DNA of 54,731 bases, taken from assembly GCA_017507285.1 (NCBI GenBank), contig JAFWBF010000155.1, forward strand, positions 1 to 54,731. The letters run 5' to 3'. Under the pieces are notes generated by a model that saw only the letters and a list, made by a program, of their open reading frames with translations, made no database searches and was not told the DNA's origin. Below are positions 1 to 54,731 of this stretch, one piece after another (positions within the stretch are counted from its first letter, which is position 1; the number at the start of each line of letters is the position of its first letter). The position numbers were made by a program, and so were the translations under genes. This DNA comes from Bacteroidales bacterium (GTDB lineage Bacteria > Bacteroidota > Bacteroidia > Bacteroidales > P3).

Positions 1-55
1 ACTAAAACACCAAATAGAGCTAAAAATCTTTTCATTTTATTAACCTCCTATAATA

Positions 56-523
56 TTATTGCATGTTTTTTATTGTGTTCTCGATGTCGGTATTATATTT
101 GTACGAATCATCTACTATACGATGTATGGTTCTTATGCTTCGCAAAACCAAATACCTATTTGTAGTGTCAGACGTTTCGAAATACACTTCTTTGTTCCAA
201 TGTTGATATTGATAACTGTCGAAGTTGTATGCAAACACGCTGAATGTATTTAAATCTATTTGTATTGTTTGAGGTAGTGCTACATTGGTTTGCTTGTTTA
301 CAACATCCGATATTTGATAAACAATTGCACTATCAGGCAGTACATTCGTCTTGTAGAAAGCTGCTTGGGCATATCTACAATAGTATTCCACTTTTTCGCT
401 TGGCAAATCGTTGTAAGTACTTGCCGAAAAATGTGGCGATACCAATTGTTGGCAGTTTTGTGCTGTTACTGTCATGCCGAAACAGACAAACATGCAGATG
501 AACAATAATTTCGACTCTTTCAT
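56..523 (-). CDS. hypothetical secreted protein
   Basis: 155-aa ORF with a Sec-type signal peptide (MKESKLLFICMFVCFGMTVTAQ). No recognisable catalytic motif. Confidence 0.55.
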   Translation of the reverse strand: MKESKLLFICMFVCFGMTVTAQNCQQLVSPHFSASTYNDLPSEKVEYYCRYAQAAFYKTNVLPDSAIVYQISDVVNKQTNVALPQTIQIDLNTFSVFAYNFDSYQYQHWNKEVYFETSDTTNRYLVLRSIRTIHRIVDDSYKYNTDIENTIKNMQ

Positions 524-1088
524 AATTTTCCTATTTTAAATATGTTAGACACTATATTTTGTTTCTATTCTTTTTGTTTCTACTTATTATGACTGAGCTT
601 TTAGAATTATAGTTGTTAAATATGTGTTAAACCTTTGATTTCTCTCGAAAATATTGGTTTAATTACTTATTTCTTTGCAACTATGTACACAACAATATTA
701 CAGTAGTTTGTATATTAAAGTAATATAAATCAAATTATTGTAGATATATTGTGCCCCAAAAACCCAATATATAATCATTTGCAAAGATATATTTTTTTTG
801 CCATTGCTACAAGAATTTTTTTTTATAGTTTACACAAGATTTCAACATTCTTTGTGTATTTTGCATTGTTGTTATATATTTTCTTGTAGATTAGTATGTT
901 ATTGTTGATGTCTTTTGGAGGTTTGAATGATTTTTGTTGTATGTTATAAAATTTCTACCGGATGGTTTTGTTGGTTTTGTAGTATACTCTAAAATATTTA
1001 GGTCTATTGGGTAGATATATATTTATTAATACTTTGATTTTTAGAGTGTAAAGATTGATTAAATTTTTGATATGCGAAATTGAAAAGG

Positions 1089-1188
1089 GAGTAAACGACT
1101 GATTGAAATTTATATCACGACTGAAATTTGTCTACATCACGCAGTAGTTGCGTCTAGATCAGGAGAAAAATTTATCTACATCACGATG
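1089..1188 (-). repeat. 22-bp phased tandem array, core TACATCACG (CGTGATGTA on the minus strand)
   Basis: Units start at 1111 (tatatcacgact), 1133 (tacatcacgcag), 1155 (tagatcaggaga, degenerate) and 1177 (tacatcacgatg), with a weak unit at 1089. Spacing is exactly 22 bp. Confidence 0.8.
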
Positions 1189-1507
1189 TATTTTTTAGGT
1201 TGTATATTGTCCAAAAATTGATGGTATACCATTATGCTCGTAATACCCTACTGCAAAACAATTGACAATAGGGTATAAATATGCATGTATAACTACTACA
1301 GAACTTTTGCAAAATCAATATTCTGTAAATCAGGTTTTAGAAGTTGCTTATTTTGTTTTTCATTTGACTGTTGTTGTTTTTATGCTTTGTGAATAAGTTA
1401 AAAATGACGTCAAATTGCTGTTGTAGCCACTCAATTGTTATACACTACTAAGCATTGTTGTTGGAATATTAATGATATTGCTCTTTGTATATATGCCGAA
1501 AAAGATG

Positions 1508-1515
1508 TATATTTG
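1508..1515 (+). promoter_or_regulatory. Bacteroidetes-type -7 promoter box (TAnnTTTG) upstream of ychF
   Basis: TATATTTG lies about 50 bp upstream of the ychF ATG. Confidence 0.5.
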
Positions 1516-1562
1516 CAGTGTTATACGATAGTTGAATAATATATTATAGATAGCATAAAATC

Positions 1563-2663
1563 ATGGGATTACAATGTGGAATAGTAGGACTTCCCAATGT
1601 AGGAAAGTCAACATTATTTAATTGTTTAAGCAATGCAAAGGCACAAGCTGCCAATTTTCCGTTTTGCACAATAGAACCCAATGTTGGGGTTATTACCGTT
1701 CCGGACGAACGGTTAAACAAACTTGTAGAGATAGAAAATCCTCAAAGCGTGGTGCCTGCTACTGTGGAAATTGTGGATATAGCCGGTCTGGTACGTGGCG
1801 CCAGTAAGGGTGAGGGATTGGGTAATAAATTTTTGTCCAATATTCGTGAGACGGATGCAATTATTCATGTGCTTCGTTGTTTCGAGGACGACAATATTAC
1901 CCATGTTGATGGTAATGTGAACCCTGTTCGTGATAAGGAAACAATTGATACCGAGTTGCAAATAAAAGACCTTGAAACTATAGAAAACCGTTATGCCAAA
2001 GAGGAGAAAAAAGCCAAAACTAATGGCGATCAAAAGGCCAAAAAATTGGTTGAGGTGATGACTCTTTATCGCGAAGCATTGTTGAAAGGCAAATCGGCTC
2101 GTACGGTGGAACTCGACGATAGCCAATTGGAGGCTGCAAAAGATTTGATGTTGCTTACTGCTAAACCTATATTATATGTATGTAACGTTGATGAGAGTGC
2201 TGTAGTGAAAGGTAATAAATATGTTGATGCTGTGCGCGAGGCTATAAAGGATGAGAATGCCGAACTTCTTGTGATAGGTGCCGGTATAGAGGCCGATATT
2301 GCCGAGTTGGAGTCTTTTGAAGAGAAACAGATGTTTTTGGAGGATCTTGGATTGGAAGAATCGGGTGTGAACCGTCTTATAAAAGCTGCCTATAAATTGC
2401 TGGATTTGCAAACATTTCTTACAGCCGGACCCAAAGAGGTGCGTGCTTGGACTTTCCGCAAAGGTATGAAAGCTCCGCAAACAGCCGGTATCATACATAG
2501 TGACTTCGAAAAAGGATTTATTCGTGCCGAGGTAATAAAATATGAAGACTATGTATCCCTTGGTTCAGAAGCTAAATGTAAGGAGATGGGTAAGATGAGT
2601 GTGGAAGGAAAAGAATATGTGGTGCAAGATGGTGATATTATGCATTTCCGTTTCAATGTGTAA
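1563..2663 (+). CDS. ychF: ribosome-binding ATPase YchF (Obg-family GTPase/ATPase)
   Basis: The N-terminus [20 protein letters not shown] carries the G1 P-loop. The 366-aa length and the C-terminal TGS-like end ([17 protein letters not shown]) are typical of YchF. Confidence 0.95.
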
Positions 2664-2683
2664 CTAACTAAAGGTTGCTGAGC

Positions 2684-4711
2684 ATGATTTTTAAAATAGA
2701 GGCCGATTATAAACCTATGGGCGACCAACCCGAAGCTATACGTCAGTTGGTGGAAGGTGTAAGAAATAACCAAAAGGGACAAGTGTTGCTGGGTGTAACA
2801 GGCTCGGGCAAAACCTTTACGGTGGCTAATGTGATTGCTCAGCTAAATAAGCCTACCCTAGTGCTTAGCCACAATAAAACTTTGGCGGCACAACTTTATG
2901 GCGAGTTTAAGCAGTTTTTTCCTCACAATGCTGTGGAGTATTTCGTATCGTACTACGACTACTACCAGCCGGAGGCTTTTATTCCATCAACCAACACCTA
3001 TATTGAGAAGGATTTGCAAATCAACGACGAGTTGGAGAAGTTGAGGATACGTGCCAGTTCTGCTCTACTATCGGGTAGGAGAGATGTAATAGTAGTATGT
3101 TCGGTATCGTGTATCTATGGTATAGGTAATCCTGAGGAGTTTAAGAACGGAACTATTTATCTGAAGGTTGGAGATAAGATGAACCGAGATGTATTTCTGC
3201 TAAACCTTGTAGATTCGTTGTATACACGAAACGAGATAGACTTTATTAATGGGCGTTTTAGGGTTAAGGGTGATACCGTTGATGTTTTTCCATCGTATGC
3301 TGATTTTTGCTATCGTATATCCTTTTGGGATGATGAGATAGATGGTTTGCAGTCGTTTGATCCACTTACCGGAAGAACTATCGACATCATGGATGAGATT
3401 GTTATATACCCTGCCGGTAATTTTCTTACATCCAAAGAACGGCTCAAAGAAGCCCTATTCGGTATCGAAAATGATATGTTTGAGCGTAGGGATATGTTTA
3501 TAAATGAAGGTAGACTACTTGAGGCTAAGAGGTTGGAAGAGAGAGTAAATTACGATTTGGAGATGATACGTGAGGTGGGGTATTGCAGTGGTATAGAAAA
3601 TTATTCCCGTTATTTTGATGGGCGTAAGGAAGGGTCTAGACCATTCTGCCTTATCGACTATTTTCCCGACGATTTCCTGATGGTTATTGATGAGAGCCAT
3701 GTAACAATACCTCAGATACATGCCATGTATGGTGGTGATAGAAGCCGTAAGATGAACCTGGTGGAGTATGGTTTCCGACTGCCATCGGCGTTGGACAATA
3801 GGCCACTTACTTTTGACGAGTTTTATAACCTAAGTAACCAAACAATATATATAAGTGCCACACCTGCCGATTATGAGTTGCATGAAAGTGAAGGGGTTGT
3901 GGTAGAGCAGGTGATACGTCCTACCGGCTTGCTAGATCCGGTGGTGGAAGTTCGTCCAGCAACATCGCAAGTTGATGACTTGTTGGACGAGATAGAAGAT
4001 GTGGTGTCTTCCGGTGAGAGAGTGTTGGTGACAACCCTTACCAAGCGTATGGCAGAGGAGTTTACCAAATATCTTGGTAACTTAGGAATACGTTCCAAAT
4101 ACATACATTCAGACGTTGATACATTGGAACGTGTTGAGATTATGCGAGATTTGCGTATGGGGGTGTTTGATGTGTTAGTGGGCGTTAATTTGCTAAGGGA
4201 GGGCTTGGATTTGCCTGAGGTGAGTTTGGTGGCTGTGCTTGATGCTGATAAAGAAGGTTTTCTTCGAAATGATAGGGCATTGATACAGACTATAGGGCGT
4301 GCTGCTCGTAACGTGCACGGTAGGGCTATACTATATGCCGACAAGATAACGGCATCTATGCAGAGAGCTATGGACGAAACCAATCGTCATCGTGAGAAAC
4401 AAATACGTTACAATCAAGAACATGGTATGGTACCTCGACAAATAGTGAAATCAACCGAGGCAATATTGGGACAAACATCGGTGATAGACCTTGCAGCAGA
4501 GCAGAGTGCCGAATATTATGTTGCTTCTTCTGCTACTGTTTTCCAAAAAACGGAAGAAGAAAAAGTCTATCGTAGCAAAGACGAGATAAAGAAAGCCCTT
4601 AATGCTGCTCACCGTAATATGCAAAAGGCTGCCAAGGAGTTGGATTATATGGCTGCTGCCAAATATCGTGACGAGGTGAAATATTTGCAACAGTTGCTAG
4701 AGAATAGATAA
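2684..4711 (+). CDS. uvrB: excinuclease ABC subunit B
   Basis: Contains GDQPEAI, the Walker A motif GVTGSGKT, the YYDYYQPEA motif, helicase motifs and a C-terminal UVR domain (AAKYRDEV). The ATG at 2684 is preferred over the TTG at 2675 used by the ORF track. Confidence 0.95.
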   Translation: MIFKIEADYKPMGDQPEAIRQLVEGVRNNQKGQVLLGVTGSGKTFTVANVIAQLNKPTLVLSHNKTLAAQLYGEFKQFFPHNAVEYFVSYYDYYQPEAFIPSTNTYIEKDLQINDELEKLRIRASSALLSGRRDVIVVCSVSCIYGIGNPEEFKNGTIYLKVGDKMNRDVFLLNLVDSLYTRNEIDFINGRFRVKGDTVDVFPSYADFCYRISFWDDEIDGLQSFDPLTGRTIDIMDEIVIYPAGNFLTSKERLKEALFGIENDMFERRDMFINEGRLLEAKRLEERVNYDLEMIREVGYCSGIENYSRYFDGRKEGSRPFCLIDYFPDDFLMVIDESHVTIPQIHAMYGGDRSRKMNLVEYGFRLPSALDNRPLTFDEFYNLSNQTIYISATPADYELHESEGVVVEQVIRPTGLLDPVVEVRPATSQVDDLLDEIEDVVSSGERVLVTTLTKRMAEEFTKYLGNLGIRSKYIHSDVDTLERVEIMRDLRMGVFDVLVGVNLLREGLDLPEVSLVAVLDADKEGFLRNDRALIQTIGRAARNVHGRAILYADKITASMQRAMDETNRHREKQIRYNQEHGMVPRQIVKSTEAILGQTSVIDLAAEQSAEYYVASSATVFQKTEEEKVYRSKDEIKKALNAAHRNMQKAAKELDYMAAAKYRDEVKYLQQLLENR

Positions 4712-4752
4712 ATTGGATATACAAATATAATGATATGAGAGGATAGCTTGAT

Positions 4753-5745
4753 ATGATGTATCGGTCGGAAAATACGCAGCAAGTGCGACACAACAAAACA
4801 AAGCAACGATGGCAACGTATTGTTATGGTTGTTTTATTGGTTGCTGTTTGTGTGGTTGTATTTCTTGTTATTAATAAAAATTCGATCGATGTATATACTA
4901 ATGTTGCCGAAACTAGGGATGTAACTAGAGCGCGTATGGAGGCAAAGCATAGTTTGGATAATTATGTTATTAGTAATGATGAACCATTATCCTCGCGTAG
5001 GTATCATAAGATATTCAACGATAATAACGATATACAGCTTGCTGCTGCTCGACTCAACGGCATTAGTAAGCCATTCTCTACGAGGGATGATTTTGTAAAT
5101 CTGCCACAGCTTATGTATATCAATCATTGTTCACTATATTATATAAATGAACTTACACATTCGTTGCCATATCTTGTGCCATCGGCAAGAGTTTTGCTAG
5201 ACGATATAGGGTTGCTCTTTAGGCATAAGGTAAAAGAAAAATATCCCGATGCCGACTACCGTATTATAGTTACCAGTCTTTTACGGACAGAGGAGGATAT
5301 ACGTAAATTGCGGCGTCGGAACCGTAATGCCACGGAGAAATCATGTCACCGCTATGGTACAACATTTGACATTGCTTATGCTCGATTTGATAAAGTTGAG
5401 GGACGTAATGTAAACGAAACAATTCTTAAAGATATTCTTGCCGAAACGCTCTATGAGTTGCGTCAGCAAGGCAGATGTTTTGTTATATACGAACGTAGAC
5501 AACGTTGTTTTCACATTACTGTACGTAAAGTAGACTATAAATTCAACTCAGTGCTTGACTGTATAGATATGATACATTATTATGCTATGATAGAGAGTGG
5601 AAATGGATATTTTCATGTAGCTGCATATCATCCGGATATTGATGTAGTGCCATCACATACTGTGGAGTCTAAATCGTCAGAAATCAAGAAAAAAGTTATT
5701 GTATATGACAATTATGACACATCTTCGCATGTGCCATTCCTGTAG
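4753..5745 (+). CDS. membrane-anchored LAS/M15-like (VanY-type) metallopeptidase-fold protein, function unknown
   Basis: N-terminal TM helix (IVMVVLLVAVCVVVFLVI). SCHRYGTTFD fits the SxHxxGxxxD zinc-ligand motif of M15 D-Ala-D-Ala carboxypeptidases. The assignment rests on this motif only. Confidence 0.5.
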   Translation: MMYRSENTQQVRHNKTKQRWQRIVMVVLLVAVCVVVFLVINKNSIDVYTNVAETRDVTRARMEAKHSLDNYVISNDEPLSSRRYHKIFNDNNDIQLAAARLNGISKPFSTRDDFVNLPQLMYINHCSLYYINELTHSLPYLVPSARVLLDDIGLLFRHKVKEKYPDADYRIIVTSLLRTEEDIRKLRRRNRNATEKSCHRYGTTFDIAYARFDKVEGRNVNETILKDILAETLYELRQQGRCFVIYERRQRCFHITVRKVDYKFNSVLDCIDMIHYYAMIESGNGYFHVAAYHPDIDVVPSHTVESKSSEIKKKVIVYDNYDTSSHVPFL

Positions 5746-5815
5746 ATTATAAATTGGTTGAACTCTACGCTATAAATTATGGGCTATAAATCTTTGCATA
5801 TTTAAATAAAAGTTG

Positions 5816-5823
5816 TATCTTTG
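5816..5823 (+). promoter_or_regulatory. -7 promoter box (TAnnTTTG)
   Basis: TATCTTTG lies about 70 bp upstream of the ATG at 5892. Confidence 0.45.
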
Positions 5824-5891
5824 CAAGATATACTTAAACATTGTTATATATATAAGTGCCTGAATTATAAAAAACAAAAACATTTACAAAT

Positions 5892-6407
5892 ATGAAGAAA
5901 CACATTTTATTTATTGCTATGGCAATATCGTTTATGGGACTTTTTGCCCAAGTAAGAATACCGGATGGTAACTTTTCGTTCGAATTGCCCAAAGGATGGA
6001 AATATCTTTCGACCAATAAGGTTGATAATAGAACTAAAGTGTACTTATATTCGGCTCAAGAACTTGTGTCTGCACAAGGTGATACCACGTTGCCTTTCTT
6101 GAGAATATATGTGCGTACAGCCACCAAAAATAAAACGGCTATGGAATTGAGTATAGATCGCTTTATGGAACAACCATTCCAAACCATGGAGGAATATACA
6201 TCTGGATTATATCTTCCTACTCGTGATGCAATAGCATATTTGGGAGCAAATCGTGACGAGGTAGATGGAACCGAAAATCAGTTCTATATACTTTATTTTA
6301 TGCATAAGAATACAGCAATAGAATTTCGATTACAAACAACAAAAGAAACATTTGAACAAGTAAAGAACGAATTCGAAACTATATTAAAGTCTATAGTTGC
6401 CTACTAA
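5892..6407 (+). CDS. hypothetical secreted protein
   Basis: 171-aa ORF with the signal peptide MKKHILFIAMAISFMGLFAQ. No recognisable motifs. Confidence 0.6.
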   Translation: MKKHILFIAMAISFMGLFAQVRIPDGNFSFELPKGWKYLSTNKVDNRTKVYLYSAQELVSAQGDTTLPFLRIYVRTATKNKTAMELSIDRFMEQPFQTMEEYTSGLYLPTRDAIAYLGANRDEVDGTENQFYILYFMHKNTAIEFRLQTTKETFEQVKNEFETILKSIVAY

Positions 6408-6444
6408 TAACTGGATTAGAAACTGGATAGTTGTTCTTGTTTAT

Positions 6445-6478
6445 TATGCGAAGTTGAAAAACTTCGCATAAATTTTTT
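6445..6478 (+). terminator. Rho-independent terminator
   Basis: Stem tatgcgaagtt / acttcgcata with loop gaaaa, followed by a T-run at 6473-6478. Confidence 0.75.
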
Positions 6479-6592
6479 GTGTGCATATATCAGTTTATAT
6501 GTTGGCTGTTATTTTTATGTCTTTCTATGAAACATTGGCTGATATTTTACGTACAATGCTTGAAATACTATATTTATACGAGAGAAAATGAT

Positions 6593-9385
6593 ATGAAGAG
6601 ACTTATAATATTTCTTACGTTGTGTTTGTTGGCTGTTTATGCTGTGGCTGCTGTTGAGGGCGATACAAATTATATTGACTACTACCAGAAAGAGTACAAT
6701 AAGGTGTTTAAGGAATATACCAATGATCCCACATCTATAGTAAATATGTTGGCAATGTCAGAGTTTTATTCGGCTGAAAACAACCCGATGAGAAATTTGG
6801 CATTAGCTATGCGATATTTGCTTGAGGCGGAGGAGAAGTATTTGGCATTGGTTAATGATAATTCGCAGTATAAAAAGGTTAATAAGTTGATAAAACAGAA
6901 GATAACCATTGCCTCAATACGGAAGTTGAAAACAAGGATAACCGATGATTTGTACAAATGCATTGATAGCGAGAAGATACTATTTCACCAATGTGACGAC
7001 TATATTGAAGTCTTTGCTTTTAGTAATCAGGCATTAGAAGCTCTAAAGCATTACAAGGCAGAGTTGGCATACCGCAAAGCTGAGGAACTCAACACTGTAG
7101 AAGCATATCTTGAATTTGTCGGCAGTTATGCGAACCACAAGAGGTCAAAACAGGCTCTGAAAAAGGTGCAAGATTATATTATAGAAGATATAGATAATGC
7201 CGATACTGAAGAAAAAGTAGATATAGCCTTGAAACCATATATTAACGACACTATACGTCGATATGCTGAAAAGAAAAAAGGTAAGATAGCTTACCGTGCC
7301 ACTTTGAAGATAAATACCGTGGAGGCATACAAAGAATATTTATCGCATTACCCCTCGGCTGATGAGTATGTTATGGCTTTGGAGCGGATAGACCATTTGT
7401 TGTATGATAAATTTGTAACTCTATCGTCGGCAAGTGAATATGCTGCTTTCGCAATGTCGTATACTGATAGCCCATTATCTGAACAAGCTGTGGATAGTAT
7501 AGTGGCAATGATATTGAACGATAGGAGTATAGAGGCTTTGGATGTATATCTGAAAAACTTTACGATGGATTATCGTTATAATGACGTGTTTCAAACATAT
7601 TATCGTTGGCACACAGTTGAAGGTGGAACAGCTCCTATAGAGTATTTTGCTTCCGAATATCCGAATTATCCATTTCTATACTCTCTTACAACCGACCTCG
7701 AACGTTCTCGTAAAATAGATGAGATGAATTTTATGGTTGATTTCGAGGAGAAAAATTTCCGAGAATATACTGATTTTATAAAGCAGAATATGACAGTAGG
7801 TGTGGCATACGTAGCTTTGCAACGTATGATACAGGGTATGATAAAGAAAAAGCGATGGAATGATGCAGTGAGACGATTGCAGACAGTTTCGATTTGTTTT
7901 GAAGATAATAATGTGAAGAATTATAATGACTTGCTTGCAATACTAAAAGAGACAGGTGATAAGAATATAAAATTGGAATCTACATTTTCTCCAAAGTCTG
8001 AAGTTAAAAATGTGGCTGTAACATTTGATGGAACAACGATGTATTATACACAGCAGGATATGTTTGGAGGCACTACAAGGATAGCAAAGGCTAAAAATGT
8101 GAAAGGTAGATGGGCAGAGGATAATAGTGATGTGGTGTTTGGTAATATTGATAATAAAGGGTTGGCTGTATTCTCCTTTTTTGATGACGATACCAAGATG
8201 CTGATAGGTAAGGAAGATAATATTGCAGTAGCTGAGTTTGATGCTTCTACACAGCAATGGATGTTGGCCTCAATAATGCCATATCCTATCAATACCGATG
8301 CTTATGATGGTGATGCTTTTATGTTGCCCGATGGTTCGGGAATATTGTTTGTTAGTGATAGGAGGGGTGGATTAAATTTGCAACCCTCAAGGGCATACTT
8401 TCATGGTGATACTGCTTTGGCTTCTGATATATACTTTGTGCCTCGAAAACAGGTGTATGGATGGGGTGATGCTATAAACCTTGGTCCTACGATAAACACT
8501 ATCTACTGCGAGAGATCGCCAGTGATGAGCAAAGATATGAAAACTATATACTTTGTATCTGATGGTCATGGCGGATTGGGCTATTTGGATGTGTATAAAT
8601 CTACTCGTTCTTCATCTGATTCTTGGACCGATTGGTCGGAACCGATAAATATTGGTAAGGTTGTGAATACAGGATTTTCAGAATTGTCATTGGCGTTGAG
8701 TCAAAATGAAGATTATCTTTATGTGATAACCGACAGAAATTGGAAATACGAAATGTTGAAAATGTTGCTTAATAATAATGATGTTGTATTTGAAAGGGAT
8801 ATGAAGATATATTGCAACAATGACTTGAAATTAGGTGCTAGCAAGGCATCCCTTACTATAATTGACCTTGATGCAGGATTGCCGAAAGGTAACTATATGT
8901 TTTCAGCCAATGAAAGGTTAGTAGAAATGAGACTCTTTACCGGGAAAACATATATAATAAATTCATTGTTACATGGCTACTATTCACCAATATGTGTGCT
9001 GAATGCAGGGTTGTTGGATAATGTGGAGATGATATATCACGACATTGATGAGCTTAAAAATAATAAAACTACATTGCCTCTTGTATTGGTTGATTATTTA
9101 GGTAAAAATAGTGTTACACTTGCTGATAAATCTTACTATGAACTGAATAATATTGCTGATTTTATGAAAAATAACCCCAATTATATGGTGGAAATAATAA
9201 GTAATGTTGACATTGACGATGTGGAGAAGGCTTATAATCTTTCTCAAAGTAGAAGTTGTGCAATAAAGGATTATATTGTAAGCATAGGTGTGGATAAAGA
9301 TAGAATAATAGCATCAGGTTTTGCAAATACTGCCTATTTGTCCGAATCTGATACGGTATATCAAACAGAGATAAGAATTTGGTAG
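6593..9385 (+). CDS. large secreted multidomain protein: helical/TPR-like N-terminal region, PD40 (TolB-like beta-propeller) repeats, degenerate OmpA-like C-terminal domain
   Basis: The signal peptide MKRLIIFLTLCLLAVYAVAA begins at the internal ATG at 6593. PD40-like repeats are present (PDGSGILFVSDRRGG, MKTIYFVSDGHGG). The C-terminal segment (SQSRSCAIKDYIVSIGVDKDRIIASGF) resembles an OmpA_C domain. The 38-codon upstream extension in the ORF track was rejected. Confidence 0.65.
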   Translation: MKRLIIFLTLCLLAVYAVAAVEGDTNYIDYYQKEYNKVFKEYTNDPTSIVNMLAMSEFYSAENNPMRNLALAMRYLLEAEEKYLALVNDNSQYKKVNKLIKQKITIASIRKLKTRITDDLYKCIDSEKILFHQCDDYIEVFAFSNQALEALKHYKAELAYRKAEELNTVEAYLEFVGSYANHKRSKQALKKVQDYIIEDIDNADTEEKVDIALKPYINDTIRRYAEKKKGKIAYRATLKINTVEAYKEYLSHYPSADEYVMALERIDHLLYDKFVTLSSASEYAAFAMSYTDSPLSEQAVDSIVAMILNDRSIEALDVYLKNFTMDYRYNDVFQTYYRWHTVEGGTAPIEYFASEYPNYPFLYSLTTDLERSRKIDEMNFMVDFEEKNFREYTDFIKQNMTVGVAYVALQRMIQGMIKKKRWNDAVRRLQTVSICFEDNNVKNYNDLLAILKETGDKNIKLESTFSPKSEVKNVAVTFDGTTMYYTQQDMFGGTTRIAKAKNVKGRWAEDNSDVVFGNIDNKGLAVFSFFDDDTKMLIGKEDNIAVAEFDASTQQWMLASIMPYPINTDAYDGDAFMLPDGSGILFVSDRRGGLNLQPSRAYFHGDTALASDIYFVPRKQVYGWGDAINLGPTINTIYCERSPVMSKDMKTIYFVSDGHGGLGYLDVYKSTRSSSDSWTDWSEPINIGKVVNTGFSELSLALSQNEDYLYVITDRNWKYEMLKMLLNNNDVVFERDMKIYCNNDLKLGASKASLTIIDLDAGLPKGNYMFSANERLVEMRLFTGKTYIINSLLHGYYSPICVLNAGLLDNVEMIYHDIDELKNNKTTLPLVLVDYLGKNSVTLADKSYYELNNIADFMKNNPNYMVEIISNVDIDDVEKAYNLSQSRSCAIKDYIVSIGVDKDRIIASGFANTAYLSESDTVYQTEIRIW

Positions 9386-9548
9386 TTTATAAATTATCTA
9401 TTTATGTGTGAGATGCTAAATTTATTATTATGTAAATTATACTGCATTATGAGTTGATAAACGCTTAATTATGTATTTATCGTCCACATTTATATAAAAT
9501 TGTTGGTTTCTTTTTGTAGAAAAGGTTCGTAAATTGCAGATAAATGTG

Positions 9549-9556
9549 TAATTTTG
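9549..9556 (+). promoter_or_regulatory. -7 promoter box (TAnnTTTG)
   Basis: TAATTTTG lies about 40 bp upstream of the ATG at 9594. Confidence 0.45.
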
Positions 9557-9593
9557 TCGCTTGGATTATTGTAATATATAACATATTTACGCT

Positions 9594-10403
9594 ATGGAAC
9601 ATTTATTCATTCAATTCGATGGAAAGAAAATACATTATCAAGATGAAGGTAGAGAATTTGATAATGTAATAGTGCTTTTACATGGATTTCTCAATTCACT
9701 TGATATATGGGCATCGTATGTCTATACTTATATGAGAGCATCAAGAGTTATTGCCATCGATTTGCCGGGACATGGATTGTCTGATACCTATGGAGAGGTG
9801 CATAGCATGGAGTTTATGGCTCGAGCAGTAAAGACTGTACTTGACAATTGTGGTATAACGCATTGTGTGTTGGTAGGACATTCGATGGGTGGATACGTCT
9901 CATTGGCGTTTGCAGATGCATACCCATATATGCTTAAAGGTTTGGTATTGTTGCATTCACAAGCTCTTATGGATAATGATATGGTGAAAGAAAATCGTGT
10001 AAAGGCATGTAAGGCTGTATTAGATAATAGATCGGCTTTTGTGGTAGGTTTTATACCAGAGTTATTTGCAAAAGACAATCGTGATGTGTTCAATAGAGAA
10101 ATTAAAGATTTGCAGGAAGATAGTCTTAGAACTTCTGAAGAAGGTATTGTGGCAGCACAAAATGGAATGTTGGCCCGACCAAGCAGAGTGTATCTTCTTT
10201 CAGAGTTGGAATGTCCTATATTGTTTGTTTTAGGAAAGCATGATGGTCGTATTCCTTTAGAGTTGGGTTTGAGTCAAGCTATGTTGCCCAAATATTCCGA
10301 AACGATAATACTTGGTAACGCTTCGCACATGGGACATATTGAAGAAAGGAAATATTTGAAGATGAAGATTTACAATTTCTTGCAGTCGTGTTATTTAATG
10401 TAA
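9594..10403 (+). CDS. alpha/beta-fold hydrolase
   Basis: HGFLNS oxyanion region, nucleophile elbow GHSMGG, and a C-terminal His (ASHMGH). Confidence 0.85.
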   Translation: MEHLFIQFDGKKIHYQDEGREFDNVIVLLHGFLNSLDIWASYVYTYMRASRVIAIDLPGHGLSDTYGEVHSMEFMARAVKTVLDNCGITHCVLVGHSMGGYVSLAFADAYPYMLKGLVLLHSQALMDNDMVKENRVKACKAVLDNRSAFVVGFIPELFAKDNRDVFNREIKDLQEDSLRTSEEGIVAAQNGMLARPSRVYLLSELECPILFVLGKHDGRIPLELGLSQAMLPKYSETIILGNASHMGHIEERKYLKMKIYNFLQSCYLM

Positions 10404-10451
10404 TACTTTTTGGATAAGAATAAAGTTACTAACGATATTATATGATTTTGG

Positions 10452-10489
10452 TAGCAGTTATATGTTCTTGTTGGACATAATAACTGCTA
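10452..10489. terminator. hairpin between convergent genes (possible bidirectional terminator)
   Basis: tagcagttatatgt ... acataataactgcta forms a stem of about 14 bp with one bulge. It overlaps the stop codon of the minus-strand gene. Confidence 0.5.
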
Positions 10490-11758
10490 TAAGCAACGTA
10501 CCAAAACCTTGTCAATTCTTACACCGTCCATATCTATTATTTCCATGCGAAAACCTTGCCATTCTATTATCTGTCCTTCTTGTGGTATATTATGTGTTGT
10601 GTCCATTATTAGACCGCTGATAGTATTGAACTTACAGTCATCGCTGAATAGTTCTTCTTTGTCAAAGTGGGCAAGGAAGTCGTAGTAGCTGTAGCGTCCG
10701 TCTATTATGTAGCTACCATCTTCACGTTCTATTATGTCGCCGGTTTCGTTTTCGTCTAGCATTTCACCCACAAGGGCTTCCATTATATCTTTTAAACTCA
10801 CTATGCCTACCACACTGCCAAACTCGTCGATGATGAGGCCGCTCTTGATACGTTCACTTTTAAACTGTTCCAATGCACTATACACACTTATGCTTTCGGG
10901 AAAGTAGCTAGCTTTTGATAGTATGTTTTTCAAACAGAAGTTGTCCTTGCTTATGGAGGCAAATAGATGTTTGAGATGAACAAAGCCTACGATATTGTCT
11001 AGCTCCTTGTCGATAACCGGATATGTGTTATATACGTTGGCTTCTATTTTTTGCTGCAAGCTCTGTTTGTCCTCGTCTATATCCAAGAAAATAATTTCGC
11101 TACGGTGTGTCATTATCGATGATATTTTGCGGTCACTTAGGTTGAAAGCTCTTTCCACAATGTCATGTTCCACTTCTTCGATTTCACCATCTTCGAGACT
11201 TTCTTTCATCATATTTTTAATCTCCTCTTCTGTTACAGGAGCATCTTTTATCTTGTTTAGTCCAAAAAGTCCGGCTACAAAACTACTACTTTTGGCAAGT
11301 ACCCATACCAAGGGGTAGCACACCTTGCTGAGTACCATCATTGGGCGAGCTATAAATTTGGCTATGTTTTCGGCTTTTGATAATCCCAAACGTTTGGGAA
11401 ACAGTTCGCCAAATACAAGAGTAAGGTATGTGACAAATATCACTATTATAGTCTTGCTTATCCCAAAGCTATATGCTTCAATTGATGGGAACCAGCGGCT
11501 TAGTACGTTTGAGAGATCTCCTGCAAATGCCTCGCCCGAAAATAAACCTGTAAGGATACCTATCAATGTTATCCCTATTTGTAGGGTGCTGAAAAAATCG
11601 TCGGGGTTATTGGCAAGCTCCAATGCACTCTGCGATTTTTTATTACCTTGTCGGCTTTCGGTTTCTAATTTGCTTTTGCGTGCACTTACAACAGCCATTT
11701 CACTCATGCTCAGAAACCCGTTGATTAATATAAGTATTGCTATTATTACTATTTCCAT
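10487..11758 (-). CDS. CNNM/HlyC-CorC family membrane protein (DUF21 + tandem CBS + CorC_HlyC)
   Basis: Four N-terminal TM helices with the ELFPKRLG motif, a CBS pair, and a C-terminal transporter-associated domain (GFRMEIIDMDGVRIDKVLV). Confidence 0.85.
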   Translation of the reverse strand: MEIVIIAILILINGFLSMSEMAVVSARKSKLETESRQGNKKSQSALELANNPDDFFSTLQIGITLIGILTGLFSGEAFAGDLSNVLSRWFPSIEAYSFGISKTIIVIFVTYLTLVFGELFPKRLGLSKAENIAKFIARPMMVLSKVCYPLVWVLAKSSSFVAGLFGLNKIKDAPVTEEEIKNMMKESLEDGEIEEVEHDIVERAFNLSDRKISSIMTHRSEIIFLDIDEDKQSLQQKIEANVYNTYPVIDKELDNIVGFVHLKHLFASISKDNFCLKNILSKASYFPESISVYSALEQFKSERIKSGLIIDEFGSVVGIVSLKDIMEALVGEMLDENETGDIIEREDGSYIIDGRYSYYDFLAHFDKEELFSDDCKFNTISGLIMDTTHNIPQEGQIIEWQGFRMEIIDMDGVRIDKVLVRCL

Positions 11759-11904
11759 TTCTGTTTTTCTGTTTCATGCCATATAACTGAAACATCTTTT
11801 TTTTATTGTATTCATAAGTTATATAACTTTGCATATTGTGTATTATCTAAATATGTCGACAGGACTTTATCTCACAAATACACATACCTATAGGTTTAAA
11901 AATG

Positions 11905-11970
11905 CCTCGTGATGTAGTTGTATTTTCCTCGTGATGTAAATCAATCTTCCTCGTGATGCAGATAAAAGTG
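11905..11970 (+). repeat. three 22-bp tandem units with core CCTCGTGATGYA
   Basis: cctcgtgatgta at 11905 and 11927, and cctcgtgatgca at 11949. Spacing is exactly 22 bp. The array lies 45-110 bp upstream of the recA -7 box. Confidence 0.9.
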
Positions 11971-12014
11971 ATAAAAATCTTTGTCAGATTATTGAATATG
12001 TGAAAAAAAAATCG

Positions 12015-12022
12015 TAAATTTG
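12015..12022 (+). promoter_or_regulatory. -7 promoter box (TAnnTTTG) upstream of recA
   Basis: TAAATTTG lies 45 bp upstream of the recA ATG at 12067. Confidence 0.5.
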
Positions 12023-12066
12023 TACATTCTTAAATTAGATTGAATATAAATAAAATATTGATAGTC

Positions 12067-13095
12067 ATGGCAAAAGAAGTGGATGAAGCACAAGCATCGA
12101 AACTAGAAAAGTTGAAAATCCTACAAAGTACTTTGGATAAGATAGAGAAAAATTATGGTAAAGGTGCTATTATGAAATTAGGTGATGCACCTATTGAAGA
12201 GTTGGAATGTATATCTACAGGTTCGGTAGGATTGGATATGGCATTAGGTATTGGTGGCTTTCCAAAAGGAAGAATCATAGAGATTTATGGTCCCGAATCG
12301 TCAGGTAAGACCACATTGGCTATCCATGCCATAGCCGAGGCCCAGAAGAAAGGTGGTATAGCTGCATTTATTGATGCCGAACATGCTTTCGATAGCTTCT
12401 ATGCCAAGTCGTTGGGAGTTGATACAGACAATCTTCTTGTGTCGCAACCCGATAATGGGGAGCAAGCATTGGAGATTGCCGACAATCTGATACGTTCGGG
12501 TGCAATAGACATAATTGTTATAGACTCTGTGGCAGCCCTTACTCCTAAGAGTGAGATAGAAGGCGAGATGGGAGATAGTAAGATGGGCCTTCAAGCACGC
12601 CTGATGTCGCAAGCACTTAGAAAACTTACTGCCAATATCAGCAAAACCAAATGCTGCTGCATATTTATCAACCAATTGCGTGAAAAGATTGGCGTGATGT
12701 TTGGCAACCCGGAAACTACTACAGGTGGTAATGCTTTGAAGTTCTATGCTTCGGTGCGTGTGGATATTCGCCGAACACAAGCTATAAAAGACGGCGATAA
12801 TCATATAGGTAATCGTGTGAAAGTAAAAATAGTAAAGAACAAAGTGGCACCACCATTCCGCACTACCGAGTTTGATCTTATGTTTGGAGAGGGTATCTCA
12901 AAAACCGGTGAAATAGTGGATTTGTGTGTTGAACTTGGAATAATGAAGAAGAGTGGTTCGTGGTTCAGTTATGGTGATACCAAGTTGGGACAAGGTCGTG
13001 AGAGTGTGAAACAGATGATAAAGGACAATCCAGAGCTGGCTGATGAATTGGAAGAAAAACTAAGAGAGGCATTGAAAGAATCTAACAAACAATAG
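12067..13095 (+). CDS. recA: recombinase RecA
   Basis: Walker [10 protein letters not shown] plus the conserved RecA core ([42 protein letters not shown]). The ATG at 12067 is preferred over the TTG at 12040. Confidence 0.97.
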
Positions 13096-13098
13096 TTT

Positions 13099-13545
13099 TT
13101 GAATAATAATCTGCACCGTATGATAGCAGGATTGGAACGCTATAATATCAAGATACTTATGGCACTGTTGGAGTCCATAAAGGGAAGGAAGGACTTTTTC
13201 CGTTGGCTGTTGGACAATGGATACCCCGAGTTGGCTGCCTTTTCCAATGCTGTGCGGGGGGATGTGGATGCTATGTTGTGGCTTTTCAAGCATAAGCACG
13301 AGTGGTTGGCCATACTTTCCAACGCCATTGATGGCGAAGATGAGGCTCGAACATGGATAGCCAAAAATCTAACGGAGGTAAATATGCGTATGGCATTGGC
13401 CTGCCGCAAAGATGAGAAAGCCATACAGTGGCTTACACAGCGAGACCTTAAACTATTCCTAATGATGGCCAAGGAGATATACATTGTTTTGGATACTCAA
13501 GCATTAGAAAATGTGTCGTGGTATAGGTTGAAATTCGGACAGTAA
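13099..13545 (+). CDS. hypothetical helical-repeat protein immediately downstream of recA
   Basis: 148-aa ORF (TTG at 13099; first ATG at 13120). It contains about 3.7 tandem 25-aa repeats of the pattern A-x-x-W-L-x9-L-S-N-A-x-x-G-D. I recognise no family. Confidence 0.55.
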   Translation: MNNNLHRMIAGLERYNIKILMALLESIKGRKDFFRWLLDNGYPELAAFSNAVRGDVDAMLWLFKHKHEWLAILSNAIDGEDEARTWIAKNLTEVNMRMALACRKDEKAIQWLTQRDLKLFLMMAKEIYIVLDTQALENVSWYRLKFGQ

Positions 13546-13604
13546 AAACAAAATATAGAAAAATTTTAGCAAGCAGTGATTGCTTGCCACATTATAATGA
13601 TTTT

Positions 13605-14843
13605 ATGGAAAATAGAAGAAATAACAATCGCCGTGATGGTGGAAATGAATTTAAGAAGAATAATGGCTTCAAAGACCGCAATGGCTATGGCCAAGGAGCA
13701 ATAAAACCGTCGGCTAAGCCTTATCGCAGGGAAAGTTTCGATGATGATTCTGCCTACGATAGCAATTGGTTCGACATCGAAGTAGGTGAATCAAAACCTT
13801 TTGCTCCTCGTACGCAATATGCCGAGGGTAGAACCAAAAGAAAGTCAGATGCTCGTCCATTTGCTCAAAAGGACAGAAAGTACAACTCTGACAAGCCCGC
13901 AGGTAGAAAAACTTCATCGGATGAAAAGCATGGAAGAGACTATTGGAGTAGCGACGACAGATTTGACCGCAAAGAACGTCGTGGCGGAAACAAGGACAGA
14001 TACGACAGCCGTAAGTACAACAATCGATACAACGATTATGACGAAGATGAAGATATGTCGTTCTACGAAAGAAAAGTAAAAACTCGTAGGCCACGCATAG
14101 CCTCAAAACCTTCACAACCAAAAAAAGAAGATGGAACAGTACGTCTAAACAAATATATTGCCAATGCAGGTATATGTTCGCGTAGAGAGGCTGATGTGCT
14201 TATAGCCAGTGGCGCAGTAAGTGTGAATGGCGAGGTGATAACCCAGATGGGCTACAAGGTAAAACCCGACGATGTGGTAAACTATGGCGGCGAACGCCTT
14301 GTGTCGGAAAAGAAACGTTATGTATTGCTCAACAAGCCTAAAGGATACATAACTACCAGCGACGACCCTCAAGAACGAAAAACAGTAATGATGTTGGTAG
14401 AGAACGCTTGTACCGAACGCATATATCCCGTAGGCCGTTTAGACAGAAACACCACAGGAGTACTGCTGTTTACAAACGATGGCGATATGGCCAAGAAACT
14501 TACTCACCCTTCAACAGGTGCACGTAAGATTTACCATGTGGAGCTAGATAAGAACCTTACCCATGCCGATATGCAACGAATGGTGGACGGTATAATGCTG
14601 GAAGATGGCGAAATAGCTGTAGATGATGTGCAATATGTTGGCAATGGCGAACACAAAAACATTGTAGGAGTGGTGCTTCACTCGGGACGAAACCGAATCG
14701 TACGTCGTATATTCGAAGCTATGGGCTACGAGGTGTGTAAGCTAGACCGTGTGGTATTTGCAGGACTTACAAAGAAAGACCTCCCCCGCGGCCATTGGCG
14801 TTTGCTTACCGAAAAGGAAGTCTCCTTTCTAAAGATGTTATAA
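13605..14843 (+). CDS. rluB: RsuA/RluB-family pseudouridine synthase with a long charged N-terminal extension
   Basis: S4 domain (VRLNKYIANAGICSRREAD) and catalytic motif GRLDRNTTGVLLFTNDG. The first ~180 aa are R/K/D/N-rich low complexity. The ATG at 13605 is preferred over the TTG at 13584. Confidence 0.85.
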   Translation: MENRRNNNRRDGGNEFKKNNGFKDRNGYGQGAIKPSAKPYRRESFDDDSAYDSNWFDIEVGESKPFAPRTQYAEGRTKRKSDARPFAQKDRKYNSDKPAGRKTSSDEKHGRDYWSSDDRFDRKERRGGNKDRYDSRKYNNRYNDYDEDEDMSFYERKVKTRRPRIASKPSQPKKEDGTVRLNKYIANAGICSRREADVLIASGAVSVNGEVITQMGYKVKPDDVVNYGGERLVSEKKRYVLLNKPKGYITTSDDPQERKTVMMLVENACTERIYPVGRLDRNTTGVLLFTNDGDMAKKLTHPSTGARKIYHVELDKNLTHADMQRMVDGIMLEDGEIAVDDVQYVGNGEHKNIVGVVLHSGRNRIVRRIFEAMGYEVCKLDRVVFAGLTKKDLPRGHWRLLTEKEVSFLKML

Positions 14844-14899
14844 CACCGAAATATTAATATACAAACTAAAAATACACAATAACAAAAATAGTAATAACA

Positions 14900-17071
14900 A
14901 TGAATATAAAAGTAAAATTTCTTGCATTGGCGTTGAGTATGCTAATGCTTGTACCAGCATCGGTTAAGGCCGACGAAGGTATGTGGTTATTGTCGTTGAT
15001 AGGTAAAAACTACGACGATATGAAACAAAAAGGTTTCAAACTTACAGCCGACGATATTTATAATATCAACCAAAGCTGTATCAAAGACGCTATAGTGGGA
15101 TTGGGCAACGCCGGCTCGCCTTTCTGGCATTTCTGTACTGCCGAAATTGTGTCGGACAAGGGATTGCTTACCACCAACCACCACTGCGGTTATGGTCAGA
15201 TTCAAGAACACTCCACTGTAGAGCACGACTATCTTCGCGATGGCTTTTGGGCTTATACTATGGAAGAAGAGCTTCCCAATCCAGGCCTTACAGCTTCGAT
15301 ACTTGTACGTGTGGACGACGTTACCAAAGAAGTCCTCGCCGCCCTTAACGACGATATGACAGAAGCAGAACGAAACAAAGCTATTGCCGACGTATCGAAA
15401 AAAATATCCGACAAGGCTAAAGAAGGTACTAACTACGAAGCCACTGTAAAAAGCATGTTCAACGGAAACCAATTCTTCTTGTTTGTGCACAATATTTACA
15501 AGGACGTTCGTTTGGTAGGTGCTCCTCCTTCATCGATGGGTAAGTTCGGTGGCGATACCGACAACTGGATGTGGCCTCGCCATACTGCCGACTTCTCGAT
15601 GTTTCGTATCTACACTGCTCCTGACGGCTCGCCGGCCGAATACTCCAAGGACAATGTGCCTTTGAAACCTAAACATCACCTGCCTATCAACATTAAAGGT
15701 GTGGAAGAAAACGACTTTGCCATGATTATGGGTTTCCCCGGTACTACAAACCGTTTTGTAACTTCCTATGGCCTTGAAGAAGTGATGGACATCACCAACA
15801 AGCTACGCTACGAAATACGTACTCAAAAGATTAACGTATGGAAGGCAGCTATGAACGCCGACCAAGCTGTAAAGATTAAATACGCCTCCAAATATGCCAG
15901 CTGCTCAAACTATTGGAAATACTCCAACGAACAAAACAAGGCTCTTAAGGCTTTGAATACCATCGGCGTAAAGCAAGATATAGAACGCCGCTACAACGAA
16001 TGGGCTAAAGGTAAAGATGCTAAATATCAAAACGTACTATCGGAAATAGAAAAGATGGTAACAGCTCGCAAACCCTATATGGCTGCACGCACCTACTTGG
16101 CAGAAGGTTTGCTTAGTGGTCCTGAATTGCCGATGATGGCTTTTGGCATATATAACATGTTGTCGCAAGCCGATGAACAAACATCGGTTCAAGACAAACA
16201 AGCTATATTGGACGAAATAATGAAAGAAGTAAAAACTTTCTACAAAGATTACGACCAAACACTTGAAGAAAAGACTATTGCCACAATGTTTGAATACGTT
16301 TACAAAAACATTGAGCCTGAATATTGCCCCGAATTCCTTGCCGAAATAAACAAGAAATACAAAGGCAACTTTGAAAAATATGCTGCCGACGCTATGAAAA
16401 AATCGGTCTTCGCCAACGAAGAAACTTTTACTAAATTCATGGAAAAACCCAACTTGAAAAAGCTTGCCAAAGACCCTATGGTGGTAGCCGGTTTGGGTGC
16501 TTATGTTGAATATGTGGCTGTGGCTAAAAAAGTTAAAAATGCTGCTCCTGATATGGACAGAATGCAACGCTTGTTTGTTTATGGCTTGTTGGATATGAAC
16601 GGCAATAAACCTATCGCTCCTGATGCAAACAGCACTATCCGTTGTACTTACGGCAACTGCTTGGCCTACGAACCAAGAGATGGTGTGTATTACAGCTACT
16701 ATACTACTTTGGACGGTGTAATGGAAAAAGAAGACCCGATGAATCCCGAATTTATAGTTCCCGCCAAATTGAAAGAACTTTGGGCTGCAAAGGATTACGG
16801 TCGCTATGCCAACAAGAAGGGCGAACTGCCTACTTGTTTTATTACCAACAACGACATTACAGGCGGCAACAGCGGTAGCCCCGTTATGAATGCCGAAGGT
16901 CATTTGATAGGCTTGGCTTTCGATGGAAACAGCGAAGCCATGAGTGGCGACATTGATTTTGAAGAAAATATGCAACGTTGCATCAACCTCGACGTGCGTT
17001 ATATGCTTTTCATAATCGACAAGTTTGCAGGTGCTAAGAATCTTATCAACGAAATGACGATAATAGAATAG
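14900..17071 (+). CDS. S46-family dipeptidyl-peptidase (DPP7/DPP11 type)
   Basis: Signal peptide followed by DEGMW. Catalytic His in TNHHCG and Ser in GGNSGSPV. The 723-aa length is typical of the family. Confidence 0.9.
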   Translation: MNIKVKFLALALSMLMLVPASVKADEGMWLLSLIGKNYDDMKQKGFKLTADDIYNINQSCIKDAIVGLGNAGSPFWHFCTAEIVSDKGLLTTNHHCGYGQIQEHSTVEHDYLRDGFWAYTMEEELPNPGLTASILVRVDDVTKEVLAALNDDMTEAERNKAIADVSKKISDKAKEGTNYEATVKSMFNGNQFFLFVHNIYKDVRLVGAPPSSMGKFGGDTDNWMWPRHTADFSMFRIYTAPDGSPAEYSKDNVPLKPKHHLPINIKGVEENDFAMIMGFPGTTNRFVTSYGLEEVMDITNKLRYEIRTQKINVWKAAMNADQAVKIKYASKYASCSNYWKYSNEQNKALKALNTIGVKQDIERRYNEWAKGKDAKYQNVLSEIEKMVTARKPYMAARTYLAEGLLSGPELPMMAFGIYNMLSQADEQTSVQDKQAILDEIMKEVKTFYKDYDQTLEEKTIATMFEYVYKNIEPEYCPEFLAEINKKYKGNFEKYAADAMKKSVFANEETFTKFMEKPNLKKLAKDPMVVAGLGAYVEYVAVAKKVKNAAPDMDRMQRLFVYGLLDMNGNKPIAPDANSTIRCTYGNCLAYEPRDGVYYSYYTTLDGVMEKEDPMNPEFIVPAKLKELWAAKDYGRYANKKGELPTCFITNNDITGGNSGSPVMNAEGHLIGLAFDGNSEAMSGDIDFEENMQRCINLDVRYMLFIIDKFAGAKNLINEMTIIE

Positions 17072-17092
17072 AAACAAACGTCTATTCTTTTT

Positions 17093-17289
17093 AGGCAATT
17101 TCTAAAAATTGCTTTGCAGGTGATTTGCGGAATTTTCTTAGGAAAATTTCTACTTTCTTTTGATTGAGCATAGCGGGCTATGCGATTGAGAAAGAAATAG
17201 AAAGATTTCAAGAAAAAATGCAAAGCACGCAAAAGTTTCAAAGAACGTCCTTCTATCATTCCGAAACGTGGAATTTTTAGAAGTTGCCT
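17093..17289 (+). mobile_element. MITE-like element, copy A (short form)
   Basis: Terminal inverted repeats AGGCAATTTCTAAAAATT ... AATTTTTAGAAGTTGCCT (one mismatch). By eye it is highly similar to copies at 17820, 20044 and (inverted) 27873. It is flanked by TT/TT. Confidence 0.7.
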
Positions 17290-17299
17290 TTACTTTAAG

Positions 17300-17335
17300 A
17301 AGAGAGACACGCTTTTTGCGTGTCTCTCTTTTTTT
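17300..17335 (+). terminator. Rho-independent terminator (probably for the S46 peptidase gene, displaced by MITE copy A)
   Basis: 13-bp perfect stem aagagagacacgc / gcgtgtctctctt, loop ttttt, then a T5 run. Confidence 0.8.
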
Positions 17336-17370
17336 AGTGTATGAAATCAGGAAAAATAATTTTTGTAAGC

Positions 17371-17408
17371 AGCTATTGAAAATTGCTTTGCATGTAATTT
17401 GTGAAATG
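17371..17408 (+). repeat. solo fragment resembling the MITE left end
   Basis: agctattgaaaattgctttgcatgtaatttgtgaaatg resembles the left end ggcaatttctaaaaattgctttgcaggtgatttgtga. Confidence 0.5.
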
Positions 17409-17535
17409 TTGATTTTGTTGAAGTTGCTTTCAACTATAGGCGAAAAAGAATTGCAATGGTGTTGCGACAGTTTTTCGCAACCGTTGAAATGTTTTTTCAA
17501 ATCCGTTAAACCGGTTTTTCTCCGTGCTTGAACAC

Positions 17536-17746
17536 ATAGTATCGAAAGTGCTGAAAGCATAGTATCAAAACAGTTGTATTGATACTATCAAAAGTATTGT
17601 ATATATGGTCTGCAAGTGCCACTTGCGCATCTTACAAGTGGCACTTGCATGATTAGCAAGTGCCACTTACAGACCATGATTTCAGTGGTTTCAATACTAT
17701 TATTTCAGTACTTTTGATACTATACACACAATAGTTTCGATACTAT
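17536..17746. repeat. 211-bp dyad-symmetric composite of nine phased units (3 x ATAGTATC, 3 x CAAGTGSCACTTG, 3 x GATACTAT)
   Basis: Left units are at 17536/17559/17582 (23-bp period). Central palindromes are at 17613/17635/17657 (22-bp period). Right inverted units are at 17693/17716/17739 (23-bp period). ATGGTCTG at 17605 mirrors CAGACCAT at 17670. All of these pairs are symmetric about position 17641. Confidence 0.85.
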
Positions 17747-17819
17747 CATGTCAACGGTAACGAAAAAGTGCTTCAAGCTATTTGAAAAAGTAATCCGGCG
17801 GTGGGCGAAAAATGCCTAA

Positions 17820-18095
17820 AGGCAATTTCTAAAAATTGCTTTGCAGGTGCTTTGTGAGTTTTTGCCAGAAAGATTTCTACTTTCTTTTGATTGAGCATAG
17901 CGGGCTATGCGATTGAAAAAGAAATAGAAATAGAAAGATTTCGGTAACGTTGCGATTAAGCGAGTAAAGAGCAATGCTTTAGCATTAGCTCTTTCGAGCG
18001 ATAGCAACATCGACGAAGTCAACAACGCAAAGCACGCAAAAGTTTAAAGAATATTCTACTATCATTCCGAAACGTGGAATTTTTAGAAGTTGCCT
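17820..18095 (+). mobile_element. MITE-like element, copy B (long form with internal hairpin module)
   Basis: Same termini as copy A, plus an extra internal segment (gcgattaagcgagtaaagagcaatgctttagcattagctctttcgagcg...). It is flanked by AA/AA. Confidence 0.7.
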
Positions 18096-18135
18096 AAAAT
18101 AAATAAAGGGATATACCTCGAAGATATATCCCTTT
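18096..18135 (-). terminator. Rho-independent terminator for the OmpA-family gene
   Basis: Stem aaagggatata / tatatcccttt (18105-18115 / 18125-18135). The minus strand then reads atttatttt. Confidence 0.7.
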
Positions 18136-18157
18136 ATAAGTTATGAAATTGTTCGTT

Positions 18158-19150
18158 TTATTTTGAAAGAATGTCTAATAATTCTACGTATTTTGGAGTA
18201 AGTATAATTTCGGTGCGACGATTTATAGCACGATTTTCTTTGGTGCTATTGTCTACCTTAGGCACATATTCGCCTCTTCCCGATGCGGTTATACGATTTG
18301 GGGCGATGGTAGAGTTTTTAAGTAATGCTTTCACTATGGCTGTGGCACGCATTACACTTAGATCCCAATTGTCTTTTACTTCGTTTTTGCCACGATAGGC
18401 CACATTGTCGGTATGTCCTTCCACCATTACATTTATATCAGTGTTTTCTTCCAATATCTTTGATAGCTCGGTTATGGCTTTCATACCTTCTGCCGATACT
18501 GTCCAACTACCCGAAGCAAACAGCAATTTATCTTCCATCGATACATACACTTTACCATCTTTTACCTCAATCTTCAAACCTTTGTTTTCAAACCCTACCA
18601 AAGCGTCGGCTACTTTTTGGCGTATTTCGTTTATGGCTCGTTCTTTTTCTTCGAGGGCTTTTTTCAATTCTTGTTCTTTCTCTTCCAGTTTGCGAGTAAG
18701 GTCGTTCATGTGTTCTTTGCGTTCTTTGTATTCTTTTTGTAGCACTTCCAAACGACTTTCTTTTTCGTTGAGTTCTTTTTCACGTTCTTCCAATAGTAGA
18801 CGTGCTGATGTCAAATCATTGTTTTTGCCCGTAAGCTGAGCCATATATGCAGCTGTGGTTTCTTCGTATTTCTTTTTGGCTGCAGAGTATTCAGCGTTCA
18901 ACTGTTTTAGCTCGTCGTTGAGGCGTTCGATGTCTTTTTCGTTATTGCTTATAGTGCCTCTAAGTTGCTTGTTTTGTTCCAACAAGCGTTTATTCTCGCT
19001 ATTGGTGGCTGCCAATTCGTCTTTGGTTATCGAGTATTGTTTGTTCAATCTGTCGTTTTTCGACTCCAATGCTGCATACTTTTCCATCGACACACACGAT
19101 GTCATTACTATTGATAGCACTGTTATTCCTATTAATATCTTTTTCATCAT
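18158..19150 (-). CDS. OmpA-family lipoprotein with a long N-terminal coiled coil
   Basis: Lipoprotein signal (LSIVMTSC), about 190 aa of heptad-rich E/K/L sequence, and a C-terminal OmpA_C motif set (VEGHTDN, NWDLSVMRA, NRRTEI). Confidence 0.88.
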   Translation of the reverse strand: MMKKILIGITVLSIVMTSCVSMEKYAALESKNDRLNKQYSITKDELAATNSENKRLLEQNKQLRGTISNNEKDIERLNDELKQLNAEYSAAKKKYEETTAAYMAQLTGKNNDLTSARLLLEEREKELNEKESRLEVLQKEYKERKEHMNDLTRKLEEKEQELKKALEEKERAINEIRQKVADALVGFENKGLKIEVKDGKVYVSMEDKLLFASGSWTVSAEGMKAITELSKILEENTDINVMVEGHTDNVAYRGKNEVKDNWDLSVMRATAIVKALLKNSTIAPNRITASGRGEYVPKVDNSTKENRAINRRTEIILTPKYVELLDILSK

Positions 19151-19183
19151 TGATATATTATTTAAATGTTTTTGTTTATTTTA

Positions 19184-19948
19184 TTATTGATTTATTTCGG
19201 TCATCATAGGGCAATGGTCGGAGTGTTTTGCTTCGGGCAATATCACCGAACGAACGAGTCGTTCACGCAAATGGTCGGCAACCATTATGTAATCTATACG
19301 CCACCCTTTGTTGTTGGCTCTTGCGTTAAAGCGGTAGCTCCACCACGTATAGTTATGTGGTTGAGGATTGAAGTATCGGAAAGTGTCTATAAATCCCGAT
19401 TTCAAAAAATTTCCAATCCATTCTCTTTCTTCGGGCAAAAAGCCTGAGTTGTTGGCATTGCGCACCGGGTCGTGGATGTCTATAGCTTGGTGGCATATAT
19501 TAAAATCGCCACAAATAACAAGGTTGGGTCGTTGATGCTTTAGGTCGTTGATATAATTTTGAAAATCGTCGAGCCACTTCATTTTAAAGTCTTGGCGTTG
19601 GTCGCCACTTGTGCCACTTGGATGATACACACTTATCACCGAAAGGTCGCCAAAGTCGGCGCGTAAAAAGCGTCCTTCTCTATCGTATTCCGGAATACCT
19701 ATACCCACTTGTACTATATCTGGAATTTGTTTGCAAAGTATTGCCACTCCGCTATATCCCTTCTTTTCGGCAGAGTGCATATATGTGTGATATCCGGCCA
19801 TCGAAAAATCCATTGAGGGTATTTGGTCGGGTTGTGCCTTTGTTTCTTGCAGGCATAGCACATCGGGCGAAGTAACAGTAAGCCATTCCATAAAACCCTT
19901 ACCCATAGCTGCTCGTATGCCGTTGACATTGTAGGTTGCTATTTTCAT
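19184..19948 (-). CDS. xth: exodeoxyribonuclease III / AP endonuclease
   Basis: MKIATYNVNGIRA, LCLQETK and the C-terminal SDHCP are typical of ExoIII. The start is set at the internal ATG at 19948 because the 97-codon upstream extension in the ORF track runs through MITE copy C. Confidence 0.92.
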   Translation of the reverse strand: MKIATYNVNGIRAAMGKGFMEWLTVTSPDVLCLQETKAQPDQIPSMDFSMAGYHTYMHSAEKKGYSGVAILCKQIPDIVQVGIGIPEYDREGRFLRADFGDLSVISVYHPSGTSGDQRQDFKMKWLDDFQNYINDLKHQRPNLVICGDFNICHQAIDIHDPVRNANNSGFLPEEREWIGNFLKSGFIDTFRYFNPQPHNYTWWSYRFNARANNKGWRIDYIMVADHLRERLVRSVILPEAKHSDHCPMMTEINQ

Positions 19949-20043
19949 ATTGTTGTACCTCGTTTTTATTTTTTTTGCTGAGAACTTAAACGCAGAAGTT
20001 CGTTTTTTATTGTAAGGTGTGTGATGTTTCTTTAGGCAATTTC

Positions 20044-20301
20044 TAAAAATTACTTTGCAGGTGATTTGTGATTTTTTACTAGAAAGATTTCTACTTTCTT
20101 TTGATTGAGCATAGCGGGCTATGTGATTGAAAAAGAAATAGAAAGATTTCGGTAAAAAACACAAAGTTGCGATTAAGCGAGAAAGAGTAATGTTCACATT
20201 AGCTCTTTCGAGCGTTAGCAACTTCGACGAAGTCAACAACGCAAAAGTTCTTATAGAAGGATAAATACTTGCTCAGAACGTGGAATTTTTAGAAGTTGCC
20301 T
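20044..20301 (+). mobile_element. MITE-like element, copy C
   Basis: Same TIRs as copies A and B. It lies in the divergent xth / HD-phosphohydrolase intergenic region and is flanked by TT/TT. Confidence 0.7.
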
Positions 20302-20370
20302 TTAGTAAAATAGGGCAATAAAGAAGATAATTGTGCGTTATTCAACAATATTCAATAAATTATACATATA

Positions 20371-22410
20371 ATGAAGAAAATATTATATTGGTTGCTGACA
20401 AATTTTTCGTTGGTATACAAAGTATTGGCAGTGTTGTTAGTCTCGTTTTTGATATTATTGGTATTTCCCAATCAAAAAAAATCGGACTATGATTTTGTGG
20501 CAGGAGGTTTTTGGAATAGCGAAGATTTATATGCCCCATTCGATTTTGCTGTACAAAAATCGCAAGAAGAAATAGATAGAGATATAGCAACTGCAAAGAG
20601 TGATGCTTTGTTGTTTTTTTATTTTGATTCGGTAGTTTATAGTAAGGTCGAAAACCAATTGCTTAATATGGATTGGACTCTTACCAATTATCAACGCAAT
20701 GAACTGCTGAGGTTGGTAACTCGAATATATTCACGTGGCTATTTACAATTACCCGACAAGGTGGATATAAACAGAACGATAGTATTGCTCAAAGGAAATG
20801 TGGGAACTACTCGGGAGTATAACGATTTTTACTCCAAAGCACAGATTAATGATTTGTTGCACGAGCAACTTGAAGGTTACGGTAAATCAGATTCGTTGCG
20901 AATATATCTATTGAACAATGTATTGCAGCCGAATATAGTTTTCGATGATATAAGAACTAAATTGGAAGAGGATTCGCGTTTGTCGCAAATATCTTCGGCA
21001 TCGGGTATGGTATCGATGGGGCAACTTATAATATCGAAAGGAGAGTACATAACACCCGAAAAAGCCAATGTGCTTAAATCGTTGGAAGGCGAAAAAAAGA
21101 CACGCTTTGATGTAAACTATTCGGTACTTAACCGAAACATAGGCTTGTATTTGTTGATAATAATAGCATTTACGGCATTGTTTTTATTCTTGGCACTTAT
21201 CAAGCATCCTTTGCTTACCGACAATAAGAAGGTAACTTTTGTGTTGTTTATTATATTTTTGATGTGCTTTATGGTGGCTATGCTGTTGCGTATCAATCCC
21301 GATTTGGTTATGTTAGCTCCTTTGTGTTTGGCTCCTATATTGGTAAGGGTATTTTTTGATATGAGAGTGGCATTATACATTCATTTAGTCATCATTATAA
21401 TTATAGCGTCGTTTGTGCCAAATAGCTTCGAGTTTATTTTTTATCAGCTTATAGCCGGTATGATGAGCATAATCAGTGTAAAGAATTTCGAGCATAGGAG
21501 CAACTTCTTTGTAGTTAGTTTGATAGTGTTTCTTACTTATTCGGCTATATATGTTGCCGGAGTTTTAAGTCAAGATACAACATTGGAGAATGTAAATGTG
21601 AATCGATTTTTGATATTCTTTTGCAATGCTTTACTATTGCTTATGGCATTTCCATTCACTTATTTGTTCGAAAAGATATTTGGTTTTGTATCGGTGCTTA
21701 CACTACTCGAAATTTCTAGTACCAACACCAAGGCATTGCGAGATTTGTCGAACAAAGCACCCGGCACTTTTCAGCATTCGGTGCAGGTTGCCAATATCGC
21801 CGAAGATATGATAAACGAAATAGGTGGCGACTCGTTGTTGGCACGTGTAGGTGCATTGTATCATGATATAGGAAAGATGTATGCACCATTGTATTTTACC
21901 GAAAATCAAACTTCGGGTTTCAATCCTCATGCCGAATTGGAAAGTGAGAATAGTGCTTCGATTATTATCGCACACGTGAGAAATGGTGTAGAAATGGCAA
22001 AAAAATATCATTTGCCCGAAGGCGTTATTGATTTTATACGCACACATCACGGCACAACCAAAACAGGCTACTTCTATAATCGCTATATCATAGAACACCC
22101 CGATGAACCGGTGGATGAGGCTTTATTTGCCTACAATGGACCCAAACCGTATTCGAGAGAAACAGCTGTAGTAATGCTCGTAGACTCGGTGGAAGCCGCC
22201 GTAAGGAGTTTGAATACTCATGATAAAGAATCGATAAGTTCATTAATAGACAGAATAGTTGAAGGTAAGATACGAGATAATCAATTTTCTAATTGTAATA
22301 TCACTTTCAGAGACATCGACACAATAAAGCGTATCCTTAAAGATAAAATGCTGAGCATATACCATGTAAGAATTGCTTATCCTGTGGTTGATGGCTCGAA
22401 AGGAAAGTAG
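20371..22410 (+). CDS. 7TM receptor with intracellular HD/HDIG phosphohydrolase domain (PgpH-like)
   Basis: N-terminal TM helix, a periplasmic domain, seven TM helices, then HD motifs (HSVQVANI, YHDIGK, THHGT). Confidence 0.85.
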   Translation: MKKILYWLLTNFSLVYKVLAVLLVSFLILLVFPNQKKSDYDFVAGGFWNSEDLYAPFDFAVQKSQEEIDRDIATAKSDALLFFYFDSVVYSKVENQLLNMDWTLTNYQRNELLRLVTRIYSRGYLQLPDKVDINRTIVLLKGNVGTTREYNDFYSKAQINDLLHEQLEGYGKSDSLRIYLLNNVLQPNIVFDDIRTKLEEDSRLSQISSASGMVSMGQLIISKGEYITPEKANVLKSLEGEKKTRFDVNYSVLNRNIGLYLLIIIAFTALFLFLALIKHPLLTDNKKVTFVLFIIFLMCFMVAMLLRINPDLVMLAPLCLAPILVRVFFDMRVALYIHLVIIIIIASFVPNSFEFIFYQLIAGMMSIISVKNFEHRSNFFVVSLIVFLTYSAIYVAGVLSQDTTLENVNVNRFLIFFCNALLLLMAFPFTYLFEKIFGFVSVLTLLEISSTNTKALRDLSNKAPGTFQHSVQVANIAEDMINEIGGDSLLARVGALYHDIGKMYAPLYFTENQTSGFNPHAELESENSASIIIAHVRNGVEMAKKYHLPEGVIDFIRTHHGTTKTGYFYNRYIIEHPDEPVDEALFAYNGPKPYSRETAVVMLVDSVEAAVRSLNTHDKESISSLIDRIVEGKIRDNQFSNCNITFRDIDTIKRILKDKMLSIYHVRIAYPVVDGSKGK

Positions 22411-22452
22411 AAATAGTAGTATACATAATGTATAGTAAAATATATATCGCTG

Positions 22453-23469
22453 ATGAAAAAAGATAATTTATTTGGATACACATTAAATGATTTGCAACAA
22501 GTTTGTGAAAACGAAAAGTTTCCTAAGTTTACAGCCAAGCAGATGGCCGATTGGTTGTACAAGAAACGTTGCTCAAGCATTGATGAGATGACTAATCTTT
22601 CACTCAAAATACGTTCGCGTCTTAATGAATTATATGTGTTGGAAAAGAGAGAACCTGTTCATTCGCAGACATCTGTCGATGGCACAAAGAAGTATCTTTT
22701 TTCGGTTGGTGAAAATCATTACGTCGAAAGTGTTTATATTCCTGACAAAGACAGGGCGACATTGTGTATATCGTCGCAGATAGGTTGTAAGATGGGCTGT
22801 AAATTTTGTGTTACCGGCAAGCTGGGCTTTAAGGGTAATCTTACTGCAGCGGAAATATTGAATCAAATATTCAGCATTCCTGAAAGTTTGTCTTTAACCA
22901 ACATAGTGTATATGGGCATGGGCGAACCTTTCGATAATTTTGATGCTGTGCTTCAAAGCATACAGGTTCTTACTTCGGAATGGGGAGTAGCTATGAGTCC
23001 GAGACGTATAACGGTGTCTACGGTAGGCGTAATACCCGGAATAAGAGAGTTTATGGAAAAAACAGAATGTCATTTAGCAGTAAGTCTTCATGCTCCTACA
23101 GGCGACAAACGATCACAAATAATGCCTATGCAAAAAGCGTATCCTCATAGCGAGATAGTGCGTATGCTTAGAAAATATGATTGGAGTGGTCAACGCCGAC
23201 TGTCGTTTGAATATATTGTTTTTAAAGATTTTAATGACGATGAAGAGAATGCCGGAAAACTTGTAAAATTGTTACATCATTTAAAATGCAGAGTCAATCT
23301 TATCAGATTTCACGTTTCTGAAGGAGTGCCTCTTGAGGGAGTGGATATGGATAAAATGATAGCATTTAGAGACTATTTGTCAAACGAGGGTATTATATGC
23401 ACTATAAGGGCTTCGAGAGGTGAGGATATAATGGCTGCATGTGGCTTATTGGCAGGTAAAATGGAATAG
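22453..23469 (+). CDS. rlmN: 23S rRNA/tRNA adenine-C2 methyltransferase RlmN (radical SAM)
   Basis: CKMGCKFC radical-SAM cluster motif, GMGEP, and a C-terminal Cys (DIMAACG). Confidence 0.93.
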   Translation: MKKDNLFGYTLNDLQQVCENEKFPKFTAKQMADWLYKKRCSSIDEMTNLSLKIRSRLNELYVLEKREPVHSQTSVDGTKKYLFSVGENHYVESVYIPDKDRATLCISSQIGCKMGCKFCVTGKLGFKGNLTAAEILNQIFSIPESLSLTNIVYMGMGEPFDNFDAVLQSIQVLTSEWGVAMSPRRITVSTVGVIPGIREFMEKTECHLAVSLHAPTGDKRSQIMPMQKAYPHSEIVRMLRKYDWSGQRRLSFEYIVFKDFNDDEENAGKLVKLLHHLKCRVNLIRFHVSEGVPLEGVDMDKMIAFRDYLSNEGIICTIRASRGEDIMAACGLLAGKME

Positions 23470-23489
23470 TCGGGAGGGAGATAAATATT

Positions 23490-23577
23490 CCTCTCGACAT
23501 TGTTCGAATTTCCTCGTGATGTTGTTTGGATTTTCTCCCGTCGTTGTTGAAAATCTTCGCAACATAGGTTGTCTACA
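23490..23577 (+). repeat. degenerate member of the CCTCGTGATGT 22-bp array family
   Basis: An intact core cctcgtgatgtt at 23512. Degenerate units (7-8 of 12 matches) are at 23490, 23534 and about 23555. Confidence 0.5.
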
Positions 23578-24205
23578 CTTTTTTATTCAACAATATGTTT
23601 TGAATATTGAGAGATTATTTGTTGTTCTGCAATTCATCGAAACTTCGTTGTATTTTACACTGCGAAAAAAAATCTTTGTATGTATAAAAAATAACTCTCG
23701 AATGAATAAAATTTGTCTTATCTGTAGTTTTTTTTTGCTTGTGCGATTTTTTTTGGATTTTATTCTAACAAAAAAATGTGCATAAGTGGTATTAATCAAA
23801 TTATGCTTGCTTTTATTGTCATATATTGTTGTAATATAAGATGTTTAATGCTTTATATCTTTATTGTGAATGTTTCTATGTTGTTAATTATCAATAGTAT
23901 AGTTTAATGTTTTGATGTATAGATAATTGCAAATACGGCTTGTTTATATGCTTTTGATTATTAGTAATATTTATCGGTTTTGAATAAAAAGAAGGTGAAA
24001 AAGTGAGAAAGTGTAAAAAATATTTTTTTTATTGAAAAAAAAGTATTATATTCCGCCGCTTGAGTGGTAGTTTTTATTATTTGTTTATTTATCAGATTGT
24101 TGTTGCTACTTGGGTAAAAAGAGCTATTAAAAAGGCTGTTTTCAGTACATAAAAAAAATGAATTATGCAAATTTTTTTTCAAACATGCAATTGTTTTTTT
24201 CTTTA

Positions 24206-24213
24206 TAAATTTG
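24206..24213 (+). promoter_or_regulatory. -7 promoter box (TAnnTTTG) upstream of dnaA
   Basis: TAAATTTG lies about 65 bp upstream of the ATG at 24280. Confidence 0.5.
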
Positions 24214-24279
24214 CAAACGAAAATACGAAAAGAAAAATATATCGTAATACATTTAAAATATAGATATTACTATAAAAAA

Positions 24280-25722
24280 ATGATTGCTAATAAAGATTGT
24301 AAAATAGTTTGGAATAAATGTCTTGGTGTTATACGAGATATATTGCAAAACGAACAGTTGTTCAACACTTGGTTTAGACCTATTGTTCCGTTGCAATTGG
24401 AGAATAGTGTATTGACTATCCAGGTGCCAAGTCATTACTTTTACGAGTATTTGGAAGAGCATTATATCGATCTTTTGCGAAAGACCATACGTCGTGAATT
24501 GGGTAATGGTGCACAATTGCGTTACACTATTTTGATGGAAAGAACTATTGGTTCCGGAACCAATGTGGTCTTGCCTTCCACAGGATACAAAGCCGTTCAT
24601 AATTTGCCAAAAGATATGCCTATCAACATTAATACCGAAAATGCTAAGGATTTTCCTAATCCTTTCACCATACCGGGTATTCAAAAAGTGAGAATACATT
24701 CGCAATTAAATGGTAATTACACATTGGAAAATTTTGTAGAAGGGGAGTGTAACCGATTAGCACGTTCGGCAGGGTATGCTATAGCCGAAAATCCGGGTCG
24801 CACTAGTTTTAATCCTCTTTTGATATATGGTAATGCCGGATTGGGAAAAACCCATTTGGCACATGCCATTGGTATAAAAACAAAAGAGAAATATCCCGAC
24901 AAAACAGTTTTGTATGTTACAGCCGAGCAGTTTTCGCAACAGTTTCGTGAAGCATCGGCAAATCAGACTGTCAATGACTTTATGCACTTCTATGAAATGA
25001 TAGATGTGCTTATTATTGACGACATACACTTTTGGGAAAACAGAGTGCAAAAAACTCAAGAAGCATTTTTTCACATATTCAACTACTTGCACCAAAGAGG
25101 TAAACAAATCATTATCACTACCGATAAAGCACCTGCCGATTTGGCCGGGTTGGAATCGAGATTGATTTCGCGTTTGAAGTGGGGATTGTCGGCAGATATT
25201 CAAGCACCGAACGTAGAAACACGTATGGCTATTCTTAAACAAAAGTTGGCCAACGATGGTGTGGAAATGCCTCACGAGGTGATAGAATACATTGCATATA
25301 ATATTAACACCAATGTTCGTGAACTCGAAGGAGCATTGATATCGTTGATGGCTCAATCGTCGTTAAATAAAAAGCAGATAACTATTGATTTGGCTAAACA
25401 GATGATAGACAAATTTGTGAAAAATACTGCTCGCGAAATAACCATCGATTATATACAAAAGGTAATATGCGATTATTTCAATTTGCCAATAGAAAGCATA
25501 CAGTCGCATACTCGCAAACGCGAAATAGTACAAGCTCGTCAATTGGCTATGTATTTTGCCAAAAAAATGACAAAAGCATCGTTGGCTATAATAGGTTTGC
25601 AATGTGGCAACAAAGACCATGCCACAGTATTGCACGCATGCAAAACAGTAACTAATCTTGCCGAAACCGATAAACAATTTCGTTTTTGGGTTGAAGAGTT
25701 GGAAAAGAAGTTTAATCAATAG
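24280..25722 (+). CDS. dnaA: chromosomal replication initiator DnaA
   Basis: AAA+ Walker A GNAGLGKTHL, Walker B LIIDDIH, and a C-terminal DNA-binding domain (IVQARQLAMYF, DHATVLHA). The ATG at 24280 is preferred over the TTG at 24211. Confidence 0.96.
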   Translation: MIANKDCKIVWNKCLGVIRDILQNEQLFNTWFRPIVPLQLENSVLTIQVPSHYFYEYLEEHYIDLLRKTIRRELGNGAQLRYTILMERTIGSGTNVVLPSTGYKAVHNLPKDMPININTENAKDFPNPFTIPGIQKVRIHSQLNGNYTLENFVEGECNRLARSAGYAIAENPGRTSFNPLLIYGNAGLGKTHLAHAIGIKTKEKYPDKTVLYVTAEQFSQQFREASANQTVNDFMHFYEMIDVLIIDDIHFWENRVQKTQEAFFHIFNYLHQRGKQIIITTDKAPADLAGLESRLISRLKWGLSADIQAPNVETRMAILKQKLANDGVEMPHEVIEYIAYNINTNVRELEGALISLMAQSSLNKKQITIDLAKQMIDKFVKNTAREITIDYIQKVICDYFNLPIESIQSHTRKREIVQARQLAMYFAKKMTKASLAIIGLQCGNKDHATVLHACKTVTNLAETDKQFRFWVEELEKKFNQ

Positions 25723-25755
25723 ATACTTTTATTTTTTTCATAATATTGTTATTGT

Positions 25756-25790
25756 ACCTTTACCTCTTGCACAGAGGTAAAGGTTTTTTT
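25756..25790 (+). terminator. Rho-independent terminator of dnaA
   Basis: 12-bp perfect stem acctttacctct / agaggtaaaggt, loop tgcac, then a T6 run. Confidence 0.85.
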
Positions 25791-25810
25791 GAACTTAATA
25801 CTATTTGTTT

Positions 25811-26380
25811 ATGAAAGTACCATTCAAACCGGGAACATTGATTTATCCGTTGCCAGCCATTATGGTAAGTTGTGGCAATAGTCCCGAAAATTACAACATA
25901 ATTACGGTGGCATGGACCGGAACTATATGCTCCGATCCGGCTATGTGTTATGTGTCGATACGCAAAGAGCGTCATTCGCATGATTTGATAAAAGAAACAG
26001 GTGAGTTTGTGATAAATATCACCACTGAAGCATTGGCTAAGGCCACTGATTGGTGTGGAGTAAGGTCGGGACGCGACTATAATAAGTTTAAAGAAATGCA
26101 TCTAACCCCACAGCAAGGGCAAGTGGTGAAGGCTCCTCTTATTGCAGAGTCGCCACTGAATATAGAATGCAAGGTGGTGGAGATAAAAGAACTTGGCTCG
26201 CACGATATGTTTATTGCCGAAGTGGTAGCTGTGAATGCCGAAGAAAAACTTATAGATAAATCGACAGGTGCATTTCAGTTAAATCATGCCAAACCTTTGG
26301 CTTATTCACATGGCAAATACTATGGCTTGGGCGAAAAATTGGGTTCGTTTGGTTTTTCGGTGGCTAAGCGTAAAAAGTAA
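25811..26380 (+). CDS. flavin reductase-like (FMN-binding split-barrel) protein
   Basis: 189 aa. NIITVAWTG and the overall pattern are typical of the Flavin_Reduct family. Confidence 0.75.
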   Translation: MKVPFKPGTLIYPLPAIMVSCGNSPENYNIITVAWTGTICSDPAMCYVSIRKERHSHDLIKETGEFVINITTEALAKATDWCGVRSGRDYNKFKEMHLTPQQGQVVKAPLIAESPLNIECKVVEIKELGSHDMFIAEVVAVNAEEKLIDKSTGAFQLNHAKPLAYSHGKYYGLGEKLGSFGFSVAKRKK

Positions 26381-26745
26381 ACGGAGTTACGGAATTACAA
26401 CTAACTTACAGCTTATAGCTTTCTGCTAAAGCTCATGCTATCAGGTGGCTGTAACTTTGATTGTTCGTTTGAAATTTTGTGGCGAAGGATGTTGAATAAT
26501 ATAATTGCCTGATTGATAGTGTGTATTCTATTGTTTGTTATAACTGAGTGAAATTTAAATATCATGCTATCAAGATGTTGATGCTGATACGGTGTCTTTT
26601 TGGGTGCTTTGAATGCTTAAAACGTTCTATAGCAGTGTATTTGTTTTTCCGGAACCCTATTTTATGTCTTACATATCATACTTGCAGATACTTATAGCTT
26701 AGATGCAATAAATAAAACTCGAAGGTAAATTATACAATTATTATT

Positions 26746-27870
26746 ATGATATACATACATATTCCTTTCTGTAAACAACGTTGCATATATTGTGCTTTCT
26801 ACTCGGTGTCTACTGTTAGCGATAAGCAGAAATATCTAGATGCATTATGCAAAGAGTTGGAATGCCGAACCAATTATCTTCCGGATAGAAAGATAACTAC
26901 TATATACATAGGAGGTGGCACTCCTTCGATACTTAGTATTGAACAACTGAGTAAGATATGCCACACTATACAAAGTAATTACGATATTGCTAATGTGGAA
27001 GAGTTTACCATAGAGGCTAATCCTGAGCAGTTGACTATGGATTATTTACAAGCATTGAAGCAGTTAGGTTTTGTGGATAGGATAAGTATAGGTGTGCAGA
27101 CTTTCGATGACGACAAACTGAAAATGCTCAACCGCAGGCATAGTTCTGCTATGGCTTTGGAAGCAATAAAGAATGCTCAAAAACTTGGGTTCAATAATAT
27201 AAGCATCGACCTTATATATGGTATACCGGGTATGACATTGCAACAGTGGCAAAAGAACTTGGATATAGTAGCCGGTTTGAATGTGCAACATCTTTCGTGC
27301 TATGCACTTACAGTGGAGCAAGGTACTATGTTGGACACTCTTATCCAAAAGGCTAAGATACCACAGGTGGACGACGATGAAACCATAAAGCACTACAATG
27401 CTTTACAGCGATGGATTGAGAACAATGGTTTTATTCAATACGAAATATCCAATTATTGTAAGCAAGGTTTTGAAGCTAAGCACAATAGTAGGTATTGGGA
27501 TTGTACGCCTTATCTTGGAGTGGGGGCTGCTGCTCATTCTTTTGATGGCTCTTCGAGGCAGTGGAATATTGATAATGTAGTTGCATATATAGAAGGTATA
27601 AATAATGCAAATCCTATCTATTCGGCAGAACGGCTATCTCAAAAAGATATGTATAACGAATATATAATGACAGCATTGCGTACCGCAAAGGGATTAGACA
27701 ATGATGTGTTGGCAAAATATCGGCAGTATTGGTCGGAAGCCGAAAAGTTGCTTGAAAAGTATATATATAATGGTATGGTGTTGAAAACAGAATGTGGTTA
27801 CAAACTTTCGAAGCAAGGTTTTTTGTTCGCCGACGCAATAGCCGCTGATTTGTTTTGTATTTCTCAGTAA
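26746..27870 (+). CDS. hemW: radical SAM heme chaperone HemW (HemN-like, oxygen-independent coproporphyrinogen oxidase family)
   Basis: MIYIHIPFCKQRCIYCAFY carries the CxxxCxxC motif. The GGGTPS motif and the HemN_C-like tail are also present. Confidence 0.9.
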   Translation: MIYIHIPFCKQRCIYCAFYSVSTVSDKQKYLDALCKELECRTNYLPDRKITTIYIGGGTPSILSIEQLSKICHTIQSNYDIANVEEFTIEANPEQLTMDYLQALKQLGFVDRISIGVQTFDDDKLKMLNRRHSSAMALEAIKNAQKLGFNNISIDLIYGIPGMTLQQWQKNLDIVAGLNVQHLSCYALTVEQGTMLDTLIQKAKIPQVDDDETIKHYNALQRWIENNGFIQYEISNYCKQGFEAKHNSRYWDCTPYLGVGAAAHSFDGSSRQWNIDNVVAYIEGINNANPIYSAERLSQKDMYNEYIMTALRTAKGLDNDVLAKYRQYWSEAEKLLEKYIYNGMVLKTECGYKLSKQGFLFADAIAADLFCISQ

Positions 27871-27872
27871 AG

Positions 27873-28222
27873 ACTTTCTGCAATTTCCAAAATTTCATGT
27901 TTTGGAATAATCGAAGAACCTTCTTTGAAACTTTTGCATTGTTGATTTCGTCGATGTTGCTATCGCTCGAAAGTTCTAATGCTGAGGAATTGCTCGTTAT
28001 TCACATAATCTCTACATTGTGTTTTTTTTGCATTGCGAAGTTGCTAAAGCCCGAAATAGTTAATGTAAATATTACTCTATTGCTTGCTTAATCGCAAATT
28101 TGCCGAAATCTTTCTATTTCTTTTTCAATCGCATTGTCCGCTATGCTCAATCAAAAGAAAGTAGAAATCTTTCTAGTAAAATTCCGCAAGTTACTTATTA
28201 AGTCAATTTTTAGAGATTGCCT
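27873..28222 (-). mobile_element. MITE-like element, copy D (inverted, longest, one end degenerate)
   Basis: Reverse complement of copies A-C. The intact end ...caatttttagagattgcct finishes at 28222. The other end is degenerate and starts within a few bp of the hemW stop codon (27868-27870). Confidence 0.65.
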
Positions 28223-28438
28223 AAGTAAACTAACGGCTAAGAGCTGAATCCTAAAGTTGCTTTCTTTAATATCCTAAAACTTGAATTTTCAGAAACTTAT
28301 TGCAACATCGTTTGCAGGCCATTGTCTTTGCATTAAAACAAAATTGCGTTATCGTAAGAAGTATAGTGCCGAAACTGTTATATATATACTACTCTACATA
28401 TTATATATATAGTGTTACACCTGTTATGATATAAATGT

Positions 28439-28504
28439 CCTCACGTCGTGAGGAACATTCTCTCACGTCGTGAGCGGTATCTCCTCACGACGTGAGCAAA
28501 GTAT
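28439..28504. repeat. three 22-bp units with palindromic core CCTCACGWCGTGAG
   Basis: Cores at 28439, 28461 and 28483, with exactly 22-bp spacing. Confidence 0.9.
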
Positions 28505-28517
28505 AAATAAAATATAT

Positions 28518-28573
28518 CGAATACTAATAATATAACTTATGCGATACTATATACAAAACATATCGGACACTAT
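28518..28573 (+). repeat. three phased units with core CGRWACTAT (same GATACTAT core as the right arm of the 17.6-kb element)
   Basis: cgaatacta at 28518, cgatactat at 28542 and cggacactat at 28564 (spacing 24 and 22 bp). Confidence 0.7.
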
Positions 28574-28590
28574 ATGTTTAACGCAAAGGC

Positions 28591-28634
28591 AAAAGTTTTT
28601 TGATGTAAACATAAAAGTTTTTTGATGTAAAGTA
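28591..28634 (+). repeat. two 22-bp tandem units AAAAGTTTTTTGATGTAAA
   Basis: Units at 28591-28612 and 28613-28634 differ only in their last three bases. The TGATGTAAA core resembles the CGTGATGTA family. Confidence 0.85.
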
Positions 28635-28692
28635 AAATCTCTTTAAGTCAACTTATGAATAATGCTTTGAAAGGGAGATGTGTCGTTTGTGG

Positions 28693-28776
28693 GAGACGTA
28701 CCGTTTTTTTTTGATTTTTTGAGACGTGCCGTTCGTAGAGACGCGCCGCGGCACGTCTCTTATTGCGGAACGTCTC
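28693..28776. repeat. GC-rich cluster of five GAGACGYGCC / ACGTCTC motifs (3 direct, 2 inverted) including an 11-bp hairpin
   Basis: gagacgt at 28693 and 28721, gagacgc at 28738, and inverted acgtctc at 28753 and 28770. agagacgcgcc / ggcacgtctct forms a near-perfect palindrome. Confidence 0.75.
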
Positions 28777-28851
28777 TTATTACGTCGCATTTCTATGGTT
28801 GCATTGTATTTGCACACATACAATATATACGCATAGTGCGTTTCTTATCGC

Positions 28852-30231
28852 TTAAAAGAAAACCAGTCGGCTAAAGTCGTGCCACACCTCGTTGGCTGCT
28901 TCTATAATTTGGTTGGCTGTTACTTGCAGTATATCGTTGTTTATCTCCTCTATGGTGTCCACCTTGCCGAAAGTCATAAAAGCTTTTCCCATGCTTTGCA
29001 TCTCGCTTAGTGCCGATTCGGCATTTATGGCCACTTGTCCTATAAGCTGTTGTTTGGCGGCGTTTAGCTGTGTTGGCGATAGCTTTTGGGTTTTCAGTCG
29101 GTTTATTTCGTGGGCTATAAGTTCGTTTATCCTTTCCCTAAAGTCGGCATCCATGGCGGCGTATATATAAAATATTCCGGTGTCGCTCATAGGGTTGTAT
29201 TGCGATTCTATGTTGTAGCACAAGCCATACTTTTCTCTTATGCCCATATTCAGCCTCGAGTTTAGAGCCGGTCCGCCCAATATGTTGTTCAGCAGCGAAA
29301 AAGCCACCTTTTTGTCGCTATGGGTGTTGTAGGCAGGGCAGCCTATCAGGGCATGGGCTTGGTGGATATGTTTGTTTTTTTCTATTTCAAACTGTATGTA
29401 TTGGTTTGGGGCGGTGCGTTGGCCGGCAGTGGTGTGGGGGGCTATATGGCCAAAGTGTTTCTCGCACATCGCCACCACTTTTTCGAACGCCGTGTTGCTC
29501 ACTATCGATATCACCATCTTATCGGTGGTGTAGTTTTGTTTTATAAATGTGCTTAGGTGCTTACCTGTGGTTTTGCGTATGTTTTTGGCGTTGCCCAATA
29601 TGTTGTGGGCAAGGCTGTGAGTGCCAAAAAACTGTTCTTCAAACTCGTCGAATATCAGTTCCGAGGGGGTGTCTTTATACGAGTTTATCTCGTCGAGTAT
29701 CACGTCGCGTTCTTTTTCTATCTCCTTTTCGGGAAAGGTGGAGTTGAACAATATGTCGGCAAACAGCTCGAGGCAGCGGTTCAAATGTTTGTCCAATGCC
29801 GAGGCATACACGCAGGTTTCTTCCTTGGTGGTGTAGGCGTTCAGCTCACCACCAACGCCATCGATGCGGTTCAGTATGTGATATGTCTTGCGTCGGGTGG
29901 TGCCTTTAAAGATGGCGTGTTCGATAAAATGGGCTATACCTTCGTTGTGCTTGTTTTCGTCGCGCGAACCAACGTTGATAAACACCCCGCTATGAGCCAC
30001 CATACTGCGTGTAGCTTTATACACTATGCCTATCCCATTGGCCATTCGGTGGTAGTTATACACTGCTTCGGATATTATTTTATTATTAGTTTTCAACAAA
30101 TTATTGTATTTATATGTTGTTTCTATAAAACGCAAAGTTACACTTTTTTTTTGGATAATGTCCAAATTATTTTGTGTTTCGAGCAAATAAATGCCAAAGA
30201 GGTATTTGAGGCGATATGTATTTGACAACAT
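28852..30231 (-). CDS. M16-family (insulinase/pitrilysin-like) zinc peptidase
   Basis: HFIEHAIFKG carries the inverted HxxEH zinc motif. The true start is probably internal (TTG near 30096 or ATG at 30045), because the ORF-track start leaves only 20 bp before the divergent glgB. Confidence 0.85.
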   Translation of the reverse strand: MLSNTYRLKYLFGIYLLETQNNLDIIQKKSVTLRFIETTYKYNNLLKTNNKIISEAVYNYHRMANGIGIVYKATRSMVAHSGVFINVGSRDENKHNEGIAHFIEHAIFKGTTRRKTYHILNRIDGVGGELNAYTTKEETCVYASALDKHLNRCLELFADILFNSTFPEKEIEKERDVILDEINSYKDTPSELIFDEFEEQFFGTHSLAHNILGNAKNIRKTTGKHLSTFIKQNYTTDKMVISIVSNTAFEKVVAMCEKHFGHIAPHTTAGQRTAPNQYIQFEIEKNKHIHQAHALIGCPAYNTHSDKKVAFSLLNNILGGPALNSRLNMGIREKYGLCYNIESQYNPMSDTGIFYIYAAMDADFRERINELIAHEINRLKTQKLSPTQLNAAKQQLIGQVAINAESALSEMQSMGKAFMTFGKVDTIEEINNDILQVTANQIIEAANEVWHDFSRLVFF

Positions 30232-30251
30232 AAAACAAAAAAAACTGAATA

Positions 30252-32240
30252 ATGAAGATAGTAGATAACGACCCTTGGTTGCAGCCCGTTGTGGCTAAGA
30301 TAGAAGCGCGGCACCAAGCCTATGTTGATAGGAAACGGAATATAGAAGAACATTATGGCAGCCTTTACCACTATGCAGGTTGGCACCACCGGATGGGCTT
30401 TAGCTATAGCCCCGAAGATGGTTGCTGGTATTTTAGAGATTGGTTACCGGGTGCATCGGAGGTGTATCTTACGGGGTCGTTTGCCCATTGGGAGCCCTGT
30501 CGCTATCCTTTGAAAAGGTGCGAAGGTGGGGAATGGGAGGTGGCAATAGCCGATGCCGACTTGGCCAACGAAGAGGTGATGCTGTATGTGAAAGGACCAC
30601 AGGGATATAGCATGCACATACCGGCTTTTGCCAATTATGCCACACAAAACCCCGATACCAAGGCTTTTGTGGCTAAGGTGTATGTGCCTCAAAAGCCTTT
30701 CGATTGGCAAGGCGATAGAGGAATATCGTTGGCCGATAAGCAATTGTTTATCTACGAATGCCATGTGGGTATGGCCACCGAAAGGGAAGCAGTGGGAAGC
30801 TATGCCGAGTTTGAACAGCGTATGATACCTTATGTGAAAAGCTTGGGCTACAATGTGCTGCAGATTATGGCTTTGGCCGAACATCCTTACTATGGCAGCT
30901 ATGGCTATCAGGTGAGCAACTTTTTTGCTCCTTCGTCGAGGTTTGGCACTCCCGATGAACTTAAGCACCTTATACGCACTGCTCATCAAAGCGGTTTGGC
31001 GGTGGTGATGGATTTGGTGCATTCGCATTTTGTGGCAAACACCAACGAGGGGCTTAATATGATAGATGGTACTGCTGACCTTTATTCTCCTCCCGACTCT
31101 CAAGGTCATCATCCTTTTTGGGACACCAAACTATTCGATTATACAAAACCCGAGGTGCAGCGCTTTTTGCTATCCAACATCAGGTATTGGATGGAGGAAT
31201 ATCACATCGACGGCTTTAGGTTCGATGGTGTTACTTCTATGATATATCATCATCATGGCTATATCGACAACTTTGGCACCCACGACAACTATTTCGGTTC
31301 GCAGGTAAACGAGCCTGCCATTACATATCTTATGCTTGCCAACGACCTTATACATACCATAAAACCTGCTTCTGCCACCATAGCCGAAGAGGTGAGTGGT
31401 ATGCCCGGAATAGCAATACCGATAACCGACGGCGGCATAGGCTTCGACTATCGTATGGCAATGGCAATACCCGACTATTGGATAACATTGTTGAAAGATT
31501 ATCGTGATGAGGATTGGAATATGTATAAGCTATGGAATGTGATGAACGACAGGATATGGAATGTGAAAACGGTGGCCTATTGCGAGAGCCATGACCAAGC
31601 CATGGTAGGCGACCAAACCATCGCTTTCCGTCTTATGAACGATGAAATGTATTACTCCATGGAAAAGGAGGTGCATACCATTAATGTGGATAGGGGAGTG
31701 GCATTGCATAAGATGATACGTTTGTTTACCCTCCTGACGGGCGGGCAGGCCTACCTCAACTTTATGGGCAACGAGTTTGGCCACCCCGATTGGATAGACT
31801 TTCCGCGAAAGGACAATGACTGGAGCTACCGTTATGCCCGTAGGCTGTGGCATTTGATAGAAGATGGTGGGCTTAAATACGATTATTTGTTGGAGTTCGA
31901 TAAGGCTATGCTTCAATTTGCCAAGAGTAGGAATGTGATGAGGTTGGATTTTCCAAACCTTTTGCTTTGCGACGAGGAACACAAAACCATAGCCTTTGGC
32001 CGAAACCATTGGGTGGCAGTGTTTAATTGGCATCCAATGCTTTCCGAAGCCAGGTATATCGTGCCTGTAAAACAGCCGGGCAAGTATAGGGTGGTGCTTT
32101 CTACCGACGATGAGCGTTTTGGTGGCTTTGGCAGAATAAACAAGGAGGTGGAATACCTATCGCATACCTACAAAAAAAGGCACTACATATCGGTGTATAA
32201 TACCAATCGTAGTGCCAATATCTTCGAACGAGTAGATTGA
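30252..32240 (+). CDS. glgB: 1,4-alpha-glucan branching enzyme (GH13)
   Basis: GH13 conserved regions VVMDLVHSH, DGFRFDGVTSM, IAEEVSGMP and YCESHDQ. The 662-aa form is of the eukaryote-like branching-enzyme type. Confidence 0.92.
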   Translation: MKIVDNDPWLQPVVAKIEARHQAYVDRKRNIEEHYGSLYHYAGWHHRMGFSYSPEDGCWYFRDWLPGASEVYLTGSFAHWEPCRYPLKRCEGGEWEVAIADADLANEEVMLYVKGPQGYSMHIPAFANYATQNPDTKAFVAKVYVPQKPFDWQGDRGISLADKQLFIYECHVGMATEREAVGSYAEFEQRMIPYVKSLGYNVLQIMALAEHPYYGSYGYQVSNFFAPSSRFGTPDELKHLIRTAHQSGLAVVMDLVHSHFVANTNEGLNMIDGTADLYSPPDSQGHHPFWDTKLFDYTKPEVQRFLLSNIRYWMEEYHIDGFRFDGVTSMIYHHHGYIDNFGTHDNYFGSQVNEPAITYLMLANDLIHTIKPASATIAEEVSGMPGIAIPITDGGIGFDYRMAMAIPDYWITLLKDYRDEDWNMYKLWNVMNDRIWNVKTVAYCESHDQAMVGDQTIAFRLMNDEMYYSMEKEVHTINVDRGVALHKMIRLFTLLTGGQAYLNFMGNEFGHPDWIDFPRKDNDWSYRYARRLWHLIEDGGLKYDYLLEFDKAMLQFAKSRNVMRLDFPNLLLCDEEHKTIAFGRNHWVAVFNWHPMLSEARYIVPVKQPGKYRVVLSTDDERFGGFGRINKEVEYLSHTYKKRHYISVYNTNRSANIFERVD

Positions 32241-32241
32241 A

Positions 32242-32607
32242 CTACTTCTTTTTGTGTGTTTTTTTGTCGGTGGTGCTTATTCCGGCTTTCTTTCTGCGAC
32301 GTTCGCGTAGGATGTATACCACACCCATTACCAGCATAAAGTAGAAAAACGAGAAGTAAGGCAGGCTTACTGCTTTGTGCAATAGAGGTAACATCACGTC
32401 CATGTCGCCAAATGGCAGTTGCTGACCGCCTGTGCCTATGGCTATTATCACTGCCGTGAGTACAACAAAGGCTGCCACTATCCACAGCATGGTGCGTTTT
32501 ATGGTTTTAAGTGGGGTGTGATTGGCTATCCAATAGCGGAATATCGACACTGTGAGCCCCGCTGCCAACACATATATTATTATGTCTATTATTTGACTTT
32601 CTTCCAT
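32242..32607 (-). CDS. small integral membrane protein with a lysine-rich tail
   Basis: 121 aa, 3-4 predicted TM helices, C-terminus RERRRKKAGISTTDKKTHKKK. It starts 13 bp after the upstream transporter gene. Confidence 0.55.
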   Translation of the reverse strand: MEESQIIDIIIYVLAAGLTVSIFRYWIANHTPLKTIKRTMLWIVAAFVVLTAVIIAIGTGGQQLPFGDMDVMLPLLHKAVSLPYFSFFYFMLVMGVVYILRERRRKKAGISTTDKKTHKKK

Positions 32608-32619
32608 ATAGTTGTTGTA

Positions 32620-33765
32620 TTAAAAACCTGCTATGGCTGCTATTGCCACGTATGCCCAATGTGCCACAATACCGGCAGTCAAACCACCTATAAAGTGCGA
32701 TAGTATGGCTTTGGAAGTAAGTTTGCGATAACCCATCGAGTCGAGCATGGCGGTGTGTGTGCTAAGGAAACCGCTCCAACACATACCCATGGCTGTAAAC
32801 ACTGCTATGGCGTTGTTGTCGATAAGACCTTCTTGTATAAAGCGAGGTATCAAACCCAATGCGGCACCCACGGCACCCAACGATGTGATAGGGAATGCCA
32901 CAAGTTCGGGGTTGGTGAAACCAAACAACCATTCAAACACAAAGTTTATCTTTCCTGCCAAATAGGGCAATAGAGCCACACCTTCGTAGGCACTGCCTGT
33001 ATATGTGCCGTCGGCCGATGGTCCAAAGGTTAGTATCATTACAAATGTGGATATGATAAGCACGCCGGGAATGATGGCAAGACCTATTTCCACTCCCGAT
33101 TTTCCGCCGTCGAGTATGGCGTTAAGGCCACGTAGGAAAGCACCACCTTCGCTTTTAAACGATATCTCTTGTTCGTTACCGCCCACTGCCACGTCTTCGC
33201 GTAGTTCGGGGTTGTGTTTAAGAGTGAAGTATTGCATCATGCGTGTACTTACTATACTGCCCACAAATGAGCCTATAAGACCTATAACGGCACCGGTGCC
33301 GAAGCCTTTGCCGGCCATAAATGCTATCACCACCAATCCCATACCAAAAGCGGTACCAAAGTTGGTAAGCGACACTATTTGATATTTTTTAAAGTATTGG
33401 CTGAAGTTCTTTTCTTTGGATAATGATATGATGGCGGGGTTGTCGGAAAGGAATGTAAGCACAGCACCCAACGCTGCCACACCGGGTAGGTTGTATAGGG
33501 GTTTCATTAACGGACGTAGTATCACTTCGATAAGGCGAACTACTCCAAATTCGGTAAGCAACTTGCCCAATGCACCTGTAAGCACGGTGATACCCATAAT
33601 GTATAGCACTGTGTTTAGCAACAAATCGTGGGCTGTGGTCATTATTGTGTTCAACATATTGTTCATCGACATCTCATGAGCCAAATAGCCAAAGATGGCA
33701 AAAAACAATGCCAAGAATATTACTGCCTCAATGAGGCGTTTGCTGAGGAAGTTTAATTTTTTCAT
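32620..33765 (-). CDS. nucleoside-recognition (Gate) domain membrane protein, YjiH-like transporter candidate
   Basis: 381-aa polytopic membrane protein. Glycine-rich helices resemble the Gate/nucleoside-recognition fold seen in the FeoB/NupC/SpmA families. This is pattern recognition only. Confidence 0.55.
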   Translation of the reverse strand: MKKLNFLSKRLIEAVIFLALFFAIFGYLAHEMSMNNMLNTIMTTAHDLLLNTVLYIMGITVLTGALGKLLTEFGVVRLIEVILRPLMKPLYNLPGVAALGAVLTFLSDNPAIISLSKEKNFSQYFKKYQIVSLTNFGTAFGMGLVVIAFMAGKGFGTGAVIGLIGSFVGSIVSTRMMQYFTLKHNPELREDVAVGGNEQEISFKSEGGAFLRGLNAILDGGKSGVEIGLAIIPGVLIISTFVMILTFGPSADGTYTGSAYEGVALLPYLAGKINFVFEWLFGFTNPELVAFPITSLGAVGAALGLIPRFIQEGLIDNNAIAVFTAMGMCWSGFLSTHTAMLDSMGYRKLTSKAILSHFIGGLTAGIVAHWAYVAIAAIAGF

Positions 33766-33787
33766 CGTTCTCTAATGTTTTGCTATG

Positions 33788-34927
33788 TTATAGTTTTATG
33801 TATTTCATGAAATTGACACGCCAAGTAAGTCCCATATTAAAGTGAAACTCGTTAGTACCGGCATTCTTTACTGCAAAAAAAGTGTGTAGGCGAACATCTT
33901 TACTATCGTTGATGGGGAAGTATTCGGCTCCTATACCATAGTAGTGATATTCGGTACCGGGGGTTACAAATATGTCCCAATACTCCGATTCAGGTATGTA
34001 TATCGGGTTGCCGTTTGCATCTATGGTTTGTGCTTTGTTTACATCGTAGCCTCCTTTAGCAAAGAGGTTCCATTTCTCGTTCATATTCCATTCCATTTTG
34101 GCTATAACGGAGTAGTCGTCGCCAAAAAAGTGTTCTTGCTTGTCGGTGGCACGGTTCATAATGTCAATATAGCAGTTAAAGTTGTCGAGAACAAGTTTGT
34201 TGCCCAAGGCTATATAGTTTATGTAGCTGCCTCTTTTGTATTCTACCATATTCACCGAGTATATGGTTTTGAAGTGCTCAAAGTTGCCAAACCATATCAG
34301 GTTGTAGGCATAAAGGTTTTCCAACGGACTTGAGGTATAGTTGGAGTTGGCAAATTGTAGGCTGATGTTGTGGTTGCCACTATTGTCGGTATAAGTAGCA
34401 GTAACACCAAATTGGTAGCATGTGATGTTGTTCCAAAAATCGGACCAATAGTACACATCAATAGGAGGAGCGTCGTATTCAAAACCACCTATTTGAAACA
34501 CTTGCTTACCTCCCGATATGGAATAGTTTTTGTTGAACTCGTAGGTAAGATAAATCCAATCAGTGCCATCGAATATCGATTTCATACCGGTGTTGGGTAG
34601 TATACGTTGGCGGAAGTTGTACGAAAACTTATCGGTAATATTGCCGGCCATTGCAATGTTGATATACTTACCCGAAAATCCACCTAGGGTATTTAGAGTA
34701 GTATCCTCGTAAGATTGACAATCGTAGTCGAATCTGCTTTCGAAACGCAGTGTATTTAGGATAGGTTTCGATTCGTTTTGTGCATATACACTTCCCGTAA
34801 GAAATATTGCAATAATAGCATAAAATGCTTTTAATCTGTTTTTTGTGTTCACTTTTGATTGTATTTTATATTCACTAAGTGAGTGCAAAGGTACAACTTT
34901 TTTGTGTAATAAAAGTCGTATTCTCAA
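33788..34927 (-). CDS. outer-membrane beta-barrel porin
   Basis: Signal-like segment AFYAIIAIFLTGSVYAQ, alternating aromatic/polar beta-strand pattern, and a C-terminal WRVNF. The start is uncertain (the ORF track uses TTG at 34927; a GTG near 34852 is also possible). Confidence 0.65.
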   Translation of the reverse strand: MRIRLLLHKKVVPLHSLSEYKIQSKVNTKNRLKAFYAIIAIFLTGSVYAQNESKPILNTLRFESRFDYDCQSYEDTTLNTLGGFSGKYINIAMAGNITDKFSYNFRQRILPNTGMKSIFDGTDWIYLTYEFNKNYSISGGKQVFQIGGFEYDAPPIDVYYWSDFWNNITCYQFGVTATYTDNSGNHNISLQFANSNYTSSPLENLYAYNLIWFGNFEHFKTIYSVNMVEYKRGSYINYIALGNKLVLDNFNCYIDIMNRATDKQEHFFGDDYSVIAKMEWNMNEKWNLFAKGGYDVNKAQTIDANGNPIYIPESEYWDIFVTPGTEYHYYGIGAEYFPINDSKDVRLHTFFAVKNAGTNEFHFNMGLTWRVNFMKYIKL

Positions 34928-35004
34928 ATATTGTGATAAAAAAGTGTAAAATTGACAACAGACAAACAGACTATAATTAGGAACTACGACCTCTATGTGT
35001 GTTT

Positions 35005-35039
35005 AGCTCAAAGCTCATCGCTCAAAACTCAAAGCTCAG
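35005..35039. repeat. heptamer microsatellite (AGCTCAA-like x5) spanning the cdd stop codon
   Basis: agctcaa agctcat cgctcaa aactcaa agctcag. Confidence 0.8.
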
Positions 35040-35492
35040 TGGCAGCAATGTATTGATACCTTCAAGTATGATTATCTTGTTGTTGCCACTATATAGTATT
35101 ATTCTTATTTTTTGTTTTCCGAGTGTTTCGTATTCGTATAATGTTTGCCTGCAAGCACCGCAAGGCAATGCAGCACACCATTGGTTGCTACTGTTTTTGC
35201 CTATTACGGCTATTGCCTCCACTGTGGTGTGGGGGTTGTTGGCCATAGCCGAAAATAGTGCCACGCGTTCGGCACATAGCCCCGATGGGTATGCTATATT
35301 TTCTTGATTGTTGCCCGGCACTATCTTGCCGTTGCTTAGCTTTACGCCGGCGCCTACTTTAAAACCACTATATGGCGAGTAGGCTTTATCTGCAGCCAAC
35401 ATGGCTTGAAGTAGCAATTCTTTGTCAGATACAGACAATTCTTCGATGGAATTGTATTCTTCGTATTCTATTTTTATACTTTTTCTGGTCAT
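35022..35492 (-). CDS. cdd: cytidine deaminase
   Basis: Zinc motifs CAERVALF and PCGACRQ. The 156-aa length is typical. Confidence 0.92.
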   Translation of the reverse strand: MTRKSIKIEYEEYNSIEELSVSDKELLLQAMLAADKAYSPYSGFKVGAGVKLSNGKIVPGNNQENIAYPSGLCAERVALFSAMANNPHTTVEAIAVIGKNSSNQWCAALPCGACRQTLYEYETLGKQKIRIILYSGNNKIIILEGINTLLPLSFEF

Positions 35493-35518
35493 TTGTTTAC
35501 TATTATGATTAAATGATG

Positions 35519-35526
35519 TATCTTTG
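35519..35526 (+). promoter_or_regulatory. -7 promoter box (TAnnTTTG) upstream of dusB
   Basis: TATCTTTG lies about 80 bp upstream of the ATG at 35608. Confidence 0.5.
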
Positions 35527-35607
35527 CAATGTTTTTCTATAACGCAGAAAGTGTTATAAAAGTATGGTAGTAAGTATTATTGATTAATAAAAAGTAGAAT
35601 AACAATT

Positions 35608-36588
35608 ATGGTAAAAATAGCAGATATAGAGATAGGAGAGTTTCCGCTTATATTATCGCCGATGGACGATATTACAGATTTGCCTTTTCGTTCGATATGT
35701 AAGCCTTATGGGGTTGATATGCTTATTACCGAGTTTATAGCAGCCGATGGTATAATACGCGAAGCCGATAAAAGTCGTAAAAAGATGACATTTGTAGAAA
35801 CAGAGCGACCTATTGCTGTTCAGATATTTGGCCACGATTTGGATTCGCTATTGCAGTCGTTGGAGTTTGTGGAGGCTGTAAATCCCGACTTTATAGATAT
35901 CAATTGGGGGTGTCCGGTAAAGAAGGTGGCAGGTCGTGGTGCAGGTTCGGGTATATTGAAGGATATTCCCAAGATGATAGCCATAACAGAAGCATTGGTT
36001 AAGGCTTCGAAACTGCCCATCACTGTAAAAACGCGTATAGGCTACGAAGAAACTAATAAGCCTATAGTGGAAGTGGCCGAACGTTTGCAAGACATAGGTG
36101 TGAAAGCCATAAGTATACACGGACGTACTAAAACACAGATGTATAAAGGCGAAGCCGACTGGACTTTGATTGGTAAGGTGAAAGAAAATCCACGTATGAC
36201 GATACCTGTTTTTGGCAATGGCGATGTAACTTCGGCCGAGATAGCATTGGATATGAAAAACAGATATGGAGTAGATGGTATATTGATAGGACGAGGGGCT
36301 ATAGGTAATCCATGGATATTTGAACAGACAAAGAGAGTGTTGTCAGGGCAAATTCAGCGTGATATAACTATCGAAGAGCGAGTGGAGGTGTGTAAAAAGC
36401 ATCTGCGTGCTGCCATACAATGGAAAGGCGAACGCACTGCAATAATGGAGATGCGTAAGCATTATGGAGGCTACTTTAAAGGTATTCCCGACTTTAAGCA
36501 GTTTCGTATACCATTGGTAACCTATACTACAATAGAAGAATTGTTGCCAATATTTGATGCAGTGGTTGATTTTTATTCAAAGCAATAG
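35608..36588 (+). CDS. dusB: tRNA-dihydrouridine synthase
   Basis: Dus-family TIM-barrel motifs (LSPMDDITDLPFR, INWGCPVKKV, SIHGRT, GNGD, IGRGA). Confidence 0.9.
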   Translation: MVKIADIEIGEFPLILSPMDDITDLPFRSICKPYGVDMLITEFIAADGIIREADKSRKKMTFVETERPIAVQIFGHDLDSLLQSLEFVEAVNPDFIDINWGCPVKKVAGRGAGSGILKDIPKMIAITEALVKASKLPITVKTRIGYEETNKPIVEVAERLQDIGVKAISIHGRTKTQMYKGEADWTLIGKVKENPRMTIPVFGNGDVTSAEIALDMKNRYGVDGILIGRGAIGNPWIFEQTKRVLSGQIQRDITIEERVEVCKKHLRAAIQWKGERTAIMEMRKHYGGYFKGIPDFKQFRIPLVTYTTIEELLPIFDAVVDFYSKQ

Positions 36589-36603
36589 ATATGGTTGAAA
36601 ATA

Positions 36604-36691
36604 CATCGCGATGAATTTACAATAACCTCGTGATGTTGATACAGCAACCTCGTGATGTAGCAACAAAATCATCACGAAGGAGTTTTGTTGT
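36604..36691 (+). repeat. four 22-bp units of the CCTCGTGATGT family (outer units degenerate, the last one inverted-like)
   Basis: catcgcgatgaa at 36604, cctcgtgatgtt at 36626, cctcgtgatgta at 36648 and catcacgaagga at 36670. Spacing is exactly 22 bp. Confidence 0.85.
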
Positions 36692-36696
36692 ATATT

Positions 36697-36734
36697 TTAA
36701 ATAAAAAATCCCCAACTTCGACGAGTTGAGGATT
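36697..36734 (-). terminator. Rho-independent terminator for the minus-strand hot-dog / CoA-transferase pair
   Basis: Stem aatccccaact / agttgaggatt (one mismatch), followed by a U-rich run on the minus strand. Confidence 0.6.
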
Positions 36735-36771
36735 CAATACGTTATGTTATGAAACTAAAGTAACGAGTGTG

Positions 36772-37161
36772 CTAGTTTTTACGTTGACAATTTTTAGGTG
36801 TAACGCAAGTTCCTATTGCAGTACAAACTACTATAGGTTCTTCAAGAAAATCGGCAGCAGAGTCTGAAATATCCGGTCTTGCTACAGCTACTTTTCTTGC
36901 TTCGAATTTCATTTTACGAGAAGAGTTGCCTTCCGAAATTATTTCGCCTACAGCTTCGATATAATCGCCTGCATAAACAGGGGCAAGGAATTTTATATCT
37001 TCGTATCCGGCAAAAAGACCTTCGTCGCCGTCGCGTTTTATTAAAAGTTCGGTAGCTACGTCGCCAAACAAATGTACCATGTGAGCACCGTCAACCAAGT
37101 TGCCACCATAATGAGCATCTTTTGCACTCATTCTCAATCTTATCATTGATGTTATTGCCAT
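36772..37161 (-). CDS. hot-dog fold protein resembling 3-aminobutyryl-CoA ammonia-lyase (Kal) of the lysine fermentation pathway
   Basis: 129 aa. From memory, [19 protein letters not shown] and [11 protein letters not shown] match Kal-type hot-dog proteins. Confidence 0.5.
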
Positions 37162-37181
37162 GTTATTTATATTTTTTAGTG

Positions 37182-37829
37182 TTATTTCTTTATTATATAG
37201 TCAACAAATATGCCCGGCGTTTTAATATGTTCGTGAGCCAATGTTCCGGTCTTAACCATTTCTTGTGGTTCTACTATTACTGTTTCGGCAGCAGTGGCCA
37301 TAAGAGGGCAGAAGTTTTGCGAAGTACCTTTGTATATAAGATTTCCGTCTTCGTCGCTGATGTTGGCACCTATAAGAGCAACATCGGCCTTCAATGGTTT
37401 TTCCAATAAATATTCTTTGCCATCAACGGTAACTTTTTGTTTTCCTTCTTCAACTACAGTACCCAATCCTGTAGGAGTAAGCACACCACCTAATCCTGCT
37501 CCGCCTGCACGTACACGTTCTGCTAATGTTCCTTGAGGACTGAACTCAACATCGAGTTCTCCGGCATTCATTTGATTGATAGTGTCTTCGTTTGTACCAA
37601 TGTGCGATACAATAAGTTTCTTTACTTGGTGGTTCGAGATAAGTTTGCCCACACCGATATTGGGATAAGCAGTGTCGTTGCTGATGAGTGTAAGGTCTTT
37701 TACTCCTTTTGCAGCTAATGCATCAATGACAGACATTGGGGTGCCTACACCCAAAAAACCTCCAACCATAATTGTCATGCCGTCATGTATTTTTTCAACG
37801 GCTTCTTCTACTGTTATAAATTTATTCAT
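37182..37829 (-). CDS. 3-oxoacid / acetate CoA-transferase subunit A
   Basis: [31 protein letters not shown] and SHIGTN are typical of AtoD/ScoA-type alpha subunits. No beta subunit is adjacent. Confidence 0.85.
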
Positions 37830-38316
37830 CGTTATATTTCTTATTATTGTTACTCTATTTCGATTATTTCAAATGTTTTTAATATATTGTGTATCATTAA
37901 AATATATTCAGTGTTTGCTTTTTTTTCTATTACAAACAGATTGCAAATATATGAATTTAATTGGAAATGGTAAAATGATTTTGTCTTTTTTTTGCAATTT
38001 ATTTGATAAAAAAGTCTTTTTGCATGTTTTTATTGTAGGCATAAGTTATGGTTTGTTGAAAAATGGAAAGTTTGTTTTGTTGGCTATTTTATGTTGCGAA
38101 AAAATCTATGTTTTGGTGTGATTTCTTTTCAAAAATACCCCGATAAATACGATAAAAACCTGTAAAAATGCACATTTTTGTGTATCAAAAAAAATAAAAA
38201 AAAGTTTTGTGGTATAATGCGCTGTAAATGATTATGTTATTAAAGGGTGATAGAAGAAAAACACACAAAAGTGTCAAAAAAAAACAAAAATGGTTAGGCT
38301 GTTTGAATAAATCTTA

Positions 38317-38324
38317 CTATCTTT
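38317..38324 (+). promoter_or_regulatory. -7 promoter box (TAnnTTTG) upstream of the T9SS operon
   Basis: TATCTTTG lies about 100 bp upstream of the porP ATG. Confidence 0.5.
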
Positions 38325-38425
38325 GCAAGTTGTATTCACACTGGTTTTTTTGATAAAAATCGGGTCGAATAGAGTTTTATATAAGTGAAAATAAATATAT
38401 TGTAAAGAATAAATACTACTGCATT

Positions 38426-39457
38426 ATGGAAGTCAAAACCTTGAAGAAAATATCATTTTTAGCACTGATATGGGGTTTTTTGTCTCTTGGCTACGCGCAA
38501 CAAGAGGCACAGTTTACGCAGTATATGTTCAACAAACTTTCGTACAATCCTGGTTATGCAGGAACATCTGGTTCGATATGTTTGACCGGGTTGTATCGTG
38601 ATCAATGGATGGGACTCACTTTAGACGGACCTACCGGAAGTTCTAGTGCAGAGGCAGGAGGGTATACACCACGAGATTATCTATTCACCATCGATAGTCC
38701 TATACCTTTTTTGCATGGTGCTATTGGTGCAACGTTTATCATGGATAGGGTAGGGTATACCGAATCGATGCAAGTGAGTTTTGATTATGCTTATCATGTA
38801 AATTGGGGATCGGGTGTGCTTTCCATTGGTTTGGAAGGTACTTTGAATATGATGAGTATAGATTTTTCGAACTTATATGGCTATGATGATATGACAGGAA
38901 ATCCTTCAAATCCAACAAATTCGAGCAACGACCCTTTGTTAGGACAAAAAGATGAAAGTGCAAATTTGATAGATGGTTCTTTTGGATTGTTTTATCAGGA
39001 AGCAGGTAAGTTTTATGCCGGTGTTTCGATGAAGAATATATTGGCTGCTAAGTCTGAAGAAATGAATTTTCAAAATACTAGATGCATCTACTTTATGGGA
39101 GGTTATGAATATGTTCTTCCAGCAATGCCATCGGTTAGAATATTACCATCCACACTAGTGAAAACAGCCGATTTTTCGGTATTTCAATTAGATCTTTCGT
39201 GTTTAGTAGAGTACGATCGTACAGTGTGGGGGGGATTGTCTTATCGATATCAAGATGCTATAGCAGTGCTTGCCGGTGTTAACTGGAAAAAATTACGATT
39301 CGGTTTTGCTTACGATTTTACTATATCTGATTTGGGTGGTATCTCTAAACCAGGTAGAAGTAAGGGGTCAATGGAAGTATATTTACGCTATTGTTTCAAC
39401 ATCGTTATACCTCCAAAACCACCATCAAGTTATTTGAATACACGTTATTTGTTGTAA
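38426..39457 (+). CDS. porP: PorP/SprF-family type IX secretion system membrane protein
   Basis: Signal peptide followed by QQEAQFTQYMFNKLSYNPGYAG, the family's signature N-terminus. The beta-barrel-like sequence is about 340 aa. Confidence 0.9.
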   Translation: MEVKTLKKISFLALIWGFLSLGYAQQEAQFTQYMFNKLSYNPGYAGTSGSICLTGLYRDQWMGLTLDGPTGSSSAEAGGYTPRDYLFTIDSPIPFLHGAIGATFIMDRVGYTESMQVSFDYAYHVNWGSGVLSIGLEGTLNMMSIDFSNLYGYDDMTGNPSNPTNSSNDPLLGQKDESANLIDGSFGLFYQEAGKFYAGVSMKNILAAKSEEMNFQNTRCIYFMGGYEYVLPAMPSVRILPSTLVKTADFSVFQLDLSCLVEYDRTVWGGLSYRYQDAIAVLAGVNWKKLRFGFAYDFTISDLGGISKPGRSKGSMEVYLRYCFNIVIPPKPPSSYLNTRYLL

Positions 39458-39546
39458 AAATGTAACCTTATAAAAAAAATCTCGTTATAGAAGAGACTAT
39501 TTATAGAAAAAGAAACTTATTTATGAATATTAAAATTCTTATCAAT

Positions 39547-40914
39547 ATGAAGAAAATAGTTTTAATGCTCAGTGGAGTAATGTTGTTATGGAGCTGTGCA
39601 ACTAGCGACCAAGGTGAGTTGACAGGTGTAAAAGAACGTCAGATATTCGAAGACATCGACCTTGCCGGAATGGTATTTGTTGAACAAGGTAATTTTATTA
39701 TGGGAGGTGGAACTCAAGATAATGTTTATGGAGTAACATCGCCCTTGAGAACAGTTCAAGTGGGTTCGTTCTTTATGGACGAAACAGAGATAACTAATAA
39801 CGAATATCGTCAGTTCGTTTATTGGGTGAGAGATTCTATTGCACGTCGATTGTTAGGAGAAGCTGGAATAGAAGGATTTTTAATAGAAGAAGATGAGTAT
39901 GGTGAACCAATAGATCCAGCAATAATTAATTGGAAAACTAGAATTGATTGGGAAAACCAAGAAGTACGTGAAGCTTTAGAACCATTGTATTATGCAGCAA
40001 AGGATAGATTCTACAACAGAAGATCTTTTGATCCTGCAAAGTTTAACTATGAATATTATTGGATAGATTATAAGCAAGCTGCTCAAAAGACAGATTATTC
40101 CAATACTCAAAAAACAGAATATAAAGGTTCGATGTTTGCAAACAGGCCTAAAGGTTTAAATGATAGAGCTCAATTTATAAAAAGAGAAGTAATCAATGTA
40201 TATCCTGATACATTATGTTGGATACATGACTATGTATACAGCAGTAATGATGATTATTCGCAACATTATTTCTCATCTCCTGCGTATGACCATTATCCTG
40301 CAGTAGGTATATCGTGGAAGCAAGCAAAAGCATTTTGTGTGTGGAGATCTAATTATTTGAATAATTATTTGAGATCAATAAATTATACCGAAATGTGTGA
40401 TTTTCGTTTGCCTACTGAAGCTGAATGGGAATATGCAGCAAGAGGAGGTATGTCGGATATGCCTTATCCCTGGGGGGGGCCTTACATAAGAAATACAAAC
40501 GGATGTTTCTTAGCTAACTACGAACCGTTGCGTGGACACTATGATGATGACGGAGGTATGAGAACATTGATGGTAGGACACTATGCTCCAAATGACTATG
40601 GTTTGTATGATATGTCGGGTAATGTGGCTGAATGGTGCGAAGATGCATACAACGAATCTATATATATTGTAGGTAATAGTTTGGCGTTGGCAAATAGCTA
40701 TAATGCGGCTGAAGATGATCCTCCCGCAATGAAACGCAAAGTTATCCGTGGTGGCTCTTGGAAAGATCAAAAGTATTATATTCAAGTACAAACAAGAACA
40801 TACGAATTTCAAGATACAGCAAAATCTTATATAGGTTTCAGATGTGTTGACTCTTATTTAGGACGTGTTAAGGGTGACAATTTGAAGGCTGCGTCTAATG
40901 TATATGCATACTAA
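39547..40914 (+). CDS. gldK: T9SS/gliding lipoprotein GldK (PorK), FGE-sulfatase (SUMF1) fold
   Basis: Lipoprotein signal LLWSCAT. The FGE-domain motifs GFRLPTEAEWEYAARGG, YPWG and RGGSW are present. The gene sits at the first position of the gldKLMN order. Confidence 0.92.
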   Translation: MKKIVLMLSGVMLLWSCATSDQGELTGVKERQIFEDIDLAGMVFVEQGNFIMGGGTQDNVYGVTSPLRTVQVGSFFMDETEITNNEYRQFVYWVRDSIARRLLGEAGIEGFLIEEDEYGEPIDPAIINWKTRIDWENQEVREALEPLYYAAKDRFYNRRSFDPAKFNYEYYWIDYKQAAQKTDYSNTQKTEYKGSMFANRPKGLNDRAQFIKREVINVYPDTLCWIHDYVYSSNDDYSQHYFSSPAYDHYPAVGISWKQAKAFCVWRSNYLNNYLRSINYTEMCDFRLPTEAEWEYAARGGMSDMPYPWGGPYIRNTNGCFLANYEPLRGHYDDDGGMRTLMVGHYAPNDYGLYDMSGNVAEWCEDAYNESIYIVGNSLALANSYNAAEDDPPAMKRKVIRGGSWKDQKYYIQVQTRTYEFQDTAKSYIGFRCVDSYLGRVKGDNLKAASNVYAY

Positions 40915-40988
40915 GAGTTATAGTTCATATTGAAAATAAGTAATTAATATAAATAACATAAACAAAAACAAACAAAAAACATCAAATT

Positions 40989-41948
40989 ATGAGTAAACTT
41001 GATAATTTAGTTCGTAGTAAGGGCTACAAAAATTTCATGGCGAAATTGTATGGTATTGGTGCTGCTATAGTTATTTTAGGAGCGATGTTTAAGATTATGC
41101 ACTGGCCTGGTGCTGACCTTATGATTGTTGTTGGTATGTCAACAGAAGCTATTATCTTCTTGTTCTCTGCGATAGAGCCATTGCACGTTGAGTACGATTG
41201 GAGTTTGGTATATCCCGAATTGGCAGGTATGCACGATGGTGTTGAACATAATTCGGATGATGACGAAGAAGAACTTGACGAAGCAGTGAGTGGAAGAAGA
41301 GGAGGTAATGCAGGAACTAATGTTGTTATGGCTGGTAATCCAATGACTCAACAATTAGATAAAATGTTGGAAGATGCTAAGATCGGTCCTGAATTAATCG
41401 AAAGTTTGGGAAAGGGAATGCAAAATTTAGCAGATTCTGCAAATTCGTTGAATGGTATGGCTACAGCTGTAGCTGCAACTGACAAGTTTGTAACTAACAT
41501 GGATAGTGCAGCTGATGCTGTTACAGAATTATCAGATGCTTATCGTCGTAATGCAGCTTCGATAAATAAAGATTCAGAAACATCAGAAGCTTATTTAGAT
41601 AGTTTGAGAGATGCTACAAATTCTGTTGCTACTTTGTCTAATATATATAAAGAAACAGCACAAACTTTGGCAAAGGGAGATGTTTCATATGTTGAAGAAT
41701 TGAAGAAAATGGCAACTAGTTTGTCGTCAATTAATGCAATGTATGAAATTCAGTTGCAAAATTCTACTTCTCAATTGGAAGCAACAAAACAAGTGCAAGA
41801 TAAAATTCAAAATATGGTGGTTAACTTTGCAAATTCGGCAGACGATGTATTGAAGTACAAAGAACAAGTTGATGCATTGTCGAGAAAAGTTGCTGAACTT
41901 AACAAAGTATATGGTAATATGTTGGCAGCAATGCAAACACGTATCTAA
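40989..41948 (+). CDS. gldL: T9SS/gliding motor protein GldL (PorL)
   Basis: Two N-terminal TM helices (YGIGAAIVILGAMFKIMHWPG ...) followed by a long helical cytoplasmic tail. It sits between gldK and gldM. Confidence 0.9.
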   Translation: MSKLDNLVRSKGYKNFMAKLYGIGAAIVILGAMFKIMHWPGADLMIVVGMSTEAIIFLFSAIEPLHVEYDWSLVYPELAGMHDGVEHNSDDDEEELDEAVSGRRGGNAGTNVVMAGNPMTQQLDKMLEDAKIGPELIESLGKGMQNLADSANSLNGMATAVAATDKFVTNMDSAADAVTELSDAYRRNAASINKDSETSEAYLDSLRDATNSVATLSNIYKETAQTLAKGDVSYVEELKKMATSLSSINAMYEIQLQNSTSQLEATKQVQDKIQNMVVNFANSADDVLKYKEQVDALSRKVAELNKVYGNMLAAMQTRI

Positions 41949-41989
41949 AATTAATCATTGTATTTAACGAATAAATAATAGGATAGAAT

Positions 41990-43672
41990 ATGGGTGCAAC
42001 AAATTGTCCGGAGACGCCCCGGCAGAAGATGATATCGATGATGTATTTGGTGTATTTGGCACTTTTGGCGTTAAATGTGTCAGCTATGCTTTTAAACAGC
42101 TTTATTACTGTATCAGATACAATGGATAAGTCAAACTTAGCTGTAATGGGAAAAGTGGAAGATACTTATACTAAGTTTGCAAATTTTGCGACAACTAACC
42201 CTGAAAAAGCCGGTGATCACTACAAGAAAGCTTTGGAAGTTAAAAGATTATCTGAAGAGTTAAGGGATTACATTGATAGTATAAAGTACGATTTTATAGG
42301 CCAATTAGAGAAAGTAGCGGAGTATCATGATACTGCTACAGGTGAAAAGGTAAAAGAGAATCTTTTGAGAGAAGATGGTGTTGTAGACATTGCTAAGGTT
42401 AAGGGAGTAATAGGTGCTGTAGGTGTTGGTTTTATGAAACAGTTGAGTGCAGATGCGGCTGCTCAAAACCATTTCTTAGGAAGTGGCGAATTTGATCCGT
42501 CTAATGAAGATTTAAGATCCGTTCAAATACGTAAACACATCGAAAAGTACAAAGCAGATGTAAGAGCCCTTTTATCAGGTATTGAAGTCGAATTTCCGGG
42601 ATTGGATGTTGAAGGAGAAAATTTCACTCTTAATGTTCATGGAAAAGCACAAAAAGGAGCGTGGGAACGTCACATATTTGAAAGTAATATTCCGGTTGCA
42701 GACGTTGTATTATTGACTCGTTTGACGACTGATATTATGAATTGTGAGTTTGATTTGGCTAATATGTTATATAAGGCAGTTAATGCTGATGACTTTAAAT
42801 TTGACCAAGTTAGAGCTCGTGTAATACCTAAGGCAACAACAGTTATGCAAGGTGATAACTATGAAGCTGATATATTTGTAGCTGCTTATGATTCTAAAGC
42901 CGACTTGAGAGTGAAAGTAAATGGTAAAGAGATTGTAGGTGATGCTGCAGACAGTGGTAGTGTGCATTGGGTAGTAGGTACCGGTGGATTGGGTGCTCAA
43001 AAGTATTCAGGTGAGATATATGTAAAGAAGGAGAGTGGTGAAGTAGCTTATCCTTTTTCCGGCGAATACTTTGTAACTATGCCAAGTGCTGTAATATCTT
43101 TGACTAATATGAATGTGATATATGCCGGTATTGACAATCCTTTTTCGGTATCTGTACCAGGCGTGAATAGTAAAGATGTTTTTGTAACAGCATCTGCCGG
43201 AACTATTCGTCCAAATCCTGATGATAAGAGCGGTGGCAGTTATTTGATTAATGTAACTAAGGTTGCTCCTATTACAATGACTGTAGAAGCTAATATTGAT
43301 GGAAAGAGAAAGAAAATGGGTGAATTTAAGTATCGTTGCAAGAGTATACCTGCACCAATCTTGAAATTTGGTAAGAACGAAGGTAACTGTTCTATGAAAC
43401 CTGAAGAATTGAAAGCTATAGGTGGTTTTAAGGTAGCAATGAAAGACTTTGAATTTAAAATACCGCCATTGAAAGTAACCTCTTTCTCTTTCAATATGCA
43501 GGGTAGTGGAAAATCGGATGTTCAAATTAGAAATACCGATCGTTTTGATCCGGAAATTAGGAGTATGCTAGATAAGGCGAGAAGAGGTCAGAAAGTTTAT
43601 ATTGATGATGTGAAGGTTAAAACTCCTGATGGAAGAACACATACTTTAAATGCAACGGTAAAGATGTTGTAA
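41990..43672 (+). CDS. gldM: T9SS/gliding protein GldM (PorM)
   Basis: N-terminus TPRQKMISMMYLVYLALLALNVS, the signature GldM TM segment, followed by about 500 aa of periplasmic domains. Confidence 0.92.
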   Translation: MGATNCPETPRQKMISMMYLVYLALLALNVSAMLLNSFITVSDTMDKSNLAVMGKVEDTYTKFANFATTNPEKAGDHYKKALEVKRLSEELRDYIDSIKYDFIGQLEKVAEYHDTATGEKVKENLLREDGVVDIAKVKGVIGAVGVGFMKQLSADAAAQNHFLGSGEFDPSNEDLRSVQIRKHIEKYKADVRALLSGIEVEFPGLDVEGENFTLNVHGKAQKGAWERHIFESNIPVADVVLLTRLTTDIMNCEFDLANMLYKAVNADDFKFDQVRARVIPKATTVMQGDNYEADIFVAAYDSKADLRVKVNGKEIVGDAADSGSVHWVVGTGGLGAQKYSGEIYVKKESGEVAYPFSGEYFVTMPSAVISLTNMNVIYAGIDNPFSVSVPGVNSKDVFVTASAGTIRPNPDDKSGGSYLINVTKVAPITMTVEANIDGKRKKMGEFKYRCKSIPAPILKFGKNEGNCSMKPEELKAIGGFKVAMKDFEFKIPPLKVTSFSFNMQGSGKSDVQIRNTDRFDPEIRSMLDKARRGQKVYIDDVKVKTPDGRTHTLNATVKML

Positions 43673-43722
43673 TTGTGATGAAGTTTAATATAGATCGAAA
43701 GATCTGCTAAAAATAGATTAAG

Positions 43723-44622
43723 ATGAAAAAAATAGCGTTTTGTTTAGGACTATTCATTTTTTCGGCAATGAGTTATTCTGTATTTGCTCAAAATATAGTT
43801 GAGGCCGAAGAGAATGAAAATAATTTTGATGGTTTCTATGAGAAACATTTATCTTCGGAAAAGAGAGCAATTCCGTTTGCTCCGGTTCGTGAGTCGGATA
43901 TAGTTTGGAAAACATGTATTTGGCGTACTATTGATATGCGTGAAAAATTTAATCAATTTTTCTATTTTCCAATACAAACTGAGGCAGAAGGTAATACTCA
44001 ACAACGTAAAAATTTGTTCTATACAATATGGGACGCTTTGGAAAGTGGTCAGATAGAGGCATATGAACCAGATGATGATGAGTTTAAAAAACCTCCACTT
44101 GATTTTGAAGTATTAAAAGCTAAGTATTTTCGTATTGATACTTCAGGTTATACTGATGAAGATGAAGATGGTAATGAAATTTGGGTAGAGACATTTATTG
44201 AGAAAGAGTTGAAATCCGAAGATGTTCATCAAATCTTGTTGAAAGAATATTGGTATATCAATAAGCAAGACACTCGTCAAAATGTTAGAATAGTGGGTTT
44301 GGCATTTAAATATAACGAATGTAAGGATAGAGACGGGGAGTTGGAATGTAATCCTATAACTTTGTTTTGGATTCCTATGAATGATATGAGAGTACGTGAC
44401 GTGTTGGTAAAACAAGATGCTTATGATGAATTTAATCAAGCTTCGCCTCGTTCTTATGATGATATCTTTATCCAACGTTATTTTGAAAGTTTCATTACTC
44501 GCGAAACTAATGATTATAATCGTTCGATATCTGATTATTTAACAGGTCAAGATGCTTTGATTGAATCAGAAAAAATTGCAGAAAGAATATTCAACATCGA
44601 GTTGGATATGTGGGAATATTAA
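43723..44622 (+). CDS. gldN: T9SS/gliding periplasmic ring protein GldN (PorN)
   Basis: Signal peptide plus VRESDIVWKTCIWRTIDMREKFNQFFYFP, the signature GldN region. Confidence 0.9.
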   Translation: MKKIAFCLGLFIFSAMSYSVFAQNIVEAEENENNFDGFYEKHLSSEKRAIPFAPVRESDIVWKTCIWRTIDMREKFNQFFYFPIQTEAEGNTQQRKNLFYTIWDALESGQIEAYEPDDDEFKKPPLDFEVLKAKYFRIDTSGYTDEDEDGNEIWVETFIEKELKSEDVHQILLKEYWYINKQDTRQNVRIVGLAFKYNECKDRDGELECNPITLFWIPMNDMRVRDVLVKQDAYDEFNQASPRSYDDIFIQRYFESFITRETNDYNRSISDYLTGQDALIESEKIAERIFNIELDMWEY

Positions 44623-44641
44623 TTAAACTTTTTCGCTAAAA

Positions 44642-44674
44642 AAACTGCCTTTTTATATTAAAGGCAGTTTTTTT
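44642..44674 (+). terminator. terminator-like hairpin between gldN and its paralog (possible partial terminator/attenuator)
   Basis: Stem aaactgcctt / aaggcagttt with a 9-nt loop, followed by a T-run that runs into the start region of the next gene. Confidence 0.6.
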
Positions 44675-44684
44675 GTGTATATGT

Positions 44685-45548
44685 ATGAGAGTAAAAAGCA
44701 TAAATATATTATTCTTTTGTTTCATTTGTTCAAATTTTGTTTTATCCCAAAATAATTATGGGGTAGGGAAATTTTATGATGATTCTTTTACCAAAGAACG
44801 TAAGGTTTTATCTCGTGAACCGGTGAGAGGTGCTGATGTGATATGGGAAACAAAGATTTGGAGAATGATTGATTTTAGAGAGCGTTTTAATCAATTCTTT
44901 TATTATCCCTTGGAAAAAGAAGGTATCGAGGAGCGAAAAAATCTTGTTTATACTGTGTGGAATGCTATATTGAATGGCGAGATTACGGTATTTGAAGACG
45001 ATGAATTTAAAATACCCATAGATAATGAGTTGTTGAAAAGACGTTATACAAAGATTGATACTCTCTGGTTAGAAATTGAAGATGAGGAAGGAATAACTGA
45101 TTATCAAGCTGTGATTGTGCCAAAAGATTTCAATTCGGAGGATATTTATCAGTTGAAACTAAAGGAAATTTGGTATTTAGATAAGGAAGTTTCAACCATA
45201 TCTGTACAGATAATAGGTATGGCCTTTGTTATGCAAGATATTAGAGTTGATGATGAAGGTGAATACGAATTGCGTGGAAATGTAACCCTGTTTTGGGTTC
45301 CGTTTATGTCGGAGAGTGTTAAGAACTTGTTGGCTAACAATTATGTTTATCGTGATTATAATCTTGCAGTATTACCTTCGTGGGAACAAATATTTTATAC
45401 AAGATACTTTAATAGTTTTATAATACGAGAAGATAATATCCATAATAGGTATATTAACGATTACCTTTTGGGTATGGATGCTTTGAAAGAAGCAGAGCGT
45501 ATTGAAACAACAATTTTTGAAATGGAAATAGATATGTGGGATTATTAA
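44685..45548 (+). CDS. second GldN-family paralog (GldO-like)
   Basis: Same architecture and motifs as gldN (VRGADVIWETKIWRMIDFRERFNQFFYYP; C-terminal EMEIDMWDY versus NIELDMWEY). The ATG at 44685 is preferred over the TTG at 44673. Confidence 0.88.
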   Translation: MRVKSINILFFCFICSNFVLSQNNYGVGKFYDDSFTKERKVLSREPVRGADVIWETKIWRMIDFRERFNQFFYYPLEKEGIEERKNLVYTVWNAILNGEITVFEDDEFKIPIDNELLKRRYTKIDTLWLEIEDEEGITDYQAVIVPKDFNSEDIYQLKLKEIWYLDKEVSTISVQIIGMAFVMQDIRVDDEGEYELRGNVTLFWVPFMSESVKNLLANNYVYRDYNLAVLPSWEQIFYTRYFNSFIIREDNIHNRYINDYLLGMDALKEAERIETTIFEMEIDMWDY

Positions 45549-45867
45549 TTATTTCCGGATAGGGTTTTAGATATCTATTTGAAAGAAATCAATCTTTTTG
45601 TTTTGTAGTTCTTGTTATTAGTGTCCGCTAAAAATCAATCCGATCCATGTTTGATGTTTGTTTTGTCGCACAGCCGATTATATGCTCTGTATAATGGCTT
45701 GTCAAAGATTTAATATTCTTTAGCCTTTGTAACTTAATATGTTGCAAAGGCTGAATCTTGTTTGTCGACCACCAATGATTTCTTTTCGAAAACTTAGTAG
45801 CCGATTAATTTCCTCTTTTCCCCCGCCACAAAACTTCTCTACCCCCACTATAAAACTATTTTCATGA

Positions 45868-45951
45868 CATGAAAATATACTTTCAAGACATGAAAGTATA
45901 CTTTCAAGCTTTGAAAATATACTTTCAAGGCTTGAAAATACTTTTTGAAAC
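45868..45951 (+). repeat. four 21-bp tandem units, each an imperfect palindrome TGAAA-N6-TTTCA
   Basis: Units at 45868, 45889, 45910 and 45931 (catgaaaatatactttcaaga and variants), with a degenerate unit just upstream. Confidence 0.9.
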
Positions 45952-46038
45952 GGGCAAAATATATTTTAGAAACGTCTATAAACAGTTTTTGGAACGTTCA
46001 TAGGCAGTTTGTAGGACGTGTCTTTTGGGGTTGGCTGT
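45951..46038 (+). repeat. four 22-bp phased units ending in GRAACG
   Basis: gaaacg at 45947 and 45969, ggaacg at 45991 and aggacg at 46013. Units 2 and 3 share cagttt. Confidence 0.7.
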
Positions 46039-46071
46039 TGGCTGTTTGCCGTTGGCTATTGGCTGTTTGCC
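46030..46071 (+). repeat. two 21-bp tandem units GTTGGCTNTTGGCTGTTTGCC
   Basis: 46030-46050 and 46051-46071 differ at one base. Confidence 0.9.
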
Positions 46072-46171
46072 GGTCTGTTGTTGCTGTGGGGGCAAGGGGT
46101 ATTGTTACATCTGTTTACATATAAGTGCAAAAATATTTCCTCAAATATTACCATTATTCCAAAAATATGCG

Positions 46172-46179
46172 TAACTTTG
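46172..46179 (+). promoter_or_regulatory. candidate -7 promoter box (TAnnTTTG) about 100 bp downstream of the repeat arrays
   Basis: TAACTTTG. If used, it would give a leader of about 500 nt for the S8 protease gene. Confidence 0.35.
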
Positions 46180-46316
46180 CAAAACACGACGGAGGACTAT
46201 TTATGATAAATCTTCCTCTATTTGATTAATAAACAATAATGTAACAATAAATAATAAAACGATAAGAAACAGAAATATATAAATTAACACATATAAAGAT
46301 ATAAGCATTGACTATT

Positions 46317-46493
46317 ATTCGCGTTCGAGAAAAAGCCTGAGAAACTTCTTTTTTGACTCTTTGAATAATCTGGTTCATGGATTGCTTTTGTAGCGTAAGT
46401 CAACCAAAAAGAAAGATGTTGATGTTCACGTTTGGTGTGGACATATCATTCTTTTTGGGCGGTTTATTTCTCAGGCAATCCGTGAACGCGAAT
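46317..46493. promoter_or_regulatory. inverted-repeat pair flanking about 120 bp (inverton-like segment or leader RNA stem)
   Basis: attcgcgttc-N8-gcctgagaaa (46317-46344) pairs with tttctcaggc-N7-gaacgcgaat (46467-46493), giving two perfect 10-bp blocks. Confidence 0.6.
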
Positions 46494-46581
46494 GAACTCC
46501 ACACCTTTTTTATACTCTTGTCTATCGGATGCCAATGCAAAAAAAATATCATATTTAACTATTAGTATTGGAAAAAATACG

Positions 46582-46589
46582 TATATTTG
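46582..46589 (+). promoter_or_regulatory. -7 promoter box (TAnnTTTG) upstream of the S8 protease gene
   Basis: TATATTTG lies about 100 bp upstream of the ATG at 46687. Confidence 0.5.
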
Positions 46590-46686
46590 CTAACGAATAG
46601 AGCTTCTTATAAATATCAATACATATTATTATACAGGTAATTACACGGAATTTAACATATTAATAATAAATAAAAACATAATTCTT

Positions 46687-49600
46687 ATGAGAAAATTTTA
46701 TTTTATTCCCTTGGTATTGTCGCTGCTATTGGCAATACCTGCCGTGGGACAGGACCGCAACAACGACGACGAAGTTGTAAAATTAGACCAACACACACGC
46801 TACAATTGTAAGCCCAACGAGGTGTTGGTGAAGTTTAACGATTATAGCGACATTAAGCTTGCCGGCAAAGGTGCCAAAACCTTTACTTCGGCAACAAAAA
46901 AAGCCAATGGTGTAAATGCAGTGTTGAAAGAATATGGTGTAAGCAGCATTGAACAGCTGTTGCCAAACTTTGTGATGCCCAAGGCACCACGAAAAGCCAA
47001 AAGCTATGGCGGACAAGACGTGGTGGAAAAAGACCTGAGCCAATTGCACCTTATAGTGCTGGACAAGGAAAGCCCCAAAAACCACTACGAGCTTATAGAA
47101 GAGCTGAAACAGCTGCCCGAGGTGGAATATGCCGAACCTAACTATATATGTTATGCCCTTGGCACTCCAAGCGAAGGCGAGATGCTTTCCGACGCTTTGA
47201 AAGCCGACCATAAATCTACCGCAAACAACCTGAACGCCAAAAGCCAGTTTGCAACCAACGACCCTTTGTATAGCACACAATGGGGCTTTGATGCCGTAGG
47301 ACTAAACCAACTGCTGCAACAACCCAAGCTGGATAGCACTGCCGCACGTAAGATTATTGCCATTATAGATACCGGCGTGGATGTGGACCACGCTGACTTA
47401 GCCGATAATATATGGACCAACACCGCCGAAGCCAACGGTGCCGCAAACCAAGACGACGACGGAAACGGACTGAAAGACGATGTGCATGGCTACGACTTTG
47501 TGAACCAAACCGGCGATATGCACGACTTTAACAGCCATGGCACACACTGTGCAGGTATAGCAGCAGCGGTGGGTGGCAATGGTATAGGTATAATAGGCGC
47601 CAACCCCGATGCACTGATAATGCCCGTAGCAGTAATGCAAAGCGATGGTACCGGCGATGCTGCAACCATTATACGCGGTATAAACTATGCAGCACAAAAC
47701 GGTGCAGATATTATAAGCATGAGTATAGGTACCTATGCCCACTCTATAGCCATGGAGCAAGCCTTGGCACAGGCATACCAAACAGCAGTGCTTGTAGCTG
47801 CTGCCGGTAATGATAGTAGAGCAATAGATCCAAGATGTTGTACTGGCTGCAATCCTACACCTGCACCGATGTATCCCGGTGCTTTCACTTTTGTATTTGG
47901 TGTACAAGCTACATACGATGGAGGTGGTTTGGCGAGTTTCTCTAATTACGATTGCGATGGGCCTTCTTATTCTCAGTACAACGAAGAACAACTGTATAAC
48001 TACGAACTATCCGCTCCCGGTGCAGGCATTATGAGCACAGTGCCCGGCGGACAATACCGCAGCTATAATGGTACATCTATGGCGTGCCCGTTGGTGGCAG
48101 GGGGTATAGCAGCTCTTTTGGATAGACGGGATTATGTATCTACAGAATTATTGTTTGGCGACCTTATCAACTATTCCACCGAGTTTATGCCTGTAAATTT
48201 TATGACAATATATAGTGCCGATAGTGTATCGCCTGCTATATTTCAGGCTGTTACAATAGAAGTAAACGATACTATGTATGGCGATGGCGGTATGTATGCC
48301 GATGCGGGAGAACATATACAAATATACCCTACCATACGCACAATGTGGGGTGCTGCCGATAGTATAGTATATTGGATAGAATACCAAGAATTTGAAGATA
48401 CTAATACATTGCAAATATTGCAGGATAGGCAAATGCTTGGCCGCCCTTTATCAAGCTACGCCAAAGCCAAAGCTCTTAATCCTATAGATATATTGGTGGA
48501 TAGCAATATAGTGGATGGACGTAAAATATGTCTTACCCTTTGTGCCACTGCCCCTAATGCCACAGATACCTTAAAGCACGATTTTACACTAAAAGTAACC
48601 AATGGAGTAAAACTATTTGGTCTTATAAACCAAAATGATACCCTTTGGCCTAATGTACAATATATTGTTACCTCAAATCTGCGTGTAGCCGATGGCGATA
48701 CATTATTTATTATGCCGGGTACTACTTTAAAAATTGGTGATGGATGCATAATATCGGGATGCATAATAGCAAACGGAAAACCTGATAGCATGATTACTTT
48801 TACCAAAACAGATCTTGGACAAGGTTGGTCCGGTTTTGGATTTAATTCTAATGTTAATGTAAGTTATTGCAAAATATCTGAAATTAATTATGTAGGAGGT
48901 CCCAATTGTAATGTACCTGTAATAAGTAGAAATACATCATATTATAATAATAATATAATGTCCTTTGATTTTAGATATGAAATCAGTCAATCGTATAAAA
49001 ATACTTTCTACAATAATGGATATGGAAGTATTTTATTATCCGGAATGTCCTATGTAAACTTTACGCACAATAATATAATTGAAAACTATAACCTCCTTTC
49101 TTATGACGATGCCTCAGTTTCTTCGTTTGAATATCCGACAATGAATTTAAATATATTTAATAATAGTCCGTATAATATTCATGTCTCCTATCAAGATTGT
49201 CTAAATAGTAACAATACATATTATGGTTCAAGTAAAGAAGAAATTATTCGTCAAGGAATTTGGGATATGTTTTATCCCGGTGCTACCACATCGTATTATG
49301 TAGATTTAAGTAATCGAGCTAATCGCCCAAGTGCCGAGGCACACGGTATAGTATGGAAGGTGGAAGTAAACGGCTATGATGCACAAGATGAGTTTGATTC
49401 CATAGCTCCACTTGGTATGGGTACTCACGAGTTTAAGGTTTACTTCAACCGTGCCATGGATACCAATGTTACTCCAATGCTGGCTATGGGTGTGCGTCCG
49501 CCATACACTCAAACTGCCATAGGCGAGAATGCCTATTGGAGTGCCGATAGCACAATATGGACTGCCCACCTTACCCTTACGGGCCGCGATGCCATAGACG

Positions 49601-50859
49601 GGCTTAACCGTATATATGTAGCCAACGCACAGGACAACGAACACTTCGAGATACCGTTCGAGAACAAACGCTTTAATGTATATGTATCTTCGGCAGGTAG
49701 TATGTCGGCAGGTTTCCAAGCCACAGCAGGCATAGGCAAGATAGACCTTGAGTGGAACGACCAAGAGGTTAATTACGAAGATTTCCTTGGTTTTAACCTT
49801 TATCGTTTCCAATACGATAGTATATTTATACCTGCTCATTACGATGAAAACTGGAACTATATAAACGATACAACAATATGGGGAGTAACCGATACAATAT
49901 TGCTAAACAAAACTTTATTGCAAGATACCGTATATACCGACTTTGATGTAGTGCCGGGCGAACGTTACTATTATTATTACAAGATACTTAGCACATCGCT
50001 AACCGAAAACTCGCCCTCAAAGCTGGTAAGCTGTGTACCTCATAGCAGCATACGCGGCGATGCCAACGGTAGCTATGCAGTAGATGTAGCCGACGTTATA
50101 ACCACCATCAACTATGTGGTGGGCAACAACCCACAACCTTTCCTATTCGATGCCGCCGACGTTAACGGCGATGGAGTTATAAACGTATTGGATGTGGTGG
50201 GTACCATAAATATAATACTACATCCCGAAAACTCCAATGCCAAAGACAGCTATGAACAACAAACCGCTATATACACTATCGAAGACGGAATACTATACAT
50301 CAACACCCCTGTGGCATTGGGCGGATTGCAGTTTACACTAAGCAACACCACTATGAACGATATAGAAGTACTATCGGCACTGAGTGGCTTTGAGCTGGTA
50401 AACACTACTGCCGATGGCAACCTTACCCTGATGGCATACAGCATGAGCGGTATGCAGATACCCGAAGGCAAACACGCACTATTGCGTATAGGCGAAAAGG
50501 AAATAAGTAATATAGTACTTAGCGATACCGAAGGCCACAATGTGATACCTTTGAAGGGTGGCGAAGTGGGCGTAACCGATATAGAATCGGTAAAAGCACA
50601 AATAATGAAAGCATTCCCAAATCCATTCGAGAAAGAAGTACAGCTTACTTTTGTAGTGGGCAGCAATAATATAAGCAATGCCCGCCTTGTGTTCACCGAT
50701 GTGATAGGCAGACAAATAGACCAACACGAAATGGATATACACACTGCAGGACAATATTCCTACACATGGAAAGCCAAAGGAATGCAACGCGGAATGTACT
50801 TTGCCACATTGTATGTAGATGGCCAAAAAGCCCATACAATGAAACTGATATTGAAATAA
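46687..50859 (+). CDS. S8 (subtilisin-family) serine peptidase, multidomain, with a dockerin-like module and a T9SS C-terminal sorting domain
   Basis: Signal peptide. Catalytic triad contexts IAIIDTGVDVDH, HGTHCAG and GTSMACP. Beta-helix-like middle region. Dockerin-type duplicated Ca-binding segment GDANGSYAVDVADV...DVNGDGVINVLDVVGTINIIL. C-terminal FPNPF...LILK is a T9SS CTD. Confidence 0.9.
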   Translation: MRKFYFIPLVLSLLLAIPAVGQDRNNDDEVVKLDQHTRYNCKPNEVLVKFNDYSDIKLAGKGAKTFTSATKKANGVNAVLKEYGVSSIEQLLPNFVMPKAPRKAKSYGGQDVVEKDLSQLHLIVLDKESPKNHYELIEELKQLPEVEYAEPNYICYALGTPSEGEMLSDALKADHKSTANNLNAKSQFATNDPLYSTQWGFDAVGLNQLLQQPKLDSTAARKIIAIIDTGVDVDHADLADNIWTNTAEANGAANQDDDGNGLKDDVHGYDFVNQTGDMHDFNSHGTHCAGIAAAVGGNGIGIIGANPDALIMPVAVMQSDGTGDAATIIRGINYAAQNGADIISMSIGTYAHSIAMEQALAQAYQTAVLVAAAGNDSRAIDPRCCTGCNPTPAPMYPGAFTFVFGVQATYDGGGLASFSNYDCDGPSYSQYNEEQLYNYELSAPGAGIMSTVPGGQYRSYNGTSMACPLVAGGIAALLDRRDYVSTELLFGDLINYSTEFMPVNFMTIYSADSVSPAIFQAVTIEVNDTMYGDGGMYADAGEHIQIYPTIRTMWGAADSIVYWIEYQEFEDTNTLQILQDRQMLGRPLSSYAKAKALNPIDILVDSNIVDGRKICLTLCATAPNATDTLKHDFTLKVTNGVKLFGLINQNDTLWPNVQYIVTSNLRVADGDTLFIMPGTTLKIGDGCIISGCIIANGKPDSMITFTKTDLGQGWSGFGFNSNVNVSYCKISEINYVGGPNCNVPVISRNTSYYNNNIMSFDFRYEISQSYKNTFYNNGYGSILLSGMSYVNFTHNNIIENYNLLSYDDASVSSFEYPTMNLNIFNNSPYNIHVSYQDCLNSNNTYYGSSKEEIIRQGIWDMFYPGATTSYYVDLSNRANRPSAEAHGIVWKVEVNGYDAQDEFDSIAPLGMGTHEFKVYFNRAMDTNVTPMLAMGVRPPYTQTAIGENAYWSADSTIWTAHLTLTGRDAIDGLNRIYVANAQDNEHFEIPFENKRFNVYVSSAGSMSAGFQATAGIGKIDLEWNDQEVNYEDFLGFNLYRFQYDSIFIPAHYDENWNYINDTTIWGVTDTILLNKTLLQDTVYTDFDVVPGERYYYYYKILSTSLTENSPSKLVSCVPHSSIRGDANGSYAVDVADVITTINYVVGNNPQPFLFDAADVNGDGVINVLDVVGTINIILHPENSNAKDSYEQQTAIYTIEDGILYINTPVALGGLQFTLSNTTMNDIEVLSALSGFELVNTTADGNLTLMAYSMSGMQIPEGKHALLRIGEKEISNIVLSDTEGHNVIPLKGGEVGVTDIESVKAQIMKAFPNPFEKEVQLTFVVGSNNISNARLVFTDVIGRQIDQHEMDIHTAGQYSYTWKAKGMQRGMYFATLYVDGQKAHTMKLILK

Positions 50860-50882
50860 TAATATGAAAGGAGACCCTTGAA

Positions 50883-53800
50883 ATGAAAAAGCTCCTTATA
50901 ACACTTATATTGCTTGGTGCAATATACGGTGGCAGCCGTGCCGATAATGTGATGACCTTGAGTGAGGCTCAAGGTCGTCCGGCCGACACGCTGACGTTTT
51001 CCTTGTCGCTGTCTAACAGCGACAGCCCCGTGGCACTGCAAGCCATGGTGCCGCTACATGGGCAGTTCGGCTACGTGGAAGGTTCGTGTACCTTGTCATC
51101 ACGTGCCAATGGTCATGCCCTCACTGCAATGGTACTCGACGATACCCTTAGGATATATTCCTACTCACTATCGTTGCTACCATACAATGGCAACAGTGGC
51201 GAGATATTAAGTTTTCAACTTATTGCCCGTCAAGAGCCGGCAACATATACCATGCCACTGTGCAATGCCATACTCTCCGACGCATCGGGCAATGCACTGC
51301 CACTGCAAACCACAGCAGGCACTGCCACTATATTGGCACCCAAGGTGTCGGTATCTACCTCGGCTATCAACTATGGACATATACCCATACTATCGACCTA
51401 CACCCGCACTGTAACCGTCAGCAATATAGGCAATCAGCCACTGGCTATAAACGGAATAACCACCGGCGATGCCACACTTACGCATACACCGGCAACGGCA
51501 AATATCGAAGCCGGCAGTACGCATACTTTCACCATTACCTATAATCCGCTATATGCCGGAGCCATCGAGCGACGTGCCATAGTAAATACCAATGCCAAGG
51601 TAGGCGACAGCATTATAATGATAACCGCCGACCCATTTGCTGTAAACGAGTTGAGACCACTGAATGCCACGGGCTATACCGACAGTATAGTGCGCATACA
51701 GCTGCGTATGAACAATATGGACAGCATAGTGGGATTGCAAACATCCATCAAACTACCCTCGTCGCTTATATATGTACCCGGTAGCTTTGCCGTGGATAGC
51801 AGTCGCAGCCAAAACCATATAGCCACGGCAGGTTTGCAAGGCGACACCCTTACAATGATGATTGTAAGTACCGAAAACAAGCCTCTGCGTGGTGGCGATG
51901 GTGTGGTGGCATACTTTGATGTGCAGTTGCACGGATATGGATCGTTTACATTAAACCTTCGCAACACTGTACTTGCCGATACGGCAGAACGCAATGGACT
52001 GTCGGCTGTATATACAGGTAGAGTAAGCATTCAAAGTCCGCGTATAGTGTGCAATGCCTCGTTGGATATGGGTAGCAGTGCTGTTACCGGGCTGCCCACA
52101 TCGCAATATGTGGTAAGCAATACGGGCAATGCACCGCTAATTATAGACCGTGTGTTGTTTATGGATCCACACTTCGAGCTGGTAGATAGTCTGCCCATAG
52201 TTATAAGCAGCAACTATAGCCGTAGCATAAATATCCGCTACACCGGAACAGTAGAGGGCAACTATTCCACCACCATGCAGATATATAGCAACGACCCCAA
52301 TAACGAACTGAAGAATGTGGCACTAAGCTGCCACCGCTACGAGCCTAACAGCCTATATATGCAAGCCGATAGTGTGCCTACTTTTGCCGACGCAACCGTA
52401 GAATTTGTATTGGAAAACTACTCCGATATTACCGCGGTGCAGATGGATTTCACCTATCCACATCGCCATTATGTGGTAAATGCTTCGGACTTTGCTTTGA
52501 CCAACCGTGCTTCGGGACATACTGCCAGTGTGGCACGGCTCAACGATTCTACTTTCCGTGTGCTATTCCTATCGCTACAAAATAGTGCTTTTGTTGGCAA
52601 CGATGGTATTGTGGGATACGTAACATTGCACCCAACAGACCCAACCGGTGTTGGTAGCTATACTGCTAATATCAGCAATGTATTGGTAGCCGACCAAGAT
52701 GGAACAAACAAACTTACTACACTCGACAGCATAGTACATTGGAATACGTTTGTACAATCATTTACTATATCGGGCAATACCAACAACGACAGATGTAGTA
52801 TTGCAGGATTGGGAACATACAACTCGGGTAGCACCGTAACGCTTACAGCTAATGCCGGTACCAATTGTAGTTTCCTACGTTGGGAAAACGGCGACACGGC
52901 TACTACACGTACCATTACTGTAATATCCGACACAACGGTATATGCCTATTTTATGCAGACAGACAGTATTATGTTTAACGATGTATTTTGCCAAGGAACG
53001 GTATATAACTATGGTGGTACGACCATAAATACTGCCGGTACCTATTACCGCCAAAGCGGCACAGAATATTTTGATACCGTATATACATTATCCCTTTCGA
53101 TGATAGCTAAAGTATATGACACCATCGAGAGAGTGATAGGCGATAATGATACCTATACCTTTAATGGAACAGTATTGTCTCAAACCGGATATTACAACGA
53201 TACACTTGTGGCTTCGCTTACAGGTTGCGACAGCATTGTTACCCTACACCTAATGGTATTACCTGTAATTACCAACTATATATACGATACCATTTGTCAA
53301 GGCAACACCTACAACCAATACGGATTCAGCGTATCAGAGGCAGGGTTGTATGGCGATACTTTGCAAACATCGCTTGGTATAGATTCCATAGTATTTCTGT
53401 CATTGGCTGTAATGCCAAATTACACTATGGCTACACACGACACTATATGTGCCGGCAATAGCTATACATTTGGAGGCAACACCTACACCCAATCGGGAAC
53501 ATACGCCGATACACTTGCATCTATATTTGGTTGCGACAGTATAGTGGTGCTAAACCTTGTGGTAAATAGTGGAACCGGTAGTTTTGACAATATTGTTGCC
53601 TGCGATAGTTACACATGGATAGATGGTAACACCTATACAGAAAGTAACAACACTGCTACATATACATTGACCAACGCAGCAGGTTGCGACAGCGTTATAA
53701 CTCTAAACCTTACTATCAACAGAAGTACTACTTACACAGATATAGTTACAGCTTGCGATAGTTACACATGGATAGATGGTAACACCTATACTGCCGGTAA

Positions 53801-54725
53801 TAATACTGCTACATATACATTGACCAATGTAGCAGGTTGCGATAGTGTAGTAACCCTAAACCTTACTATCAACCAATCTACAACAGGTAGCGATGTGCAA
53901 GTGGTATGTGATAGCTTTACTTGGATAGACGGTGTTACTTATACCGAGAGCACCAACACACCTACCTATACACTTACAGCAGCCAATGGTTGCGACAGTG
54001 TGATAACACTCAATCTTACTGTCAACCATAGCATAGCTGTAACCGATACGGTAGTAGCATGTGGTAGCTACACATGGATAGACGGTAACACCTATACACA
54101 ATCTATCAATACTCCTACTTACACATTTACATCAGTAAGTGGCTGCGACAGTGTGGTAACTCTCAACCTCACCATCAACCCAAATGCAACCGGCATAGAT
54201 ACACAAGTATCTTGCGACAGCTATACATGGATAGATGGTGTTACATATACCGAGAGTACCAACACACCTACTTATACACTTACAGCAGCCAATGGTTGCG
54301 ACAGTGTGGTAACGCTCAATCTTACTATCAATCTTTCGGTACACGATACCATAGTGGATACCGCCATAAATGAATACACATGGAACGGTGCTACCTATAC
54401 CGAAAGTGGAGTATATATGTACGAAGGTGTAACCACTGCCGGTTGCGATAGTATAGTTACACTTATGCTTACAATACAAGCCATTGGCATAGAAGGTATA
54501 GATATATTAAGCGAACTTACATTCTATCCAAACCCAACAAGCGGTACTATCACTTTCAACCGCACGGATATAAATAAGGTTGAGGTGCTTGATGCCGTGG
54601 GTAGAACAGTGGCTGTATACGAAAACGCACATATAATAGATATTTCCAAGCTAACCAAAGGTTATTATACCATGCGTATAACCACCGCCGAGGGCGTGGC
54701 TGTTCGCAAGGTGGTGCGTAACTAA
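50883..54725 (+). CDS. T9SS cargo surface protein: 3 cohesin-like modules alternating with Ig-like domains, an InlB B-repeat-like domain, about 10 two-cysteine repeats, and a T9SS CTD
   Basis: Signal peptide MKKLLITLILLGAIYGGSRA. Repeats of the type CDSYTWIDGNTYTESNNTATYTLTNAAGCDSVITLNLTIN. The C-terminus FYPNPTSGTITFN...VVRN is a T9SS CTD. The cohesin-like call is by sequence pattern only. Confidence 0.8.
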   Translation: MKKLLITLILLGAIYGGSRADNVMTLSEAQGRPADTLTFSLSLSNSDSPVALQAMVPLHGQFGYVEGSCTLSSRANGHALTAMVLDDTLRIYSYSLSLLPYNGNSGEILSFQLIARQEPATYTMPLCNAILSDASGNALPLQTTAGTATILAPKVSVSTSAINYGHIPILSTYTRTVTVSNIGNQPLAINGITTGDATLTHTPATANIEAGSTHTFTITYNPLYAGAIERRAIVNTNAKVGDSIIMITADPFAVNELRPLNATGYTDSIVRIQLRMNNMDSIVGLQTSIKLPSSLIYVPGSFAVDSSRSQNHIATAGLQGDTLTMMIVSTENKPLRGGDGVVAYFDVQLHGYGSFTLNLRNTVLADTAERNGLSAVYTGRVSIQSPRIVCNASLDMGSSAVTGLPTSQYVVSNTGNAPLIIDRVLFMDPHFELVDSLPIVISSNYSRSINIRYTGTVEGNYSTTMQIYSNDPNNELKNVALSCHRYEPNSLYMQADSVPTFADATVEFVLENYSDITAVQMDFTYPHRHYVVNASDFALTNRASGHTASVARLNDSTFRVLFLSLQNSAFVGNDGIVGYVTLHPTDPTGVGSYTANISNVLVADQDGTNKLTTLDSIVHWNTFVQSFTISGNTNNDRCSIAGLGTYNSGSTVTLTANAGTNCSFLRWENGDTATTRTITVISDTTVYAYFMQTDSIMFNDVFCQGTVYNYGGTTINTAGTYYRQSGTEYFDTVYTLSLSMIAKVYDTIERVIGDNDTYTFNGTVLSQTGYYNDTLVASLTGCDSIVTLHLMVLPVITNYIYDTICQGNTYNQYGFSVSEAGLYGDTLQTSLGIDSIVFLSLAVMPNYTMATHDTICAGNSYTFGGNTYTQSGTYADTLASIFGCDSIVVLNLVVNSGTGSFDNIVACDSYTWIDGNTYTESNNTATYTLTNAAGCDSVITLNLTINRSTTYTDIVTACDSYTWIDGNTYTAGNNTATYTLTNVAGCDSVVTLNLTINQSTTGSDVQVVCDSFTWIDGVTYTESTNTPTYTLTAANGCDSVITLNLTVNHSIAVTDTVVACGSYTWIDGNTYTQSINTPTYTFTSVSGCDSVVTLNLTINPNATGIDTQVSCDSYTWIDGVTYTESTNTPTYTLTAANGCDSVVTLNLTINLSVHDTIVDTAINEYTWNGATYTESGVYMYEGVTTAGCDSIVTLMLTIQAIGIEGIDILSELTFYPNPTSGTITFNRTDINKVEVLDAVGRTVAVYENAHIIDISKLTKGYYTMRITTAEGVAVRKVVRN
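53601..54480 (+). repeat. in-frame 153-bp (51-codon) tandem repeats, about 6 well-conserved units
   Basis: The first Cys codon of successive units is at 53601, 53754, 53907, 54060 and 54213, an exact 153-bp period. A divergent unit starts at 54366. Four more diverged units lie upstream, from about 52989. Confidence 0.9.
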
Positions 54726-54731
54726 TATTAG

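Follow-up and report, generated by a model that had tools for sequence, protein, structure and literature searches.

Results and discussion

Phased tandem arrays in a gut Bacteroidales contig

The stretch of DNA analysed here (the window; 54,731 nt from an uncultured gut Bacteroidales) raises the question of what kind of element is represented by the short tandem arrays that cover about 1.08 kb of its roughly 8.5 kb of intergenic DNA, or some one-eighth. The initial annotation had listed cores recurring every 21–23 bp in at least seven gaps, and every coordinate in that list was checked and matched, including TGAAA-N6-TTTCA at 45868, 45889, 45910 and 45931 and GRAACG at 45947, 45969, 45991 and 46013. 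Tandem Repeats Finder (TRF), run on the window, recovered arrays of period 21–23 at 1114–1186, 11905–11958, 17559–17602, 17612–17668, 17679–17723, 28375–28433, 28438–28499, 34828–34876, 36606–36657, 45860–45940 and 46030–46072, the one at 34828–34876 being absent from the earlier list.

The recurrence of 7-mers was counted at each lag, with 300 dinucleotide shuffles as control. Intergenic recurrences numbered 27 at lag 21, 44 at lag 22 and 14 at lag 23, against 0–6 at each of the remaining lags from 8 to 41, and harmonics were present at lag 42 (12) and lag 44 (20). The total of 85 at lags 21–23 compares with a shuffle mean of 3.2 (sd 2.4, maximum 12), which places the proposed phasing well beyond chance; in the coding DNA of the window, enrichment was found solely at lags that are multiples of 3. 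The strictly intergenic placement that had been claimed holds for all arrays in the window, and of 11 occurrences of TCGTGATG (1.6 expected) the eight within arrays are intergenic while the three solitary ones lie inside genes. Arrays contain 2–8 units, with cores of 10–20 bp and semi-conserved linkers of 1–12 bp, and successive cores are spaced 22 bp apart in 149 cases, 21 bp in 62 and 23 bp in 4. The period of about 22 bp is kept across core and linker splits of 10+12, 15+7, 16+6 and 20+1, and at least ten unrelated sequences share a period of 21–23 bp, with no excess at 10–12 or 30–32 bp. The further suggestion that unlike cores are joined head to tail in phase held only in its first part: arrays do abut without spacers, but phase across unlike cores is not definable.

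Seven gaps in the window bear arrays, three of them convergent and devoid of a –7 box; in five cases, read by eye, the array lies 44–81 nt from such a box. The neighbours of the elements are housekeeping genes (recA, ychF, dnaK, dus and a T9SS operon). Neither a transposase family, nor a Cas family, nor a regulator gene was found among the window proteins scanned, and neither a flanking gene family nor a transposase recurs beside the 27 array loci retrieved with the period-22 CCTCGTGATG-N12-CCTCGTGATG pattern.

The features of the window are as follows.

1107–1278, minus strand: full element A (nhmmer model positions 2–173, E 6e-43), with a hairpin at ~1243–1276, a palindromic box TGATGGTATACCATCA at ~1219–1234 and four 22-bp bricks at ~1105–1190
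11889–11967, plus strand: partial, leaderless element A (model positions 76–154, E 1e-14)
17536–17746, no strand assigned: tripartite palindrome 1 (inverted arms, fold, TRF)
23470–23543, plus strand: degenerate partial element A, in which a single core, at 23512, is intact (profile E 4e-5)
28362–28581, no strand assigned: tripartite palindrome 2 (reverse-strand self match E 2e-14; fold z –5.5)
28591–28634, plus strand: two 22-bp units AAAAGTTTTTTGATGTAAA (read from the sequence)
34828–34876, no strand assigned: period-23 array of 2.1 copies (TRF)
36593–36686, plus strand: partial element A, three direct bricks and one inverted (profile E 1e-10)
45852–46034, plus strand: composite element E-F, ~185 bp (TRF 3.9 copies, 86% match)
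46030–46072, plus strand: two 21-bp units GTTGGCTNTTGGCTGTTTGCC (TRF periods 7 and 21)

Judged by sequence comparison, the arrays are not a single family but three classes, namely element A, element E-F and the tripartite palindromes. The single family originally proposed for all seven gaps survives as a CGTGATG-type element, which is found in four of them (at 1.1, 11.9, 23.5 and 36.6 kb); the cores are mostly unrelated in sequence, and the unit families other than element A resemble one another no more than shuffled units do. The pair at 28591, which had been taken for a TGATGTAAA variant of this type, gives no match to the element A profile. Dispersal beyond the window was borne out for at least the CGTGATG type, copies of which are present in relatives.

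Element A

Element A, of about 175 bp, is made up of a 34-nt hairpin and, after it, six 22-bp units in register, of which the last four each combine a quasi-palindromic core, CMTCRYGAKG, with a 12-bp A/T-rich linker; the TGATG half-site recurs as an inverted pair in the leader. The window contains the one full and three partial copies listed above, and at least 20 more full copies were found in related metagenome-assembled genomes (MAGs) and metagenomes. The pattern CCTCGTGATG-N12-CCTCGTGATG at period 22 is concentrated in gut Bacteroidales MAGs (11 contigs of RGIG9913 and 9 of RGIG7691), while a leader-based pattern yielded another 16 copies, in all of which the bricks were attached, or interrupted solely by a MITE. 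The same strains also harbour an active TIR-MITE, which has an 18-bp terminal inverted repeat (TIR) and duplicates TAAA.

An alignment of 19 copies (1107–1278 and 18 others) has a sharp common left end, and the four bricks remain distinguishable from one another by position-specific sequence. Whole modules at unrelated loci share 62% mean column identity, linkers and hairpin leader included, and many linker columns have a consensus of merely ~35–60%. The cores fall at columns 95, 117, 139 and 161, and there are only 2 gap characters in columns 93–178 against 62 in columns 38–92. Across the aligned copies, the sequence at the left end, (TTT)ATACCCTATTG, is not matched by an inverted counterpart on the right.

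The hairpin, 95.8% paired, is the sole consensus structure detected in this alignment, the brick part having none (fold z –1.3). Its variation is limited to UA↔UG and GU↔GC changes that pair on one strand only (47 G-U cells against 4 C-A cells), and across the 19 copies covariation was not above shuffles and compensatory double changes were absent. Since the hairpin departs from symmetry almost exclusively by such one-strand G-T or G-U pairs, these data suggest that a single-stranded form of it, as RNA or ssDNA, may also be recognised.

The copy at 11889–11967 has three CCTCGTGATG bricks spaced exactly 22 bp apart, between TAnnTTTG boxes at 11824 and 12015 upstream of recA and 57 nt before a TAAATTTG box. 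This array has three units in all nine strains whose contigs span the gap and four in two related species, where the linkers are orthologous; it is conserved across the three species to the same degree as the adjoining promoter, an observation that is also compatible with a purely regulatory site. The copy at 23470–23543 lies directly 3′ of the rlmN stop codon. In the copy at 36593–36686, downstream of dus, the final two bricks make a hairpin with a T-rich tail behind it, in the position taken by an ordinary dus terminator in the sister species L146. The gap measures 183 bp with bricks here, 163 bp with the ordinary terminator in L146 and 73–76 bp in L147 and L148; all three of these related species lack, in the orthologous gap, the array that this lineage carries.

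Element E-F, the tripartite palindromes and the smaller arrays

Element E-F comprises four 21-bp palindromic units, CTTGAAAATATACTTTCAAG, and then four 22-bp TTTnGRAACG units, with a TAACTTTG box downstream at 46172. A single homologous copy was found at a non-orthologous locus of the sister species (L146 2232–2414, E 2e-12). Homologous copies at unrelated loci are shown for at least two composites, element A and element E-F. The E-F arrays do not differ between the strain contigs that cover them; several short-read contigs end within the array. The units at 46030–46072, which abut E-F, are composed of 7-bp GTTGGCT subrepeats.

The arrays at 17.5 kb and 28.4 kb each form one large imperfect palindrome, and both lie between convergent genes. 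That at 17536–17746 is made up of three 23-bp ATAGTATC units, three 22-bp palindromic CAAGTGSCACTTG units and three 23-bp GATACTAT units; its arms, of 105 nt and 71% complementary, are 1 nt apart, and as RNA it is predicted to fold at –85.4 kcal/mol (z –9.4). In palindrome 2, a 23-bp AT-rich array (28375–28433) is followed by three 22-bp palindromic CCTCACGWCGTGAG units (28438–28499) and an inverted CGRAYACTAWA array (28518–28585), the inverted pairs being 28362–28411 with 28502–28551 and 28401–28428 with 28554–28581. Three such palindromes are known in all, of ~211–220 nt and built as 3×23, 3×22 and 3×23 bp, with arms of ~105–107 nt (the third weaker) and fold z values of –9.4, –12.4 and –5.5. 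They have this architecture in common, but not their sequence, and no second copy of any was found in ~1 Mb of related DNA.

Variation among strains and relatives

Whole units are gained and lost between strains and species, as is seen in the recA array (three versus four units) and in strain L101, from which 47 bp, equal to two units, are missing within the palindrome at 28362–28581; the unit number also differs among L001, L002 and L005. Array density contrasts sharply between close lineages. Relatives at 90–96% YchF identity have just one period-22 array in 104 kb, so expansion must be patchy, and in a species whose YchF is 96% identical the ychF-gap element shows poor conservation. The dus gaps have diverged too far to give a clean pair of filled and empty sites with exact boundaries, and no such pair was found.

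Comparison with known elements

BrickBuilt had been named as the nearest described element, and comparison with the published description bears this out. It is a minisatellite-MITE of Porphyromonas gingivalis (Klein et al. 2015, PMC4596501) with one unit sequence, the 23-nt AGACCATAGTATCCTCTCATATG, in up to 22.8 copies, a leader of up to 285 nt, a tail of up to 318 nt and IS5-like TIRs, GAGACCTTTGCA / TGCAAAGGTCTC (PMC4596501). BrickBuilt and the present arrays belong to the same order, are strictly intergenic, vary in unit number between strains, and consist of 22–23-nt tandem units without spacers beside a non-repetitive leader. BrickBuilt, however, multiplies a single unit sequence between TIRs, whereas the present arrays have 2–8 units, many unrelated cores and no TIRs. 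Membership of that family was rejected: the unit AGAYCATARTATCCTCTCRTRTG had no match at up to three mismatches, and the TIR had five matches at up to two mismatches against 3.3 expected, none flanking an array. A 9-mer, CATAGTATC, is common to the BrickBuilt unit and the ATAGTATC units at 17536 and 17559 (chance p ~0.1). As far as sequence can tell, the present elements are BrickBuilt-like in kind, yet outside the BrickBuilt family.

It had also been argued that CRISPR, terminators, sigma-A (sigma-70) promoter boxes and classical REPs do not explain the arrays, and this is supported. CRISPR, with repeats of 23–50 bp, unique spacers of like length and cas genes close by, was rejected on the 10–20-bp cores with semi-conserved 1–12-bp linkers and on the lack of a Cas family among the window proteins scanned, and a classical MITE was rejected for element A, whose 19 copies have neither TIRs nor a definable target-site duplication. 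REP/BIME and REPIN sequences are mobilised by RAYT (Y1/HUH) transposases, whose genes are typically flanked by REPs, and ERIC/IRU are 127-bp palindromes. Like the present elements, REPs and REPINs are short, multicopy intergenic palindromes with strand-specific hairpins that tolerate G-T pairs, a trait seen in the many copies of the element A hairpin, and REP/ERIC-type repeats likewise often occupy 3′ UTRs or the gaps that separate convergent genes; a REPIN, as a long hairpin of two inverted halves, recalls the tripartite palindromes of ~215 nt. REPs, however, are not made of 22-bp tandem units, and each REP family has one sequence where the palindromes share only their architecture; a RAYT gene was not seen among the window proteins scanned, nor recurring beside the 27 array loci. 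The BOX element of Streptococcus pneumoniae (boxA-boxB(n)-boxC, with a boxB of ~45 bp that is not helically phased) is similarly modular, non-autonomous, intergenic and geneless, with a central module repeated in variable number between fixed modules; it differs in belonging to another phylum, in sequence, and in its terminal inverted similarity.

Helically phased binding arrays include plasmid iterons (~22 bp), LytTR sites (9–10 bp + 12–13 bp) and ParR-bound type II centromeres, and these have the same two-turn period, short conserved core with free linker, and strict one-face register. They adjoin a cognate gene or promoter and number one to few per replicon, whereas the present arrays occur in dozens of copies, in unrelated contexts that include convergent gaps, and without a cognate gene; the 10+12-bp split matches LytTR operator geometry, yet there are 2–8 units per array. 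Plasmid or phage iterons were rejected, there being no plasmid or phage match and housekeeping genes beside the copies, and viral contigs gave two period-21 matches only, both chance-like.

Origin and function of the arrays

The reading that we favour, tentatively and at somewhat less than even confidence, is that the arrays are lineage-specific, non-coding, non-autonomous modular repeat elements with a 21–23-bp brick as building block, copied between loci and then gaining or losing units locally. A putative trans-acting enzyme would copy the composites into intergenic DNA, where arrays would expand, contract and decay in situ by slipped-strand mispairing or unequal recombination, and a few may have been co-opted, as upstream of recA or as the dus terminator hairpin. 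Cooperative protein binding would fit the ~22-bp core spacing and the scarcity of indels across 19 diverged copies of element A, and this scarcity, with a two-turn period kept despite varying core length, argues that the brick is most likely a spacing-constrained recognition module, its successive units offering sites for a candidate dimeric protein on one face of the DNA. Neither such a partner nor a mobilising enzyme was found among the window proteins or the genes beside the 27 array loci. The common period of unrelated sequences is left unaccounted for by this explanation.

That the elements act at the level of RNA appears doubtful. Element A would then be a multicopy sRNA or cis-RNA, its 5′ hairpin followed by an unstructured CGUGAUG-repeat tail serving as protein sponge or multi-seed region, and the palindromes would be long 3′-UTR hairpins which, with the palindromic-unit arrays, act as bidirectional terminators or mRNA stabilisers in the manner of REP/ERIC. 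The one-strand pairing of the hairpin, the folding of the palindromes far above shuffles, their position between convergent genes and the hairpin with T-rich tail at the dus terminator position all speak for this, and multicopy sRNA families such as FopS have a precedent in Bacteroides (PMC11697453). Yet Rfam, FopS and GibS included, gave no match at the gathering threshold and only two chance ones (mir-3747 and SSRC38) at E ≤ 1; besides the missing compensatory changes and the unstructured bricks, the sharp left end lacks a conserved TAnnTTTG promoter before it and the element a terminator behind it, no orientation bias relative to neighbouring genes is seen among full-length copies in co-directional gaps (2 versus 4), and RNA hairpins with cores of variable length do not need a fixed 22-nt register. 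It is unlikely, too, that the arrays are cis-regulatory operators evolved in place, each core type being the site of a different transcription factor. Two-turn geometry is familiar from operators (LytTR, with a 9–10-bp repeat and 12–13-bp spacer; AraC, 17+4; SARP, 11/22), and is matched by the 10-bp core and 12-bp A/T linker of exactly 22 bp; the recA array with its promoter and the position of E-F before its box agree with such a role, as does the placement of full-length element A, none of 12 copies being in a convergent gap and the upstream neighbour being directed away at 12 of 15 loci. Identity of 62% over ~175-bp modules at unrelated loci, linkers and hairpin leader included, nevertheless indicates copying rather than convergent evolution of sites, and the convergent gaps without a –7 box, the non-significant orientation of brick arrays relative to the next gene (14 versus 8), the lack of a regulator gene in the window and the poorly conserved ychF-gap element also tell against operators.

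Neutral minisatellites, arising by slippage and kept at their period merely by unequal crossing-over, with neither recognition nor function, would account for the unit-number polymorphism, the unrelated unit families, the weak conservation in the ychF gap and the contrasting densities of close lineages. Slippage alone predicts a broad spread of periods, not at least ten unrelated sequences at 21–23 bp, and it leaves unexplained the composites copied to new loci, the three palindromes of like 3|3|3 architecture and length, and a brick region almost free of indels, so this account is improbable. Most improbable is descent from transposon ends, whether solo or fused Tn7/Mu-type ends with multiple 22-bp transposase sites or BrickBuilt/IS5-derived MITEs. 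Four contiguous 22-bp sites recall the right end of Tn7, a 9-mer is shared with BrickBuilt, and a genuine TIR-MITE is active in the same strains; but the arrays are not flanked by TIRs, the 9-mer is not significant, no BrickBuilt unit was found and matches to the BrickBuilt TIR do not exceed chance, and viral contigs, phages and plasmids hold no real matches. The analogy to Tn7 and Mu ends made in the initial annotation finds no support, as no transposase recurs at the 27 array loci or is encoded in the window.

Implications

Proteobacteria and Firmicutes have well-described families of intergenic repeats (REP, ERIC, BOX, Correia), but hardly any have been described in Bacteroidales, a dominant order of the gut, where about one-eighth of the intergenic DNA of this window consists of units of unrelated sequence with a fixed two-turn period. 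Slippage alone does not account for this common period, which implies that the spacing is either read by a protein or written by some mechanism. At the speculative end, and with little probability, some Bacteroidales lineages may own a dedicated system by which DNA (or RNA) is written or read in steps of 22–23 nt. Such a system, which could be a sequence-tolerant protein or a copying enzyme with a two-turn ruler, would make brick arrays out of unrelated sequences and preserve them. The ~215-nt 3|3|3 palindromes, as possible precursors of phased ~22-nt duplexes, would be its work too, and BrickBuilt of P. gingivalis (22-, 23- and 41-nt repeats) would be another of its outputs. In practical terms the arrays break short-read assemblies, and so affect MAG quality, and could serve as VNTR markers in strain typing. 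Lying beside the promoters and terminators of recA, ychF, dnaK, dus and a T9SS operon, the elements may shape gene expression and strain-level variation.

Periodicity of the intergenic arrays

Tandem Repeats Finder (TRF) reports an array with a period of 21-23 bp at every place named in the initial annotation, and the core listed for each coordinate is found there; one further array, at 34828-34876, had been missed. As proposed, all of these arrays, built from "bricks" consisting of a conserved core and a linker, are intergenic, and they cover roughly 1.08 kb out of 8.5 kb of intergenic DNA. Intergenic 7-mers recur 27, 44 and 14 times at lags of 21, 22 and 23 respectively, against 0-6 times at other lags between 8 and 41, with harmonics at 42 and 44. 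The periodicity is non-random, the total for lags 21-23 being 85, as compared with 3.2 ± 2.4 (maximum 12) in 300 dinucleotide shuffles. In coding DNA, 7-mer recurrence is enriched at multiples of three alone. Lags of 10-12 and 30-32 show no enrichment in intergenic DNA, and there is therefore no general helical-phase preference.

The period stays at 21-23 bp while the core spans anything from 10 to 20 bp (core and linker 10+12, 15+7, 16+6 or 20+1). The initial annotation had treated all the cores as one dispersed family. This holds for the CGTGATG type, here called element A, copies of which lie at unrelated loci, but not for the core types together: when unit types were compared cyclically the mean best match was 10.3, versus 10.2 for shuffled units, and common ancestry of all core types was rejected because their similarity is no better than that of shuffles.

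Structure and distribution of element A

In a scan of 185,579 species genomes with the pattern CCTCGTGATG-N11-13-CCTCGTGATG, period-22 matches were concentrated in gut Bacteroidales MAGs, with 11 contigs in RGIG9913 (yak), nine in RGIG7691 (buffalo) and three in RGIG6215 (sheep), and further matches in HGM05376, Prevotella merdae and others; the period-21 matches from high-GC phyla have the look of coding sequence or of chance. Several matches at unrelated loci have ~175 bp in common with window 1107-1283, at 77-80% identity. A metagenome scan with the leader pattern yielded 16 further copies, all with bricks attached except two, in which a TIR-MITE splits the leader from the bricks. Alignment of 19 copies showed a sharp left end, (TTT)ATACCCTATTG, followed by a 14-pair hairpin, a palindromic box TGATGrTATAyCATCA, GATATAC, CCTCAAAAAT and four bricks, each of which retains its own identity:

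Bricks of element A
u1: CATCGTGATGTAGATGAATTT
u2: CCTCsyGATG...AACT
u3: ACTACGTGATGTAGATAAA
u4: CCTCGnGATGTAAATTT

Going by its sequence, the leader 3' of the hairpin can be read as two further, diverged 22-bp units. A profile built from this alignment recognises four copies in the window, while the pair at 28591 (TGATGTAAA), previously taken for a variant of the same type, goes unrecognised.

Element A copies in the window
1107-1278: full copy, E 6e-43
11889-11967: leaderless copy, E 1e-14
36593-36686: leaderless copy, E 1e-10
23470-23543: leaderless copy, E 4e-5

In each brick the quasi-palindromic core C-M-T-C-R-Y-G-A-K-G precedes an A/T-rich linker of 12 bp. The cores stand in strict register, at alignment columns 95, 117, 139 and 161, and over all related loci the core-to-core distance is 22 bp (n=149), 21 bp (n=62) or 23 bp (n=4). 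Only two gap characters occur in 86 brick columns, versus 62 in 55 leader columns, and consensus in many linker columns is just ~35-60%, so spacing is far better conserved than sequence.

The hairpin (95.8% paired) is strand-asymmetric: it varies by UA<->UG and GU<->GC changes, with 47 G-U versus 4 C-A cells, and is therefore well formed on a single strand only. No double compensatory changes were found in it among the aligned copies, covariation in this and in a second candidate hairpin was not above shuffles, and the brick region has no structure (fold z -1.3). A possible internal sigma-ABfr promoter in the leader would have only a non-conserved one-mismatch -7 box and no -33 element.

Full-length copies adjoin unrelated housekeeping genes, for example ychF, dnaK and the gene for ADP-forming acetyl-CoA synthetase, and no flanking protein family recurs beside the 27 array loci of the period-22 scan. 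At independent loci with both neighbours known, 6/12 of the gaps holding a full-length copy are divergent and 0/12 convergent. The upstream neighbour is oriented away in 12/15 loci. In co-directional gaps the two orientations number 2 and 4, and element A is thus without polarity relative to genes. Leaderless arrays are found in convergent gaps too, for example at 36.6 kb. A KOPS- or Chi-like polarity was rejected, since orientation does not switch around dnaA: the bricks at 1.1 kb are in minus orientation and those at 11.9, 23.5 and 36.6 kb in plus. So was a composite transposon for two composite copies on contig L145, which flank ordinary housekeeping genes.

Element E-F and the tripartite palindromes

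In element E-F (45852-46034), four palindromic units of 21 bp precede four TTTnGRAACG units of 22 bp. A homologue lies at a non-orthologous locus in a sister species (contig L146, 2232-2414, E 2e-12), and element E-F is therefore a second dispersed composite, so that both composites occur as homologous copies at unrelated loci. The head-to-tail joining of different cores remarked on earlier is borne out in element E-F as part of the element's own design. An ECF-sigma site was rejected by inspection, since in the GRAACG array a spacer of 21 nt, not 16-17, would part GAAAC from CGTC. GC-rich palindromes (GAGACGYGCCG...CGGCRCGTCTC) adjoin brick arrays in two species; GAGAC stands at their start, as in ends of the IS5 type; the terminal sequence of element E-F is GGACGTGTC or GAGACGTCTC. 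These palindromes may be either terminators or what is left of element ends.

GC-rich palindromes
Window 28686-28776
L146 2088-2120, 2394-2415 and 2492-2520

The 17.5-kb cluster forms one 211-bp palindrome, with arms of 105 nt, 71% complementary and 1 nt apart (fold z -9.4), built of ATAGTATC units of 23 bp, palindromic units of 22 bp and inverted units of 23 bp, three of each in that order. The cluster at 28.4 kb (28362-28581) follows the same tripartite plan more weakly. In other strains, the DNA that fills the gap 3' of the same S46 peptidase gene is a completely different one, yet it too includes a tripartite palindrome (L002 6129-6349; arms 107 nt, 76% complementary; fold z -12.4), built as 23×2.7, then 22×3.6 palindromic, then 23×2.8. 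The three have size (211-221 nt) and 3|3|3 architecture in common but not sequence, except that their arms carry an ATAGT(AT)CG-like motif, and a search of ~1 Mb of related DNA gave no further copy of the three.

Genomic setting

The window is chromosomal DNA (38.7% G+C) of an uncultured Bacteroidales bacterium, carrying ychF, uvrB, recA, an S46 peptidase gene, rlmN, dnaA, an M16 peptidase gene, dus, the T9SS genes porP and gldK-N, and large genes for T9SS cargo proteins. Its proteins also turn up in NCBI MAG GCA_045542255.1 and in gut assemblies from ruminants and other animals, and the ruminant samples XIEF21 and LIUQ22 contain the species; the nearest named homologues of YchF (Odoribacter, Gabonibacter, Culturomica, Marinifilaceae) are just 82-83% identical. 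An AT-rich gap of ~700 bp 5' of dnaA (23560-24279) is a candidate oriC, with the degenerate brick copy 23470-23543 at its edge. A leader of ~500 nt (46180-46686), in which a long inverted repeat spans about 46330-46500 and another -7 box lies at 46582, separates the TAACTTTG box at 46172 from the start of the S8 peptidase; within this 1390-aa ORF, ARAGORN calls a tRNA-Leu(aag) at 46818-46892, probably in error. A 1280-aa T9SS cargo ORF (Por_Secre_tail) contains 4.8 tandem copies of a unit of 153 bp, or 51 codons (53601-54331), a coding repeat bearing no relation to the bricks.

Variation between strains and species

The array upstream of recA has three units in 9/9 strains whose contigs span the gap, and four in the orthologous gaps of RGIG9913 (87% DNA identity) and HGM05376 (83%). 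The three common units correspond one by one across species, linkers included, and the block from array to promoter is conserved while the DNA 5' of it is not. Elsewhere, strain comparison shows gain and loss of whole units: the 23-bp array 28375-28433 is shorter by two units (47 bp) in L101, and L001, L002 and L005 show whole-unit differences in another gap. Beside the L002 tripartite palindrome lies a 44-bp period array (5931-6121; 3.8 copies of two 22-bp half-units), one unit longer in L001 than in L002 and L005. Between species, one array is present or absent as a whole:

The dus gap
Window: 183 bp, three direct bricks and one inverted brick
L146 (Dus identity 95%): 163 bp, ordinary terminator hairpin at the same place, no bricks
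L147 and L148 (Dus identity 88-89%): 73-76 bp, single bidirectional terminator

The bricks of this gap were therefore gained in this lineage or repeatedly lost elsewhere; their terminal inverted pair occupies the expected terminator position. In a species with 96% YchF identity, the version in the ychF gap is rearranged and has diverged strongly, its units being CATCGGGAGG. Array density is lineage-specific: 104 kb from four relatives picked irrespective of repeats contained one period-22 array only, and of the 73 TRF rows for 167 kb of MAG loci with bricks, 30 have period 22, ~10 of the 30 with unrelated cores.

Strain rearrangement breakpoints lie at 17071/17072 and ~46180. From the S46 peptidase stop codon on, L001, L002 and L005 have wholly different DNA, with mazG downstream, and the S46 peptidase of the present strain has a differing C-terminus; L107 diverges just 3' of the box at 46172 and has a different downstream gene. 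In the long gap beside cdd in L146 (9052-9333) there are dense microsatellite-like arrays with periods of 16/24/40/48 bp (ACGGAATNACGGATTA) and 9/45 bp (CTCTACTTT), so in this clade periods other than 22 bp also occur where intergenic DNA is rich in arrays.

Comparison with known repeat classes

Window proteins scanned gave no matches to transcription-factor, transposase, Cas or Rep families. CRISPR, iteron and transposon-end readings were rejected because cas, rep and transposase genes are absent from the window and do not recur beside the 27 array loci. BLAST against plasmids and phages and a scan of viral contigs gave no real matches. Nor are the arrays a classical MITE, since they have neither TIR nor target-site duplication, in contrast to a true TIR-MITE family resident in the same DNA:

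TIR-MITE copies
Window 17093-17289, 17820-18095, 20027-20310 and 27929-28229 (reverse)
L005 ~2650-2850

This family (~200-280 bp, 18-bp TIR AGGCAAyTTCTAAAAATT) is strain-polymorphic, with a ~199-bp insertion upstream of recA in L005 flanked by a TAAA duplication; several related MAGs carry copies, and in L131 and L135 a copy has inserted into element A.

Literature searches on repeats of 22 bp and on MITEs, in Prevotella and in Bacteroidetes, yielded the BrickBuilt papers only. Membership of BrickBuilt, the minisatellite MITE of Porphyromonas gingivalis with unit AGACCATAGTATCCTCTCATATG (PMC4596501), was rejected: no match to that unit was found with 3 or fewer mismatches, and its TIR matches at chance level. 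A 9-mer, CATAGTATC, and the 23-bp period in common are suggestive, but a match of this kind is expected by chance at about p 0.1 given the comparisons performed.

Interpretation

Our preferred reading, advanced tentatively and at somewhat less than even confidence, combines several steps. A putative enzyme acting in trans would copy the composites; the copies would then decay and change size locally; the two-turn register may reflect recognition by a putative dimeric protein on one helical face; and the single-stranded form of the element A hairpin may matter. That the arrays are instead RNA elements seems unlikely: the single-strand hairpin can be set on one side, and on the other the unstructured brick region and an Rfam search with nothing relevant at gathering threshold or at E<=1. 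We consider it improbable that they are operator arrays evolved in situ, a reading to which the conserved recA block is congenial and the composites copied between unrelated loci are not. Somewhat less probable again is neutral slippage, which would suit the whole-unit differences between strains but sits poorly with the register and with composites copied to unrelated loci. Transposon ends or MITEs of the BrickBuilt type are very improbable.

The preferred reading of trans-copied composites and its alternatives alike leave one feature aside: a single period is common to unrelated sequences, which none of them explains and which is the core puzzle of the finding.

Follow-up and report, generated by a model that had tools for sequence, protein, structure and literature searches.

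Arrays of short repeats that are bound by the product of the adjacent operon are known from parC/ParR of plasmid R1 and from the omega-protein heptad arrays of pSM19035. Spacing of about two helix turns and cooperative binding by dimers characterize the lambdoid operators OR1-3 and the four palindromic iterons of ori-lambda. A 22-bp repeat period, with direct repeats and partial palindromes, is found in the iteron origins of pSC101, R6K, and RK2. The REP/BIME sequences of E. coli are high-copy and dispersed, and HU-binding naRNAs are derived from them.

Here, we describe a dyad-symmetric array, E1, on a Bacteroidales contig (JAFWBF010000155.1), of which the whole stretch analyzed, 54,731 nucleotides, is called the window. 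The layout appears most like that of the parC/ParR and omega-site arrays, with the tripartite lambdoid operators also looking similar. As in parC/ParR and the omega arrays, phased direct and inverted repeats lie upstream of an operon for small dimeric DNA-binding proteins, and the repeat sequence differs between related systems, which would suggest cooperative coating and autoregulation. The array stands directly upstream of a gene for the candidate binding protein, of the HU-HIG family, in relatives but not in the window. Unlike the two plasmid systems, this one has no linked partition NTPase, an HU fold instead of ribbon-helix-helix, three site classes with three paralogs, a chromosomal location, and protein binding that is predicted. 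The lambdoid operators share three to four palindromes about two turns apart and a specificity that differs between relatives, but here neither an HTH repressor nor an initiator is encoded next to the element, which also carries additional arm and flank arrays and is not in phage. Similarly, E1 has tandem repeats of ~22 bp, direct and partly palindromic, as iteron origins do, but neither a rep gene nor DnaA boxes, and its depth is that of a single-copy chromosomal locus. Three inverted ~22-bp sites per side also recall the Mu/Tn7/Tn402 ends, from which E1 differs in that its sites are not terminal and that target duplication, a linked transposase, and dispersed copies are lacking. Finally, palindromic units of alternating orientation and variable number resemble REP/BIME, as does a possible link of the HU family with RNA or cruciform-prone repeats; unlike REP/BIME, each palindrome type is confined to one locus and is not high-copy, whereas the neighboring repeat R is.

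Two convergent genes, one for an S46 peptidase (14900-17071) and one of the OmpA family (18158-19150, minus strand), leave a 1.1-kb gap that contains E1, with recA upstream and dnaA 6.5 kb downstream. Copies of repeat R flank E1 at 17090-17290 and 17820-18088. In four gut metagenomes, R was found at 50-250 times the depth of unique sequence; the segment that holds E1 (17296-17799) was at single-copy depth, barring partial extra matches that reached about fourfold in one bin. The nearest relatives of the S46 peptidase in a species-representative genome set, at 65-66% protein identity, belong to rumen Bacteroidales MAGs, and an exact-protein look-up of this peptidase gave no match. Window-like arrays with a 22-bp period were essentially absent from 80 S46-peptidase loci (1.4 Mb). 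The mapped features are listed in Table 1.

Table 1. Features of the two window elements and palindrome types of the array family
Feature	Position	Strand	Basis or remark
Promoter-like TTTG-N19-TGATTTTG	17387-17417	+	Read from sequence; just left of conserved module
Start of conserved module, with inverted pair GCGAAAAA...TTTTTCGC	17428-17467	+	L086 alignment begins here
Left flank, three 22-bp units CAGTTTTTCGCAACCGTTGAAA, TGTTTTTTCAAATCCGTTAAAC, CGGTTTTTCTCCGTGCTTGAAC	17468-17533	+	Sequence; kept in L086
Left arm, three 23-bp units ATAGTATCRAAA....TG	17536-17604	+	Repeat analysis
Bracket ATGGTCTG	17605-17612	+	Sequence; reads as degenerate fourth arm core
Three 13-bp palindromes CAAGTG-S-CACTTG	17613-17669	none	Centers 17619/17641/17663, exactly 22 bp apart
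Bracket CAGACCAT	17670-17677	+	Mirror of 17605-17612
Right arm, the left arm's three 23-bp units inverted	17678-17746	-	
Right flank, CGAAAAAGTGCTTCAAGCTATTT (17761), GAAAAAGTAATCCGGCGGTGGGC (17784), truncated GAAAAATGCCTAA (17807)	17747-17819	+	
Repeat R copy, MITE-like, terminal inverted repeat AGGCAAyTTCTAAAAATT	17820-18088	+	Apparently inserted at E1 right edge; not part of E1
Second element E2, E1-like architecture, orphan	28333-28650	+	Homologous to arrays before HU-HIG operons in L100-L102
E2 left arm; right arm	28363-28431; 28505-28573		Three arm units each side
E2 palindromes CTCACGWCGTGAG	28440, 28462, 28484		Exactly 22 bp apart
E2 flank repeats AAAAGTTTTTTGATGTAAA	28591, 28613		
Palindrome, window E1			CAAGTG-S-CACTTG
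Palindrome, L086 and L090-L093			CRAGTG-S-CACTCG
Palindrome, L106-L110			CAAAGTTG-S-CAACTTTG
Palindrome, window E2			CTCACG-W-CGTGAG
Palindrome, L100-L102			CTAACG-T-CGTTAG
Palindrome, L097 and L099			CCTAATG-S-CATTAGG
Palindrome, L094			GAAAAAGGCTTTTTC
Palindrome, L111			CTTTCG-S-CGAAAG
Palindrome, L113-L115			GCTTATG-S-CATAAGC

The dyad element at 17536-17746 is real and non-random, far beyond chance. CAAGTGSCACTTG, at no more than one mismatch, occurs three times in the window against 0.06 expected, a number reached in none of 100 shuffles. The E1 palindrome is found within the window at E1 only, and five of the eight GATACTAT sites in the window (2.4 expected) fall inside the 211 bp. The arms 17536-17640 and 17642-17746, 105 nt each, are 71% complementary. 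We computed the dyad center at 17641.0, in agreement with the mirror midpoint of the original prediction, and it was unchanged over ±130 nt. The positions and periods predicted for the repeats (23, 22, and 23 bp in left arm, palindromes, and right arm) also held, and both brackets are present as described, but the units are less uniform than had been proposed. In the left arm, ATAGTATC at 17536 and 17559 is followed at 17582 by ATACTATC, with the center base flipped. The first palindrome, CAAGTGCCACTTG at 17613, differs from the middle one, CAAGTGGCACTTG at 17635, in which the center is G and not C, and from the third, CAAGTGCCACTTA at 17657, which ends in A and so has one mismatch. The right arm mirrors the left at 17693, 17716, and 17739, with one mismatch in its first unit, AATACTAT, and GATACTAT at the other two positions. 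The arm cores are conserved as predicted, in a unit longer than the 8 bp originally given. Arm units are no more similar to their mirror partners than to non-partner units, and one palindrome of the closest relatives is conserved in its right half only; both fit the view that these are recognition-type repeats and not one simple hairpin, and the earlier preference for protein-recognition sites was reasonable.

E1 extends beyond the 211 bp: its left side has three further units of 22 bp (17468-17533) and its right side three of 22-23 bp (17761-17819). The first left-flank unit is 83% complementary to 17747-17770, and the homology of the right flank (17747-17819) to operon-linked relatives stops ~29 nt before their ATG position. 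At the position of the left bracket, other types have ATGATGTG, ATGGTTCG, or ATAGTCC. The promoter-like box sits in a solo copy of the 5′ part of R (17357-17410 is 74% identical to the starts of R), and this piece is also found left of the element in L090 and L092. The box appears to match the Bacteroidetes -33/-7 promoter consensus.

The original prediction had noted a recurrence of the arm core at 28518-28573. This recurrence is genuine and corresponds to the right arm of a complete second element, E2, whose dyad layout spans 28363-28573 around a center at 28468.0. E1 and E2 are alike in layout and differ in their palindromes. A third family member in this genome is indicated by a metagenome contig of 773 bp, found at the depth of the organism itself: its outer parts match those of E2, and the 211 letters in the middle are unlike.

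Scanning metagenomes for the arm pattern led to the contig L086, and homologs of its first HU-HIG gene were then searched; 25 contigs were fetched, which encode eight homologs of this gene at 49-99% identity. L086 carries a homolog of E1 that is 84% identical over ~430 bp, flanks included, and ends ~95 bp before three tandem genes, all of the PF18291 HU-HIG family. The homology runs from 17428 to about 17815 and goes on for ~100 bp past both arms. The scan also gave other ATAGTATCAAAA arrays (L082-L085, L087-L089), whose neighbors are unrelated and which were set aside. An array stands directly upstream of an HU-HIG gene, usually in a three-paralog operon, in all 25 contigs. Flank units of 22 bp come first, followed by three arm units of 23 bp, a block of 22-bp palindromes (three to six in these contigs, two to six across the family), three arm units in inverted orientation, further 22-bp flank units, and the ATG. 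The family was defined by this order and by an HU-HIG gene start ~100 bp after the right arm; E1 has the order and lacks the downstream HU-HIG gene.

Eight lineage types in the related metagenome contigs share this architecture. Palindrome centers are exactly 22 bp apart and the central triplet is G-N-C in all types; most types also have the arm consensus ATAGT.....AA..TGCTGAA. Flank, arm, and palindrome are three unrelated repeat classes with a common period of 22-23 bp. In 1.74 Mb of fetched DNA, each of the eight palindrome types is confined to its own element. Where related types differ, both half-sites have changed symmetrically and every copy carries the change, as in CTCACG-W-CGTGAG versus CTAACG-T-CGTTAG, and GTG-S-CAC versus TTG-S-CAA. 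The three HU-HIG genes are old paralogs with 20-24% mutual identity, each orthologous across types and the first being the most conserved, while type 4 (L094) has every site class but a single HU-HIG gene. Types 1 and 5 agree in their arms and differ in their palindromes, and the beta-arm regions of their proteins are identical in genes 1 and 3 and differ in gene 2. This pattern could assign the palindromes to gene 2, a weak hint because the types are too few.

The neighbors of array and operon differ even between close strains and are often defense genes: BsoBI-, DpnI-, and Eco47II-type restriction-modification, DUF1016, a Schlafen-like ATPase, and a helicase with PLD nuclease. PADLOC models did not match the three HU-HIG proteins or the 213-aa gene upstream of them, and no solved structure matches the HU-HIG proteins by sequence. 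No such array accompanies the distant HU-HIG genes on Bacteroides and Parabacteroides records. HU-HIG proteins form a large, fast-diversifying HU-like family found in Bacteroidota only. Burroughs et al. 2017 (PMC5499826) considered them unlikely to be sequence-specific transcription factors, found no conserved gene partners, and guessed at a role in conflicts with invading DNA. We found no earlier description of HU-HIG upstream arrays in the literature, and these arrays apparently are an undescribed family tied to HU-HIG operons in uncultured gut and rumen Bacteroidales.

The window contains no HU-HIG gene. Homology of E1 to L086 is lost ~29 nt before the ATG position and that of E2 to L100 ~28 nt before it. 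E1 and E2 are orphans from which the operon is gone, and E1 is one stranded copy of what in relatives is the long non-coding region ahead of such operons. Hence the two are relics, unless HU-HIG proteins encoded elsewhere use them in trans. Such use in trans is possible, since the same metagenomes hold HU-HIG operon contigs as well as the third element at the organism's own depth. A 4.5-kb contig of strain X25 carries a window-like E1 and reads ...GGCGAAAAATGCCTAAAAT, which fits the window sequence after R; no L086-like operon at ≥80% identity is present in this contig. The R copy at 17820 thus appears to be a later insertion, the X25 allele being without R, although with two letters visible past the junction the match is consistent with this order of events and not proof of it.

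E1 was found in every strain sampled, from at least six studies. The number of its palindromes is two in X25, three in the window and X1, and four in X15, X17, and X20, and the differences are exact 22-bp units: an insertion behind 17634 in X15, X17, and X20, and a deletion at 17620 in X25. Similarly, E2 has three or four palindromes, with a 22-bp unit inserted in X15 and X17. Center bases are flipped between strains both in a palindrome (17663 C>G) and in an arm core (17585 C>G), and some variants restore symmetry (17669 A>G and 17687-17688). X25 also has variants at the core positions 17584, 17589, and 17613. Two palindromes of the type 1 strains are separated by a 9-bp spacer that reads CACGATTTG in L090 and L092 and is the reverse complement of this in L086, L091, and L093; the second palindrome of these strains keeps the right half GGCACTC, with four variants of the left half. 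No joint of a whole-segment inversion was seen among those listed in metagenome contigs, and an inverton of the Bacteroidales kind was rejected, the 9-bp spacer inversion being the only one found. Divergence of the element among close strains (1.6-2%) is about equal in pace to that of synonymous sites (0.7-5%). Unit slippage and hairpin-templated strand switching are expected to give such changes, which show a mode of mutation and not a function. The elements give an unusually clear picture of palindrome-array evolution: whole units are gained and lost, centers flip, and loops invert.

The reading that we tentatively favor, at somewhat less than even confidence, is a phased DNA platform for the linked HU-HIG proteins that would serve autoregulation or a higher-order complex, with both binding and outcome deduced from sequence comparison. 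The array would offer ~16-20 short sites of three classes, 22-23 bp or about two helix turns apart and dyad-symmetric, to which the small dimeric HU-family proteins encoded just downstream may bind side by side. The most conserved paralog would take the arm units, which are the better conserved sites, and a faster-evolving one the lineage-specific palindromes, and the bound proteins might together build a wrapped, symmetric nucleoprotein complex. Such a complex could set operon expression through autoregulation, perhaps by blocking polymerases that come in from an upstream promoter, and it might also serve as a mark on the locus. The palindrome block would evolve as entire 22-bp units are gained or lost and through inversions templated by hairpins. 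The linkage of array and operon in L086 and in 25 of 25 contigs argues for this platform, as do the type-specific palindromes with their symmetric half-site changes, the exact 22-bp spacing of palindrome centers, the two-turn period common to three repeat classes, and the HU fold of the linked DNA-binding proteins. Symmetry without pairing points the same way, in that mirror-image arm units are no closer than non-partners, as does the GGCACTC half-site kept in the second type 1 palindrome; the mismatched pairs of imperfect palindromes (10 G.T, 6 A.C, and 15 other) have no wobble bias. The protein pattern of types 1 and 5 adds a weak hint. Against the platform, RNA contigs lie over the element, a canonical Bacteroidetes promoter is not consistently found in the stretch from there to the ATG, L094 combines all site classes with one HU-HIG gene, the element diverges about as fast as synonymous sites, the operon-less window copies still keep perfect palindromes, and sequence specificity of HU-HIG proteins has been doubted (PMC5499826). 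A wider proposal, which we rate as distinctly unlikely, is that the arrays are the cognate nucleic-acid targets of HU-HIG proteins: operon and array would then form a module of private specificity that builds a large phased complex on DNA or on its RNA at hotspots of defense turnover, and the orphans would be trans anchors or decoys. HU-HIG proteins are specific to Bacteroidota, and no ligand of theirs is known.

Alternatively, the element could act as RNA, either as a long structured 5′ leader or as a separate non-coding RNA. In this form the arms would pair, the palindromes would be short hairpins with a conserved G-N-C triloop or would pair with their neighbors, and the RNA would control the operon post-transcriptionally or would bind and titrate HU-HIG proteins. 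We regard this main rival as unlikely, although several observations agree with it. Three wastewater RNA-seq runs of one study gave contigs on L086 154-446 and none on its coding region, another RNA run gave a contig over L086 18-232, and in an L094-type relative RNA contigs reach from inside the gene to at least 183 nt upstream of the right arm. The RNA contigs cover the element, which is therefore transcribed at least sometimes; they are unstranded and of depth 3-12, and DNA carry-over is possible. In the gut metatranscriptomes examined, contigs are on the genes only and start at 439. One boundary, ~30 nt before the ATG, is common to both orphans, to the RNA contigs at their ends (433-446), and to the first mRNA contig (439). 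To the left of the element there are promoter-like boxes, at 17387-17417 in the window and at about -575 to -596 in three types, and the stems vary around an invariant G-N-C center. Folding is strong, with z scores of -9.0 and -9.5, but fold energy does not discriminate because it is strongly negative on both strands. Rfam 15 gave no gathering-score match in the window or in eight related loci, and only chance-level matches at E≤1. Several features speak against an RNA. The arms have no partner-specific complementarity, a test weakened by the homogenized repeats; two of four type 1 palindromes have A.C mismatches in the sense strand, with no overall wobble bias; one palindrome is conserved in its right half only; units of the left and right arms would be different RNA motifs; and a 13-bp palindrome permits just a 5-bp stem with a triloop. 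It is also possible, if clearly less probable than not, that E1 and E2 are functionless relics left by deletion of the operon, whose regularity persists by mutational processes only, namely unequal crossing-over between units and hairpin-templated correction that perfects quasi-palindromes. This estimate covers the two window copies and not the family, is compatible with the other readings, and is not to be summed with theirs. The missing HU-HIG gene is consistent with relics, as are the MITE at the right edge of E1 together with an apparently MITE-less allele that also lacks the operon, the X25 variants at core positions, the variation by whole units, center flips, and spacer inversion, and the near-neutral divergence of close strains. 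Two independent orphans have nevertheless preserved the layout in full, with palindromes no less perfect than the operon-linked ones, the element is present throughout the strains of at least six studies, and the HU-HIG operon contigs of the same metagenomes would allow use in trans.

Mobility, recombination, and replication offer weaker accounts. A recombination or partition-type site, the second suggestion of the original prediction, keeps a low probability. The original prediction had likened the dyad to a non-autonomous transposon with ends of the Mu/Tn7/Tn402 type, each with three subterminal transposase sites, and the three inverted units per side agree with this, as do a TG at 17529-17530 and a CA at 17752-17753 that are symmetric about the center. 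This identification, like that of E1 as a MITE, was rejected and is hardly credible: E1 has single-copy depth and is present in all strains sampled; the flanks, GTGCT and ACGGT, bear out the earlier remark that there is no target duplication; and conservation with L086, from 17428 to ~17815, passes the TG and CA, so the repeats are not terminal. Moreover, the position before HU-HIG operons is fixed in eight lineages, the window and the 25 HU-HIG-linked loci hold no transposase, and the arrays do not occur in viral contigs. A platform for recombination or integration, in which a recombinase or an HU-assisted complex would make the locus a hotspot for defense-gene swaps with the palindromes as crossover sites, would account for flanking genes that differ between close strains and are often defense genes, for whole-unit gain and loss with inversion of the spacer between palindromes, and for the same relative end boundary in both orphans. 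We hold it to be improbable: none of the loci encodes a recombinase or an integrase, spacers of 9 bp leave too little room for a recombinase to invert them, the changes are accounted for by slippage and template switching, and copies of the repeats do not border the variable genes. More doubtful still is an origin of replication, or a partition site (centromere), belonging to an extrachromosomal element that is integrated or former. Iteron-like repeats with a 22-bp period, a parC/ParR-like array before genes for small DNA-binding proteins, and dnaA at a distance of 6.5 kb would suit it, but no locus encodes an initiator, ParA, ParM, or TubZ, and the depth is single-copy and chromosomal. A chromosomal origin was rejected, as despite the nearby dnaA there is neither a DnaA-box cluster nor a GC-skew switch. 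An origin of phage or plasmid type was rejected as well: the arm and palindrome patterns had 0 matches in IMG/VR, where no HU-HIG relatives of the clade were found either, and the distant matches in a plasmid collection are without the array.

The value of the window copy is that it exposes a conserved array family tied to HU-HIG operons. For annotation, the arrays explain some of the long 'empty' intergenic gaps in gut and rumen Bacteroidales genomes, and they mark loci where restriction-modification and other defense genes turn over. Finally, they give the HU-HIG family a concrete candidate target, and the question of what these proteins bind becomes directly testable because each lineage has its own target, whose half-sites change symmetrically together with the linked operon.

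The homology of E1 and E2, dyad elements that stand as orphan copies without a HU-HIG gene (PF18291; HU-like DNA-binding protein), stops at ~17815 and ~28650, respectively, ~28-30 nt upstream of the ATG position. In contig L086, whose E1 homologue is followed by three HU-HIG genes, RNA contigs stop at the same boundary (433-446), which is also where the first mRNA contig begins. This common end of the orphan homology, the RNA contigs and the mRNA contig start suggests a discrete site of initiation or processing. We also observed that the palindrome numbers of E1 (17613-17669) and E2 (28440-28496) shift in parallel: both elements carry three in the window and in metagenome samples X1 and X2, and four in samples X15 and X17. 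This joint change is based on two lineages only and may be due to chance.

Several other phased arrays were mapped in the window. In each of four intergenic arrays, CCTCGTGATG(T) or its complement is repeated three to four times with a period of exactly 22 bp; one array lies immediately 5′ of recA and another right behind rlmN. In 80 loci from other Bacteroidota, 1.4 Mb in total, arrays with such a 22-bp period were essentially missing. A further array, found in a 1.1-kb gap 5′ of a 1390-aa ORF, has no arm units, unlike E1 and E2.

Repeat R is ~200-280 bp long and bounded by terminal inverted repeats (AGGCAAyTTCTAAAAATT). In the metagenome it reaches 50-250 times the depth of unique DNA, which marks it as a high-copy, MITE-like element. 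One strain appears to lack the copy at 17820, and the 5′ part of the repeat looks like a Bacteroidetes promoter.

Positions of repeats, arrays and the dnaA region
Feature	Positions	Details
Repeat R	17090-17290, 17820-18088, 20024-20310, 27889-28210	last copy inverted
Repeat R, solo 5′ part	17357-17417	
CCTCGTGATG(T) arrays	1108-1190, 11897-11959, 23482-23544, 36596-36680	intergenic
Phased array	45857-46010	four 21-bp units with palindrome TTTCAAGnnnTGAAA, then three 22-bp units TTTTnGAAACG
AT-rich gap	23470-24210	740 bp, directly 5′ of dnaA
dnaA	24211-25722	

The replication origin was not located, because no consensus DnaA-box cluster was found and the window contains no GC-skew switch. The mechanical ORF 46687-50859 encloses a tRNA-Leu(aag) predicted by ARAGORN at 46818-46892, so one of the two is wrong: the start assigned to the ORF or the tRNA prediction. 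In the last ORF, which is long and incomplete at the window end, positions 53220-54475 hold tandem 153-bp coding repeats, each of 51 aa.

Tandem ATAGTATCAAAA arrays with a 23-bp period were also found in unrelated metagenome contigs (L082, L083, L089; L084, L085, L087; L088), where they adjoin DprA-like and phosphoribosyltransferase-like genes or precede an AAA ATPase gene; none of these arrays has a HU-HIG gene nearby. In contigs L090-L093, L100-L102, L106-L110 and L114, the HU-HIG operon and its array are flanked by gene sets that vary among close strains and are rich in defence genes. These include several restriction-modification systems, DUF1016/YhcG, a Schlafen-like ATPase and a helicase+AAA+PLD set, along with a nucleotidyltransferase pair, KilA-N and Fic.
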